Part shown: positions 1 to 30,000 of the stretch, one piece after another
How positions within the stretch are numbered: the first letter of the stretch is position 1
Layout of the letters: every line of letters begins with the position of its first letter
Source: Azoarcus sp. Aa7
GTDB lineage: Bacteria; Pseudomonadota; Gammaproteobacteria; Burkholderiales; Rhodocyclaceae
Length of the DNA stretch: 30,000 bases
Reading direction: 5' to 3'
NCBI GenBank assembly: GCA_014822185.1
Contig: QVLR01000079.1
Location: 101,401 to 131,400, forward strand
The notes under the pieces: model-generated
What the model saw: the letters and a program-made list of their open reading frames with translations, nothing else
What the model was told of the DNA's origin: nothing
Database searches by the model: none
Made by a program: the position numbers and the translations under genes

Positions 1-358
1 TGTTGGGCGATTTCAGCCAGTGCATGGCAACGTCCGGATCCTCGAAAACCTCCTGGGCGCGCTCGGCGACTCGCGCGAGGCGGACCAGCTTGGCGGATTC
101 CTCGCTGTTGAGGGTGCCTTCCTTCTTGCGCCGCGCAAGGGTGCGCTCCGGAATGCCCAGGGCTTCGGCAAGCTCGGCCTGCGTGACGTGCAGCGTCTTC
201 GTCGCCGCATCGACGGCCGCCGAGGAAATGCCGCGGCGGATGACGGATACCCAGTCGAGCGCCGTCCGCGGCCTTGCATGCAGCACGCCCTGGCCGCCGA
301 GCACGGATTCGATCGAAAGCGAGGGGGTGGGCGGAAGGGCCGCGACAGGGGGACTCAT
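1..358 (-). CDS. Xre/MbcA/ParS-type antitoxin (Xre-like HTH followed by start of the DUF2384 toxin-binding domain); 3' end cut by window edge
   Basis: Absent from the ORF track because there is no stop in the window. My own translation from the ATG at 358..356 gives MSPPVAALPPTPSLSIESVLGGQGVLHARPRTALDWVSVIRRGISSAAVDAATKTLHVTQAELAEALGIPERTLARRKKEGTLNSEESAKLVRLARVAERAQEVFEDPDVAMHWLKSPN... The HTH (TQAELAEALGIPERTLARRKK) plus EESAKLVRLARV...A..WL..PN is the typical signature of antitoxins of RES-Xre toxin-antitoxin pairs. GGAG RBS (plus-strand ctcc 365-368). Confidence 0.7.
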   Translation of the reverse strand, partial: MSPPVAALPPTPSLSIESVLGGQGVLHARPRTALDWVSVIRRGISSAAVDAATKTLHVTQAELAEALGIPERTLARRKKEGTLNSEESAKLVRLARVAERAQEVFEDPDVAMHWLKSPN

Positions 359-374
359 GGGGAACTCCATTGGT

Positions 375-394
375 GCCATCTGGCTTCAATTATA
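375..394 (-). promoter_or_regulatory. Candidate -10 box (perfect TATAAT on minus strand, 394..389) plus 10-bp palindrome GCCAtcTGGC (375-384) upstream of the antitoxin gene
   Basis: Read directly: the reverse complement of 389-394 is TATAAT, 31 nt upstream of the ATG. The palindrome lies between -10 and RBS, where TA antitoxins commonly autorepress. No convincing -35. Confidence 0.35.
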
Positions 395-418
395 GGCAAA
401 TTTGGCGGGTGTGGGCGT

Positions 419-1387
419 TCAGGGTGTCTGGTCCGGCGTTGCCGCGAGCACCTGTTCGAGGAAATCGCGCAAGGGCATGCGAAAGCCGGCGGCGTTGGGG
501 TGGCCGCCGCCGCCGTAATGTTCGGCGATGCGCGCGACGTTCACGACGTTGCAGCCGCGCAGCGAAGCCTTCACGAAGCCGTCGCCGGCGAGTTGCCAGA
601 CGAGGCCGAAGGTGCGCGAACGCTCGGCGAGCCGTCCGCCGAGCTCGGACGCGAATGCCGCGCTGGCGTTGATGGCCAGGCCGCCAACCCGCTCGTCGGA
701 CGAGGAGGCCGCGGCGCCCGGTGCGAGGGTGGATTGCAAGCCCACGGGCATCACCAGCGCACTCGACGCGAGCCGGTCCACCTCGATGGCGAGGAAGCGG
801 TCGACGGCCGCGCCTTCGTCGAGCAGGGCACGGTGGGCGGGGGTGGTCGCATCCTCGCTTGCGCGCACGATCGGATCCCAGGTCGGGAAGGCGAAGTCGC
901 GCATGCGCAGTGCGCGGCAGAAGGGGCGCGTGCCGGGAAGCCGGAAGCGCCACATGTCCTGGTCTTCGATGTGCGCGAGCGCTGCCGGGACGGCCGTATC
1001 GGGGTGGAAATGTTCCCATGCGAGCCGTGCGCCGGATCGTTCGAGATCGAAGATCACCGTCAGATTGCGGGCGGGATCGTGATGGCGTGCGCCGCTGCTC
1101 CCTTCGTCGGGGTGCAGCAGCTCTGCCCACGCCGCGCGGGCGCTGGCGTGGTGATCGATCAGGCAGACGGAGCGGGCCCGCGCGGCCATGCGCTCGAGTT
1201 CGGCGCGGGGAAACGAGAAGTCGAGGATGAAGACGTCGCGCCCGGTGACGTCGTCGACCTGCCAGGCGTTCCCGTAGTGCACCGGCAGGTAGCGTGCGGC
1301 ATCGCCCAGGCGGCGCCAGGCGGCGTAGGCGGCGCCGAAGCCGTCGAGGCAGTCGGCGTGGTAGTAGATGGTGGCGGGTGTGGTCAT
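419..1387 (-). CDS. DHH/DHHA1-family phosphoesterase (NrnA/RecJ-like fold, unknown substrate)
   Basis: ORF 419..1531. The N-terminus YYHADCLDGFGAA (DxD metal motif), LIDHHASA (DHH motif) and C-terminal GGGGHPNAAGF (DHHA1 GGGH motif) are all present. I prefer the start at M49 (ATG 1387, MTTPATIYYH) because longer starts would overlap the upstream aminotransferase stop (1464). Confidence 0.8.
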   Translation of the reverse strand: MTTPATIYYHADCLDGFGAAYAAWRRLGDAARYLPVHYGNAWQVDDVTGRDVFILDFSFPRAELERMAARARSVCLIDHHASARAAWAELLHPDEGSSGARHHDPARNLTVIFDLERSGARLAWEHFHPDTAVPAALAHIEDQDMWRFRLPGTRPFCRALRMRDFAFPTWDPIVRASEDATTPAHRALLDEGAAVDRFLAIEVDRLASSALVMPVGLQSTLAPGAAASSSDERVGGLAINASAAFASELGGRLAERSRTFGLVWQLAGDGFVKASLRGCNVVNVARIAEHYGGGGHPNAAGFRMPLRDFLEQVLAATPDQTP

Positions 1388-1463
1388 GGTCCGTTCCATC
1401 ATGCCACAGGGCGGGTGGAACGGACCGTCGGCGGCCGGGAGCCGGGAGAGGGCGCGACCGGAA

Positions 1464-2621
1464 TCAGGACGCGCTTCGCACCAGCGCCGCCAGCCGCTCC
1501 AGCCCGACATCGGCCTGCTCCGCGGTCGCATGGCTGAAATTGAGCCGCAGTTGGCCGCAGGCCTCGACTTCGTATGGCAGGAAGGGCTCGCCCGGCATGA
1601 AGGCGACGTTCGCTGCGATGGCCTTCGGCAGGAGCGTGCGGGTGTCGATCCGCTGTTTCAGGGTCAGCCAGAAGAAGAGGCCGCCCGGGGGTGTGCGCCA
1701 TGTGGCGATGTCGCCGAAATGTCGGCGGAGGGCCTGTTCGAACGCATCGCGGCGGACGCGATAGCTCGCGACGAGGGCGTCGATGCGCGCTTGGCGCGCG
1801 GGATCGTTGAGCTGCTGCAGCACCACCCACTGGCTGACACGGTTGCTGTGCAGGTCGGCAGCCTGCTTGAGGCGCGTCAGAAAGGGGAGCAGTTCGGGCG
1901 AGGCGACGAGGTAGCCCAGCCGCAGTCCGGGAGCGAGGCTCTTCGAAAAGGACCCCTGGTAGATCCACGGCGTGCGCCGCAGCCGGGCGCACATCGGCGT
2001 GCGTTCGCAGGGGTCGTAGGCGAGGTCGCGGTAGGGGTCGTCCTCGAATACGGGGATCCGCGCTTCGTCGAGGCTGGCGGCCAGCGCGGCGCGTTGCGCG
2101 GCGTCGAGGCAGCGTCCGCTCGGATTCTGGAAGGTGGGGATGACGTAGGCGAACGCGGGTGTCTCGCGCACGAAGGATGCCGTATCGGGTGCCTCGGCGT
2201 CGTAGGCGAGCAGACGTGCGCCGAAGAAGCGGAACACCTGGAGGGCTGCGAGGTAGGTCGGGGACTCCACGGCGACGGGGGTCTGCGGATCGATGAACAG
2301 TTTTGCGACGAGGTCGATGCCCTGTTGCGACCCGGAGACGATCAGGACCTGGTCGGCCGTGCAATCCAGGCCCCGCGTGCGCAGGTCCGCGGCGATCCAT
2401 TCGCGCAGCGGGCGTTCCCCCTCACTGGGGCCGTACTGCAGGGCATTCTGCGGCATGGTGTCGAGGGACAGCCGCGGAAAACTGTCGCCGGAGGGCAGGC
2501 CGCCGGCGAACGAGATCATGCCCGGCCGATCGACGACGGCGAGGATTTCGCGGATCGGCGACGCGTGCAGGTCGCGGGTGCGGGTGGAAAATGCGGGGAG
2601 GGCGGATAGCGGGGCGGTCAT
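1464..2621 (-). CDS. PLP-dependent aminotransferase, class I/II (AspC/ARO8/2-aminoadipate aminotransferase-like)
   Basis: 385 aa. Motifs: FAGGLP, TPTFQNPSG, the PLP-lysine motif SFSKSLAPGLRLGY, and C-terminal LRLNFS. Confidence 0.85.
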   Translation of the reverse strand: MTAPLSALPAFSTRTRDLHASPIREILAVVDRPGMISFAGGLPSGDSFPRLSLDTMPQNALQYGPSEGERPLREWIAADLRTRGLDCTADQVLIVSGSQQGIDLVAKLFIDPQTPVAVESPTYLAALQVFRFFGARLLAYDAEAPDTASFVRETPAFAYVIPTFQNPSGRCLDAAQRAALAASLDEARIPVFEDDPYRDLAYDPCERTPMCARLRRTPWIYQGSFSKSLAPGLRLGYLVASPELLPFLTRLKQAADLHSNRVSQWVVLQQLNDPARQARIDALVASYRVRRDAFEQALRRHFGDIATWRTPPGGLFFWLTLKQRIDTRTLLPKAIAANVAFMPGEPFLPYEVEACGQLRLNFSHATAEQADVGLERLAALVRSAS

Positions 2622-2639
2622 CGTGGCGTCCGGTGAAAT

Positions 2640-2702
2640 GTCAATAATATTGACCTATGGACAAGGTAATGGTTCGCCTTCTAGCATGTCAATATGGTTG
2701 AC
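2640..2702. promoter_or_regulatory. Two related 15-bp inverted repeats, GTCAATaatATTGAC (2640-2654) and GTCAAtatggTTGAC (2688-2702); candidate MarR operators in the divergent aminotransferase/marR intergenic region
   Basis: Read directly. The second box overlaps the marR ATG (2694). MarR-family proteins typically bind pseudo-palindromes in their own divergent promoter regions. Confidence 0.45.
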
Positions 2703-3161
2703 CAAAAGTTCTCCTGCGCCCGCGGCGCGTCCGCTTCCGATGAAGCACGGCTGCGCAAGGCGATCGAGCTGCTCTATTTCGGCTATCGCGCCTTCACCGC
2801 ACCGCCGGACCGCATGCTCGAAGAGCGCAGCCTCGGACGGGTGCATCACCGCATCCTGTATTTCGTCGGCGGCAATCCGCAGATTGCGGTGAATGCCCTG
2901 CTCGGCGTGTTGGGCGTGAGCAAGCAGGCCCTGAATGGGCCATTGCGGCAACTGGTCGAGATGGGGCTGGTCGCGACCGATACTGCCGCGCACGACCGGC
3001 GCGTCCGTCAGTTGCGGCTCACCGCAGCGGGCGAGGCACTGGAAGCGCGCCTCACGGGCGCGCAGATGGTCCAGCTGGAGGCCGCATTCGCGCAGGCCGG
3101 CGCCGGGGCCGAGGCGGGGTGGCTCGCGGTCATGGAAGGCCTTGTCGATCGGGGGCGGTAG
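2694..3161 (+). CDS. MarR-family transcriptional regulator
   Basis: 155 aa. Winged-HTH core: HHRILYFVGGNPQIAVNALLGVLGVSKQALNGPLRQLVEMGLV...DRRVRQLRLTAAGEAL. Confidence 0.85.
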   Translation: MVDQKFSCARGASASDEARLRKAIELLYFGYRAFTAPPDRMLEERSLGRVHHRILYFVGGNPQIAVNALLGVLGVSKQALNGPLRQLVEMGLVATDTAAHDRRVRQLRLTAAGEALEARLTGAQMVQLEAAFAQAGAGAEAGWLAVMEGLVDRGR

Positions 3162-3217
3162 CCGGGGCAGATGAGCGCCCCGGCGTGACGGTTCCGGCCG
3201 GGAGCCGGTCAGGCCGT

Positions 3218-3931
3218 CTAGGCCTTCGGCAGGCCCCGGACTTCGGGCCAGGTGCCGCCGAGTAGTTGCGTGAGCTCGGCAGCGAATTTGTGCATCGTGG
3301 GCACCATGCTTTCGAGCGTCTTTTCGTCGAGCCGGTACTTGGGGCCGGAAACCGACAGGGCGCCGACCAGGCGTTGCTGGACGGCGAAAACGGGGCAGGC
3401 CACTGCCGCGGTTTCGGGGTCGCGTTCGCCCAGCGACATTGCGTAGCAGCGGTCGCGTATCTGGTCGTACTTGGCGCCGGACAGGCCGCTGAAGGCGAGC
3501 AGGACGTGGCCGGACGCGCCGTTGTTGAGCGGGAAGGCGTCGCCTTCATGGATCGCGTCGCGGATCGCGCGCGGGGAGTCGACGCGGTGCAGGCACACGC
3601 GGCGGTCGTCGTCGCGCACGAAGAAGGAAATGCCTTCGCGGATTTCCTCGGACATGCGGCGCATGATCTGCGGCACGAAGTCCGAGGTGCTGAAGTGCTT
3701 CTGGTACAGGGAGCCGAGGTACAGCGGTTTGGGGCCCAGGCGGTAGGCGCCGTCGTCGAGGCGGCGCAGGTAGCCGAACTTTTCCAGCGACTCCGCCAGT
3801 CGCAGCGTGGTGCTCTTGTAGAAGCCCGCACGCTTGGAGATCTCGGTCAGGGTCAGGCTCTTGTCCCGGTCGGTGAAGACATCGAGGATGGTCAGGGCGC
3901 GTTCTACGGATGCGACGCCTTCGCTGCTCAT
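3218..3931 (-). CDS. IclR-family transcriptional regulator
   Basis: 237 aa. N-terminal HTH (VERALTILDVF...LTLTEISKRAGFYKSTTLRLAESL), C-terminal IclR effector domain (GASGHVLLAF ... AVACPVF ... GALSVSGP). GGAG RBS 8 nt upstream. Confidence 0.9.
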   Translation of the reverse strand: MSSEGVASVERALTILDVFTDRDKSLTLTEISKRAGFYKSTTLRLAESLEKFGYLRRLDDGAYRLGPKPLYLGSLYQKHFSTSDFVPQIMRRMSEEIREGISFFVRDDDRRVCLHRVDSPRAIRDAIHEGDAFPLNNGASGHVLLAFSGLSGAKYDQIRDRCYAMSLGERDPETAAVACPVFAVQQRLVGALSVSGPKYRLDEKTLESMVPTMHKFAAELTQLLGGTWPEVRGLPKA

Positions 3932-3947
3932 GGGAATGCTCCAGTAA

Positions 3948-3967
3948 AATGAAACCAGGTTTTCATT
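3948..3967. promoter_or_regulatory. Near-perfect 20-bp palindrome AATGAAACCaGGTTTTCATT immediately upstream of the IclR (3218-3931) RBS; candidate autoregulatory operator
   Basis: Read directly. Position (17-36 nt upstream of the ATG at 3931) and dyad symmetry fit an IclR-type operator. A 5'-UTR hairpin is an alternative. Confidence 0.35.
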
Positions 3968-4317
3968 ATTGGCACATGATAGCCGGGTTTGCGGTCAATC
4001 TCGTCCGGATGCGCGCGGCGCCGCAGGCATCGGGGGCCAACACGGAACCGTGGCTGCGAGGCGGCACGACTGCCGGGGTTGATCTACGATACCATTAAAT
4101 AATGGAACATCGTTCTATCCGTTGCAATGGTGTTTGCAGTCGGCGCGGCCCCGGTGCGGCGAGGCGGCAACACGGACAGGAAGGCCGCGCGCGGCGGCGC
4201 AGAAAGCCGTTGGGTTCATGCGGGGCGTATGATAATAATTACGCTGAGGCCAAGCGCCGTTCGCGCTGGATACATACATATACGGCCCGCTCGCAAGTGG
4301 CAACCAGGAGTCAAAGG

Positions 4318-5205
4318 ATGCAAGACCCGTTTTTTCCGACCTCTGATGCTTCAGGCAACGTCCTGGGGATGGACGGTCTCGAATTCGTCGAATTCGCTTC
4401 GCCCGACCCGGATGCGCTCGGCGCTCATTTCGAACGCATGGGTTTTTCCGCCGTGGCGAAGCACAGGTCGAAGAACGTGGTCCTGTACCGCCAGGGCGAC
4501 ATCAATTTCCTCGTCAACTCCGACGAGGAGAGCTTTGCGCAGACTTTCAACCGGACCTACGGGCCGGGGATCTGCGCGATCGCGCTGCGCGTGAAGAACG
4601 TGGCGTCCGCGTACAAGCGTGCGCAGGCGATGGGTGCGTGGGACGTGCCGCCGCATGCGGGCGCGATGGAATTGAACATCCCCGCGATCATCGGCATCGG
4701 CGGAACGCATGTTTACTTCATCGACCGCTACGGCGATCACACGATCTACGACGTCGACTTCGTGCCGCTGCCGCAGACGAAACCGCCGGCGACGCCGATG
4801 GGGCTGACGAGCGTGGAGCACGTGGCGCTCACCGTGTGTGCGGGTCGTGAACAGGAGTGGATCGAGTTTCACGAGCAGGTGTTCGGATTCCGCGTGCTGC
4901 AAACGAGCGCGAGCGGGTCCATCTGGATGGAAAGCCCCTGCGGCAAGTTGCGCATCGTCCTGCGTCCGGCGTCCGACCAGGTACGCGAGGGGGAGCCGCC
5001 GGCCGACCCGCTGAACGTCGAGGGGATCGCCTGCATCGGCATAGAGACGCATTCGCTTGCGGATGTGGCGGCAGGCTTCGGCGAGACGGGGATTCCGGTC
5101 GCCCGCGGGCCGGAGAACGATCCGGAGCGGCCGGGCGTGAAGCATCTGGTCACCGCGCCGGTCGTGGATCCGTTCTACTTCGAGATCGTGCAGCGCACGG
5201 AGTGA
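4318..5205 (+). CDS. 4-hydroxyphenylpyruvate-dioxygenase-like VOC-fold protein (equivalent of the C-terminal domain of QsuB/QuiC1 3-dehydroshikimate dehydratases)
   Basis: ORF 4102..5205. The start is taken at ATG 4318 (MQDPFFP) behind CAGGAG/AAGGA; the upstream 72 codons are Arg-rich junk. Shows a two-module glyoxalase/HPPD pattern (GLEFVEFASPDP...MGF; VEHVALTV...) and ends in FYFEIVQR, the HPPD-type FFE(I/F)IQR motif. Confidence 0.75.
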   Translation: MQDPFFPTSDASGNVLGMDGLEFVEFASPDPDALGAHFERMGFSAVAKHRSKNVVLYRQGDINFLVNSDEESFAQTFNRTYGPGICAIALRVKNVASAYKRAQAMGAWDVPPHAGAMELNIPAIIGIGGTHVYFIDRYGDHTIYDVDFVPLPQTKPPATPMGLTSVEHVALTVCAGREQEWIEFHEQVFGFRVLQTSASGSIWMESPCGKLRIVLRPASDQVREGEPPADPLNVEGIACIGIETHSLADVAAGFGETGIPVARGPENDPERPGVKHLVTAPVVDPFYFEIVQRTE

Positions 5206-5273
5206 TCCGGCGCGGCCAGGTTCGACAGCAATCACCTCAGCAATCAAGTTTCTCCGCCCGGGCGGCACGAACG

Positions 5274-6116
5274 ATGAAGACTCACAGGATCGGGATCAAC
5301 AGCGCGACGCTCCCCGGAACGCTGCACGAGAAAATGGACGCCGTGCGGGAAGCGGGATTCGGTGCCTTGGTATTGAGCGCCAAGGATCTGCTGGCGCATC
5401 CCGATGGCGCCGCTGCCGCTGCACGCAAGGTGCGCGCGAGCGGCGTGCGGGTAAGCGCGTTCCAGTTCCTGCGGGAAATGACCGGGGACTCCGACCGCGA
5501 GGTCGGTTACCGCATCGATGCGGCGAAATCGATGATCGAACTGGCGGCTTCGGTGGGCTGCCGGCTGCTGATCGTCTCCTCGTCGACGGCACCCACGGCC
5601 ATCGCCGATCCGGCGGCGCTGGCGCGCAACCTCGCAGTGCTCGGCACGCTTGCAACCCCTTACGGCATCCGCATCGGCTACGAGGCACTGGCGTGGGGGC
5701 GCTGGGTGAGCGAGTACCCCGATGCGTGGCAGGTCGTGCAGATGGCGAACCGCCACAACGTCGGCCTGGTCATCGACTCCTTCCAGATCCTGATGCGGCA
5801 GACCTCGCTCGATTTGCTGGCGGACATTCCGGCCGACCGCATCTTCCTCGCGCAGTTGTCGGACTGCTCGTTCGACTTCGTGACCGAGATCGACGAGTTC
5901 GTCGAGATTTCGCGTCACGAGCGCCGCTTCCCCGGCGAAGGCGTGCATGGCCGGCTGATTTCCGACCTCGTCGCGCGCCTGCGGGGCAAGGGTTATGCGG
6001 GCGATTACACCCTCGAAGTCTTCAATGACGAGAATCTGCGCTCCGCTCTGCCGGCCGTGATCGCCCGCGCGCAGGCGTCGGTGCAGTGGCTCGCCGACAA
6101 GGTCGCCGCGGCCTGA
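5274..6116 (+). CDS. Xylose-isomerase-like TIM-barrel protein, 3-dehydroshikimate dehydratase type (QsuB/QuiC1 N-terminal domain-like)
   Basis: Start at ATG 5274 (MKTHRIGINSATLPG). Motifs I recognise from QsuB/QuiC-type DSDs: IGYEALAWG, DSFQIL, IFLAQLSD, SRHERRFPGEG, TLEVFND. Confidence is for the family; DSD activity is inferred. Confidence 0.75.
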   Translation: MKTHRIGINSATLPGTLHEKMDAVREAGFGALVLSAKDLLAHPDGAAAAARKVRASGVRVSAFQFLREMTGDSDREVGYRIDAAKSMIELAASVGCRLLIVSSSTAPTAIADPAALARNLAVLGTLATPYGIRIGYEALAWGRWVSEYPDAWQVVQMANRHNVGLVIDSFQILMRQTSLDLLADIPADRIFLAQLSDCSFDFVTEIDEFVEISRHERRFPGEGVHGRLISDLVARLRGKGYAGDYTLEVFNDENLRSALPAVIARAQASVQWLADKVAAA

Positions 6117-6264
6117 TTCCTTCCTGCTGAGTTGCGTGTCGCGGCCGTCCGGCGTGCGGCACGTCCCTCTATTCCCGGCGTCGCGACACCGTGGCGCCCC
6201 CATGTGTTCCGGTTGCCGCGGCGCGCGGCGACGCCCCCCCTCCTTTCAAGTGGTCAGGTGCGCG

Positions 6265-6295
6265 GGTCGCACGGGTGTTTTGCGACCTTGTTCTG
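6265..6295 (+). terminator. Possible weak intrinsic terminator after the TIM-barrel gene
   Basis: 7-bp stem GGTCGCA/TGCGACC (6265-6271 / 6281-6287) followed by TTGTTCTG. Short stem and interrupted T-tract. Confidence 0.3.
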
Positions 6296-6322
6296 AAAAA
6301 CAAAACAAGGTTCTAAAAGCGG

Positions 6323-6351
6323 TTGCACTGTGAAGAATTGCGTTCTATTAT
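6323..6351 (+). promoter_or_regulatory. Sigma70-type promoter TTGCAC-N17-TATTAT for the CoA-transferase operon, with operator-like box GAATTGCGTTC in the spacer
   Basis: Read directly: TTGCAC 6323-6328, 17-nt spacer, TATTAT 6346-6351, ATG at 6405. The 11-mer 6335-6345 is the exact reverse complement of 16349-16359. Confidence 0.5.
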
Positions 6352-6404
6352 TCGATCAACGTGACAGGATCGATGTTGATCCACAGTGAACTAAGGGGTA
6401 GCAC

Positions 6405-7607
6405 ATGACTGCAGCGCTTTCCGGAATCCGCGTCCTCGACCTGACCAACGTTCTGGCGGGGCCGTTCTGCGCGTATCAGCTGGCGCTGCTCGGTGCCGAG
6501 GTGATCAAGGTCGAGGTGCCGGAGTCGGGCGATCTGGCGCGTCAGCTCGGGGCCGATCCGGCGCTGAACAAGGCGAAGATGGGCGCGTCCTTCCTCGCGC
6601 AGAACGGCGGCAAGAAGTCGCTGACGCTGAACCTCAAGTCCGACGCGGGCAAGGAGGTGCTGTTCCGCCTCGTGAAGAGCGCCGATGTGCTGGTCGAGAA
6701 CTTCCGCCCGGGCGTGATGGATCGCTTGGGCCTCGGTTACGACGTGCTGAAGGAAGTGAATCCGAAGCTCGTCTATTGCGCGATTTCGGGTTTCGGCCAG
6801 CAGGGTCCGATGCGGCACGCGCCGGCCTACGACCAGATCGTGCAGGGCATGTCGGGCGTGATGAGCATCACCGGCGACGATGAGTCCGCACCCTTGCGCG
6901 TGGGCTACCCGGTCGCCGACACCATCGGCGGCATCACCGCGGCCTTCGCGGTGTCGAGCGCGCTGGTGCGTCAGGCGAAGACCGGCGAAGGCGAATTCAT
7001 CGACGTGTCGATGCTCGATTCGACGATCGTGACGATGGGCTGGGTGGTGTCGAACTACCTGATCGCCGGCAAGGAGCCGGTGCCGATGGGCAACGAGAAC
7101 TTTACCGCGGCGCCGTCGGGCACCTTCCGTACCGGCGAGGGGCCGCTCAACATCGCCGCGAACAAGCAGGAGCAGTTCGAGGCGCTGGCGGATGCGATCG
7201 GCCGGCCCGATCTGAAGACCGACGAGCGTTTCGCCGAGCGCGAGGCCAGGAAGCGCAACCGCAAGGCGCTGAAGGCGGAGGTCGAGTCAGGGCTGGCGTC
7301 GAAGTCGGCGGGCGAGTGGGAAACCATCCTCGCGAAGCTGGGCGTGCCCGCGGGCTGCGTGCTGACCGTGCCGCAGGTGCTGGAACATCCGCAGATCCGC
7401 GAACGCGACCTGCTCGCCAAGTTCGAAGACGTGCCGGGCGTGGGGCGCGACCTCAGCCTCGTGCGTGCCGGCTTCAAGATGCGCGGCGGCAATCCCGACG
7501 TGGCGACACCGCCGCCGGTGCTCGGCGCGCACACCGACTCGCTGCTGGCCGAACTGGGCTATTCCGCGGGCGAGATTTCGCAACTCCACGAACAACAGGC
7601 GGTTTGA
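6405..7607 (+). CDS. Family III (CaiB/BaiF/Frc-type) CoA-transferase
   Basis: 400 aa. GIRVLDLTNVLAGPFCAYQLALLGAEVIKVE, ADVLVENFRPGVMDRLGLGY, YCAISGFGQ; the catalytic Asp region GYPVADTIGG is present. Confidence 0.9.
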   Translation: MTAALSGIRVLDLTNVLAGPFCAYQLALLGAEVIKVEVPESGDLARQLGADPALNKAKMGASFLAQNGGKKSLTLNLKSDAGKEVLFRLVKSADVLVENFRPGVMDRLGLGYDVLKEVNPKLVYCAISGFGQQGPMRHAPAYDQIVQGMSGVMSITGDDESAPLRVGYPVADTIGGITAAFAVSSALVRQAKTGEGEFIDVSMLDSTIVTMGWVVSNYLIAGKEPVPMGNENFTAAPSGTFRTGEGPLNIAANKQEQFEALADAIGRPDLKTDERFAEREARKRNRKALKAEVESGLASKSAGEWETILAKLGVPAGCVLTVPQVLEHPQIRERDLLAKFEDVPGVGRDLSLVRAGFKMRGGNPDVATPPPVLGAHTDSLLAELGYSAGEISQLHEQQAV

Positions 7608-7609
7608 AC

Positions 7610-8449
7610 ATGAAGAGTGCCGAGGACATCGTCCGCGACGCGCAGGCGTGGTGGACCACCGAAATCATCGACATCGAGCCGGGCAGGATCGCGATGCGCG
7701 GCTACCCGATCGAGGAACTGATCGGCAACGTCAGCTTCCCGCAGATGATCTGGCTGATGGTGCGCGGCGACCTGCCGACGCCGGAGCAGTCGCGGTTGCT
7801 GGAAGCGGCGCTGGTGGCGGCGGTGGATCATGGCCCGCATGCGCCGTCGATCGCGATCTCGCGCATGGCCGTGACCTGCGGCGTCGAGCTGAACAACGCG
7901 ATGGCGTCGGCGGTGAACGTGCTGGCCGGCATCCACGGTGGCGCGGGGCAGCAGTGCATGGAGCTGTATGCCGACGCGGCGCGCCGCATCGCAGAAGGTG
8001 TGGCCCTCGAAGAAGCTGTCGAGGCCGCACTCGATGCCTATATTGCAGAGAACGGCAAGGTGATCCCCGGTTTCGGCCACCGCTTCCATCCGATCGACCC
8101 GCGCTCGGGCAAGCTGCTCGCAATGGTCGAGGAAGCGCGTGCGAAGGGTGTCGTCGAGGGGCTGTATTCGCAGATCGGCCAGCAGGTCGAGGCGATCCTC
8201 GAGCGGCGCAAGGGCAAGCGCATCCCGATGAACATCGACGGGGCGACGGCGGTGATCTACGCGGAGCTGGGTTTCGCGCCGGAACTGGGGCGCGGGCTCT
8301 TCATCCTGTCGCGTTCGGTCGGCATCCTGGCCCACGCGTGGGAGCAGTCGCAGCAGGGCGGTCGCATCAAGGGGCCGATGCCCAAGAACATTCCTTACAC
8401 CTATGCGGGACCGGCGCGCCGTGCCGTTCCCGGGAAGAACCAGGCGTAG
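7610..8449 (+). CDS. Short citrate-synthase-like protein (citryl-CoA-lyase-type, lacks the N-terminal part of full citrate synthases)
   Basis: ATG 7610 lies 2 nt after the CoA-transferase stop (coupled). 279 aa. All three citrate-synthase catalytic motifs are recognisable: LAGIHGGAG (His), PGFGHRFHPIDPR (His), MNIDGATAVIY (Asp). Confidence 0.8.
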   Translation: MKSAEDIVRDAQAWWTTEIIDIEPGRIAMRGYPIEELIGNVSFPQMIWLMVRGDLPTPEQSRLLEAALVAAVDHGPHAPSIAISRMAVTCGVELNNAMASAVNVLAGIHGGAGQQCMELYADAARRIAEGVALEEAVEAALDAYIAENGKVIPGFGHRFHPIDPRSGKLLAMVEEARAKGVVEGLYSQIGQQVEAILERRKGKRIPMNIDGATAVIYAELGFAPELGRGLFILSRSVGILAHAWEQSQQGGRIKGPMPKNIPYTYAGPARRAVPGKNQA

Positions 8450-8539
8450 CCCCGGCTTCGCAAGTGACGGCATAGCGCACGGGTTCGCCCGTGCCGACAT
8501 CGAAACGGAAATGACATCCAAATCTGGAGGCGACGCCAA

Positions 8540-10300
8540 ATGAAGCAACTGATCTCCCATCAGCTCGTCCGGTATCTCGAAGACCGCGGGGTCGAGCACA
8601 TCTTCGGCCTTTGCGGCCACACGAACATCGCGGTGCTGACGGCGCTGGAAAACAGCAAGATCCGCTTCATCAACACGCGCCACGAGCAGATCGCCGCGCA
8701 CGCCGCCGACGGCTATGCCCGCGCGACGAAGAAGGCGTCGGTCGTGCTGTCGCACCTCGGACCGGGCCTGACCAACGCCGCGACCGGCGTCGCGAACGCC
8801 GCGCTCGATTCGATCCCGATGGTGGTGATCGCGGGCGACATCCCGAGCTACTACTACGGCAAGCACCCGCACCAGGAGATCAACCTGCACGCGGACGCGT
8901 CGCAGTGGGAGATCTACCGCCCCTTCGTGAAGCGTGCGTGGCGTGTCGATACGCCGGAGCTGTTCCCGGAGATCCTCGAAAAGGCCTTCCAGCTCGCCGA
9001 AAGCGGGCGTCCCGGCCCGGTGCTGGTGAACGTGCCGATGGATTTCTTTTCGCGCGAGATCGACGTTTCGCTCTTCACCCGCCTGCGTCATCACACCAAG
9101 GCGGTGCAGAAGCCGTCGATCGACGACGTGACCGCAAAGAAGATCGTGCAGGCGCTGCTCGACGCGAAGGATCCGGTGATCTACGCCGGTGGCGGCGTGA
9201 TCCTGGCCGATGCGGCCCAGGAGCTGCGCGCCTTCGCCGAGCACCTGTCGCTGCCCGTCGCGCATTCGCTGATGGGCAAGGGCGTGCTGCCGGACGACCA
9301 TGAGCTGGTGTTGGGCATGACTGGCTTCTGGGGTACGAAGCTGGTGAACGACAAGTGCCGCAACGCGGACTGGATCATCGGCCTCGGCACGCGCTTTGCG
9401 GAAGCCGACTGCAGTTCGTGGGAGAACGAGTTCACCTTTTCCTTCCCGCCGACCAAGCTGATCCACATCGATATCGATTCGAACGAGATCGGGCGCAATT
9501 ATCCGGTCGAGATCGGCGTCGTCACCGACCTCAAGAGCGCGCTGACGGTGCTCAACCGCGTCGCCCGCGAGATGCTGCCGGAAGGCCGCAGGAACGACGC
9601 GCTGCGCAAGGAAATCGCGGCGTTCCGCGAGACCTTCGTGGCCGGCAACCAGAAGTTCGTGCAGGACGACTGCTTCCCGATGATGCCCGAGCGCATCCTG
9701 TCGGTGGTGCGCGAAGTGCTGCCGCGCGACGCGTTCATCACCACCGACGTGGGCTGGAACAAGAACGGCGTCGGTCAGCAGTTCCCGATCTACACGCCGG
9801 GCAGCATCCTGACCCCGGGCGGCTACTGCACGATGGGTTTCGGCGCCCCCGCGGCGCTCGGCGCGAAGGTCGCATTCCCGGACCGCGTGGTCGTGTCGCT
9901 GGTGGGTGACGGCGGCTTCGGCCAGAACCCGGCGGTGCTCGCGACGGCGGTCGAGGAGAACATCCCGGTGATCTGGGTCATCATGAACAACTTCGCGTTC
10001 GGCACCATCGCCGGCCTGCAGAAGGCGCACTACGGCACGACGACCGGCACGCTGTTTCGCAAGGACGGCGAGCCCTACCAGGCGGATTTCGCCGCGGTGG
10101 CGCGTGCGTATGGCGCGGAAGGCGTGAAGATCGAATCGGCCGAGCAGTTCAAGGAAGTGCTCGCGCAGGCGGTGAAGTCTAACAAGCCCTTCGTGATCGA
10201 CGTCGCGATGAAGAACAACCCGGTGCCGACGACCGGCCACTGGAACATCCTCGACATCTACTCGCCGAACGCGAAGGTGTCGCACGTCAGCACGGACTAA
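8540..10300 (+). CDS. Thiamine-diphosphate-dependent enzyme of the acetolactate synthase / glyoxylate carboligase / pyruvate oxidase superfamily (substrate unknown)
   Basis: 586 aa. Catalytic Glu context RHEQIAAHAADGYAR, GPGLTNA, and the ThDP-binding GDG...NN motif (LVGDGGFGQNPAVLATAVEENIPVIWVIMNN). Does not look like the Xsc, Oxc, IolD or cyclohexane-1,2-dione hydrolase sequences as far as I can recall them. Confidence 0.9.
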   Translation: MKQLISHQLVRYLEDRGVEHIFGLCGHTNIAVLTALENSKIRFINTRHEQIAAHAADGYARATKKASVVLSHLGPGLTNAATGVANAALDSIPMVVIAGDIPSYYYGKHPHQEINLHADASQWEIYRPFVKRAWRVDTPELFPEILEKAFQLAESGRPGPVLVNVPMDFFSREIDVSLFTRLRHHTKAVQKPSIDDVTAKKIVQALLDAKDPVIYAGGGVILADAAQELRAFAEHLSLPVAHSLMGKGVLPDDHELVLGMTGFWGTKLVNDKCRNADWIIGLGTRFAEADCSSWENEFTFSFPPTKLIHIDIDSNEIGRNYPVEIGVVTDLKSALTVLNRVAREMLPEGRRNDALRKEIAAFRETFVAGNQKFVQDDCFPMMPERILSVVREVLPRDAFITTDVGWNKNGVGQQFPIYTPGSILTPGGYCTMGFGAPAALGAKVAFPDRVVVSLVGDGGFGQNPAVLATAVEENIPVIWVIMNNFAFGTIAGLQKAHYGTTTGTLFRKDGEPYQADFAAVARAYGAEGVKIESAEQFKEVLAQAVKSNKPFVIDVAMKNNPVPTTGHWNILDIYSPNAKVSHVSTD

Positions 10301-10310
10301 GCTTCCCGTG

Positions 10311-10331
10311 GGGCGGGACTTGATCCCGCCC
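10311..10331. repeat. Single REP-like hairpin GGGCGGGActtgaTCCCGCCC directly after the ThDP gene
   Basis: Same GGCGGGA-N5-TCCCGCC stem as the repeats at 20887, 20933, 21953 and 22003. May double as a transcript-stabilising or terminator hairpin. Confidence 0.5.
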
Positions 10332-10398
10332 TGCGCGCCCCCGACCCCAACCCCGACAGACAGCGTTATCAGGCATCGAACAAGAGAAGGAAGCTTCC

Positions 10399-11259
10399 AT
10401 GGACAATGCAGGACCGAACCCGCTGTCGATCTCCGGTTCGACGCTCCTCTACCCGGTCATCGGCTACCCGGTGGGCCAGGTAAAGGCGCCGATTCTGTAC
10501 AACAAGCTGTTCGCCGCGACCGGTATCGATGCGGTGGTGGTGCCGCTGGAGATCGCGCCGGCCGACTTCGCGAGAGTCGGGCCGGCGCTTTTTGCCGTTT
10601 CCAACGTGCGCGGCGCGATGATCACGATCCCGCACAAGCCCGCGTGCGTCGATTTTCTCGACGCGGCGAGCGCCGCGGTGAGGGCCGCCGGCGCGTGCAA
10701 CGCGATCGTCAAGCGCGCGGACGGCACGCTCTTCGGCGATCTCTTCGACGGCGTCGGCTTCGTACGCGGCTTGAAGCGCGCGGGCGTCGAGCCGAGGGGC
10801 ATGCGCTGCCTGGTCGTGGGCTCGGGCGGCGTCGGTGCGGCGATCGCCGTGGCGTTGGGCGAGGCCGGCGCGGCGAGCGTGGGCGTGTCGGACATCAGCG
10901 CCGACAGCGCGGCACGGCTTGCAGGGCGGCTCGTGAGCTTCGGCGTGTGCCGCGAGGCCTTCGTCGCGACGAACGACCCCGCGGGCTACGATCTCGTCGT
11001 CAACGCGACACCGCTCGGGCTCAAGGAGAGCGATCCGCTGCCGGTGCCGGTCGAGCGCCTCGCGCCCGGCACGGTGGTCGCGGACGTCATCATGAAGATC
11101 GACTTCACGCCGCTCCTGCTCGCCGCGCGTGAGCGCGGCTGCACGATACACATGGGGCGGGAGATGTTCATCGAGATGGCGCCGCTGTATCTTTCGCTGT
11201 TCGGTTACGACGGCTACACCTCCGACGGCATCCGCAAGCTGGTCGGCTACAAGGATTGA
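10399..11259 (+). CDS. Shikimate/quinate dehydrogenase-family oxidoreductase (non-canonical substrate motifs)
   Basis: 286 aa. Shows the AroE/YdiB architecture: ITIPHK (catalytic Lys), GACNAI, GDLFDGVGF (catalytic Asp), Rossmann VVGSGGVGAAIA, NATPLG. The N-terminal HSxSP/SRTP carboxylate-binding motif reads GQVKAP, and NTD reads LFD. Confidence 0.8.
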   Translation: MDNAGPNPLSISGSTLLYPVIGYPVGQVKAPILYNKLFAATGIDAVVVPLEIAPADFARVGPALFAVSNVRGAMITIPHKPACVDFLDAASAAVRAAGACNAIVKRADGTLFGDLFDGVGFVRGLKRAGVEPRGMRCLVVGSGGVGAAIAVALGEAGAASVGVSDISADSAARLAGRLVSFGVCREAFVATNDPAGYDLVVNATPLGLKESDPLPVPVERLAPGTVVADVIMKIDFTPLLLAARERGCTIHMGREMFIEMAPLYLSLFGYDGYTSDGIRKLVGYKD

Positions 11260-11324
11260 GGACAGGGCGGGTGCGGCCTGCGGGCCGCGCGGGCGCCCGT
11301 TTCGAATTGACGAGGAATCAAGTG

Positions 11325-12107
11325 ATGGCATTTACCCGTGCTCTGGAAGTGAAAGGCAAGCCGGTCGGCGAAGGCAAGGAACCGCTGGTGTGCGCACCGC
11401 TGGTCGGCCGTGACGAGGCCGGCGTGCTCGGCGAACTCGACGCGATCGTCGCGAAGCAGCCCGATCTGCTCGAATGGCGCGTCGATTTCTTCGCTGGCAT
11501 CGCCGATACCGGCCGAGTCGTGGAACTGGCGCAGGAAGTCCGCAAGAGCTCGGCGGGAATTCCGATCATCTTCACGCGCCGCTCGATCCGCGAAGGCGGC
11601 GAGACGATCGGCATCTCGGAAGAGCAGGTGCTTGAGATGTACCAGGCGGTCGCGCGTTCGGGCGCGGTCGATTTCCTCGACTACGAGCTGTCGTGCGAGC
11701 CGAAGCATTTCGCCGCCGCTGTCGAACTTGCCCGCGAGACCGGCACGAAGCTGATCGCGTCCTTCCACAACTTCCAGAAGACCCCGTCGGCCGAGGAGAT
11801 CGTCGCGAAGTTCGTCTCGATGGAAAAGGCCGGCGCGGATGTCGCGAAGGTCGCGGTGATGCCGCAGGGGCTCGAGGACGTGCTGACCGTGCTGCAGGCG
11901 ACGCTGGACGGACAGAAGAAGATCTCGCTGCCCATCATCAGCATGTCGATGGGCGCCTACGGCTCGCTCTCGCGCCTGTTCGGCTGGGTGTTCGGTTCGT
12001 CGGTGAGCTTTGCGGTCGGGCAGAAGGCGTCGGCTCCGGGACAGGTGCCGATCGAGGATCTGCGACGCGTTCTCGACGTGCTGCAGCGTTCGCTCGCCGG
12101 AAAGTAA
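11325..12107 (+). CDS. aroD: Type I 3-dehydroquinate dehydratase
   Basis: Start at ATG 11325 behind GAGGAA. Collinear with E. coli AroD as I recall it: LEWRVD, IFTRRS..EGG, SFHNF (His143 equivalent), ADVAKVAVMP (Schiff-base Lys170 equivalent), ISMSMG, ASAPGQ. Confidence 0.9.
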   Translation: MAFTRALEVKGKPVGEGKEPLVCAPLVGRDEAGVLGELDAIVAKQPDLLEWRVDFFAGIADTGRVVELAQEVRKSSAGIPIIFTRRSIREGGETIGISEEQVLEMYQAVARSGAVDFLDYELSCEPKHFAAAVELARETGTKLIASFHNFQKTPSAEEIVAKFVSMEKAGADVAKVAVMPQGLEDVLTVLQATLDGQKKISLPIISMSMGAYGSLSRLFGWVFGSSVSFAVGQKASAPGQVPIEDLRRVLDVLQRSLAGK

Positions 12108-12157
12108 GTTCCGCGCCGGGAGGCGCGGCGGCGTAGAATCCCGCGCCCCCAATTCGA

Positions 12158-12197
12158 GCCGCATCCGGCCCGCTTCTGCGGCCCGGATGCGGCTTTT
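12158..12197 (+). terminator. Rho-independent terminator after aroD
   Basis: 16-nt arms GCCGCATCCGGCCCGC / GCGGCCCGGATGCGGC (one mismatch), loop TTCT, followed by TTTT (12194-12197). Confidence 0.7.
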
Positions 12198-12217
12198 GCA
12201 TTTCCCGGAATCCCCCC

Positions 12218-12967
12218 ATGACCTTCGATACCGCAGGCTGGATCGTCGCCGGCATTGCCGTGCTGCTCACCGGCATCTCCAAGTCCGGCCTCGGCGGCGC
12301 CTTCGGCGGGCTCGCCGTGCCCTTCATGTCGCTGTGGATCACGCCCGTCCAAGCGGCGGCGGTGATGCTGCCGTTGCTCGTGTTCATCGACTGGATCGGG
12401 ATCCGGGCGTACTGGCGCAGATGGTCGAGCGAGGAAATCCGCCTGCTGCTGCCCGCCGCCGCGGTTGGCATGCTGGTCGGGACGGTGGTGTTCGGCTGGA
12501 TGCCGGAGAAGGCGGTGAAGGGCTGCGTCGGCGCGATCGCCGTGCTGTTCGCGCTCGACCGGATCTTCGGGCTGCGCGCCCGGCTCAAGCTTTCGGGGCC
12601 GCCGGGGAAGGCCACGGGGCTGTTCTGGGGCGCGGTGTCGGGCTTCACCAGCACGATTGCGCACGCCGGTTCGCCGCCGCTGCTCGTGTATCTGCTCAAC
12701 CGTGGCCTCGCCAAGGACACTTTCGTCGCGACCACGGTGATCTACTTCACTGCGGTCAACGCCGTGAAGATCGTGCCCTATGCGGCGCTGGGGCTGTTCA
12801 CGTGGGAATCGCTGAAGATGTCGCTGCTGCTCGCGCCGATCGCTCCCGTCGGCGTGTGGATCGGCCTCAAGGCGCTGAAGCGCATCCCGGAACGGGCGTT
12901 CTTCGTGTTCGCGACGGCGATGCTAGGGCTTTCCGGCGTGAAGCTGCTGTGGGATGCGTTCGCGTGA
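12218..12967 (+). CDS. TSUP (TauE/SafE) family anion-exporter-like membrane protein
   Basis: 249 aa, about 8 hydrophobic segments, duplicated G-rich motifs (GISKSGLGGAFGGLAVP; GFTSTIAHAGSPPLLVYLL). Confidence 0.85.
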   Translation: MTFDTAGWIVAGIAVLLTGISKSGLGGAFGGLAVPFMSLWITPVQAAAVMLPLLVFIDWIGIRAYWRRWSSEEIRLLLPAAAVGMLVGTVVFGWMPEKAVKGCVGAIAVLFALDRIFGLRARLKLSGPPGKATGLFWGAVSGFTSTIAHAGSPPLLVYLLNRGLAKDTFVATTVIYFTAVNAVKIVPYAALGLFTWESLKMSLLLAPIAPVGVWIGLKALKRIPERAFFVFATAMLGLSGVKLLWDAFA

Positions 12968-12970
12968 GCC

Positions 12971-13912
12971 TCAACCGAGCTGCGGCTGAAGCATCCAGAT
13001 CACCGCGCTCACCGAGAAGAAGGCGCTGATCGTCGTGGCCATCAGCGCGGCGGCGGGGAGTTCCTCCTGGCCGAAGCGCTGCGCGATGATCGGGAAGATG
13101 CTCGCCATCGGCATGCAGGCGAAGGCGATCGCCGCGACGCGCAGCGTCGGATCGAGCGGCGGCAGGAGCGTCAGCGCGATGAACACGAAGAGCGGGTGAA
13201 GGACGAGCTTGCCTGCGACGATTTGCGCGATGTCGCGGCGCATGCCGCGGACCTTGATGCCGACCAGCGTCCCGCCGATGACGAAGAGCGCCACACCCGC
13301 CGCGGCGAGCGAGAGCATGTCGATGGAGCGCGCGACCGGAGCGGGCAGGCGGATGCCCAGCAGCGCGAGGCTGAAACCTGCGACGATGGCGATGATGAGC
13401 GGGTTTTTCGCAAGCCGGGTGAAGGTCTCGATCACCACGCGATGAATCTTCTTGCCGTCACCCCCTCTGCTCTCGGCGAGCGCCAGCGTCAGCGGCACGA
13501 TCAGCAGGTTCTCGACGAGGAAGCACAGCGCCAGCGCGATGCCGGCCGCCGGGCCGACGACCTGCAGCACGATCGGGTAACCGATGAAGCCGCTGTTCGA
13601 CAGGGACATGCCCATGCCGTGCACCACGCCGGTCTGCAGCGTTTTCTTCTGCACGAGGCGCGCGAAGCCGATGCCCGCGGCGAAGGCCGCAAGCGAGCCG
13701 AGCGTGTAGGCGGTCAGGTAGCCGACGTTCATGATCTCGGAGAAGGGACGTTCGGTCAGCGCTTTCAACAGCATCGCCGGCAGCGCGATGTTGATCGCGA
13801 ACTTGCCGAGGATGCGCGTCTCGCTCTTGTCGAAGAGGCCGTTGCGCACCGCGGCGAAGCCGATCGCGATGACGAGGAAGGCCGGGCCGGTGATCAAAAA
13901 AACGTCGAGCAT
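12971..13912 (-). CDS. AEC (auxin efflux carrier) family transporter
   Basis: ORF 12971..13960. I prefer the start at M17 (ATG 13912, MLDVFLITGPAFLVIAIGF), the typical AEC N-terminus. Polytopic throughout. Confidence 0.85.
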   Translation of the reverse strand: MLDVFLITGPAFLVIAIGFAAVRNGLFDKSETRILGKFAINIALPAMLLKALTERPFSEIMNVGYLTAYTLGSLAAFAAGIGFARLVQKKTLQTGVVHGMGMSLSNSGFIGYPIVLQVVGPAAGIALALCFLVENLLIVPLTLALAESRGGDGKKIHRVVIETFTRLAKNPLIIAIVAGFSLALLGIRLPAPVARSIDMLSLAAAGVALFVIGGTLVGIKVRGMRRDIAQIVAGKLVLHPLFVFIALTLLPPLDPTLRVAAIAFACMPMASIFPIIAQRFGQEELPAAALMATTISAFFSVSAVIWMLQPQLG

Positions 13913-13969
13913 GGGTGCAATCCGGAGGGGTGCGCGGAGCATAACACCGGGGTGTGGCATGTCCGCGAA

Positions 13970-14497
13970 CTAGACGAGTCCGAGGGCTCCCGCCGCCGCG
14001 CCGGCACCGATGTACCACAGGGGGTGCCAGCTGCGCACGGACATGAGGCCGGTGCACGCGAGCGTCAGCAGGATGCCGCGCAGGTCGAGTCCCGCCGAGG
14101 CGCCGATCAGCCAGCCGCTCGTACAGACCAGGCCCACGGCGAGGGGGGCGACGCCGGTCTGGATCGCCTCGCGCCACGGTGCGTCGCGGAAGCGTTCCCA
14201 ATGCCGGTAAAGAAAGAAGATGACCAGGCTCATCGGCAGGCTGATTGCGAGTGTCGCGGCGATCGCGCCCGGGATGCCGGCAACCTTCCAGCCGATCAGC
14301 GACACGACCAGCAGGTTGGGCCCCGGTGCGGCCTGGGCGATCGCGAAGAGGTGGGCGAAGGTGGTTTCGTCCATCCACTGGCGCTGCTCGACGACGACGC
14401 GGTGCAACTCGGGCAGCATCGCCGTGATGCCGCCGAAGGCGACCACGGTGAGGATGCTGAACTGCAGGAAAAGATCGGCGAGCAGCGCCACCGTCAC
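13970..14497 (-). CDS. Short-chain chromate-ion-transporter (CHR) family protein, C-terminal-type half
   Basis: 175 aa. CHR signature: AFGGITAMLPELHRVVVEQRQWMDETTFAHLFAIAQAAPGPN. Confidence 0.85.
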   Translation of the reverse strand: MTVALLADLFLQFSILTVVAFGGITAMLPELHRVVVEQRQWMDETTFAHLFAIAQAAPGPNLLVVSLIGWKVAGIPGAIAATLAISLPMSLVIFFLYRHWERFRDAPWREAIQTGVAPLAVGLVCTSGWLIGASAGLDLRGILLTLACTGLMSVRSWHPLWYIGAGAAAGALGLV

Positions 14498-15126
14498 GAG
14501 TCCGTTTTCGCGGTTGTGGCTAGCCCCGCCGCGCGGCGCGCGCGCCTATAGGCGATGAGGCCGGTCATGCCGAGCAGCGCCAGCATCAGCGGCGGCAGCG
14601 GCAGGCGCAGGATCACCAGCGCAACGAGGATCAGCGCCGCGAAGGGCAGGTAGATCCACCGCTCGGGCACGTTGCGCGCCATCTTCAATGCTGTCGCGAA
14701 GAGCAGTCCCGCGCCGGCGGCCGCGATGCCGCGCAGCATGTCCTGCACGACGGCGAGGTGACCCCAGACGCCGTAGGCGGTCGCGAGCGCCATCATCACG
14801 AGGAAGGGGCCGAGCAGCAGTCCGGAGGTCGCGACGATCGCGCCGCGCGCACCGTGGAAGCGCGCGCCCACGCACACGGCGAGATTGACGACGTTGGAGC
14901 CGGGCAGGAACTGGCACAGGCCGAGCAGGGCGTTGAAATCGGCGCCGCTCATGAGACGGCGTTCCTCGACGAGGAGATGCCGCAGCAGCGGCAGCACGCC
15001 GCCGAAGCCCGACAGGCCGACGCGCGAGCACGCGAGGAAGAGTTCCCACAGACCGGGCTGGCGCGACAGCTCCTGGTGAGGGGACCCCGGTTCCGGCGCG
15101 ACCGGGGCGGCAGGGGAGTTACTCAT
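14494..15126 (-). CDS. Short-chain CHR family protein, N-terminal-type half
   Basis: Start at M70 of ORF 14494..15333 (ATG 15126, MSNSPAAP). CHR signature GLSGFGGVLPLLRHLLVEERRLMSGADFNALLGLCQFLPGSN. Its stop overlaps the next gene's ATG (ATGA, 14494-14497), as in paired SCHR genes. Confidence 0.85.
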   Translation of the reverse strand: MSNSPAAPVAPEPGSPHQELSRQPGLWELFLACSRVGLSGFGGVLPLLRHLLVEERRLMSGADFNALLGLCQFLPGSNVVNLAVCVGARFHGARGAIVATSGLLLGPFLVMMALATAYGVWGHLAVVQDMLRGIAAAGAGLLFATALKMARNVPERWIYLPFAALILVALVILRLPLPPLMLALLGMTGLIAYRRARRAAGLATTAKTDS

Positions 15127-15253
15127 GCGTCCGGCGCTCCAGGGGCGGCGCTGCGGCGCGGGCAGGGGAAGACTCCCTCCGCGCCGCAGGCGAGGATGAG
15201 GTGCGCGGACGACGGCGGGAGGGGAGGGAGTGCCGAAGCCCGCGCGGAGGAGA

Positions 15254-16090
15254 TCAGGCCGCCGACCGGCGCAGGTACTCGTCGTGCAGGCCGTCGAGGT
15301 AGGCCTCGGCGGCGCGGATCGAGCGGCGCGCACGCTCCTCGGCGCTGACCGTCAGCGCGAGGGTGTCGGTCGGGATTTCCAGCGAGTAGGGCATTTCCGG
15401 CATCGCGTCGAGGATGCTGCGCACGTCGATGCCGCCTTCGCCGAGGAAGTTGCGTTCGCTGCGGGCGGTGTGGATGAGGCCTTCGACGGTCGTCGGGATC
15501 TCGGCCGGGGCGTCGCACACCTGCGCGAAGTGGAACCACTCGGGCGGCAGCTTGCGCAGTTCCTCGACGCTGTCGCGGGCGCGGTCGAAGTGCAGCGTGT
15601 CGACGAGGATGCCGGCGTTCGGGCGATTCACCGCGCGCACGACGGCAGCCGCCGCGGCGAGGTTCGGCGTTTCCGTCCAGCTCGGGTACTCGAGGTCGAC
15701 GGTGAGCTTGTAGGGCGCCGCGAGGTCGCACAGGCGGCCGAAACGATCGGTCGCGCGTTCGCGGTTCGCGTCGGGGAGCTGGGCGAGGATGTGGCGGGCG
15801 CCGAGTTCGGCGGCGGCTTCCAGTACGGACACATAGGTCTCGGGCTCGATCTCCGCGGGCATGCGGCAGAGTTCGATGTCGAGCACCTTCACGCCCGTTG
15901 CGGCGAGGCGCGCCTTCACCTCGTTCATCATCGCGCGGTCGTTCTGCAGCGCGAACACGTGTTCGGTCGCGGTGACCGCAGTCAGCCGGAAGCTGACGAA
16001 GTCGTAGCCGGTCTTTGCTGCGATCTCGACCATTTCGGCCGGGGACGTCGTCAGGACCGAGAGGTGGGCGAGGGAGAATTGGTGCGCCAT
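15254..16090 (-). CDS. Sugar-phosphate isomerase/epimerase-type (xylose-isomerase-like) TIM-barrel protein
   Basis: Start at ATG 16090 (MAHQFSLAHLSV) behind a strong GGAGGT RBS. The pattern of barrel motifs (LDIE, LEYP, VDTLHF, SLEIP) is typical of the AP-endonuclease-2/IolE/DSD fold. Confidence 0.8.
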   Translation of the reverse strand: MAHQFSLAHLSVLTTSPAEMVEIAAKTGYDFVSFRLTAVTATEHVFALQNDRAMMNEVKARLAATGVKVLDIELCRMPAEIEPETYVSVLEAAAELGARHILAQLPDANRERATDRFGRLCDLAAPYKLTVDLEYPSWTETPNLAAAAAVVRAVNRPNAGILVDTLHFDRARDSVEELRKLPPEWFHFAQVCDAPAEIPTTVEGLIHTARSERNFLGEGGIDVRSILDAMPEMPYSLEIPTDTLALTVSAEERARRSIRAAEAYLDGLHDEYLRRSAA

Positions 16091-16247
16091 GTCTGGACTA
16101 CCTCCAATAGTGAATGCCGGGGAGCGGCTGCACCGTTTTGCCGATAGTTGCATTAAAGCCTGCGTCGGCTATTTCTGCTGCGCCGGGGGCCACTTCCGGG
16201 GCCCAAGCGAGCAGATCGGTACGACCGATCAAATCTGTGATGAGCTA

Positions 16248-16276
16248 AATATAGAACACGGTTGCGCGAAACGCAA
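16248..16276 (-). promoter_or_regulatory. Sigma70-type promoter TTGCGT-N17-TATATT (minus strand) for the TIM-barrel gene, with box CAACCGTGTTC in the spacer
   Basis: Read directly from the reverse complement of 16248-16276. It has the same architecture as the promoters at 6323 and 16337. The leader to the ATG at 16090 would be about 150 nt. Confidence 0.4.
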
Positions 16277-16336
16277 CGAAAGTTCGTTAAATAGGTTCGA
16301 GGTGCAAAACCATATTGCGCGCAGCGGATTTACGCG

Positions 16337-16365
16337 TTGACAAAACATGAACGCAATTCTAAAGT
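16337..16365 (+). promoter_or_regulatory. Sigma70-type promoter TTGACA-N17-TAAAGT for the IclR gene, with box GAACGCAATTC in the spacer and a perfect-arm palindrome GAACAaTGTTC (16367-16377) at about +1
   Basis: Read directly. Consensus -35, 17-nt spacer, 4/6 -10, ATG at 16401. Confidence 0.5.
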
Positions 16366-16400
16366 GGAACAATGTTCAAGTTTTAAAGCGAGGTGCGGAG

Positions 16401-17231
16401 ATGGCTGGAAGTCTTCTTGCCCGTGCGATGGGAGCGCTGGAGCTCCTCGCCGAAGAGTCGCGCGGACTGCCGTTGCAGGAGATCGCCGATCGCCTGGGGA
16501 TGCCGAAGAGCGGGGCGCACCGCCTGCTGGCCGAGCTGATCCAGCTGCGCTACGTCGCGCAGGATGCGGATTCGGCGCGCTATCTCCTGACGACGCGCCT
16601 GATGTCGCTCGGCTTCAAGCTGCTCGGCAACAGCGGCTTCGTCGAGATCGTGCAGCCCGTGCTGAACCGCCTTGCGACCGTGAGCGGTGAGCTCGTGCGC
16701 CTGGCGGTCGTCGACAACGGGCGTCTTCCGTTCATCGCCAAAGCGCAGGGGGCACGCAGCGGCCTGCGCTTCGACCCGGACATGGGCGGCGAGGCGGCGC
16801 TGTACTGTTCGTCGAGCGGCATGATCTGGCTCGCGAGCCTGCCCGAGAACGAGGCGATCGAGCACGTCGTGCGCCAGGGCTTCACTCTGCCCGAGCAGCG
16901 CGGCGCCCGCGCACCGAAGACGATCGCCGAGGTGATGGCCTTTGTTACGGACGCCCGCGAGCGCGGCTACAGCCGGGCGATCGAGACCTGGGGCCCCGGC
17001 ATGTCATCGATGGCCGCGACCGTGCGTGACCCGCACAGCGGACGCGTCACCGGCGTTGTCAGCATCGCCGGGCCCACGGTACGCCTGACCGAAGAAGCGA
17101 TGGAAAAGCTCGCGCCCGAACTCTTCGCGGCAGCCGAGGAGCTGTCCTCGGTCAGCGCCCTTTCCGAATACCTCAGAAGCATCAATCCGGCCGCGGGACA
17201 GCCCGCGTCGGGCTCTCAACGCGCGGCCTGA
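16401..17231 (+). CDS. IclR-family transcriptional regulator
   Basis: Start at ATG 16401 (MAGSLLARAMGALELL) behind GAGGTGCGGAG. HTH LPLQEIADRLGMPKSGAHRLLAEL, and C-terminal effector domain (ALYCSSSGMIWLA ... MSSMAATV ... GVVSIAGP). Confidence 0.9.
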   Translation: MAGSLLARAMGALELLAEESRGLPLQEIADRLGMPKSGAHRLLAELIQLRYVAQDADSARYLLTTRLMSLGFKLLGNSGFVEIVQPVLNRLATVSGELVRLAVVDNGRLPFIAKAQGARSGLRFDPDMGGEAALYCSSSGMIWLASLPENEAIEHVVRQGFTLPEQRGARAPKTIAEVMAFVTDARERGYSRAIETWGPGMSSMAATVRDPHSGRVTGVVSIAGPTVRLTEEAMEKLAPELFAAAEELSSVSALSEYLRSINPAAGQPASGSQRAA

Positions 17232-17280
17232 CGCGCCTCCTCAAGCAATCGCAGCCAAGGCACCACTGGAGACATCGAAA

Positions 17281-18453
17281 ATGGATTTCAACCTTTCTTC
17301 CGAACAGAAAATGCTCGTCGAGACCGTGCGCCGTTTCGTCGAGAACGAAATGCTGCCGCTCGAAGACGAGATCGAGGAAACCGGCCGCCTCGCGCCGGAG
17401 AAGGCCCGTGCGCTGTTCGAGAAGTCGAGCGCGAACGGCATGTACGCGATGAACATCCCCGAGGAGTTCGGCGGCGGCGGCCTGTCGGCGGTCGACACGA
17501 TGCTCGTCGAGGAGCAGTTCGGCCACGCGAAGGACATCCTGATCCGCCGCGCCTTCGGCAACGTCTATGAAGTGCTGCTGAAGTGCGACGCCGCCCAGCG
17601 CGAGCGCTGGCTGCTGCCGGCGGTGCGTGGCGTGCGTACCTGCTCGATCGCGATCACCGAGCCGAACGCCGGCTCCGACGCGGCGGCGATCAAGACGCGC
17701 GCCGTGCCCGATGGCAAGGGCGGCTGGAAGATCAGCGGCGGCAAGCACTTCATCAGCGACGGCGAGTTCTCGGACTTCTTCGTCGTCTCTGCAGTCACCG
17801 ACCCGAGCGCCGGCGCGAAGGGCATCTCGCTCTTCCTCGTCGACAAGGGCACGTCCGGCTTCATCATCGGCCGCGACCAGAAGATGATGGGCCTGACCGG
17901 CACGAGCCACGTCGAGCTCGCGTTCGATGAAGTTCCGGTCGGCCCGGAAAACCTCCTCGGCGGCGAGGGGCAGGGCTTCAAGCTGATCCTCGAGACGCTC
18001 GGTCGCGTACGCCTCGCCCAGGTGTGCGCCCGTGCCGTCGGCAAGTCGGTGCGCCTGCTGAACCTGATGATCTCCTACGCTCAGGAGCGCAAGCAGTTCG
18101 GCAAGCCGATCGGCGACTTCCAGATGATCCAGCAGATGATCGCGGACAGCGTGGTCGAGATCAACGCGTCGCGCCTGCTGGTGCTGGACGCCGCCAACGA
18201 CATCGACCACGGCGTCGACGCCCGGGACAAGATCTCGATGGCCAAGTTCTACGTCGCCGAAGTGCTCGGCCGCGTCGCCGACCGCGCGGTGCAGGTGTAC
18301 GGTGGCATGGGCTACTGCGCCGATATGCCGATCGAGCGCATGTACCGCGACGCGCGCATCTACCGCATCTTCGACGGCACTTCCGAGATTCATCGCACGG
18401 TCGTCGCGCGCAGCGCGATGAAGCATGGCGAAGCGCTGTACGGAACGATCTGA
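17281..18453 (+). CDS. Acyl-CoA dehydrogenase (FAD-dependent, ETF-linked type)
   Basis: 390 aa. ITEPNAGSD, GGKHFISDG, QFGKPIGDFQ, YGGMGY, and the catalytic-Glu motif RIFDGTSEIHR. Confidence 0.9.
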   Translation: MDFNLSSEQKMLVETVRRFVENEMLPLEDEIEETGRLAPEKARALFEKSSANGMYAMNIPEEFGGGGLSAVDTMLVEEQFGHAKDILIRRAFGNVYEVLLKCDAAQRERWLLPAVRGVRTCSIAITEPNAGSDAAAIKTRAVPDGKGGWKISGGKHFISDGEFSDFFVVSAVTDPSAGAKGISLFLVDKGTSGFIIGRDQKMMGLTGTSHVELAFDEVPVGPENLLGGEGQGFKLILETLGRVRLAQVCARAVGKSVRLLNLMISYAQERKQFGKPIGDFQMIQQMIADSVVEINASRLLVLDAANDIDHGVDARDKISMAKFYVAEVLGRVADRAVQVYGGMGYCADMPIERMYRDARIYRIFDGTSEIHRTVVARSAMKHGEALYGTI

Positions 18454-18466
18454 TCGTCCGACCGAG

Positions 18467-18558
18467 CGTAGGGCGGAAAAGCGAAGCGCCTTCCGCCGGA
18501 TGTTGGCGGCGGGCGGCCCCCATGCGGCGGATTACGCCTTCGGCTCATCCGCCCTACG
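18467..18558. repeat. REP-like composite palindromic element (outer arms CGTAGGGCGG...CCGCCCTACG, two internal imperfect hairpins)
   Basis: Read directly: CGTAGGGCGGAAAAGCGAAGCGCCTTCCGCC ... GGCGGATTACGCCTTCGGCTCATCCGCCCTACG. It shares the GTAGGGCGG terminus with the elements at 20887 and 21953 but has different hairpin interiors. Confidence 0.6.
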
Positions 18559-18584
18559 CGTTCCCGGTAATCATGGAGTGTGAC

Positions 18585-20114
18585 ATGACCATCAACAAAT
18601 TCATGAGCGCGGCCGACGCCGTCGCGCTCGTCCGGGACGACGACACCGTCGGCCTGATCGGCGGCGGCGGCGGCCTCGTCGAAGCTTCATGCATCTTCGC
18701 GGCGCTCGAAAAGCGCTTTCTGGAAATCTCGCAGCCGCGCAATCTGACCGTGGTCCACGCCCTCGGCATCGGCGACAAGAAGACCAAGGGCATGAATTGC
18801 TTCGCCTACGAAGGCATGGTCAAGCGCGTGATCGGCGGCCATTGGGTGTGGTCGCCGCGCATGCAGGAGCTGGCGCGCGACGAGAAGATCGAGGCCTACG
18901 TGCTGCCCGGCGGCGTGATCGCGCAGCTCTTCCGCGAGATCGGTGCCGGCCGGCCGGGGCTGCTGACGCATGTGGGTCTTGGAACATTCGTCGATCCGCG
19001 CATCGATGGCGGCAAGATGAACAAGTCGGCGAAGGAAGACCTCGTCGAGGTCGTCGAGCTCGGCGGCAAGGAATACCTGCGCTACAAGCCCTTCCCGGTG
19101 AACGTCGCGATCATCCGCGGCTCCTACGCCGATGCGCACGGCAACATCTGCATGGACCAGGAACCGGCGAACCTCGACGCCTACGCAGTCGCGCTCGCTG
19201 CGCACAACTCGGGCGGCAAGGTGATCGCGCAGGTGCGCACCGCGGTCGATGTCGGCACGCTACCGGCGCGCTCGGTGCGCATCCCCGGCGCGATCGTCGA
19301 TGCCGTCGTGGTCGATCCTTCGCAGTCGCAGAGCTACGACATCGTGTATGACCCGACGATCTCCGGCGAGCGCCGCGGCCCCGTCCCGCATGAGGCGCCG
19401 CAGCCGCTGTCGGTGCGCCAGGCCACGGCACGTCGCGCGGCGGAAGAGCTGCGCGACGGTGCGGTCATCAACTACGGCGTCGGCGTGCCCGACGCGGTCG
19501 CGAAGCTCGTCGCGGCGCGGGGTGACCTCGACCGCTACTACCAGACGATCGAACACGGCACCTACGGCGGCAACCTGCTCGACGGCATGCTGTTCGGCTT
19601 CGCGCGCAACGCCTCGGCGATGATCGATGCGCCCTCGCAGTTCGACTTCTATTCCGGCGGCGGGCTGGACATCGCCTTCCTCGGTTTCGGCGAGTTCGAC
19701 CGGCACGGCAATGTGAACGCGTCGAAGCTCGGCGGTCTCACCGTCGGCCCCGGTGGCTTCATCGACATCGCGCAGAACGCTCGCAAGGTGGTGTTCTGCG
19801 GCAACTTCGACACGAAGGGTTCGAAGCTCGCGACCGGCCACGGCGAGCTGCACGTGGAGCGCAACGGCGATGTATCCAAGGTCGTCGCCGCTGTAGACCA
19901 GATCACCTTCTCCGGTCCGCAGGCGGTCGTGCGCGGGCAGGAGGTGCTCTACATCACCGAGCGGGCCGTCTTCCGCCTGACCCAGGACGGCGTCGTGCTG
20001 GAAGAGATCGCACCGGGTGTCGACCTGCAGCGCGACATCCTCGACCGGATGGGCTTCAAGCCGCTGATGCCGAAGCAGCCCAGGGTGATGAGCGTCGAAC
20101 ACTTCAAGGAATAA
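18585..20114 (+). CDS. Family I CoA-transferase with fused alpha/beta halves (YdiF / propionate-CoA-transferase type)
   Basis: Start at ATG 18585 (MTINKF; alternative ATG 18573). About 509 aa. VGLIGGGGG, VIGGHW, RGSYADAHGNI, and a candidate catalytic Glu in QTIEHGTYGG. Its length and single-chain organisation match YdiF/Pct rather than two-subunit AtoDA/ScoAB. Confidence 0.85.
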   Translation: MTINKFMSAADAVALVRDDDTVGLIGGGGGLVEASCIFAALEKRFLEISQPRNLTVVHALGIGDKKTKGMNCFAYEGMVKRVIGGHWVWSPRMQELARDEKIEAYVLPGGVIAQLFREIGAGRPGLLTHVGLGTFVDPRIDGGKMNKSAKEDLVEVVELGGKEYLRYKPFPVNVAIIRGSYADAHGNICMDQEPANLDAYAVALAAHNSGGKVIAQVRTAVDVGTLPARSVRIPGAIVDAVVVDPSQSQSYDIVYDPTISGERRGPVPHEAPQPLSVRQATARRAAEELRDGAVINYGVGVPDAVAKLVAARGDLDRYYQTIEHGTYGGNLLDGMLFGFARNASAMIDAPSQFDFYSGGGLDIAFLGFGEFDRHGNVNASKLGGLTVGPGGFIDIAQNARKVVFCGNFDTKGSKLATGHGELHVERNGDVSKVVAAVDQITFSGPQAVVRGQEVLYITERAVFRLTQDGVVLEEIAPGVDLQRDILDRMGFKPLMPKQPRVMSVEHFKE

Positions 20115-20129
20115 CAGGAGATATTGCGA

Positions 20130-20879
20130 ATGAAAGTACTGGTTCCTGTAAAGCGGGTCGCCGATTACAACATCAAGGTGCGCCCGAAGTCCGACGGTTC
20201 GGGCGTCGAGCTTGCGAACGTGAAAATGTCGATGAACCCCTTCGACGAGATTGCCGTCGAGGAGGCGGTGCGGCTGAAGGAGGCGGGCGTCGCGACCGAA
20301 GTCGTCGCGGTGTCCTGCGGGACCGCCGTATGCCAGGAAACACTGCGGACGGCGCTCGCAATGGGCGCGGACCGCGCGATCCTCGTTGAAACCGACGTCG
20401 AGCTGCAGTCGCTCGCGGTCGCGAAGCTGGTCAAGGCGGTCGCCGAGAAGGAAGGCGCTCAGCTCGTGATCTGCGGCAAGCAGGCGATCGACGACGACGC
20501 CAACCAGACCGCGCAGATGCTCGCGGCGCTGCTCGACTGGGGGCAGGCGACCTACGCGTCGAAGGTGGTCGTCGCCGACGGCAATGTCGAAGTGACGCGC
20601 GAGGTCGACGGCGGCCTCGAAACCGTCCGGGTCGCGCTGCCGGCCGTGGTCAGTGCCGACCTGCGCCTGAACGAGCCGCGCTACGCGACGCTGCCCAACA
20701 TCATGAAGGCGAAGAAGAAGCCGCTCGAGACGCTCAAGGCCTCCGAGCTCGGCGTCGACATCGCGCCACGCGTGCAGATGCTGTCGGTCTATACGCCGCC
20801 CGAGCGCAAGGGCGGCATCATGGTCGGTTCGGTCGCCGAACTGGTGCAGAAGCTCAAGGACGAAGCCCGCGTGCTGTGA
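20130..20879 (+). CDS. etfB: Electron transfer flavoprotein, beta subunit
   Basis: ATG 20130 is 9 nt after CAGGAG (the track start at 20124 is a TTG). [18 protein letters not shown] ... [14 protein letters not shown] ... [10 protein letters not shown]. Confidence 0.9.
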
Positions 20880-20886
20880 CGATGGA

Positions 20887-20956
20887 CGTAGGGCGGGATG
20901 AAATCCCGCCGAATGGGCCGTGCCGCAGTTCCGGCGGGATTTCATCCCGCCCTACG
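20887..20956. repeat. REP-like doublet: perfect 24-bp inverted repeat CGTAGGGCGGGATGAAATCCCGCC / GGCGGGATTTCATCCCGCCCTACG separated by 22 nt
   Basis: Read directly. Each arm is itself a hairpin (GGCGGGA-tgaaa-TCCCGCC). The element lies inside the etfB-etfA intergenic gap. Confidence 0.8.
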
Positions 20957-21003
20957 GATTAGCGGGATTGCCTTGATAGTGTGAGGATTACGAGAGGATC
21001 CAG

Positions 21004-21957
21004 ATGAAAAGCCTGATCATTGCAGAACAGACCGGCGGCCAGCTCTCGCCGATGACCGGAAACCTCGTCGCCGCCGCATCGAAGATCGGTGGCGAGATCG
21101 ACCTGCTGCTGGTGGGCGCGTCCGGCGTCGCCGCGGCGGCCGAACTGGCGCGCGCCTTTCACGGTGTGACCCGCGTGCTGACAAGCGAGTCGGCGGAATA
21201 CGACGGTTTCACGGCCGAGAACGTCGCGCCGCTGGTGGTCCAGCTCGCCGGCAACGGCTACACCCACATCCTTGCGATCGCTTCCGCCGCGGGCAAGAAC
21301 CTCCTGCCGCATGTCGCCGCGCGGCTCGACGTCGGCATGGTCAGCGAGATCGTCGAGGTCGTCGATGCGGAGACCTTCGTGCGCCCGATCTACGCGGGCA
21401 GCCTGCTGGCGAAGGTGCGCTGCGCCGAACGCGTGCGCGTGCTGTCGGTGCGCGCGACGGCCTTCCCGGCGGTGGAGGCGGGCGGTAGTGCGGCCCCGAT
21501 CGAGGCGGTCGCCGCGAGCGGCGAGCGTGGCAAGTCGAAGGTGATCGGCCAGCAGCTCGCACAGTCCGCTCGTCCCGAGCTGACGGCTGCCCGCATCATC
21601 GTCGCGGGCGGTCGTGGCCTGGGCTCGGCCGAGAATTTCGCCGGCACGATCGAGCCGCTCGCCGACAGCCTCAACGCCGCGGTCGGCGCGTCGCGCGCTG
21701 CGGTCGACTCCGGCTACGTCTCGAACGAAATGCAGGTCGGCCAGACCGGCAAGATCGTCGCGCCCGAGCTCTACGTCGCGGTCGGCATCTCCGGCGCCAT
21801 CCAGCACCTCGCGGGCATGAAGGACAGCAAGGTCATCGTCGCGATTAACAAGGACGAGGAAGCGCCGATCTTCCAGATCGCCGACTACGGTCTCGTCGGC
21901 GACCTGTTCCAGCTCGTGCCTGAGCTGACGCAGGCGATCGCAGCCGCGCGGACGTAG
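21004..21957 (+). CDS. etfA: Electron transfer flavoprotein, alpha subunit
   Basis: 317 aa. C-terminal FAD-binding signature [49 protein letters not shown]. Confidence 0.9.
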
Positions 21958-22024
21958 GGCGGGATGAAATCCCGCCGCACCCATAAATACATCATTCGGT
22001 TCGGCGGGATTCCATCCCGCCCCG
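21953..22024. repeat. REP-like doublet, second copy (left arm identical to 20887-20910, right arm with 3 mismatches, 26-nt AT-rich spacer)
   Basis: Read directly. The left arm starts at 21953, so the etfA TAG stop (21955-21957) is the TAG of CGTAGGGC. Confidence 0.7.
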
Positions 22025-22049
22025 CGGCCCCCGACAGGATCCTCCCCGC

Positions 22050-22931
22050 ATGAACGCGTCCGCCGCCCACCACCCGATACGCGGCATCCTCTACCTGATG
22101 GGTGCGCTCGCGCTCTTCGCGCTGCTCGACACGGTCTCCAAGACGCTCGCGTCGCGGCACCCTGTCGCCGTCGTGGTCTGGGGGCGGTACTTCGCGCACT
22201 TCGTGATCACGCTGCTGGTGTTCGTCCCGCGTTACGGCACGAGTCTTTTCAAGAGCGCGCGGCCTGGCCTGCAGCTCGCGCGCGGGCTCACGCTGGTGGG
22301 CACGACCGGAGCGGTCGTTGCTGCCTTCCAGCACATGCCGCTCGCCGAAGTCACTGCGCTCGTGTTCGTCACGCCCTTCCTCGTGATGATCCTGGCGGTG
22401 AGCTTCCTCGGCGAGAAGATGCCCGCCTGGCGCTGGATTCCGGTCATCGTCGGCTTCTCGGGTGTGCTGCTGATCGCCCGCCCGTCCAGTAGCGCCTTCA
22501 ACGTCGGGGTGGTGTACGTCCTGCTCGGGGCAGTGTGCTACGCGGTTTATCAGGTGCTGACGCGCAAGCTGAGCGCTGTCGACCGCTCCGTGACCCAGCT
22601 TTCCTGGACCGCCCTCATCGGCGCCGCGACCATGTGCGTGCTGGTGCCCAACTACTGGATTCACGGCGCGCTGGGCCTGCGCGACTGGCTGATGATCGGC
22701 TCGCTCGGCGTCCTCGCCGCGAGCGGCCATCTGCTGATGATCATGGCTCTGCGCGCCGCGCCGGCGACGACGCTGAGCCCCTTCACCTACGCCCAGCTGG
22801 TGTGGGCGACGCTGCTGGGGTGGCTGGTATTCGGGGATTTTCCGGATCGGCTGTCGCTCATCGGGATGGCGATCATCGTGGCATCCGGAGTGGCCGTGGC
22901 GTATTCGGAGCGCTTCAGCCGCACGAGCTGA
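22050..22931 (+). CDS. EamA/DMT-superfamily transporter
   Basis: 293 aa, 10 predicted hydrophobic segments, two EamA-like halves. Confidence 0.85.
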   Translation: MNASAAHHPIRGILYLMGALALFALLDTVSKTLASRHPVAVVVWGRYFAHFVITLLVFVPRYGTSLFKSARPGLQLARGLTLVGTTGAVVAAFQHMPLAEVTALVFVTPFLVMILAVSFLGEKMPAWRWIPVIVGFSGVLLIARPSSSAFNVGVVYVLLGAVCYAVYQVLTRKLSAVDRSVTQLSWTALIGAATMCVLVPNYWIHGALGLRDWLMIGSLGVLAASGHLLMIMALRAAPATTLSPFTYAQLVWATLLGWLVFGDFPDRLSLIGMAIIVASGVAVAYSERFSRTS

Positions 22932-22999
22932 GTTGTCGGGCTGCGCTGCCGGTTGCGGACCGGGACGCCCTGCGATGCGAGCTTGCTCCTTCAGATAAC

Positions 23000-23033
23000 A
23001 AAAAAAGCGCGCCGGAGGTCGCCCCGGCGCGCT
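23000..23033 (-). terminator. Rho-independent terminator of the RTX gene (minus strand)
   Basis: 10-bp stem AGCGCGCCGG / CCGGCGCGCT (23006-23015 / 23024-23033). The plus-strand A7 run (23000-23006) gives a U-tract after the hairpin on the minus-strand transcript. Confidence 0.7.
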
Positions 23034-23090
23034 TGGGTTGGTGACGATCGGATTGCCGGCGGGGCCGAGGCCCCGCGCGGCGATTTTCGA

Positions 23091-25349
23091 TCAGCTGATG
23101 AGGAAGTCCGACGCCGACAGCGAGGATGCATCCGACAGCGTGGCGAACTGCACCATCGCACCCGCGCCGCTGCCGTCCTGGTCGTAGTACAGAGCTCCGC
23201 TGTTACTGTCGTAGATCAGGAAGTCGTTCGCATCGGCAGCGCCCGTCGTGGTGACGCCGTCAATGGTGATGAACGACTGGCCGAGATTCGCGCCGGAGAG
23301 CGAACCGAAGACCGACGTCGCCAACTGGATCTTGTCCGCGCCCGACATGAAGTCGCTCAGCGTGTCCACGTTGCTCACCCCGTTGAGCGCGTCGTCGAAG
23401 CGGAAGACGTCCGACCCGGCGCCGCCCGTCAGCACGTTGCTGCCGGCGTTGCCGTTGATCACGTTGTTGAGGGCGTTGCCGGTGGCCGCGACGTTGGCCG
23501 CACCCGACAGGGTCAGGTTCTCGACGTTGGCGCCGAGGGTGTAGCTGACGGTCGAGATCGCGGTGTCGTTGCCTTGGCCGGCCCCTTCGATGACGACGTC
23601 GCCGGCGTTGTCGACGTAGTACGTGTCGTCGCCGTTGACGCCGGACATCGTGTCGGCGCCCGCACCGCCGTTGAGGGTGTCGTTATACCAATACCCGCCG
23701 GTCACCGTCAGCTGGTTGTCGAGGGCGTTGCCCGTGGCGTTGACCGAACCGTAGGCGCTGAGGAATTCGAGGTTCTCGATGTTGTCGCCCAGCGCGTAGG
23801 TGTTCAGCGTCGTGACCACCTTGTCGGTGCCCTCGTTTGCGAACTCGATGACCTTGTCGCCGGCGTTGTCGACGTAGAACGTGTCGTTGCCAGTGCCGCC
23901 CAGCATCGTGTCGCCGCTTGCCAGGCCGTCGATCGTGTCGTTGCCGGCACCGCCCGCGAGCAGGTCGGCTGCCGAGGTGCCCACGATGTAATTGTCGTTG
24001 GCATCGCCGCGCTGGTTCGCGACGATTTCAGACGTGGTGCTCGTCACGCTCTCCTGCGTGCCGAAGCCGTCGGTGTAGCTCACCGCCACGCGGTAGTACT
24101 GGCCGACATTGGCGGAGGTGAGGGCGAGGCTCGACCCCGTCGCGCCGGCGACGGTCGCCCACGTTGCGCCGTCCGTCGAAACTTCCCACTGGTAGCTCAG
24201 CGTTCCGAGGCCGTCGGCGTCGGCGAGGTTGGTGGTGTTGGCGGTCAGGGTCTGGTTCTGCGCGGCCAGGCCGTCGATGGCGACGACGCCGGTCGGGGTG
24301 CTGTTGACGTTGATGACCGCGGTGGTCGGCTCGCTCGAGATCTGCTCGAGCGTCCCGAAACCGTCGGTGTAGCTGGCGGTGACGGTGATCACCTTGCCGA
24401 CCTGCGCCTGGCCGATGACGAAGGAGTCGCCCGTCGCGCCGTCGATGGCGACGCCGTCGGCGCTCCACTGGTAGCTGATGGTGCCCAGGCCGTCGGCGTC
24501 GAACAGGGTGTTGGTGGCGGTCAGGGTGCTGCCGCGTGCGGCTTCGCCGGTGATGATGACTTCGCCGTCGGCGAGGTTGTTCGTGCCCAGGTTCATCGCG
24601 AGGTCGGCGAACACGAGACGCTCGACGCCGGTCAGGGTGTCCGTGCCGTCGCTGCCGCCCGCGGTGTTGACGATGGTGTAGGTGCCCGTGCCCGTTTGGG
24701 TGATGGTGTAGTCGAAGCGATTGCCGGTAAGGATGGCGGTGTCGGTGCCGGCGCCGCCGTCCAGGATGTCGTTGCCGCTTTCGCCCTGCAGGATGTCGTC
24801 GCCGCCGCCCCCGCGCAGGGTGTCGTTGCCCAGACCGCCGTAGAGCGTGTCGTTGCCGAGGCCGCCGTCGAGGGTGTTCGCGACGTCGTTGCCCTTGAGG
24901 ATGTTCGCGAGGTCGTTGCCGGTACCGCTCGTCGCCGTGCCGGTCAGGGTGAGGTTCTCGATGAACTTGCGATCCGCGCTGCCTGCGAGACTGTAGTTGA
25001 CCGAGCTGATGACCGTGTCGGTGCCCTGGTTTGCCGTGGTCGCTTCGTAAACCAGGTCGGTCGATGAGTCGACGAAGTAAGTGTCGTTTCCGTTCCCGCC
25101 GTACATCGAGTCGCTGCCGGTGCCGCCCACCAGGGTGTCGTCGCCGTAGCCGCCGTAGAGCTTGTCGTTGCCGGAGCCGCCGTCGAGATAGTCATTGCCG
25201 ATGTAGGTGGAATTGACGTCGTCGCCGTACAGGACGTCGTTGCCGCCGCCGCCCTGCAGTGTGTCGTTGCCTTGCAGCCCCTTCAGCGTATCTGCTGCGT
25301 TGGTGCCGTTGATGATGTCATTACCGATCGTGCCGTTCTTGCTGGCCAT
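23091..25349 (-). CDS. RTX-type calcium-binding repeat protein, probable type I secretion substrate, with two internal tandem repeats of about 92 aa
   Basis: 752 aa. Many GGxGxD nonapeptides ([36 protein letters not shown]...). Tandem repeats at aa 262-445 (nt 24015-24566) share ...TLTA.T..L.DADGLGT.SYQW......ATG.S......VG....[10 protein letters not shown]...S. The acidic Gly-rich C-terminus ([20 protein letters not shown]...DFLIS) is typical of T1SS C-terminal targeting domains. Confidence 0.9.
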
Positions 25350-25643
25350 GCTTTCGAGTCCTTTTCGAAGGTTAATGATGCAATGGTGTGAGCGCGACTG
25401 GGCGGCCGATCGAAACCGCCGGATGCGGCAGCGATCAGCCGGGACTACGGGACAGGCTCAGGGGACGGGCCTCCGGACGCACGCGGTGGATGGCGTAAGG
25501 CCACGCAAGCGGCAGGATGCCAACCCTGACAGCGATCGGATCCGGACCCGAGGTGGCAACGCACCGCCCCCCGAGGCGCCCCACGTCTGGTGTCTTCTTA
25601 TCGTGCTGATTCAGTCACTGTTGGAGGTGCTGAAAGTCGGTGG

Positions 25644-25672
25644 ATATTACGCAATGCGACTTTAAATGACAA
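25644..25672 (-). promoter_or_regulatory. Candidate sigma70 promoter TTGTCA-N17-TAATAT (minus strand) for the RTX gene
   Basis: Read from the reverse complement: -35 at 25672..25667, a 17-nt spacer, -10 at 25649..25644. Implies a leader of about 290 nt to the ATG at 25349. Confidence 0.4.
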
Positions 25673-25779
25673 ATGTGTTTGCCGATGTCGTATGCGGAAG
25701 AGCTTTGCGACTTTTGATGGTCAGTACGGATGCATCGACGGAATGCGTCCGAATTTGCCGCATCATCGACGTGCCGGTG

Positions 25780-26145
25780 ATCCGGCATGGCGGCACGCGT
25801 CGTTGCCGAGCGCGGCATTCCGCTGCGATGTCGGGGGCAGTAGTGGGTCGTCCTGCTTCGGGGCCGCATCGAACTGCGCATTGCTCGCGTTGGTGAAGCG
25901 GCCGCCGTAATTGAAGGGGCCGCAGCAGCAGAACAGCGCCCCAAGCGTCATGAGGTGGGGAGCAGGGCGAAGATGCGTTCGACTTCGGGTCAGATCACAA
26001 GATGTGCAGAGCGATGGCGCTTAAGACGTCGTCATGGCGCAGGGGCGATGCGGGGGCGCGCTGACGTTCAGTGTGACGGGTTCGGGCGTGTTGGGCAGTC
26101 GCCCTTCATCCTGCCTCAGGTGGATTCCGGGCAGGTGCTGTGGAT
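25780..26145 (-). pseudogene. Decayed partial duplicate of the 3' two-thirds of the DUF938 methyltransferase gene (paralogous to about 26540-26895)
   Basis: Nucleotide similarity is visible by eye, e.g. GTCGTCCTG..TCGAACTGCGCATTGCTCGCG...GCGGCCGCCGTA.TTGAA.GGGCC..AGCAGCAGAACAGCGC in both copies. The fragment translates as MTLGALFCCCGPFNYGGRFTNASNAQFDAAPKQDDP, against MTSDALFCCYGPFNYGGRFSSASNAQFDAALKQDDP in the intact gene, then loses frame. The upstream part carries indels and a stop. Confidence 0.7.
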
Positions 26146-26239
26146 CAGGTATTCAAAGTACTGCATCGGACCGAGGTCCTGACGGGACTGCAGGCATTGA
26201 CTGAGGCGAAAATCGCGCAAGCTTTGCCCGCACGTCCGC

Positions 26240-26365
26240 TCAATGGGGAATCAGTGGCACATGATCGTTGACGTGCTTCCTGGCGTGTTTCGCTTCCCGT
26301 TTTTCCTTGGCGGTCAAGAGAGGTTGTTTCTTCTCTTCCTTGTTGCCCTGTCGTTGTTTGCCCAT
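26240..26365 (-). CDS. Small basic hypothetical protein (41 aa, Lys/Arg-rich)
   Basis: MGKQRQGNKEEKKQPLLTAKEKREAKHARKHVNDHVPLIPH. A consensus AAGGAG RBS lies 7 nt upstream of ATG 26365, and a TATACT -10-like hexamer (minus, 26416..26411) lies upstream. The longer 96-aa version in the track is unlikely. No family recognised. Confidence 0.45.
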   Translation of the reverse strand: MGKQRQGNKEEKKQPLLTAKEKREAKHARKHVNDHVPLIPH

Positions 26366-26471
26366 GATCTTGCTCCTTCGAAGCACCGACGAGAGCGTCG
26401 ATACCAATTCAGTATAGGCTGATTCGCAATCGGGTGATGTCGGCGATGGCGCGAGGGCCGGTCGATCGTCC

Positions 26472-27116
26472 TCATGCGTCGGCGACACGTCGCCAGGTAA
26501 TGCAGCGGTTGTTCGCCGGCATTTCAGCATCTTCGATCAAGGCGAGTCCCGCGTTGTGCGCCAGGGCATCGACGGCCTCGATGTCGCGGATGCCGCGTCG
26601 CGGGTCGTCCTGTTTCAGGGCGGCGTCGAACTGCGCATTGCTCGCGCTGCTAAAGCGGCCGCCGTAGTTGAACGGGCCGTAGCAGCAGAACAGCGCATCC
26701 GACGTCATGAGGGCGGGGAGCAGGGCGAAGAGGCGCTCGACCTCGGGCCAGCTCATGATGTGCAGGGTGTTGGCGCTGAAGACCGCGTCATAGTGCGCGG
26801 GCAGCGCCGGGGGCGCGTTGACGTCCAGCGCCAGGGGTTCGGGCGTGTTGGGCAGCCGTGCTTCATTCAGCCACAGGCGGATACCGGGCAGATACTGCGG
26901 CCGGTCGGATGTTTGCCAGATCAGGTGAGGCAGGGCAGCGGCGAAGTGCACGGCGTGCTGGCCGGTTCCGCTGCCGATCTCGAGAACATGATGGCGGTCG
27001 GCGAAGTGCCGTCGCAGCACGGTGAGGATGGGCTCGCGGTTACGTTCCGTGGCCGGTGCGTGAGGTTTTTCCATCGTCGTGGCGGCGGTCCATGCAAATG
27101 ATGCTGTCGGCGTCAT
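26472..27116 (-). CDS. DUF938-family SAM-dependent methyltransferase-like protein
   Basis: Core: APATERNREPILTVL...VLEIGSGTGQHAVHFAAALPHLIWQTSD. The ATG at 27116 overlaps the upstream gene's TGA (ATGA, 27113-27116), suggesting coupling. An alternative start is ATG 27074 (MEKPHAP). Confidence 0.8.
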   Translation of the reverse strand: MTPTASFAWTAATTMEKPHAPATERNREPILTVLRRHFADRHHVLEIGSGTGQHAVHFAAALPHLIWQTSDRPQYLPGIRLWLNEARLPNTPEPLALDVNAPPALPAHYDAVFSANTLHIMSWPEVERLFALLPALMTSDALFCCYGPFNYGGRFSSASNAQFDAALKQDDPRRGIRDIEAVDALAHNAGLALIEDAEMPANNRCITWRRVADA

Positions 27117-28273
27117 GCGGCGCCAGTTTCGGGTTTGCGAAACGGGAGATGGCTCCTCGCGTCGTCCTGCCAAGCGGCAACGCCCAGCTTCTGGCGTTCG
27201 AGATGCGGGGCAATCACGTGGCGCATTTCCGGATCGGGGATCCAGTGCGCCGAGCGGACGATCTGCGGCATGAAGCCGCGGGCGATCTTGTGTTCTCCGC
27301 CCGCCCCCGGCTCGAAGCGAGTCAGGCCGTGGCGCAGGCAGTAGTCGATGCCGCGATGGAAACACAGTTCGAAATGCAGGCTGTCGACCTGGCGTCGCGC
27401 GCCCCAGTAGCGGCCGAACAGGGTGTCGTCGCTGCGAAAGCACAGCGACAGCGCGACCGTTTCGTCGCCGTCGCAGGCTGTGAATACGACCATGCGATCA
27501 CCCAGCGTCGTCCCGAGTTCGGCGAAGCATTCCGGGCTGAAGGCGGCGTAATTGCCGAAGCGGTCGAAGGTCGACTTGTAGAGCGCGTGCAGGACCGGCC
27601 ATTCGTCCCTGCCGATCTCGTCGCCGTGCCGGACCGCGATGCGCAGCCCCGATTCGGCCGCGCGTCGTCGCTCGGCGCGTACCTTCCGCCGCTTTTCGGC
27701 CGAGAAGGACAGCAGGAAGCCGTCGAAATCGCCGAAGCCCGCGTCGGACCAGTGGTATTGCACGTCGTGGCTCACGAGCAGGCCTCTCGCCGTGACGGCG
27801 TCGATGTCCGCGGACGAGGCTAATGCGACGTGCCAGGTCGAAAAGCCGTTCTCGGCGACGATGCCCTGCGCGGCCGCGGTCAGCGCGTCGCACACCGCTG
27901 CGCGGTCGGCGGCCGCCGGCGCCACCAGGAGTCGGGGCCCGGCAACCGGCGTGTAGGGCAGTCCGGATACCAGGCGCGGGTAATAGCGGTGACCGAAGCG
28001 CTCCCACACCGGTTTCCAGCTCCAGTCGTAGATGAAGTCGCCGTGCGAGTGGCCCTTTAGATAGAGCGGGAGCAGGCCGACGATCGCGCCGTTTTCGCTC
28101 GCCACGAGGTGCAGGGGCTGCCAGCCGGCATCGGGCGCGGCGACGCCCCGTTCCTCGACGATGCGCAGGAAGTCGCCGTTCAGGAAGGGGTGTCCCGGTG
28201 CGCACAAGGCGGTCCAGGCGTCGCGGGGAATGTCGGCAGCGCCGTCGGCGATGCGGATCGTCAGCTTGCTCAT
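27113..28273 (-). CDS. DUF482 / FemAB-like GNAT-fold acyltransferase family protein
   Basis: Only the C-terminal 386 aa of track ORF 27113..29167 look like a protein, starting at ATG 28273 (MSKLTIRIADG). Family hallmarks: PFLNGDFLRIVEE, PLYLKGHSHGDFIYDWSW, YYPRLVSGLPYTPVAGPRLL, FEPGAGGEHKIARGF. Confidence 0.8.
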   Translation of the reverse strand: MSKLTIRIADGAADIPRDAWTALCAPGHPFLNGDFLRIVEERGVAAPDAGWQPLHLVASENGAIVGLLPLYLKGHSHGDFIYDWSWKPVWERFGHRYYPRLVSGLPYTPVAGPRLLVAPAAADRAAVCDALTAAAQGIVAENGFSTWHVALASSADIDAVTARGLLVSHDVQYHWSDAGFGDFDGFLLSFSAEKRRKVRAERRRAAESGLRIAVRHGDEIGRDEWPVLHALYKSTFDRFGNYAAFSPECFAELGTTLGDRMVVFTACDGDETVALSLCFRSDDTLFGRYWGARRQVDSLHFELCFHRGIDYCLRHGLTRFEPGAGGEHKIARGFMPQIVRSAHWIPDPEMRHVIAPHLERQKLGVAAWQDDARSHLPFRKPETGAA

Positions 28274-28468
28274 GCGTGAGGCTGCGGGAATGCAGGTGTG
28301 GGCGGGCCTGTTGGACAGCGGCACCGGCAATCGTTCCGGGCGCTGCGTGGTTCGAGCATACCGCGACTGGTGCGCAAGCGACCGCCGGGCCGATGGTGCG
28401 GCACTCGGGTGCCGGACACACGCTGCCTCCGATGCGCGTGCCGTGCCCCCTTGTCGTATGATCGGCTG

Positions 28469-29173
28469 ATGCAGATCTTCCGCGTCAGCCTGAACCGCCT
28501 CGTGCAGGAGTCTCACGACTTCGACGCCGTCGTTGCGATCGACGTGCTCCGTTCTTTTTCGACGGCGGCCTACGCCTTCGCGGCGGGGGCATCGGAGATC
28601 CATCCCGTCGGGACCGCCGCCGAGGCCGAACTGCTGCTCGATCAGCTGCCCGATGCACTGACCGTCGGGGCCTTGCCTGGCGGGCGTCCGATGCCCGGCT
28701 TCGACCTCGGGAATTCGCCCTCGCGCGTGCACGACCTGAACCTCGCCGGACGGCCCGTGATCCTGTCGACCGCGGCGGGCGTGCAGGCCCTGCTGCGCTT
28801 TCGCAGCGCACCACGCCTGTTTGCGGCGAGCCTCGTGTGTGCTGGCGCGACCTTGCGTGCGTTGCGTGCGGTTGCGCCAAGACGGGTCGCGCTGATCACG
28901 ACCGGCGAATGGATCGATCGCGATGGCGACGAGGACATCGCCTGCGCGGACTACCTCGCGGCCGGCCTGCAGGGCGAGTCGATCGACTGTGAAGCGCTGG
29001 CGCGGCGCGTGCGCGATTCCGACTTCGGCCGGCGCTTCGTCGCGGGCACGGACCCGGCACTTCCGCTGGCCGACCTGGAACTGTGTGCGCTGGTTGATCG
29101 CTTCGATTTTGCGATGCCGGTGACGCGGGGGCGCCACGGACTGGTGATGCGTCCGCTTCCCGACCACAGCTGA
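28469..29173 (+). CDS. 2-phosphosulfolactate phosphatase (ComB) family protein
   Basis: Start at ATG 28469 (MQIFRVSL). AIDVLRSFSTAAYAFAAGA ... GFDLGNSPS ... DEDIACADYL matches the ComB-family pattern. The true substrate is unknown. Confidence 0.75.
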   Translation: MQIFRVSLNRLVQESHDFDAVVAIDVLRSFSTAAYAFAAGASEIHPVGTAAEAELLLDQLPDALTVGALPGGRPMPGFDLGNSPSRVHDLNLAGRPVILSTAAGVQALLRFRSAPRLFAASLVCAGATLRALRAVAPRRVALITTGEWIDRDGDEDIACADYLAAGLQGESIDCEALARRVRDSDFGRRFVAGTDPALPLADLELCALVDRFDFAMPVTRGRHGLVMRPLPDHS

Positions 29174-29236
29174 GTAGGTGCGCCGGGCGGTTGCTTTACG
29201 TGGCGACCGCGCCCCCGGATGTGTGCGACCGCGGCC

Positions 29237-29440
29237 CTATTGCCCGCGCTTGCGCCGCACGGTCACGCTCTCGCCGGCGATTCCCCAATTGTCCGTATCG
29301 ACCTCGTCGATGACCACGACCGTGGTTTGGGGATTCTTGCCGAGAACATCCCGCAGCAGGCGCGTGACGCCGCTGATCAGTTCGGCTTTCTGGTCGGGCG
29401 TTGCGCCCTCGCGGGTGATCTTGATGTTTACGTAGGGCAT
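29237..29440 (-). CDS. 4-oxalocrotonate tautomerase family protein
   Basis: 67 aa. MPYVNIKITREGATPDQKAELISGVTRLL...VVVIDEVDTDNWGIAGE, with the catalytic Pro1 after Met. Confidence 0.85.
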   Translation of the reverse strand: MPYVNIKITREGATPDQKAELISGVTRLLRDVLGKNPQTTVVVIDEVDTDNWGIAGESVTVRRKRGQ

Positions 29441-29685
29441 GTCTGGTTACTGGCGTCGTCGATCCGGATCCGAGCGTATCAATGCTCTTGCGTCATGGAC
29501 AATGAAAACTGGAGAACGGAATCATCGCGATTGGAGATGGTGGCGTCGGTTTTCCCGCTCTCGTTTCGCCAGTTTCGGAAATTCTGTATTAGTGACTATG
29601 GCCAAAAATTGGCAATGTCATTAAAAAATGCGCATGTGCTATTCTCCGCCGCTTCCTATAACAGCACTCTTGCGAGGCGCATGGC

Positions 29686-30000
29686 ATGGCGATAATCAAT
29701 GGATCTTCCTACAACGACTGGCTCATCGGGACTGCGGAGAACGACACGATCGACGGCGGCGCCGGTGACGACGAATTGGTCGGCATGGATGGCGCGGACA
29801 CCTATGTGATGTCGAGCGGCGGCGGAAACGACCGGGTGGTCGACTACGGTGCGCCGTGGGACGTGGACACGGTGTCGGTGCAGGGCCTCGACGCCTCGCA
29901 GGTGCGGCTGGCCGTCGACATGGCGACGGGCGACCTGCTGATCCGCGCGGCCAGCGGCGAGGAGATGCGCATCGTCGGCCAGAACACCGGGACGGGCATC
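29686..30000 (+). CDS. Second RTX-type calcium-binding repeat protein, 5' part (runs off window)
   Basis: Not in the track (no stop). My translation from ATG 29686: MAIINGSSYNDWLIGTAENDTIDGGAGDDELVGMDGADTYVMSSGGGNDRVVDYG..., containing GGxGxD repeats. An extended -10-like TGCTATTCT sits at 29637-29645. Confidence 0.75.
   Translation, partial: MAIINGSSYNDWLIGTAENDTIDGGAGDDELVGMDGADTYVMSSGGGNDRVVDYGAPWDVDTVSVQGLDASQVRLAVDMATGDLLIRAASGEEMRIVGQNTGTGI

Follow-up and report, generated by a model that had tools for sequence, protein, structure and literature searches.

Whether the GAAC-N3-GTTC palindromes that recur in the promoters of two neighbouring enzyme blocks belong to one regulon or to two is the question raised by this locus, in which each block is accompanied by an IclR-family gene (iclR1 and iclR2). 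A sequence-only reading of the window (the whole 30-kb stretch of DNA analysed) had tied all of these promoters into a single IclR regulon. Our comparative analysis upholds the boxes as IclR operators and the link between the blocks but not the single regulon, because two site layouts track two IclR lineages; there are probably two linked regulons with a common core half-site, not one, since the three-box layout follows IclR1 and the tandem layout follows IclR2. The box-bearing promoters would switch a quinate/shikimate-like breakdown cluster and the adjacent acyl-CoA dehydrogenase/electron-transfer unit.

Table 1. Genes, promoters and boxes of the two blocks (positions in the window)
Feature	Position	Strand	Letters or content	Basis or remark
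iclR1	3218..3931	-	IclR-family regulator, 237 aa	Pfam HTH_IclR + IclR_C; proposed binder of three-box sites
Degenerate box	3950..3964	.	TGAAACCAGGTTTTC	centre ~26 nt upstream of iclR1 start codon
Probable iclR1 promoter with three-box operator	4099..4127	-	TTGCAA (4127..4122), 17-nt spacer ending in GAACGATGTTC (4115..4105), CATTAT (4104..4099)	
iclR1 promoter palindrome	4103-4117		TGGAACATCGTTCTA	matrix score 16.7-19.4 bits
Box upstream of iclR1	4103-4115		TGGAACATCGTTC	read in sequence
Dehydratase-like genes	4318..6116	+	HPPD-like gene (4318-5205), TIM-barrel gene (~5250-6116)	NCBIfam QuiC halves
Distal palindrome	6301..6315	.	CAAAACAAGGTTCTA	centre 32 bp upstream of proximal palindrome; 17.8-20.1 bits
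CoA-transferase operon promoter/operator	6322..6351	+	GTTGC (box 3 = -35 element); -10 TATTAT (6346-6351)	
CoA-transferase promoter	6323-6351		TTGCAC-tgtgaa-GAATTGCGTTC-TATTAT	read in sequence
Proximal palindrome	6333-6347		AAGAATTGCGTTCTA	
Target operon	6405..12967	+	family III CoA-transferase, citryl-CoA-lyase-like, ALS-like ThDP enzyme, shikimate/quinate dehydrogenase, type I dehydroquinase, TauE-type permease	Pfam, NCBIfam, PDB matches; synteny conserved
TIM2	15254..16090	-	second xylose-isomerase-like TIM-barrel gene	Pfam AP_endonuc_2; proposed three-box promoter target
TIM2 promoter/three-box operator	16248..16277	-	GTTGCG (16277..16272), CAACCGTGTTC (16264..16254), TATATT (16253..16248)	
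TIM2 promoter	16276..16248	-	TTGCGT-ttcgcg-CAACCGTGTTC-TATATT	read in sequence
Weak distal box of TIM2 promoter	near 16286-16300			
iclR2 promoter with tandem operator	16337..16379	+	TTGACA (16337-16342), -10 TAAAGT (16360-16365)	
iclR2 promoter	16337-16365		TTGACA-aaacat-GAACGCAATTC-TAAAGT	read in sequence
Box A	16347-16361		ATGAACGCAATTCTA	
Box B	16365-16379		TGGAACAATGTTCAA	
Fifth box	16365-16377		TGGAACAATGTTC	read in sequence
iclR2 unit	16401..21957	+	iclR2 (16401-17231), acyl-CoA dehydrogenase (ACAD), FadX-like CoA-transferase, etfB, etfA	Pfam, NCBIfam

All box letters and coordinates of the sequence-only reading were recovered on re-reading, and three sites absent from it were added: the two distal boxes and the degenerate box (Table 1). 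It had also pointed out that the 11-mers GAATTGCGTTC (6335-6345) and GAACGCAATTC (16349-16359) are exact reverse complements; this is true of the window, but the identity is not kept in A. diolicum (GAATTGCGTTC versus GAAGGCAGTTC) and is therefore a coincidence within a common consensus. With at most one mismatch, GAAC-N3-GTTC occurs six times in the 4135 bp (~4.1 kb) of intergenic DNA against 1.38 expected, a count reached by none of 300 dinucleotide shuffles, and all six sites are confined to three promoter regions. Over the whole window the one-mismatch pattern is not enriched (11 observed, 11.35 expected), and control patterns (everted, direct, reversed, N2 and N4) occur at expectation. 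The longer pattern TTGC-N8-SAAY-N3-RTTC has three matches where 0.05 are expected. At 10 bits or more (the cut-off for sites being 9 bits), a matrix from other genomes finds only the six sites in the window, all intergenic, a recovery that is partly circular in that orthologues of the sites in the window formed part of the training set of the IclR1-type matrix.

Conservation at orthologous loci had been named as a check on the proposal, and the sites indeed persist in Aromatoleum, Castellaniella and other betaproteobacterial genomes amid diverging flanks; all six are kept in A. diolicum, whose intergenic regions share only 48-65% overall identity with those of the window. The boxes lie between -35 and -10 in orthologous promoters of several genera. 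At the CoA-transferase promoter, GTTGC, AATT, GTTCTA and the last T of the -10 are invariant and the remaining spacer is variable in 11 genomes, which cover Aromatoleum, two MAGs, five Castellaniella genomes and Azoarcus KH32C; the AAAA..TT..AAAA of the distal box is likewise invariant in 11 genomes, and the 32-33 bp distal-proximal spacing recurs at the Castellaniella CoA-transferase promoter and again at its TIM2 promoter. A. diolicum and Castellaniella have TIM2 orthologues (70-92% identity) beside the cluster, and GTTGC.T...AA...TTCTAT.TT of the TIM2 promoter is invariant in 8 genomes; the window's copy of this box has one weakened half-site and scores 10-11.5 bits. The boxes are thus evolutionarily conserved predicted sites of the ordinary IclR-regulator type: the motif equals the IclR group 2 consensus, TGRAACA-N1-2-TGTTYCA (PMC8222616), and its density tracks the regulators, with 2.14 matches per 10 kb where orthologues of the two IclR genes are present versus 0.19 in the 65 loci that lack them (p = 5e-11) and 0-1 matches in AT-rich Bacillus loci.

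One promoter assignment has changed. The box near 4093 had been placed in a plus-strand promoter (4093-4121) for the gene at 4318; that promoter matches just 4 of 12 consensus positions, whereas TTGCAA-17-CATTAT on the minus strand (4127..4099) matches 8 of 12 and has its box abutting the -10, the same geometry as in the other box promoters. This box is better read as part of a minus-strand iclR1 promoter, with autoregulation by IclR1 probable. GTTSCR-N6-CAKAAC-N3-RTTCYA precedes iclR1 in 9 genomes, the most distant with a protein identity of 54%, and the box 3 position of distant iclR1 loci is GTTCC, which is not -35-like. The degenerate box closer to the start codon scores under the 9-bit cut-off in the window; the orthologous position reads TGGAACCGGGTTCTC in A. 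diolicum, TTGAACAGTGTTCCT in locus L005 (18.9 bits) and AAGAACCAGGTTTCA in KH32C. The HPPD-like and TIM-barrel genes at 4318-6116 look like a split QuiC-type 3-dehydroshikimate dehydratase. Plausible promoters for 4318 in this window have no box within ~100 bp and, with the 4093 box read as the iclR1 promoter, control of these genes by the boxes is therefore doubtful here; in Castellaniella the QuiC-type halves are co-transcribed with iclR1 behind a box, and the place of the dehydratase-like genes in the box regulon of this window is uncertain.

The two layouts are distributed with the two regulators. Among 87 loci searched, the three-box pattern occupies the expected promoter positions in 17 that have an IclR1 orthologue or come from a genome with one, and it appears once each in seven others. 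The tandem pattern, which within the window is unique to the iclR2 promoter (10/12 in the promoter scan; centres of boxes A and B 18 bp apart), was found in all seven fetched loci with an IclR2 homologue (54-84% identity; three at 67-71%) and in 0 of the 80 others; half-sites of the iclR2 promoter are invariant inside an otherwise variable spacer in six genomes, with three more loci read by eye (L085, L086, L087). iclR1 orthologues (54-99% identity), with a highly conserved helix-turn-helix (GFYKSTTLRL), adjoin the CoA-transferase/lyase/ThDP operon in L001-3, 5, 19, 22, 23, 28, 73, 83 and 84. Three-box sites and IclR1 occur together without an adjacent IclR2 block in KH32C, A. tolulyticum and A. 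toluolicum, the absence of IclR2 from close relatives being judged from source labels in one match list, not from whole genomes, and IclR2 orthologues keep the tandem operator on contigs with no ThDP cluster in view. Gene order in the iclR2 unit, which we propose to be autoregulated, is kept in L003, L005, L081 and the P0018 contig and partly in L085 and L086; L082 has it without the ACAD and CoA-transferase genes. A functional link between the enzyme blocks is supported by Castellaniella, where boxes accompany all of the ACAD, TIM-barrel and CoA-transferase/lyase/ThDP genes, which stand side by side. In Castellaniella sp. GW247-6E4, a separate boxed promoter precedes the ACAD gene and no iclR2 copy lies within 10 kb, and therefore one regulator can serve both blocks in some genomes.

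We consider it fairly probable that the boxes are operators of two IclR regulators, three-box sites for IclR1 and tandem sites for IclR2, each blocking RNA polymerase until its effector arrives; which protein binds which site, the repression and the effectors are all what we infer from sequence comparison. Both proteins would recognize the same kind of half-site (xGAAC) in different arrangements. IclR1 would bind the composite GTTGC-N7-NGAAY-N3-RTTC-TA, from the -35 to the -10 hexamer, at its own, the CoA-transferase and the TIM2 promoters. The CoA-transferase promoter has a further palindrome some three helical turns upstream, and the TIM2 promoter a weak one, so that a tetramer could bracket the -35 element there. 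IclR2 would bind its two palindromes over the spacer, -10 and transcription start of its own promoter and thereby control iclR2-ACAD-CoA-transferase-etfBA. With no pathway metabolite, each protein would block RNA polymerase, and an effector would bring release, conceivably a hydroaromatic compound or ring-cleavage intermediate for IclR1 and a related acid or acyl-CoA for IclR2. Cross-binding between the regulons is possible because the core palindromes are nearly identical: the 4103 site scores well with both class matrices (16.7 and 19.4 bits), box A scores equally with both, and the core motifs overlap so heavily that sequence alone cannot assign sites. In addition, the GTTGC element could be a plain -35 hexamer rather than a third half-site.

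Occlusion of the box promoters is plausible, but IclR proteins bound at such a position can also activate. A possible, though doubtful, alternative is that IclR1 acts at the three-box promoters as an effector-dependent activator or dual regulator that helps RNA polymerase, as PcaU, PobR and PcaR do from a place between and over the -35 and -10. The CoA-transferase and TIM2 promoters match 8 of 12 sigma-70 consensus positions each, with weak -35 hexamers (3/6), and neither was called by the consensus scan, which is compatible with activator dependence; the GTTCC of distant loci, the top NCBIfam match of IclR1 (the PcaR/PcaU/PobR subfamily, below the family cut-off) and the presence of activators and dual regulators in the IclR family point the same way, and PcaR of P. 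putida reportedly binds both the -35 and -10 of pcaI. However, the spacers already have the optimal 17 bp and the -10 hexamers are good (5/6), so that no spacer distortion is needed, LigR2, the closest studied relative of IclR2, represses its own operon, and sites over the -10 and transcription start are typical of repressors.

It is unlikely that one IclR, most simply IclR1, binds every box and leaves the other a different or accessory role. The near-indistinguishable core palindromes would allow it, as would Castellaniella, where the ACAD, TIM2 and CoA-transferase promoters are all boxed and just an IclR1 orthologue was found nearby, and P. putida, where LigR2 is reported on both lig operon promoters. 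As a rule, however, an IclR-family protein regulates its own gene and one or two operons next to it (PMC8222616). Moreover, the tandem layout is limited to 7 of 87 loci, all with an IclR2 homologue and including contigs with no ThDP cluster in view, the three-box layout follows IclR1, and the two proteins are only 21% identical, with different recognition helices (STTLRL versus SGAHRL). That the boxes are not IclR sites but chance AT-rich matches, generic promoter elements, MarR sites or a LexA-type box (Gram-positive SOS boxes have GAAC/GTTC half-sites too) is highly improbable: the one-mismatch pattern is at expectation across the window and the -10 hexamer begins with the TA of GTTCTA, but enrichment is limited to three intergenic regions with flat controls, half-sites are invariant across genera inside otherwise variable spacers, density tracks IclR genes rather than AT content, the neighbouring MarR gene is confined to the closest relatives, and an Rfam search gave no family match.

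The two-regulator reading that we prefer has close parallels. The group 2 palindrome is already published, and TGGAAC-N3-GTTCCA was earlier predicted for the PP_2601 (LigR2) group that IclR2 matches: its motif is ATTnTGGAAC-N3-GTTCCAGAAT (Suvorova & Gelfand 2021, PMC8222616, Table S1), and the sites predicted for this group, TGGAAC-N3-GTTC(C/T)A, form the palindrome also seen in boxes A and B. The DNA-binding domains of PP_2601 and IclR2, which were compared as domains, are 48% identical with a common PKS(G/A)AHR(L/M)L recognition helix, and Mnod_2088 of the published group is closer to the IclR2 domain than PP_2601 is. LigR2 is reported to be the repressor of its own lig2 operon, with quinate, protocatechuate and 4-hydroxybenzoate bringing about its release, although its binding is ascribed to ATTA motifs, not the GGAAC palindrome (preprint 10.1101/2025.08.13.670189). 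As proposed for IclR2, it is autoregulatory and, like IclR2, lies beside a shikimate/quinate-related gene set; the targets differ, being ACAD, CoA-transferase and etfBA for IclR2 and a putative dehydroshikimate dehydratase and ligC for P. putida LigR2, and the strict tandem pair after a TTGACA -35 is a feature of the IclR2 branch, unlike the PP_2601 group. Tandem sites 18-22 bp apart, spacings of about three turns and three-box sites, the last in 32 orthologous groups, have all been described for IclR regulators (PMC8222616).

Similarly, PcaU and PobR of Acinetobacter resemble the IclR1 sites in having three half-sites of alternating direction. Here one pair is of group 2 (GAAY-N3-RTTC) and the other of group 1 (GTTGC-N7-AGAAY), and regulators with an IclR1-like LYKSTxLRL helix have predicted GTTCT-N7-AGAAC sites with the box 3-box 2 spacing seen here. 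PcaU and PobR differ in being activators with half-sites of the GTTCGA/TCGAAC type, and box 3 here, unlike theirs, coincides with the -35 hexamer and is a candidate protein contact only. Enterobacterial IclR, AllR and KdgR likewise bind palindromes over promoter elements, as dimers or tetramers, and combine autoregulation with adjacent-operon control; their operators are AT-rich TGGAAA/TTTCCA-type palindromes of different spacing, and they are only distantly related to IclR1 and IclR2 (NCBIfam scores all far below the cut-offs). LigR1 and LigR2 of P. putida KT2440 are again two adjacent IclR genes that flank shikimate-dehydrogenase-like and sugar-phosphate-isomerase-like (dehydratase) operons. 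IclR1 is not LigR1-like (predicted LigR1 site TGCGAT-N-ATCGCA), and the ThDP enzyme, citryl-CoA-lyase-like protein and family III CoA-transferase set the present enzymes apart from those operons; the motif reported as common to LigR1 and LigR2, with LigR2 on both promoters, is a precedent for cross-talk between two such regulators.

Counted over the whole window, the palindromes carry no statistical signal, since neither GAAC-N3-GTTC with at most one mismatch (11 observed against 11.35 expected) nor the exact 11-mer with at most two mismatches (7 against 9.7) is enriched; we limit significance to the test restricted to intergenic DNA and to longer composite patterns. Within the 4135 bp of intergenic DNA, GAAC-N3-GTTC with at most one mismatch occurs six times against 1.38 expected, a count reached by none of 300 dinucleotide shuffles, and control patterns (everted, direct, reversed, N2 and N4) stay at expectation. 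The six sites are confined to three regions: upstream of iclR1 (3932-4317), upstream of the family III CoA-transferase gene (6117-6404) and between TIM2, the second TIM-barrel gene, and iclR2 (16091-16400), iclR1 and iclR2 encoding two IclR-family regulators. A position weight matrix built solely from the sites of other genomes returned, at 10 bits or more over the 30 kb, exactly six sites and none in coding sequence (table); its consensus is T-R-GAAC-N3-GTTC-Y-A, with inverted half-sites 3 nt apart. All box and promoter sequences and coordinates of the sequence-only reading read correctly in the window, and that reading had found five of the six sites, overlooking the distal box 6301-6315. 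The mutual reverse-complement identity of two of its 11-mers, which it had singled out, is not conserved in A. diolicum and was discarded as a special feature.

Genes, matrix-found boxes and composite three-box matches in the window
Feature	Position	Strand	Remark
MarR	2694-3161	+	
iclR1	3218-3931	-	
HPPD-like gene	4318-5205	+	matches one half of QuiC
TIM barrel 1	about 5250-6116	+	matches other half of QuiC
Family III CoA-transferase	6405-7607	+	
Citryl-CoA-lyase-like	about 7640-8449	+	closest PDB 6hxp
ALS-like ThDP enzyme	8540-10300	+	
Shikimate/quinate dehydrogenase	10399-11259	+	
Type I dehydroquinase	11256-12107	+	
TauE-type permease	12218-12967	+	
Three transporter genes	12971-15333	-	
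TIM barrel 2 (TIM2)	15254-16090	-	
iclR2	16401-17231	+	
Acyl-CoA dehydrogenase	17281-18453	+	
FadX-like CoA-transferase	about 18450-20114	+	
etfB, etfA	20124-21957	+	
Matrix-found site	4103-4117		
Matrix-found site	6301-6315		
Matrix-found site	6333-6347		
Matrix-found site	16252-16266		
Matrix-found site	16347-16361		
Matrix-found site	16365-16379		
TTGC-N8-SAAY-N3-RTTC	6323-6345	+	
TTGC-N8-SAAY-N3-RTTC	16254-16276	-	
TTGC-N8-SAAY-N3-RTTC	4105-4127	-	

Conservation was followed in 80 loci around ThDP-enzyme homologues, with synteny mapped. The boxes are conserved at orthologous promoters while their flanks diverge (four alignments); intergenic identity between the window and A. diolicum is 48-65% overall, yet all six sites are retained. 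In Aromatoleum, two MAGs, five Castellaniella genomes and Azoarcus KH32C, the CoA-transferase promoter never departs from GTTGC, from AATT and GTTCTA in its proximal box, from the final T of its -10 hexamer or from AAAA...TT...AAAA in its distal box, and other spacer positions vary. Alignment reveals a like pattern at the TIM2 promoter in eight genomes and at the iclR1-upstream site in nine, with regulator identity down to 54%; six aligned sequences conserve the iclR2 promoter, as do three further loci judged by eye (L085, L086 and L087). Testing in the opposite direction, with a matrix derived from the window's own six sites, gave 2.14 hits per 10 kb in the 15 loci with IclR1 or IclR2 orthologues and 0.19 per 10 kb in the other 65 (Mann-Whitney p = 5e-11). 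Separately, five loci of the Bacillus pumilus group (L032, L035, L036, L037 and L066) carry a TTGAAYNNNGTTCTA palindrome roughly 80 bp ahead of the ThDP gene (9921-9935 in L035), in L066 at least with a distant IclR homologue (27-30% identity) in the locus; the same type of motif may control this gene across phyla.

The boxes fall into two layouts. In the three-box site, GTTGC-N7-NGAAY-N3-RTTC is followed directly by a TA-initial -10-like hexamer; GTTSC-N9-AAY-N3-RTTC is present at all three such sites of the window, and TTGC-N8-SAAY-N3-RTTC gives three matches (table) against 0.05 expected. The third half-site keeps a fixed distance and alternating orientation, also at orthologous positions of IclR1 loci. 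The pattern lies at the expected promoters in 17 loci that have an IclR1 orthologue or come from a genome having one, and elsewhere gives one match in each of seven loci, of which three adjoin the same gene cluster. IclR1 and three-box sites are present in KH32C, A. tolulyticum and A. toluolicum, where the loci fetched contain no IclR2 block. In Aromatoleum and Castellaniella the third box falls on the -35 hexamer; in distant loci it reads GTTCC, which is not -35-like and hints at a protein contact. GTTCT-N7-AGAAC sites are predicted for regulators whose helix is IclR1-like (LYKSTxLRL), and because this spacing equals that from box 3 to box 2, we argue that GTTGC may be contacted by protein in addition to being a -35 element. 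In the window, the proximal CoA-transferase box is preceded by a second palindrome, 32 bp upstream; Castellaniella has its distal box 33 bp away both at the CoA-transferase promoter and at the TIM2 promoter, and the TIM2 distal box of the window is weak. Two further symmetries were noted: a perfect palindrome with 6-bp arms (GTTGCG-TTTCG-CGCAAC, 16261-16277), flagged by the terminator scan, which overlaps the TIM2 box in its left half as well as the -35 element, is only partly present in A. diolicum and fits an IclR group 1 arrangement; and an 18-nt imperfect inverted repeat (6278-6318, 78% complementary), restricted to the closest relatives, which lies just past a terminator-like hairpin (6258-6272) and pairs upstream sequence with the distal box.

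Upstream of iclR1, the sequence-only reading had placed a weak plus-strand promoter (4093-4121, CATTAA ... TATCCG) serving the gene at 4318. This matches the consensus at just 4 of 12 positions, and we dropped it in favor of the minus strand, where 4127..4099 reads TTGCAA, a 17-nt spacer ending in GAACGATGTTC, and CATTAT (8/12), a score and geometry equal to those of the CoA-transferase and TIM2 promoters, and where orthologous loci have the same arrangement directed at iclR1. Together with a degenerate box about 26 nt before the iclR1 start (3950-3964), much better preserved in relatives, the match, geometry and orthologues lead us to read this region most simply as a predicted autoregulated iclR1 promoter.

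The tandem layout consists of TTGACA, 3-5 nt, box A, the -10 hexamer and box B, with box centers 18 bp apart (22 bp in one case, L085). Unique within the window (16349-16377), it recurs in each of the seven fetched loci that contain a homologue of IclR2 (54-84% identity) and is absent from the remaining 80. Behind iclR2 and its orthologues at 67-84% identity come genes for an acyl-CoA dehydrogenase (ACAD), a CoA-transferase and etfBA, for the orthologues at 67-71% on contigs without a visible ThDP cluster; the unit in L082 lacks the ACAD and CoA-transferase genes. An ETF-quinone oxidoreductase gene accompanies the unit on two contigs and in L082 carries the same predicted tandem operator. One homologue hit list contained no NCBI-sourced IclR2 orthologue from KH32C, A. 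tolulyticum or A. toluolicum, which only suggests its absence from them. In Crenobacter sp. SG2303 (L087), the 54% homologue keeps the tandem operator (5938-5979; genes at 6001-12831) and precedes genes for FAD oxidoreductases, NIPSNAP, a TIM barrel and a homologue of shikimate/quinate dehydrogenase (SDH), a set resembling the P. putida lig1 operon, with HPPD-like, TIM, AroQ and SDH genes upstream.

How the bound protein would act is most likely by occlusion of the spacer and -10 region; the existence of the sites is shown, and occupancy, regulatory sign and effectors are what we infer here. Each IclR protein, as a dimer of dimers, would occupy this region, IclR2 also covering the transcription start at the iclR2 promoter, and would block RNA polymerase until a pathway metabolite releases it. 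Transcription is predicted to start near 6358 (+), 16241 (-), 16372 (+) and 4092 (-). Among mechanisms, the chief rival is that the three-box promoters are activated; their -35 hexamers are weak (3/6), and a sigma-70 consensus promoter scan calls the iclR2 promoter only (10/12), and those of CoA-transferase, TIM2 and iclR1, 8/12 by hand, go uncalled and are assigned by hand reading and conservation. The IclR family also includes activators that bind at this position. However, the 17-bp spacers are already optimal and the -10 hexamers good, and LigR2 (PP_2601), a P. putida IclR regulator, is reported to repress its own operon and to be released by quinate, protocatechuate and 4-hydroxybenzoate (2025 preprint, 10.1101/2025.08.13.670189).

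The sequence-only reading had also tied the two enzyme blocks into one putative IclR regulon. A single regulator for all boxes is not the best reading for this window: IclR1 and IclR2, at 21% identity, represent two lineages, and we argue for two regulons because the site layouts differ. Matrix scores discriminate weakly between the IclR1 and IclR2 core motifs; it is site architecture, not the core motif, that discriminates the two site types, and cross-binding is possible because the core palindromes are near-identical. The idea of a functional link between the blocks is supported, because ACAD, TIM2 and the CoA-transferase gene lie side by side in Castellaniella and, in strain GW247-6E4 (L013), ACAD has its own box-bearing promoter with an IclR1 orthologue on the same contig. 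That promoter (3800-3850) is iclR2-like, reading TTGACT-N5-AGAACTCGATTC-TAAAAT ahead of a decayed second box; within 10 kb there is no IclR2 gene, and it looks as if the regulator gene was lost from the unit. LexA, MarR and RNA-element readings of the boxes were rejected on synteny, spacing controls and Rfam (no match anywhere in the window), the LexA-type (Cheo) box being GAAC-N4-GTTC, at chance here, and the window spacing 3 nt.

Gene calls in the window, GC-rich DNA (66%) of an Aromatoleum-type betaproteobacterium, are based on GC3 and Pfam/NCBIfam matches. Its ALS-like ThDP enzyme shares 99% identity with the A. tolulyticum and A. toluolicum enzymes and 95% with the A. diolicum one, and at 68-87% identity occurs across Beta- and Alphaproteobacteria, Bacilli and Actinobacteria (L004-L080), with family III CoA-transferase, citryl-CoA-lyase-like, xylose-isomerase-like TIM-barrel, type I dehydroquinase and shikimate-dehydrogenase genes as recurrent neighbors. 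PDB searches with the ThDP enzyme and TIM2 returned distant relatives only and no close characterized homologue, and every NCBIfam score for the ThDP-cluster proteins (6405-12107, 15254-16090) fell under its cut-off; literature searches yielded nothing specific on the pathway or its regulon, which a survey of betaproteobacterial aromatic regulation does not cover. The QuiC-type 3-dehydroshikimate dehydratase appears as two genes (4318-6116) in reversed domain order, the HPPD-like half before the TIM-barrel half; in Castellaniella this pair is co-transcribed with the iclR1 orthologue, behind a box. In A. tolulyticum, A. toluolicum and KH32C (L001, L002 and L084) the dehydroquinase or TauE gene is the last of the cluster, after which the A. 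toluolicum contig stops and KH32C has a transposase; the transporter/TIM2/iclR2/ACAD block (12967-16400 in the window) is not adjacent there, and the side-by-side position of the two blocks is thus strain-specific. Farther along (23091-27112), a minus-strand gene for a 752-aa RTX-repeat protein adjoins about 1.76 kb (25350-27112) containing no ORF with the GC3 bias typical of the genome.

The ThDP cluster looks like an undescribed hydroaromatic (quinate/shikimate-type) catabolism in which a ThDP-dependent enzyme would cleave the ring and a CoA ester would be split in a citrate-like way. In the proposed route, dehydrogenase and dehydroquinase would be followed by the TIM-barrel dehydratase, ThDP-dependent ring cleavage, CoA transfer and a citryl-CoA-lyase-type split, coupled to the ACAD/ETF module. 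We put forward, as a possible but rather doubtful whole, that the distantly related IclR1 and IclR2, using the same half-site vocabulary in different site grammars (three-box against tandem pair), jointly control a route, so far undescribed and probably independent of oxygen, for hydroaromatic acids such as quinate and shikimate, and that cross-binding through the core coordinates both units. As regulation alone the finding is an ordinary case of IclR-type control, its interest coming mainly from the unassigned pathway controlled. What results is a concrete and testable regulatory map, with six to eight operators, two regulators and four promoters, for a widely conserved cluster of CoA-transferase, citryl-CoA-lyase-like, ThDP, dehydroquinase, SDH and TIM-barrel genes whose function is unassigned; the operators and regulators are possible handles on the inducing substrate and hence the pathway, and offer a clean natural case of how IclR proteins sharing a half-site tell three-box from tandem sites.

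IclR sites comprise two motif types, one of which is TGRAACA-N1-2-TGTTYCA (Suvorova and Gelfand, PMC8222616). The window boxes share its inverted half-sites, with a 3-nt gap, and likewise precede an IclR gene and adjacent or divergent operons, and we predict that they are IclR-family group 2 operators. Tandem IclR sites lie 18-22 bp apart, three- and four-turn spacings are also over-represented, and three-box sites are known in 32 orthologous groups (PMC8222616); the 18 bp at iclR2 and 22 bp in L085 fit the first range, and the 32-33 bp at the CoA-transferase and TIM2 promoters fits three turns. With the PcaU/PobR-type three-box site the window sites share a third half-site, its fixed distance and alternating orientation. 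One orthologous group, with predicted sites TGGAAC-N3-GTTCCA, holds PP_2601 and Methylobacterium Mnod_2088 (PMC8222616, Table S1); its helix-turn-helix (LPLQ.IA..L.IPKSGAHRLLAEL) matches IclR2, whose DNA-binding domain is 48% identical to that of PP_2601 over 62 residues, with recognition helices PKSGAHRLL in IclR2, PKSAAHRML in PP_2601 and PKSGAHRLLAEL in Mnod_2088. The regulated genes differ, being lig2 (dehydratase and ligC) for LigR2 and ACAD/CoA-transferase/etfBA for IclR2, and lig1-like neighbors accompany only the 54% IclR2 homologue in Crenobacter. LigR2 is reported to share a motif with a neighboring IclR protein, LigR1 (10.1101/2025.08.13.670189). Motif class and layouts are thus already known, and the new part lies in assigning them to this gene set and its promoters.

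Follow-up and report, generated by a model that had tools for sequence, protein, structure and literature searches.

A ThDP enzyme gene cluster of Azoarcus sp. Aa7 and a possible non-aromatising route for bacterial breakdown of quinate and shikimate

The stretch of Azoarcus sp. Aa7 DNA analyzed here (30,000 nucleotides, referred to as the window) raises the question of what a triad of genes for a CoA-transferase, a citrate-synthase-like lyase and a ThDP enzyme (6405-10300) does where it stands, with the two genes of a split QuiC1-type dehydroshikimate dehydratase on one side and those for a shikimate/quinate dehydrogenase-like protein (SDH) and a 3-dehydroquinate dehydratase (AroD) on the other. 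An initial annotation had tied the triad functionally to these hydroaromatic genes, as a combination that is not a described pathway, and in line with the latter point a full-text literature search found no account of such a ring-opening route for quinate or shikimate. Judged from sequence comparison, the cluster seems to belong to a bacterial breakdown of both compounds that is widespread and not yet described, in which the ring would be opened directly, without O2 or an aromatic intermediate. That the triad forms the core of this oxygen-independent, non-aromatising catabolic route is a tentative proposal, in which we place slightly less than even confidence.

The three packed genes are genuine as called, as profile matches and the GC3 frame plot (where GC at the third positions of the called frames is 0.76-0.96) confirmed. 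The family III CoA-transferase (6405-7607, + strand) matches CoA_transf_3 (PF02515) with 409 bits over the full profile; its top NCBIfam match is succinate-glutarate CoA-transferase (302 bits, below the cut-off of that model), and its PDB matches include succinate-hydroxymethylglutarate CoA-transferase (232 bits). After a gap of 2 nt (7608-7609) follows a truncated citrate-synthase-like acyl-CoA lyase of the citryl-CoA-lyase family (7610-8449, +), which matches the C-terminal half of Citrate_synt only, clears the NCBIfam model NF004864 'citryl-CoA lyase' (461 bits; cut-off 261) and matches citryl-CoA lyase 6hxp in the PDB (147 bits). The His/His/Asp residues noticed earlier in this short protein of 279 aa are indeed retained, as H109 (GIHGG), H157 (GFGHR) and D210 (NIDG). 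The third gene (8540-10300, +) encodes a three-domain ThDP enzyme of an unnamed family with three TPP domains, in which the catalytic Glu (E49) and the GDG..NN motif (G456-D-G-X24-N483-N484) could likewise be located. The triad had also been placed behind an operator-bearing promoter of its own at 6323-6351 (+), a promoter-like TTGCAC-17 nt-TATTAT block read from the sequence. This block scores below the threshold of the promoter scan, yet four Aromatoleum species have its positions 6333-6351 unchanged, while A. diolicum has diverged in the upstream portion of the spacer. On this comparison it is therefore a conserved footprint rather than an established promoter or operator.

The flanking genes are of the kinds first described, with corrections to two start codons and to the nature of the dehydratase. 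An HPPD-like (Glyoxalase_5) protein (4318-5205, +, ATG at 4318; PF14696, 183 bits) matches positions 289-468 of the QuiC model NF042435, and a QuiC1-type xylose-isomerase-like TIM barrel, the dehydroshikimate-dehydratase catalytic domain (TIMq; 5274-6116, +, ATG at 5274; PDB 5hmq, QuiC1, 134 bits), matches positions 5-251. The former is the counterpart of the C-terminal domain of QuiC1-type dehydratases, but forms a separate gene and is placed first; as judged from these matches, the 'dehydratase' of the window is a split, permuted QuiC1 with the HPPD-like part leading. The HPPD-like gene accompanies the TIMq gene in 13-14 loci. A QuiC1-type dehydratase inside the cluster would be expected to yield protocatechuate, and its presence was counted against the preferred model. 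Divergent from the HPPD-like gene lies an IclR-family regulator (PcaR/PcaU/PobR-like; 3218-3931, - strand; Pfam HTH_IclR and IclR_C), whose match to NCBIfam TIGR02431 (104 bits) is below cut-off; an IclR gene is found alongside the ThDP gene in 35/81 loci. On the other side of the triad, the SDH-like protein (10399-11259, +; PF08501) reaches up to 160 bits with NCBIfam SDH models, below their cut-offs, and is followed by the type I AroD (11325-12107, +; PF01487, 234 bits; TIGR01093, 210 bits with the cut-off at 139). The open reading frame of the latter opens at 11256, and its start is probably at 11325, to judge from a 260-aa homologue in A. diolicum. A TauE/SafE-family anion permease (12218-12967, +; PF01925, 109 bits) is kept beside the cluster only in Aromatoleum, and its membership of the system is uncertain.

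The ThDP family is the marker of the system. At least 593 relatives were found, and the 80 best species-level loci, from Betaproteobacteria, aerobic Bacillota and strict anaerobes, show 73-99% identity. Placed among characterised enzymes, the ThDP protein of the window clusters with none: it scores below every NCBIfam cut-off, and its identity is 28-30% to the best-matching AHAS and Gcl structures and 25% to cyclohexane-1,2-dione hydrolase (CDH). It differs from AHAS by His-rich substitutions (H27, H72, H109 and H111) and a 6-residue insertion; its predicted structure (pLDDT 70) is too poor for reading the active site. That its nearest relatives are AHAS and Gcl (carboligases and decarboxylases) and not IolD or CDH was counted against the preferred model. 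Among the closest solved relatives are the carboligases BbmA and CsmA, annotated 'ThDP-dependent HKA synthase', which would fit a biosynthetic cluster whose ThDP carboligase uses dehydroshikimate or dehydroquinate to build a specialised metabolite. The clusters, however, hold uptake systems (TRAP, MFS, TctC), catabolic-type regulators (IclR, LacI, GntR) and CoA-lyases releasing acetyl-CoA, with no conserved tailoring or export genes, and we consider a biosynthetic role highly improbable.

The gene associations of the ThDP family were established by counting over 59 independent species-level loci with full flanks, some counts being made on 81 loci. In 48/59 loci, a shikimate-type gene (dehydroquinase, SDH, AroK-like or other) lies no more than 10 kb from the ThDP gene, far beyond chance, the figure for a random gene being a few percent by rough estimate. 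This linkage crosses phyla (Sporomusa, Anaerospora, Ca. Formimonas and Clostridiales are included) and recurs with differing gene orders in unrelated ones, which upholds the functional tie to the hydroaromatic genes. It argues against a triad that degrades some citrate-like acid beside an ordinary quinate-to-protocatechuate cluster, even though a related CoA-transferase/lyase pair (58-60% and 72% identity) is found in Bradyrhizobium and Methylobacterium, where a DASS carboxylate transporter accompanies it and shikimate genes are lacking, hydroaromatic genes are absent from some Burkholderiales loci, and the window itself has its QuiC1-type dehydratase. Strict anaerobes also speak against such independence: to our knowledge, and judging from their lifestyle, they do not have the oxygen-dependent protocatechuate route, and one of them (L072) carries SDH, dehydroquinase, ThDP enzyme, the second TIM barrel described below (TIMp), CoA-acylating aldehyde dehydrogenase and lyase in one + strand gene run. 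We therefore find a triad unrelated to hydroaromatic compounds distinctly unlikely.

Three non-orthologous displacements occur among the loci. The lyase is citrate-synthase-like in 25 loci and HMG-CoA-lyase-like in 20 (NF004283, 350 bits; cut-off 246), and never both; both families cleave tertiary 3-hydroxyacyl-CoAs. Acylating aldehyde dehydrogenase and CoA-transferase are anticorrelated (both in 4 loci, acylating only in 23, CoA-transferase only in 24, neither in 8; Fisher p = 5e-6), and the non-acylating enzyme co-occurs with CoA-transferase (25/5/3/26; p = 1e-8), these p-values being inflated by the phylogenetic relatedness of the loci. No locus has both SDH and Zn-ADH (0/24/16/19 in the 59 loci); in Bacillota, the genes for dehydrogenase, TIM barrel and ThDP enzyme adjoin one another, with Zn-ADH abutting the ThDP gene at a median gap of -3 bp. 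From which genes replace one another we infer the order ThDP enzyme, aldehyde, acyl-CoA, lyase: since an acylating aldehyde dehydrogenase stands in place of the CoA-transferase in 23/59 loci, CoA would enter after the ThDP step. The same observation tells against the suggestion that the CoA-transferase activates quinate before cleavage. In that Frc/Oxc- or HACL-type scheme, quinoyl-CoA, a tertiary 2-hydroxyacyl-CoA, would be split to formyl-CoA and trihydroxycyclohexanone. In its favour, pairs of family III transferase and ThDP enzyme are established in oxalate metabolism, and homology of the ThDP protein to HACL and Oxc structures can be detected (175-195 bits). AHAS and Gcl are closer, however (250-276 bits), and the scheme would leave the lyase without a substrate and the aldehyde dehydrogenases without a function; we regard it as scarcely credible. 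What endures of the C-C cleavage first envisaged is a ring opening that bypasses aromatisation, as the most economical reading.

For this reading, we infer substrates and products from chemistry. SDH would oxidise quinate to 3-dehydroquinate and also shikimate to dehydroshikimate, which the type I dehydroquinase would admit to the route (step 1). The C5 hydroxyl of dehydroquinate would then be removed by a second TIM barrel (TIMp), possibly also by the QuiC1-like pair, giving the 1,2-dione 1-hydroxy-3,4-dioxocyclohexane-1-carboxylate (step 2); we counted against the model that this dione could aromatise spontaneously. The ThDP enzyme would attack the C3 carbonyl and open the ring by hydrolytic C3-C4 cleavage to OHC-CH2-C(OH)(COOH)-CH2-CH2-COOH, an open chain with the aldehyde on its short arm (step 3). 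An aldehyde dehydrogenase would produce homocitrate, whose short (carboxymethyl) arm the CoA-transferase would activate, an acylating enzyme covering both reactions in other lineages (step 4), and the lyase would split the tertiary 3-hydroxyacyl-CoA into acetyl-CoA and 2-oxoglutarate (step 5). In the quinate skeleton, C1 is the sole tertiary carbinol and lies two carbons from the C3 ketone. No conserved enzyme families beyond those listed were found in the ThDP loci, so that the listed enzymes must lead to central metabolites; the scheme is balanced in mass with acetyl-CoA and 2-oxoglutarate as its end products. Minimal clusters (L059, L061, L063, L066 and L068), with only a TRAP transporter, LacI, HMGL, TIMp, Zn-ADH, ThDP enzyme and acylating aldehyde dehydrogenase, match the five-step scheme exactly. 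The aldehyde dehydrogenase is missing from the window, which was counted against the model; A. diolicum has the gene.

Aldehyde dehydrogenases occur with the ThDP gene in 53/59 loci, which would also suit a 2-oxo-acid decarboxylase or carboligase acting downstream of the lyase, in the order CoA-transferase, lyase, 2-oxo acid, ThDP decarboxylation, aldehyde and aldehyde dehydrogenase (for instance, 2-oxoglutarate to succinate semialdehyde and on to succinate or succinyl-CoA). Its nearest characterised relatives (AHAS and Gcl) act on 2-oxo acids as decarboxylases, and the gene order of the window (CoA-transferase, lyase, ThDP) agrees. Such a role leaves no enzyme for ring opening, no maker of the acyl-CoA substrate in the 23 loci without CoA-transferase, and the tight dehydrogenase-TIM barrel-ThDP trio unexplained; we give it little credence.

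The dehydration step of the preferred scheme is assigned mainly to TIMp (15254-16090, -), which lies outside the region first annotated and, on the comparative evidence, belongs to the system. It is the TIM-barrel type found alongside the ThDP gene across phyla, in 47/81 loci, within 300 bp of it in 18/59, and the window copy is 44% identical to that of Priestia. In the window it lies 5 kb off on the opposite strand (counted against the model), divergent from a second IclR-family regulator (16347-17231, +; Pfam HTH_IclR and IclR_C); in Thiomonas-type loci, an IclR gene is directly 5' of TIMp. The structures nearest to its AF2 model (pLDDT 89) are IolI, Lmo2234 and QuiC1 (TM 0.78-0.80), and hhalign relates it to TIMq with 98.4% probability. 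A Burkholderiales subgroup has only IclR, aldehyde dehydrogenase, CoA-transferase, lyase, ThDP enzyme and sometimes a TRAP transporter, the flanks examined showing neither a TIM barrel nor SDH or dehydroquinase. We counted this against the model; dehydration may therefore be dispensable, and recurrence of the triad away from hydroaromatic genes, which the initial annotation had seen as telling against its idea when joined to a ThDP protein clustering with a characterised enzyme of unrelated function, is found to this extent. The ThDP enzyme could instead split the acyloin of 3-dehydroquinate (C3 ketone, C4 hydroxyl) to a dialdehyde; oxidation, CoA activation and the lyase would then give acetyl-CoA and 4-hydroxy-2-oxoglutarate, which a housekeeping aldolase would convert to pyruvate and glyoxylate, with TIMp in another role, such as an isomerase or a side-branch dehydroshikimate dehydratase. 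The Burkholderiales loci, two aldehyde dehydrogenases in Thiomonas-type loci, and the presence of both an isomerase (IolI) and dehydratases among the nearest structures of TIMp would all fit. Against it, the aldolase was never found in the clusters, a second aldehyde is left over in minimal clusters with a single acylating enzyme, and TIMp, so often close to the ThDP gene, loses its role. Overall, omission of the dehydration seems rather unlikely.

The preferred ring-opening route has several counterparts among known systems. IolI and QuiC1 act on cyclitol ketones, and the gene for Lmo2234 adjoins quiR2 at the Listeria qui2 operon. The enolate chemistry of step 2 would be the same as that of dehydroshikimate dehydratase and IolE, the ring opening of step 3 would resemble those by IolD and CDH, and the dehydrogenase/TIM barrel/ThDP trio of Bacillota mirrors IolG/IolE/IolD.

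Profile matches within the window (G+C, ~66%), whose coding frames are unambiguous by third-position GC plot, define a run of plus-strand genes beginning beside an IclR regulator (3218-3931) that is divergent from the first of them. The run comprises an HPPD-like (Glyoxalase_5) gene (4318-5205), a xylose-isomerase-like TIM barrel of the QuiC1 type (5274-6116), a family III CoA-transferase (6405-7607; PF02515), a citrate-synthase-like lyase of 279 aa (7610-8449; PF00285 and NF004864), a three-domain ThDP enzyme (8540-10300; PF02776, PF00205, and PF02775), a gene resembling shikimate/quinate dehydrogenases (SDH; 10399-11259), a type I dehydroquinase (11325-12107, the ORF opening at 11256; TIGR01093, 210 bits, above the cut-off of 139), and a TauE-family permease (12218-12967). 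The 2-nt gap that the initial annotation had placed between the CoA-transferase and lyase genes is correct (7608-7609). Its reading of the first two genes as dehydroshikimate dehydratase genes is also borne out, in that both are domains of the QuiC1-type dehydratase by profile matches and by clear domain-level homology to PDB 5hmq (134 bits). The fused architecture of NF042435, a single polypeptide whose TIM barrel is N-terminal and whose HPPD-like domain is C-terminal, is not present: the two parts are split into separate genes in reversed order (4318-5205, then 5274-6116) and reach 126 and 153 bits, where the model's cut-off is 1200. A second type of TIM barrel, here called TIMp, is encoded at 15254-16090 on the minus strand and is 44% identical to its Priestia copy; it is divergent from a second IclR gene, an arrangement repeated in Aromatoleum diolicum.

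Between the cluster and TIMp stand an AEC-family permease (12971-13969) and a split ChrA pair, i.e., two adjacent chromate-transporter-family genes (13970-15351, minus strand), likewise in A. diolicum. Directly downstream, a second, catabolic-looking gene set (16347-22931) starts with the IclR regulator, which is followed by genes for an acyl-CoA dehydrogenase (17281-18453), a CoA-transferase of family I (within 18024-20114), both ETF subunits (beta and alpha, 20124-21957), and a transporter of the EamA type (22050-22931); its IclR to acyl-CoA dehydrogenase start is syntenic in A. diolicum, up to the end of the compared locus (L001). Further downstream lie two minus-strand regions unrelated to the cluster: a large RTX calcium-binding repeat protein with eight HemolysinCabind stretches (23091-25349), and a DUF938 methyltransferase-like gene with a 684-aa FemAB-like/GNAT protein (26472-29167). 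Upstream of the cluster, the region 419-3161 contains a DHH/DHHA1-domain protein and a class I/II aminotransferase on the minus strand, whose ORFs overlap at 1464-1657, as well as a MarR regulator (2685-3161). Since A. diolicum has different genes in place of this region, the IclR gene forms the left border of the conserved region.

The promoter proposed in the initial annotation at 6323-6351 reads TTGCAC-17-TATTAT, and its scan score is under threshold. Comparison of four Aromatoleum species revealed that the block 6333-6351 is invariant, with the upstream part of the spacer diverged in A. diolicum, and that GGATCGATGTTGATCC at 6367-6382, in which A. diolicum has one base changed, contains another invariant block. 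Both blocks are conservation footprints by sequence, with a putative role as promoter or regulatory site. A perfect 8-nt inverted repeat, ACCTTGTT-N11-AACAAGGT (6285-6311), precedes the promoter-like block. A. tolulyticum shares it, A. toluolicum has it with a single mismatch in one arm, and A. diolicum lacks it. Owing to this lack of conservation in A. diolicum, the palindrome was dropped as a candidate operator.

The three Pfam domains of the ThDP protein score 132-146 bits each, and the catalytic E49 and GDG-X24-NN motif (G456-D-G...N483-N484) described initially are not only kept but invariant across its family. The protein falls under every curated NCBIfam cut-off (score/cut-off in bits: TIGR00118 for acetolactate synthase, AHAS, 432/538; glyoxylate carboligase, Gcl, 318/791; Xsc, 317/620), and IolD is not among its 25 best NCBIfam matches. 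Among solved structures, plant AHAS (276 bits), BbmA (271 bits), and Gcl (250 bits) precede oxalyl-CoA decarboxylase/2-hydroxyacyl-CoA lyase (Oxc/HACL; 175-195 bits) and cyclohexane-1,2-dione hydrolase (CDH; 169 bits), and the identity is 28-30% for the best-scoring AHAS and Gcl structures but 25% for CDH. By sequence, membership in the 1,2-dione hydrolases (IolD and CDH) was thus not found. When aligned to Arabidopsis AHAS, the active-site G-A-S is replaced by H27-T28-N29; H72 and a His-rich YYGKHPHQE stretch, after which six residues are inserted (His-rich insert region, 105-119), are further differences, and all of these features are invariant in the family. Judging from the alignment offset, H27 may correspond to the active-site H28 of CDH. 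The scores below all cut-offs, the low identities, and the invariant substitutions together indicate an unnamed ThDP family, so that the protein does not cluster tightly with a characterized enzyme of unrelated function, which was one part of the case that the initial annotation had named as speaking against its reading. The AF2 model is poor (pLDDT 70, with active-site loops below 50; 10-sequence alignment), and the Foldseek ranking of this low-confidence model repeats the sequence-based one.

The CoA-transferase matches PF02515 over its full length (409 bits, gathering threshold 23.3, profile positions 1-366 of 366) and carries D172 in GYPVAD-TIGG, which by its motif may correspond to the catalytic Asp169 of Frc. 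It remains under every named NCBIfam equivalog cut-off (Frc, YfdE, succinate-glutarate, succinyl-CoA:mesaconate, and CaiB): the best model is succinate-glutarate (302 bits against a cut-off of 750), the Frc models give 245-259 bits against cut-offs of 442-504, and the solved succinate-hydroxymethylglutarate CoA-transferase (PDB) matches at 232 bits. The best models are dicarboxylate transferases, and the protein is an unassigned family III member. The short lyase belongs to the NF004864 'citryl-CoA lyase' family (461 bits, cut-off 261, model positions 4-276 of 278) and corresponds only to the C-terminal half of citrate synthase (PF00285 positions 162-353 of 357). It does retain the His/His/Asp motifs ascribed to it from the start, namely H109 in GIHGG, H157 in GFGHR, and D210 in NIDG, with spacings of 48 and 53 residues; by motif and spacing, we take these to be the equivalents of His274, His320, and Asp375 of pig citrate synthase. 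Its nearest solved structure is citryl-CoA lyase 6hxp (147 bits), and the gene context suggests a substrate homologous to citryl-CoA that may be one methylene longer.

The lyase family is large. Bradyrhizobium and Methylobacterium carry a lyase (72% identical) and a CoA-transferase (58-60%) in an operon that adds a DASS carboxylate symporter, an Amidohydro_2 protein, and a LysR regulator (compared loci L002 7219-11862, L003 7175-11889, and L004 557-5271). Since the ThDP enzyme and shikimate genes are absent from these loci, transferase and lyase appear to form a portable module that activates and splits a citrate-like acid. The Amidohydro_2 protein of these operons is lactonase-like (top NCBIfam match, L-fucono-1,5-lactonase), and a Thiomonas cluster also ends in a lactonase-like gene (L091 18852-19679). 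It might be speculated that such genes would fit a lactonizing hydroxy-tricarboxylate, for example homocitrate.

The AF2 model of TIMp is good (pLDDT 89). IolI and QuiC1 act on cyclitol ketones. The nearest structures to TIMp are IolI, Lmo2234, and QuiC1 (TM 0.78-0.80), with identities to IolI and QuiC1 of 19-22%, and profile comparison with the QuiC1-type barrel gives 98.4% probability. The Lmo2234 gene is a neighbor of quiR2 (lmo2233) at qui2, a Listeria operon that serves the conversion of quinate/shikimate (bioRxiv 10.1101/2025.04.08.647683).

When one genome per species was scanned, at least 593 relatives of the ThDP protein were obtained. The best 80 of these are 73-99% identical and include proteins from Aromatoleum, Thiobacillus, Thiomonas, Castellaniella, Rhodoferax, and Variovorax, from Priestia, Bacillus safensis, Brevibacillus, and Domibacillus, and from strict anaerobes (Sporomusa, Anaerospora, Ca. 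Formimonas, and a Clostridiales bacterium). The window protein has a 100% identical counterpart in Azoarcus sp. Aa7 and counterparts of 98-99% identity in Aromatoleum evansii, A. tolulyticum, and strain KH32C, which places the window in this group of denitrifying Betaproteobacteria; the protein is 77-80% identical between Betaproteobacteria and Bacillota (window 8540-10300 against L005, L022, L028, and L036). Its neighbors diverge far more, TIMp being 44% identical and the lyase being of a different fold, which points to very strong constraint on the ThDP sequence, horizontal transfer, or both.

Neighboring genes were mapped by tblastn and de novo clustering of all ORFs, and counts were made over the 59 loci with at least 8 kb on each side of the ThDP gene. 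A shikimate-pathway-type gene (dehydroquinase I/II, SDH, AroK-like, or QuiC1 parts) accompanies it in 48 of 59 loci, a lyase in 45, and an aldehyde dehydrogenase (ALDH) in 53; the window lacks an aldehyde dehydrogenase, a gene that in A. diolicum (L001 4967-6457) stands between those for the IclR regulator and the HPPD-like protein. TIMp is present in 37 loci, in 18 of them within 300 bp of the ThDP gene. A Zn-dependent alcohol dehydrogenase (Zn-ADH) was found in 24 loci, all from Bacillota, and its median gap to the ThDP gene of -3 bp suggests translational coupling. Across the loci, no other conserved enzyme family, such as an aldolase, was observed. Minimal clusters (L059, L061, L063, L066, and L068) consist only of a TRAP transporter, LacI, lyase, TIMp, Zn-ADH, ThDP enzyme, and CoA-acylating ALDH, and Ca. 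Formimonas (L072) carries SDH, lyase, acylating ALDH, dehydroquinase I, ThDP enzyme, and TIMp in one plus-strand run. In Noviherbaspirillum, a QuiC1-type barrel sits beside the ThDP gene in the usual position of TIMp.

Two further observations concern the gene content of individual lineages. In Noviherbaspirillum denitrificans (L009/L024 9541-9935), only a 130-aa remnant of the citrate-synthase-like lyase precedes the ThDP gene and the CoA-transferase is absent, so that this copy of the cluster seems to be in decay; 4 kb off, beside an MmgE/PrpD gene, is a ThDP paralogue of 53% identity. A stand-alone shikimate-kinase-like gene (~185 aa) accompanies the cluster in 24 Bacillota loci (L032, L033, L036, L038, L046, L049, and ~18 more). 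Its top NCBIfam matches are shikimate kinases, all under cut-off, and it could serve shikimate salvage, act as a ligand sensor, or point to a real phosphorylated intermediate.

Three gene substitutions recur among the loci. The lyase is citrate-synthase-like in 25 loci and of the HMG-CoA-lyase family (NF004283, 350 bits against a cut-off of 246) in 20, the two never occurring together. The first dehydrogenase is either SDH-like or a Zn-ADH (0/24/16/19). Acylating ALDH (SauS/EutE type) and CoA-transferase are anticorrelated (4 loci have both, 23 the acylating ALDH alone, 24 the transferase alone, and 8 neither one), and non-acylating ALDH co-occurs with the transferase (25/5/3/26); the Fisher p values (5e-6 and 1e-8, respectively) are inflated by common ancestry of the loci, and the substitution patterns cross phylum boundaries and gene orders. 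These substitutions suggest an order of ThDP enzyme, aldehyde, acyl-CoA, and lyase. In the simplest reading, the ThDP enzyme would release an aldehyde whose carbon becomes the thioester carbon, the resulting acyl-CoA being the lyase substrate; the occurrence of an ALDH, acylating or not, in 53 of 59 loci also implies an aldehyde product of the ThDP step. Judged from these gene patterns, CoA is most likely introduced only after the ThDP step, the substrate of which would be free rather than a CoA ester.

For the triad of transferase, lyase, and ThDP enzyme, the initial annotation had drawn, speculatively, on Frc/Oxc- or HACL-type logic, and in those systems too a family III CoA-transferase gene stands beside a ThDP gene, as in the window. 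This scheme fails, because 23 of 59 loci contain no CoA-transferase and would lack an activation step, and because the ThDP protein scores lower against Oxc/HACL (175-195 bits) than against AHAS/Gcl (250-276 bits). In a rival order, the lyase would act first and the ThDP enzyme would follow as a decarboxylase of 2-oxo acids; this would leave no enzyme for ring opening, and here also activation would be missing in loci without the transferase.

The two lyase families are known to act on CoA thioesters of tertiary 3-hydroxy acids (citryl-CoA and HMG-CoA). The sole tertiary carbinol of the quinate skeleton is C1, and the position two carbons away is C3, the ketone of dehydroquinate. From this established enzyme chemistry, we infer that the ThDP enzyme would attack at C3 and cleave the C3-C4 bond. 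The proposed pathway would begin with oxidation of quinate to dehydroquinate by SDH or Zn-ADH, shikimate entering via dehydroshikimate and reversible dehydroquinase. TIMp would then take off the C5 hydroxyl via the C4 enolate, using the chemistry of dehydroshikimate dehydratase and IolE, to give 1-hydroxy-3,4-dioxocyclohexane-1-carboxylate. This dione would be opened hydrolytically by the ThDP enzyme, in the manner of IolD and CDH, to OHC-CH2-C(OH)(COOH)-CH2-CH2-COOH. Oxidation plus CoA transfer, or acylating oxidation, would yield a homocitrate-type CoA ester, which the lyase would split into acetyl-CoA and 2-oxoglutarate. The atom balance closes (C7H12O6 + H2O - 4[H] = C2 + C5) without a further enzyme, which fits the absence of any other conserved enzyme family and the composition of the minimal clusters.

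The homocitrate route has several weak points. The nearest characterized relatives of the ThDP protein are carboligases, not hydrolases. The window has no aldehyde dehydrogenase of its own. In addition, the TIMp gene of the window lies 5 kb from the ThDP gene, and the cluster itself contains the QuiC1-like pair, the expected protocatechuate maker; our guess is that this pair serves a branch that runs in parallel and is probably aerobic. One subgroup of Burkholderiales (Piscinibacter, Rhizobacter, Caldimonas, and Variovorax) carries only IclR, ALDH, CoA-transferase, lyase, and ThDP genes, sometimes with a TRAP transporter or dehydroquinase II, and lineage-matched tblastn queries for SDH, dehydroquinase, and TIM barrels had no match in its flanks. 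Loci without a TIM barrel or SDH in their flanks keep alive an alternative in which the ThDP enzyme splits the acyloin of dehydroquinate directly, with 4-hydroxy-2-oxoglutarate as the end product. Three other variants were considered and rejected: dehydroshikimate as the ThDP substrate with internal redox, whose product offers the lyase no 3-hydroxyacyl-CoA; retro-aldol opening of dehydroquinate followed by ThDP decarboxylation, which leaves a reactive C4 aldehyde and gives tertiary-carbinol lyases no role; and protocatechuate as an on-pathway intermediate, for which ThDP chemistry is implausible.

We put forward the homocitrate route tentatively, at somewhat below an even chance of being right: quinate and shikimate may be converted through a dehydroquinate-derived 1,2-dione and homocitrate to acetyl-CoA and 2-oxoglutarate, free of O2 and of aromatic intermediates, by an unrecognized central pathway whose carriers would number at least several hundred bacterial species and range from denitrifying Betaproteobacteria through Bacilli to Firmicutes that are strict anaerobes. 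If true, three enzymes with new activities would take part, namely a dehydroquinate 5-dehydratase, a ThDP-dependent hydrolase of the ring, and lyases for homocitryl-CoA that come in two unrelated folds.

Among the plant acids that enter soil, sediments, and guts, quinate and shikimate, which occur free or are set free from chlorogenic acids, rank with the most abundant. To our knowledge, textbook bacterial catabolism of both proceeds solely via protocatechuate and then oxygen-dependent ring cleavage, and the use of hydroaromatics by strict anaerobes and denitrifiers without aromatic intermediates has been an open question since enrichment work of the early 1990s. The gene set offers a concrete, testable answer to the latter. 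The ThDP gene may serve as a marker for this capacity in genomes and metagenomes, and a function is proposed for this ThDP family, whose members at present carry the annotation 'acetolactate synthase' or 'thiamine pyrophosphate-binding protein'. Should the homocitrate variant hold, it would provide a short path by which a plant cyclitol acid is turned into 2-oxoglutarate, new biocatalysts for C-C cleavage, and a possible explanation of the rhizobial CoA-transferase/lyase/lactonase module. Its interest stems from its breadth, its oxygen independence, and the new activities implied. No published description of the route was found in the full-text literature, a search in which most subscription journals were outside the scope, so that earlier publication is possible; its one pertinent hit was the preprint on the Listeria qui operon.

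Among known systems, the classical route (QuiA/B/C and QsuB/C/D) shares the SDH-like, dehydroquinase, and QuiC1-type dehydratase genes with the window, where QuiC1 is split and permuted. However, it has no place for the ThDP enzyme, TIMp, ALDH, CoA-transferase or acylating ALDH, and lyase. The present clusters occur in strict anaerobes, which probably lack the oxygen-dependent protocatechuate route. Another analogy is the myo-inositol system IolG/IolE/IolD of Bacillus subtilis, which follows the same logic of cyclitol dehydrogenase, TIM-barrel dehydratase, and ThDP ring hydrolase: the xylose-isomerase-like barrel IolE makes a cyclohexane-1,2-dione, and IolD converts this by ring opening into an aldehyde-acid. 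Gene adjacency is a feature of the Iol system as well as of the present clusters, where the dehydrogenase-TIM barrel-ThDP trio is conserved and the chemistry is predicted, and the top structural match of TIMp is IolI, the TIM barrel of an Iol cluster. Unlike in the Iol system, the proteins are not orthologues, the substrate has a carboxylated tertiary carbinol, and the downstream part consists of a CoA ester and a citryl-/HMG-CoA-type lyase in place of IolB/C/J/A. CDH of Aromatoleum diolicum 22Lin (PDB 2pgn and 4d5g), from the same superfamily and genus, cleaves an alicyclic 1,2-dione hydrolytically to an omega-oxo acid without oxygen, and A. diolicum carries the present cluster too; its identity and score to the window protein, however, place CDH in a different family.

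For the final split, citryl-CoA lyase (Hydrogenobacter CCL and the C-terminal module of ATP-citrate lyase) has the truncated citrate-synthase fold and the His/His/Asp motifs in common with the window lyase. Unlike in that system, the partner here is a CoA-transferase or acylating ALDH rather than citryl-CoA synthetase, the context is catabolic, the lyase swaps with an HMG-CoA-lyase type, and the proposed substrate is a homocitrate-type CoA ester, not citryl-CoA. In the SUGCT and HMG-CoA lyase system, a family III transferase activates a 3-hydroxy-3-substituted dicarboxylate that is then split to acetyl-CoA and a keto acid, and the Priestia clusters likewise use an HMG-CoA-lyase-family protein; unlike there, the proposed substrate has a carboxyl in place of the methyl and one more methylene, and the transferase reaches no equivalog cut-off. 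By analogy, the system would resemble in its workings IolG/IolE/IolD and CDH followed by a citryl-/HMG-CoA-lyase-type split, and would fall within the known frame of cyclitol catabolism by dehydrogenase, dehydratase, and ThDP ring hydrolase.

Follow-up and report, generated by a model that had tools for sequence, protein, structure and literature searches.

A YdiF-type CoA-transferase and an acyl-CoA dehydrogenase (ACAD) adjoin shikimate-pathway-like genes in many unrelated bacteria, including E. coli and gut Bacillota, and this linkage points to an undescribed CoA-dependent route. In the window, the 30,000-nucleotide stretch of Azoarcus sp. Aa7 DNA analysed here, the region 3.2-22.9 kb could represent one catabolic island for quinate/shikimate-type ring acids made up of two separately regulated units, a reading to which we give slightly less than an even chance. 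Its gene content, operon structure, conserved linkages and residue signatures are demonstrated below. Unit 1 comprises the regulator IclR1 and the plus-strand left operon at 4381-12967, of which the genes for a shikimate dehydrogenase (SDH)-family enzyme and AroD form the tail; unit 2 comprises IclR2 and 12971-22931. The features are:

3218..3931, minus strand: IclR-family regulator 1 (IclR1), PcaR/PcaU-like; Pfam HTH_IclR and IclR_C; divergent from the left operon
4105..4115: GAAC-N3-GTTC palindrome, candidate operator, in the IclR1/left-operon promoter region
4381..5205, plus strand: HPPD-like VOC protein resembling the QuiC C-terminal domain; Pfam Glyoxalase_5 and Glyoxalase
5247..6116, plus strand: TIM-barrel protein resembling the QuiC N-terminal (dehydroshikimate dehydratase) domain; Pfam AP_endonuc_2
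6405..7607, plus strand: family III CoA-transferase (CoAT3); Pfam CoA_transf_3, E 2e-122
7610..8449, plus strand: citryl-CoA-lyase-like protein with a short citrate-synthase fold; frame set by GC3; starts 3 bp past CoAT3
8540..10300, plus strand: ThDP enzyme of the acetolactate-synthase-like group; three TPP_enzyme domains
10399..11259, plus strand: SDH-family dehydrogenase of a distinct subclass; Pfam Shikimate_dh_N, E 1.9e-17
11325..12107, plus strand: type I 3-dehydroquinate dehydratase (AroD); DHquinase_I, E 3e-69
12218..12967, plus strand: TauE/SafE-family anion permease, last gene of the left operon; Pfam TauE
12971..13960, minus strand: AEC-family (Mem_trans) transporter, by Pfam
13970..15333, minus strand: two short, half-size ChrA-family (chromate-transporter-like) genes; Pfam Chromate_transp in both
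15254..16153, minus strand: TIM2, a TIM barrel of the sugar-phosphate isomerase/epimerase fold; Pfam AP_endonuc_2; divergent from IclR2
16367..16377: second GAAC-N3-GTTC palindrome, candidate operator, in the TIM2/IclR2 promoter region
16401..17231, plus strand: IclR-family regulator 2 (IclR2), by Pfam
17281..18453, plus strand: ACAD; four ACAD domains
18468..18557: REP-like hairpin element (GTAGGGCGG...CCGCCCTAC) in the ACAD/CoA-transferase spacer
18585..20114, plus strand: single-chain family I CoA-transferase of the YdiF family (CoAT1); CoA_trans
20130..20879, plus strand: ETF beta subunit (EtfB); Pfam ETF; start set from the KH32C homologue
20888..20955: REP-like hairpin element in the etfB/etfA spacer
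21004..21957, plus strand: ETF alpha subunit (EtfA), closest to the human/Paracoccus respiratory type
22050..22931, plus strand: EamA/DMT-family transporter, last gene of the right operon; Pfam EamA

An earlier note on this DNA had recognized five of these families (SDH-family enzyme, type I AroD, ACAD, YdiF-type CoA-transferase and EtfBA), which Pfam and NCBIfam profiles matched, and had argued from this window and E. coli that the hydroaromatic genes are tied functionally, and not by chance, to the CoA-transferase and ACAD. The gene-neighborhood analysis that it proposed extends the association to far more genomes than those two. CoAT1 has 507 relatives in a species-representative genome set, and its orthologues served as anchors for 42 complete loci, all from different species. 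Of these, 33 (79%) contain a gene for an SDH-family enzyme, for a dehydroquinase or for QuiC, against an estimated chance expectation of ~2%. The linked genes lie in single operons with gaps of ~5-20 bp (e.g. ACAD - CoA-transferase - GFO - SDH - type II dehydroquinase) and display at least three architectures. In most of these loci a type II dehydroquinase stands in for the type I enzyme, a non-orthologous displacement; either type fills the role. MaoC-type hydratases accompany the CoA-transferase in most other lineages, and class-B operons (Rhizobiaceae, Bosea) have the CoA-transferase without an ACAD. A minimal locus in Telmatospirillum combines a YdiN-like MFS transporter, full-length QuiC, IclR, ACAD, CoA-transferase, ETF-QO, EtfBA and a second MFS transporter; here a dehydroshikimate-using dehydratase is the only ring enzyme beyond the ACAD/transferase pair, and the ETF-QO points to the oxidative direction.

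The note's further proposal of a single, ETF-coupled unit needs revision. EtfBA is present in the window, but ETF genes, which occur in just 4 of the 42 full loci (~10%), do not belong to the conserved core of the unit. The linkage with the ACAD block stands, but the two halves are separate operons whose IclR regulators share only 21% identity. The hydroaromatic genes, moreover, belong to a longer plus-strand operon that the note had passed over, which also holds split QuiC-like genes, and the main partners of the SDH/AroD pair are the CoA-transferase III/citryl-CoA-lyase-like/ThDP trio rather than the ACAD block. Between the halves lie not only the transporters and IclR gene that it listed but also the conserved minus-strand gene for TIM2.

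The trio-containing left unit is conserved independently and in some genomes adjoins the ACAD/CoA-transferase unit in several arrangements: one is common to Aa7, A. diolicum and KH32C (where an RHS/IS3 insertion of ~8 kb lies between the units), another, on contigs L096 and L097, places a type I dehydroquinase inside the TIM2 operon, and a further one is found in Castellaniella. In Bacillota, the neighbors of the YdiF-type operon include a ThDP gene in Bacillus and, in Anaerovirgula, both a ThDP gene and one for an aldehyde dehydrogenase. Among 44 metagenome loci, 24 have CoAT3 immediately before the lyase gene and ~35 have the ThDP gene immediately after it; dehydroquinase and SDH genes recur in these loci. 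The position before the lyase is occupied either by CoAT3 or by an aldehyde dehydrogenase of the CoA-acylating type, suggesting two routes to the acyl-CoA for the lyase. IclR1 (104 bits on NCBIfam TIGR02431, under its cut-off) is syntenic in KH32C, and its orthologues at 56-76% identity lie upstream of CoAT3-lyase-ThDP in metagenome loci. The TauE permease is syntenic in A. diolicum and KH32C, with a 53% homologue in the same cluster type (L100).

Profile and structure comparisons place the unit 1 enzymes as follows. The VOC protein, whose frame opens at 4102 but whose start is likely near 4381 (GC3 signal from near 4350; KH32C homologue of 274 aa), matches positions 282-468 of the QuiC model (126 bits), and its TIM-barrel neighbor matches positions 5-251 (154 bits), against a cut-off of 1200; they are respectively 39% and 36% identical to the C- and N-halves of one full-length QuiC. 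CoAT3 falls under all NCBIfam equivalog cut-offs. The lyase-like protein scores 461 bits on NF004864 (cut-off 261), and its best solved relative is a citryl-CoA lyase (6HXP, 147 bits). The ThDP enzyme is under every NCBIfam cut-off, those for ALS, Gcl and Xsc included; among solved structures plant ALS gives 276 bits and cyclohexane-1,2-dione hydrolase only 169. AroD (210 bits on TIGR01093, cut-off 139) conserves E86, H143, K170, R213, S232 and Q236 in E. coli numbering, K170 being the Schiff-base lysine. For the SDH-family enzyme none of the cut-offs of the NCBIfam shikimate/quinate dehydrogenase models is reached, the best score being 160 bits where 252 are required; its closest solved relative is 4K28 (150 bits). 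Its subclass, which in other Betaproteobacteria accompanies a type I dehydroquinase, the lyase, the ThDP enzyme, a TIM barrel and a TRAP transporter, keeps the catalytic residues K65, N86 and D102 invariant, but the carboxylate-binding residues are replaced (S14 by V/F, S16 by A, T101 by F, Y215 by M) in 111-121 of 121 members. This suggests that these enzymes may not use quinate or shikimate themselves.

In unit 2, the ACAD has an aspartate in place of the canonical catalytic glutamate (IFDGTSEI). The same aspartate occurs in nearly all of 39 CoA-transferase-linked orthologues (one has glutamate and one is unaligned there), and this conserved change suggests a substrate unlike straight-chain acyl-CoA. 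CoAT1 retains the catalytic glutamate (E333 of YdiF, its sole solved relative, 448 bits). EtfA scores best against human ETF (1EFV, 333 bits) and Paracoccus ETF (1EFP, 316 bits), with 165 bits against CarE and 144 against the Bcd-associated Etf; on these scores the window ETF is predicted to be of the ordinary respiratory type that feeds ETF-QO. The REP-like elements lie in spacers of 131 bp (ACAD/CoA-transferase) and 124 bp (etfB/etfA), compared with 24 and 19 bp in KH32C. TIM2, with a likely start near 16087, shares 46% identity with the TIM barrel of unit-1-type lyase/ThDP clusters (L093, L094) and 34% with that of alphaproteobacterial CoA-transferase operons, and is only weakly related to Lmo2234 and IolI. 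The ChrA frames span 13970-14497 and 14494-15333, the second probably starting near 15069 (their KH32C counterparts measure 525 and 576 bp); the pair recurs beside the TIM barrel in L096, L097 and L100, and Bacillus sp. OxB-1 has a ChrA-like gene after its CoA-transferase operon. In four Aromatoleum/Azoarcus genomes the AEC transporter is conserved beside the ChrA pair and TIM2, and the EamA transporter is syntenic.

GAAC-N3-GTTC occurs twice in the whole window against 0.46 expected. The copy at 4105..4115 has a counterpart at the matching place in KH32C and L096, the one at 16367..16377 is kept in position in L002, L003, L004, L083, L096, L079 and L084, and a further copy lies beside the IclR gene of two Castellaniella loci (L065, L068). 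The IclR2 frame opens at 16347; its likely start is 16401 (KH32C homologue of 276 aa).

The earlier interpretation is thus partly supported, and a CoA-thioester route acting on quinate/shikimate-like acids or their reduced products is the most economical reading. All substrates and reaction steps of the following scheme are predictions. In unit 1 the atypical SDH, together with the type I dehydroquinase, would interconvert the substrate with 3-dehydroquinate and 3-dehydroshikimate, and the split QuiC-like pair could aromatize dehydroshikimate to protocatechuate; as the island carries both halves of a QuiC-like dehydroshikimate dehydratase, the note's separation of the route from the classical one holds only in part. 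Ring opening without O2, of an alpha-hydroxyketone or 1,2-dione derived from dehydroquinate, might be the task of a TIM-barrel dehydratase and the acetolactate-synthase-like ThDP enzyme, paralleling the IolE/IolD logic of inositol breakdown. The opened acid would retain quinate C1 as a citrate-like tertiary carbinol bearing the carboxylate; CoAT3 could activate it, and the lyase-like enzyme would then cleave it via a homocitrate-like intermediate to acetyl-CoA and a C5 2-oxoacid (2-oxoglutarate or its semialdehyde). In unit 2 CoAT1 would load CoA onto a reduced hydroaromatic acid with a saturated C1, at its ring carboxylate; dihydroshikimate and its 3-oxo form are candidates for this acid. The Asp-variant ACAD would form the 1,2 double bond and pass electrons to the respiratory ETF, and CoAT1 would move the CoA to the next substrate molecule, freeing shikimate or dehydroshikimate for unit 1.

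Several observations count against this scheme. The MaoC-type hydratases are common, yet a ring-level route has no role for a beta-hydroxyacyl-CoA enzyme, and genes for an FAH-type 2-oxo-enoate hydratase and a DHDPS-type aldolase in related loci point to open-chain chemistry. The class-B operons and the sparse linkage of ETF fit the island poorly, as do A. tolulyticum and A. toluolicum, where unit 2 is present with no unit 1 within 10 kb. The ThDP enzyme is nearest to acetolactate synthases rather than to IolD or cyclohexanedione hydrolase, relatives of the lyase at 60-70% identity also occur in clusters without hydroaromatic genes, the regulators of the units differ, and an aldehyde dehydrogenase that could act on the proposed ring-opened aldehyde is missing from the window.

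Turning to known systems, the note's statement that no such pathway is described needs qualifying: we found no paper on a catabolic CoA-dependent quinate/shikimate route, but cyclohexanecarboxyl-CoA biosynthesis is known to involve shikimoyl-CoA and a flavin-dependent enzyme (Skyrud et al. 2020, reference 64 of PMC13304725).

The E. coli order given in the note (ydiB-aroD-ydiF-ydiO-ydiP-ydiQ-ydiR) is correct; in full it reads ydiN ydiB aroD ydiF ydiO, followed by ydiP, which is encoded on the other strand, and by ydiQRST fadK. The two blocks agree at the level of families, but ACAD, ETF and SDH come from different subfamilies. With identities to the E. coli proteins of 44% (CoA-transferase), 40% (AroD), 32% (ACAD), 31% (EtfA), 27% (EtfB) and 25% (SDH), the CoA-transferase and AroD alone appear orthologous. 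E. coli YdiQR match the NCBIfam FixA/FixB-type ETF models, far under whose cut-offs the window subunits fall, and YdiO has a glycine where the window ACAD has its aspartate. YdiF itself belongs to a separate subgroup (E. coli and Enterococcus 59% identical; 44-46% to CoAT1), which shows the same association with dehydroquinase or SDH genes, both in E. coli and in all four sampled Bacillota. Lactobacilli and gut flora were long ago reported to reduce quinate and shikimate to dihydroshikimate and cyclohexanecarboxylate. YdiF/YdiO/YdiQRST beside YdiB/AroD in E. coli might perform the same chemistry as the island in the reductive direction.

Third-position GC and scans against Pfam and NCBIfam bear out the five enzyme families that the earlier note had placed in the window, at the coordinates it gave them. 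These and the regulator at the head of the left operon are as follows:

3218-3931, divergent from the left operon and at its head: a regulator of the IclR family (IclR1)
10399-11259, plus strand: shikimate dehydrogenase (SDH)-family protein (Pfam/NCBIfam scans, third-position GC)
11325-12107, plus strand: type I dehydroquinase, AroD (Pfam/NCBIfam, third-position GC)
17281-18453, plus strand: acyl-CoA dehydrogenase, ACAD (Pfam N, M and C domains)
18585-20114, plus strand: single-chain family I CoA-transferase of the YdiF type (Pfam/NCBIfam, third-position GC)
20130-21957, plus strand: EtfB and EtfA (Pfam/NCBIfam, third-position GC)

The SDH and AroD genes turn out to be the tail of a longer plus-strand operon (unit 1), a part without mention in the earlier note, which codes in order for an HPPD-like protein, a TIM barrel, a family III CoA-transferase (CoAT3), a citryl-CoA-lyase-like protein (the lyase) whose gene starts 3 bases after that of CoAT3, an acetolactate-synthase-like ThDP enzyme, the SDH, AroD, and a TauE-type permease. 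Next comes a minus-strand group comprising an AEC transporter, two half-size ChrA-like genes and a second TIM barrel (TIM2); thus, to the transporters and IclR regulator previously seen between the two halves has to be added TIM2. The latter is divergent from a second IclR gene (IclR2), which heads an operon encoding the ACAD, the CoA-transferase, EtfB, EtfA and an EamA transporter (unit 2). Exact-sequence database look-ups of the window proteins returned no record, and their context was taken from homologues; Rfam and tRNA scans of the window gave no matches.

The first two genes of unit 1 (4381-6116) correspond to the two domains of the dehydroshikimate dehydratase QuiC, here encoded separately and in swapped order, with the HPPD-like domain, C-terminal in QuiC, first and the TIM barrel, N-terminal there, second. 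Against the QuiC equivalog model (fused TIM barrel and HPPD-like domains, ~635 aa) the TIM-barrel and HPPD-like halves score 154 and 126 bits, far below the cut-off of 1200, and they are 36-39% identical to a full-length QuiC. The same split arrangement is found in Azoarcus sp. KH32C and in contig L096, and full-length fused QuiC proteins occur in other loci of the same transferase family. The window contains only two GAAC-N3-GTTC palindromes (4105-4115 and 16367-16377), one per divergent promoter region and both kept at the same places in related genomes; they are probably IclR operators. Co-regulation of the two operons through a shared operator was considered on this basis, but 6 of 100 shuffles gave as many copies, the core could be one common to IclR proteins at large, and IclR1 and IclR2 are only 21% identical. 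REP-like hairpin elements with the ends GTAGGGCGG...CCGCCCTAC lie at 18468-18557, 20888-20955 and 21954-21962 (5 copies of their 9-mer against 0.18 expected); they are confined to the intergenic spacers of the ACAD - CoA-transferase - etfB - etfA - eamA operon, and the spacers that hold them measure 124-131 bp as against 19-24 bp in KH32C. Beyond IclR1 on its left, an aminotransferase/MocR-like gene on the minus strand and a plus-strand gene for a MarR regulator occupy 1464-3161. The right flank of the island contains a gene for an RTX calcium-binding repeat protein (23091-25349, minus strand) and the start of a second (29662-30000, plus strand); at 27113-29173 a FemAB-like ORF (minus strand) overlaps a ComB-like (2-phosphosulfolactate phosphatase) ORF (plus strand), and therefore one of the two calls is probably spurious.

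The transferase is a single polypeptide with both halves, which is 44% identical over 502 residues to E. coli YdiF, its only solved relative, and conserves the catalytic glutamate (YdiF E333). It belongs to a subgroup apart from YdiF, with 68-75% identity inside the subgroup and 42-46% to that of YdiF. A scan using one genome per species recovered 507 relatives, the best 80 loci of which (67-97% identity) were analyzed, with neighbor shares counted in the 42 that have full 10-kb flanks. An SDH-family gene, a dehydroquinase or QuiC occurs in 33 of these 42 (79%), as against about 2% expected by chance per 21-kb random-gene window (our estimate, from ~5 marker genes per 5-Mb genome); hence the co-localization that the earlier note drew from two genomes holds well beyond them. 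Taken singly, SDH-family genes are present in 30/42 (71%), orthologous ACADs in 20/42 (48%), dehydroquinases, nearly always of type II, in 13/42 (31%), and an ETF in 4/42 (10%). GFO/IolG-like genes stand beside the transferase in 45 of the 80 loci, MaoC nearly always adjoins it (27 + 14 loci), and ECH and SDR genes are common; absent among the recurrent neighbors are thiolase and likewise the hydratase-lyase/aldehyde dehydrogenase/thiolase set used for side-chain shortening. The transferase and hydroaromatic genes often appear to be co-transcribed: one contig carries an ABC transporter, an ApbA-like reductase, SDR, ACAD, a small protein, the CoA-transferase, a GFO/IolG-like dehydrogenase, SDH and type II dehydroquinase, the last four with the transferase first and separated by gaps of 5-22 bases.

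These neighborhoods fall into three architectures. Class A, seen in many Alphaproteobacteria, combines LacI, an FAH-type hydratase, SDR, TIM barrel, type II dehydroquinase, ECH, MaoC, a further SDR, ApbA, ACAD, CoA-transferase, GFO and SDH. Class B (Rhizobiaceae, Bosea, Castellaniella and Comamonas) has two IclR genes, SDH, an ABC transporter, MaoC, the CoA-transferase, an aldo-keto reductase and full-length QuiC, and is devoid of ACAD. Class C, that of Aromatoleum/Azoarcus, is as in the window. A minimal locus in Telmatospirillum consists of an MFS transporter (52% identical to E. coli YdiN), full-length QuiC, IclR, ACAD, CoA-transferase, ETF-QO, EtfB, EtfA and a second MFS transporter. More distant YdiF-family members, found on plasmids, are embedded in contexts of PHA synthesis, butyrate formation, fatty-acid-like metabolism or SDR/TIM/ECH clusters, indicating that the YdiF family as a whole is not hydroaromatic. 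Janthinobacterium and Caballeronia combine the SDR/TIM/ECH/transferase set with a DHDPS-family gene. In a record of E. coli OHT76-1 labelled as a plasmid, an accessory island (6475-15398) coding for TetR, SDR, a sugar-phosphate-isomerase-like TIM barrel, ECH, a YdiF-family CoA-transferase (52% identical to that of the window), a 693-aa FAD-binding protein and a TRAP transporter is lodged between ytfB and rplI, so that the record looks chromosomal. A contig titled Leptospira interrogans LS0056 (L012/L082) has a transferase operon with 80-94% protein identity to that of a Proteobacteria MAG (L013); probably the contig is mislabelled or a contaminant.

A comparable linkage is seen in Bacillota with the other transferase subgroup. 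The Enterococcus raffinosus transferase shares 59% identity with YdiF and 46% with the window protein, and is encoded by the first gene of an operon that continues with MaoC, an ApbA-like reductase, a VOC protein and a type II dehydroquinase. All three further Bacillota sampled share the core of CoA-transferase, MaoC and ApbA-like reductase and also possess a gene for a type II dehydroquinase, which closes the operon in Anaerovirgula and Anaerostipes and in Bacillus sp. OxB-1 lies a few kb upstream. Additional neighbors comprise SDH, type I dehydroquinase and a Tct transporter, with an aldehyde dehydrogenase and a ThDP enzyme downstream, in Anaerovirgula; SDH, type I dehydroquinase, and MFS and TRAP transporters in Anaerostipes; and a ThDP enzyme, an aldo-keto reductase, IclR and LysR regulators and a ChrA-like transporter in Bacillus sp. 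OxB-1. The recurrence of the association in two transferase lineages, with both dehydroquinase types and across several phyla, makes chance or simple inheritance untenable. Type I and type II dehydroquinases stand in one locus in Anaerovirgula (L184: 1376-2149 and 12486-12923) and Anaerostipes (L186: 1672-2439 and 11499-11948); one adjoins SDH and a transporter and the other closes the CoA-transferase operon, which hints that the two act on different substrates. Short ChrA-family genes lie beside a TIM barrel and a CoA-transferase in the window (13970-15333), in four other loci (L179, L096, L097 and L100) and in Bacillus sp. OxB-1 (L185: 11960-13153). Their recurrence in hydroaromatic clusters from Betaproteobacteria to Bacillus suggests that these "chromate transporters" carry an organic anion rather than chromate.

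Comparison of related genomes further shows how the two units of the island are joined. Plasmid pAZKH of Azoarcus sp. KH32C carries the complete island in conserved gene order, with an ~8 kb RHS/IS3 insertion separating the units, and A. diolicum displays the gene order of the window, the stretch compared starting in the ThDP gene. On contig L096 (83-86% identity) IclR1, CoAT3, the lyase and the ThDP enzyme abut two ChrA genes, type I dehydroquinase, a TIM barrel, TIM2, IclR2 and ACAD, and a shorter contig (L097) matches it up to the dehydroquinase. Another locus (L100) mixes AEC, EamA, ChrA and TIM genes with the lyase trio, a YdiB-like gene and TauE, and in Castellaniella the ACAD (75%) and TIM2 (72%) adjoin CoAT3 (77%). 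TIM2 is also 46% identical to the TIM barrel of lyase-type clusters, and the aldehyde dehydrogenase and ThDP genes beside the transferase operon of Anaerovirgula, like the ThDP gene beside that of Bacillus sp. OxB-1, form a further tie between the units. In A. tolulyticum and A. toluolicum unit 2 occurs without unit 1 within 10 kb.

Examination of conserved positions in the SDH (E. coli AroE numbering) revealed that the Lys65/Asp102 dyad and Asn86 are invariant in the window protein and in all 121 members of its subclass. In 111-121 of the 121 members, Val or Phe, Ala, Phe and Met stand in place of Ser14, Ser16, Thr101 and Tyr215, the residues that in AroE bind the substrate carboxylate and the neighboring hydroxyls; the SDH genes of class A retain the canonical residues. 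The protein falls below the NCBIfam equivalog cut-offs (best 160 bits against 252; YdiB models 64-71 bits against 349-515), and the closest solved relative of the subclass is 4K28, an uncharacterized "shikimate dehydrogenase family protein". The subclass resembles the RifI class, whose P. putida member reportedly acts poorly on shikimate and quinate. AroD passes its model (TIGR01093, 210 against a cut-off of 139) and conserves all six catalytic and binding residues checked, including Lys170, His143 and Glu86. Homologues of the window SDH at 51-58% identity are common in Betaproteobacteria: two of three contexts sampled comprise type I dehydroquinase, aldehyde dehydrogenase, the lyase, the ThDP enzyme, a TIM barrel, a TRAP transporter and IclR, with ACAD, YdiF-type transferase and ETF all absent within 10 kb, and the third adjoins protocatechuate 4,5-cleavage genes.

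The ACAD has the three-domain fold (247 bits to 5OL2_C) and is most similar to AcrC, Bcd and CarC (232 bits to the caffeyl-CoA reductase CarC). It is devoid of the canonical catalytic glutamate of the Y-E-G-T motif, reading IFDGTSEI with an aspartate in its place, and aspartate occupies this position in nearly all of 39 transferase-linked orthologues (one has Glu and one is unaligned there); E. coli YdiO has a glycine. Its scores lie below the cut-offs for cyclohexanecarboxyl-CoA dehydrogenases of the AliB and Syntrophus/Geobacter types (TIGR03207, 149 against 575; NF043006, 254 against 650). By sequence the window ETF is closest to the respiratory (human/Paracoccus) type, EtfA scoring 333 bits to human 1EFV and 316 to Paracoccus 1EFP as against 129-165 to CarE, the Bcd-associated Etf and LctC.

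In unit 1, the lyase passes the citryl-CoA lyase model NF004864 (461 bits against 261), a family name that is an annotation and not a substrate. The ThDP enzyme lies below all curated cut-offs (ALS 432 against 538, Xsc 317 against 620, Gcl 318 against 791), and scores 276 bits to plant ALS, 175-195 to Oxc/HACL and 169 to cyclohexane-1,2-dione hydrolase (2PGN). The last of these was an attractive candidate because A. diolicum 22Lin carries a 94% homologue, but orthology was rejected on the 169 bits to 2PGN as against 276 to plant ALS. Likewise, a sulfonate-related role, considered for the TauE permease, the Xsc-like ThDP enzyme and the SauS-like aldehyde dehydrogenase, was set aside: the ThDP enzyme is at half the Xsc cut-off, and the partners being dehydroquinase and SDH genes, this role is not supported. 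A Frc/Oxc-like or 2-hydroxyacyl-CoA-lyase cycle acting on quinoyl-CoA is a possible role, but one in which the lyase finds no explanation; moreover, the ThDP enzyme has more similarity to ALS than it has to Oxc or HACL.

A metagenome scan for the lyase recovered 481 relatives, and 44 loci of at least 6 kb were examined. The ThDP gene lies directly downstream of the lyase in about 35 of the 44, and directly upstream is either CoAT3 (24/44) or an aldehyde dehydrogenase (about 17/44). As this aldehyde dehydrogenase is CoA-acylating, with SauS, EutE and the N-terminal part of AdhE as its nearest relatives, it and CoAT3 would be alternative sources of the acyl-CoA on which the lyase acts. Of the lyase-anchored loci, 21 extend over at least 14 kb; a dehydroquinase is encoded in 9 of these and an SDH-family gene is present in 5. 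Clusters devoid of hydroaromatic genes likewise contain relatives of the lyase (60-70% identity); the specific feature is the lyase combined with the ThDP enzyme and the dehydroquinate genes. Among such cassettes (L180, L183 and L182), those in Azospirillum and Agrobacterium run aldehyde dehydrogenase - lyase - CoA-transferase - FAD oxidoreductase, and one in Ruegeria runs TctABC - CoA-transferase - lyase; the citryl-CoA-lyase-like gene may be a general device for splitting citrate-like acids.

We consider it likely that the whole island, including the YdiF-type transferase and the ACAD, serves hydroaromatic-acid metabolism. As to substrates, we infer from the observed gene sets, operon structure, recurrent linkage and residue changes a two-unit scheme, which as a whole we offer with confidence somewhat short of even. 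In unit 2, the transferase would load CoA onto a ring acid saturated at C1, either dihydroshikimate itself or its 3-oxo form; the ACAD with its aspartate would then form the 1,2 double bond with electrons passing via ETF to the quinone pool, and the CoA would be handed to the next substrate molecule, freeing shikimate or dehydroshikimate. The minimal Telmatospirillum locus, the respiratory ETF and the absence of hydratase and thiolase genes from the window all accord with this; operated in the opposite direction, the scheme would match the make-up of the E. coli block and older reports that lactobacilli and gut flora reduce quinate and shikimate. In unit 1, the SDH and AroD would yield 3-dehydroquinate, on which a TIM-barrel dehydratase might act by the elimination of an alpha-proton and beta-hydroxyl, as QuiC does on dehydroshikimate, giving a 3,4-dione. 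The ThDP enzyme could then open the C3-C4 bond, as IolD and cyclohexanedione hydrolase act on 1,2-diones, or cleave the acyloin directly. The ring-opened product would keep C1 of quinate as a citrate-like carbinol, which an acylating aldehyde dehydrogenase or CoAT3 might convert to a homocitryl-CoA-like thioester, from which the lyase would free acetyl-CoA and 2-oxoglutarate or its semialdehyde. This provides one step per conserved gene and would need no oxygen, which is chemical reasoning and not evidence.

On a broader and more doubtful, though possible, reading, Proteobacteria and Bacillota, including gut anaerobes, would share a widespread, undescribed CoA-thioester metabolism of acids of the quinate/shikimate type. 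It would employ a hydroaromatic-dedicated YdiF-family transferase, an Asp-variant ACAD (or MaoC dehydratases) acting on ring thioesters, a carboxylate-blind SDH, ring opening by a ThDP enzyme without oxygen, and cleavage by the lyase of the citrate-like C1 center of quinate to acetyl-CoA and 2-oxoglutarate. This loss of carboxylate binding in the SDH would follow from its acting on a thioester or on some other ring whose carboxyl is masked. Were this so, the function of E. coli YdiF, YdiO, YdiQRST and YdiB would be shikimate/quinate reduction as an anaerobic electron sink.

Several other explanations of the same gene sets have to be weighed. With the hydroaromatic link kept, the transferase and ACAD could act after ring opening, where together with the MaoC, ECH and SDR enzymes of other lineages they would activate and beta-oxidize a ring-derived di- or tricarboxylic acid in place of the intact ring acid. 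This best explains the near-universal MaoC (in the 27 + 14 loci and in 4/4 Bacillota), the common ECH and SDR genes, the FAH-type 2-oxo-3-enoate hydratase of alphaproteobacterial operons and the DHDPS-type aldolases of related transferase clusters, and solved or characterized relatives of the transferase and ACAD use short aliphatic acyl-CoAs. Nevertheless, we think it rather unlikely: the units of the window and of Telmatospirillum have no hydratase, dehydrogenase or thiolase to continue beta-oxidation, the Telmatospirillum locus has QuiC and no ring-opening enzyme, thiolase is missing among the recurrent neighbors, and the proposed products of unit 1, acetyl-CoA and 2-oxoglutarate, require no ACAD. 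Aromatization at the CoA level is a further option, in which the transferase would make shikimoyl-CoA or quinoyl-/dehydroquinoyl-CoA, and the ACAD-family flavoenzyme with dehydratases would convert this, by removal of water or hydrogen, to hydroxybenzoyl-CoA or benzoyl-CoA, feeding the benzoyl-CoA pathway of the denitrifying host. Most carriers are, however, aerobic Alphaproteobacteria, some with QuiC, which aromatizes the free acid; a non-redox dehydratase needs no dedicated ETF and ETF-QO, and the island contains no thioesterase or ligase. We therefore regard it as improbable, even though an SDH without carboxylate-binding residues is what a thioester substrate would lead one to expect, the ACAD lacks the canonical glutamate, and Azoarcus/Aromatoleum are anaerobic degraders of aromatics. 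The route would mirror the first steps of cyclohexanecarboxyl-CoA biosynthesis, where a flavin-dependent dehydratase reportedly acts after shikimoyl-CoA synthetase (Skyrud, Flores and Zhang 2020, ACS Catal 10:3360).

The association could also be one of supra-operonic clustering only, with ACAD, transferase and ETF oxidizing another plant acid (hydrocaffeate, another phenylpropanoid or short-chain acids) that co-occurs with the hydroaromatics and likewise funnels to protocatechuate, as in the Acinetobacter pca-qui-pob-hca cluster. There, hcaD encodes an ACAD clustered with the qui genes; the similarity of the window ACAD to CarC (232 bits) and butyryl-CoA dehydrogenases, the separate operons and regulators of the two halves and the diversity of the wider YdiF family (PHA, butyrate and fatty-acid contexts) point the same way. 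Against this, the transferase in most lineages shares an operon with SDH, GFO and dehydroquinase genes, with few-base gaps, and in Bacillota the last gene of the operon codes for a dehydroquinase (except in Bacillus sp. OxB-1, where it lies a few kb upstream). Moreover, the hydratase-lyase, aldehyde dehydrogenase or thiolase partners are missing from the recurrent neighbors, which gives an hcaD-like phenylpropanoid role a low probability, and we judge clustering of this kind to be distinctly improbable overall. A chance adjacency of unrelated genes in one lineage is very hard to credit, being already contradicted by the hydroaromatic markers in 79% of full loci, by the independent origin of the linkage in two transferase subgroups and several phyla, and by the juxtaposition of the units in several gene orders. 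What speaks for it is that A. tolulyticum and A. toluolicum possess the right unit but no left unit within 10 kb, and that ETF and AroD accompany the transferase in no group other than Aromatoleum/Azoarcus.

We rate the finding as a hydroaromatic catabolic cluster with undescribed chemistry drawn from known enzyme families. Quinate and shikimate rank with the most abundant acids of plants, and the only textbook bacterial route that we know of is aromatization to protocatechuate, the breakdown of which then usually needs oxygen. The degradation or reduction of these acids by anaerobes and denitrifiers is a long-standing gap; fermenting isolates and gut flora are reported to convert them to dihydroshikimate and cyclohexanecarboxylate. 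The earlier note knew of no pathway of the kind it proposed. A full-text literature search, with most subscription journals outside its scope and hence weak as evidence, likewise recovered no catabolic CoA-dependent quinate or shikimate route, no link of ydiF or ydiO to hydroaromatics and no ThDP enzyme opening the dehydroquinate ring; that claim agrees with the search as regards catabolism, and has to be qualified by the biosynthetic conversion of shikimate to cyclohexanecarboxyl-CoA as the nearest chemistry. The conserved gene sets name concrete candidate enzymes for anaerobic quinate/shikimate chemistry and provide testable hypotheses for generically annotated families, namely YdiF-type CoA-transferases, the SDH subclass, the citryl-CoA-lyase-like/ThDP pair and the short ChrA-like transporters; the poorly understood E. 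coli ydi block, too, becomes directly testable. If true, the ring-opening model would add a route, new and independent of oxygen, by which a cyclitol acid is turned into acetyl-CoA and 2-oxoglutarate.

The nearest known gene arrangement is E. coli ydiN-ydiB-aroD-ydiF-ydiO-(ydiP)-ydiQRST-fadK (b1691-b1701), the map of which the earlier note had given correctly and the physiological role of which is, to our knowledge, not settled. It has the same five Pfam families within ~10 kb; the proposed identity of the two blocks holds at this family level, but only the transferase (44%, full length) and AroD (40%) look orthologous. Identity amounts to 32% between the ACAD and YdiO, 27-31% between the ETF subunits and YdiQ/YdiR, and 25% between the SDH and YdiB, and the model scores speak against gene-by-gene orthology (ACAD 208 against 537 for PRK12341, which we take to be the YdiO model; EtfB 79 against 338 and EtfA 109 against 528 for what are presumably the YdiQ and YdiR models). 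Furthermore, YdiQR comes with YdiS/YdiT, whereas the window EtfA is far below FixB-type models and far from bifurcating ETFs, and E. coli is devoid of the lyase/ThDP/CoAT3 trio, the QuiC-like genes and TIM2. The window ETF being of respiratory type, unlike YdiQR, any chemistry common to both would probably run in opposite redox directions.

The classical qui/qsu route (QuiC or QsuB) likewise has an SDH-family dehydrogenase, dehydroquinase, a QuiC-like dehydratase with both domains and an IclR/PcaR-type regulator. In the window, however, QuiC is split and swapped, with each half far below the equivalog cut-off, the dehydrogenase is not of the YdiB/QsuD type, and there are seven extra conserved enzyme genes (two CoA-transferases, lyase, ThDP enzyme, TIM2, ACAD and ETF) for which the classical scheme has no use. 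The earlier view of a route distinct from the classical one is upheld by these seven and weakened by the presence of both QuiC-like domains. Cyclohexanecarboxyl-CoA made from shikimate serves ansatrienin and omega-cyclohexyl fatty acids. Its biosynthesis reportedly resembles the island in having a hydroaromatic ring as CoA thioester and a flavin-dependent enzyme, and differs in being reductive, with a CoA ligase and enoyl-CoA reductases and without ETF, dehydroquinase or ring opening, whereas the island has CoA-transferases and no ligase.

The myo-inositol route (IolG, IolE, IolD) and the Azoarcus cyclohexane-1,2-dione hydrolase supply the logic of oxygen-independent ring opening, in that they too combine a dehydrogenase, an AP_endonuc_2 TIM barrel and a ThDP enzyme on a cyclitol-type substrate. 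The window ThDP enzyme is nonetheless not an orthologue of IolD or cyclohexanedione hydrolase, the window dehydrogenase is of the SDH family, and downstream the island has CoA activation and a lyase of the citrate-synthase fold in place of kinase and aldolase. A similarly short lyase of this fold is the Hydrogenobacter citryl-CoA lyase (PDB: 6HXP), whose context is the reverse TCA cycle as against the catabolic hydroaromatic one of the island. Frc/Oxc (formyl-CoA transferase/oxalyl-CoA decarboxylase) shares the pairing of a family III CoA-transferase with a ThDP enzyme, which in the island is the more ALS-like. Finally, the carnitine (CaiB/CaiA/FixABCX), caffeate (CarA/CarC/CarDE) and acrylate (Pct/AcrABC) modules, whose substrates are unsaturated acids, follow the same logic as unit 2, with a transferase that recycles CoA, an ACAD-fold enzyme that makes or removes an alpha,beta double bond and an ETF that carries the electrons. 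These modules are reductive, with bifurcating or FixAB-type ETFs, whereas the respiratory-type ETF of the window, together with its ETF-QO neighbor in Telmatospirillum, points to oxidation.
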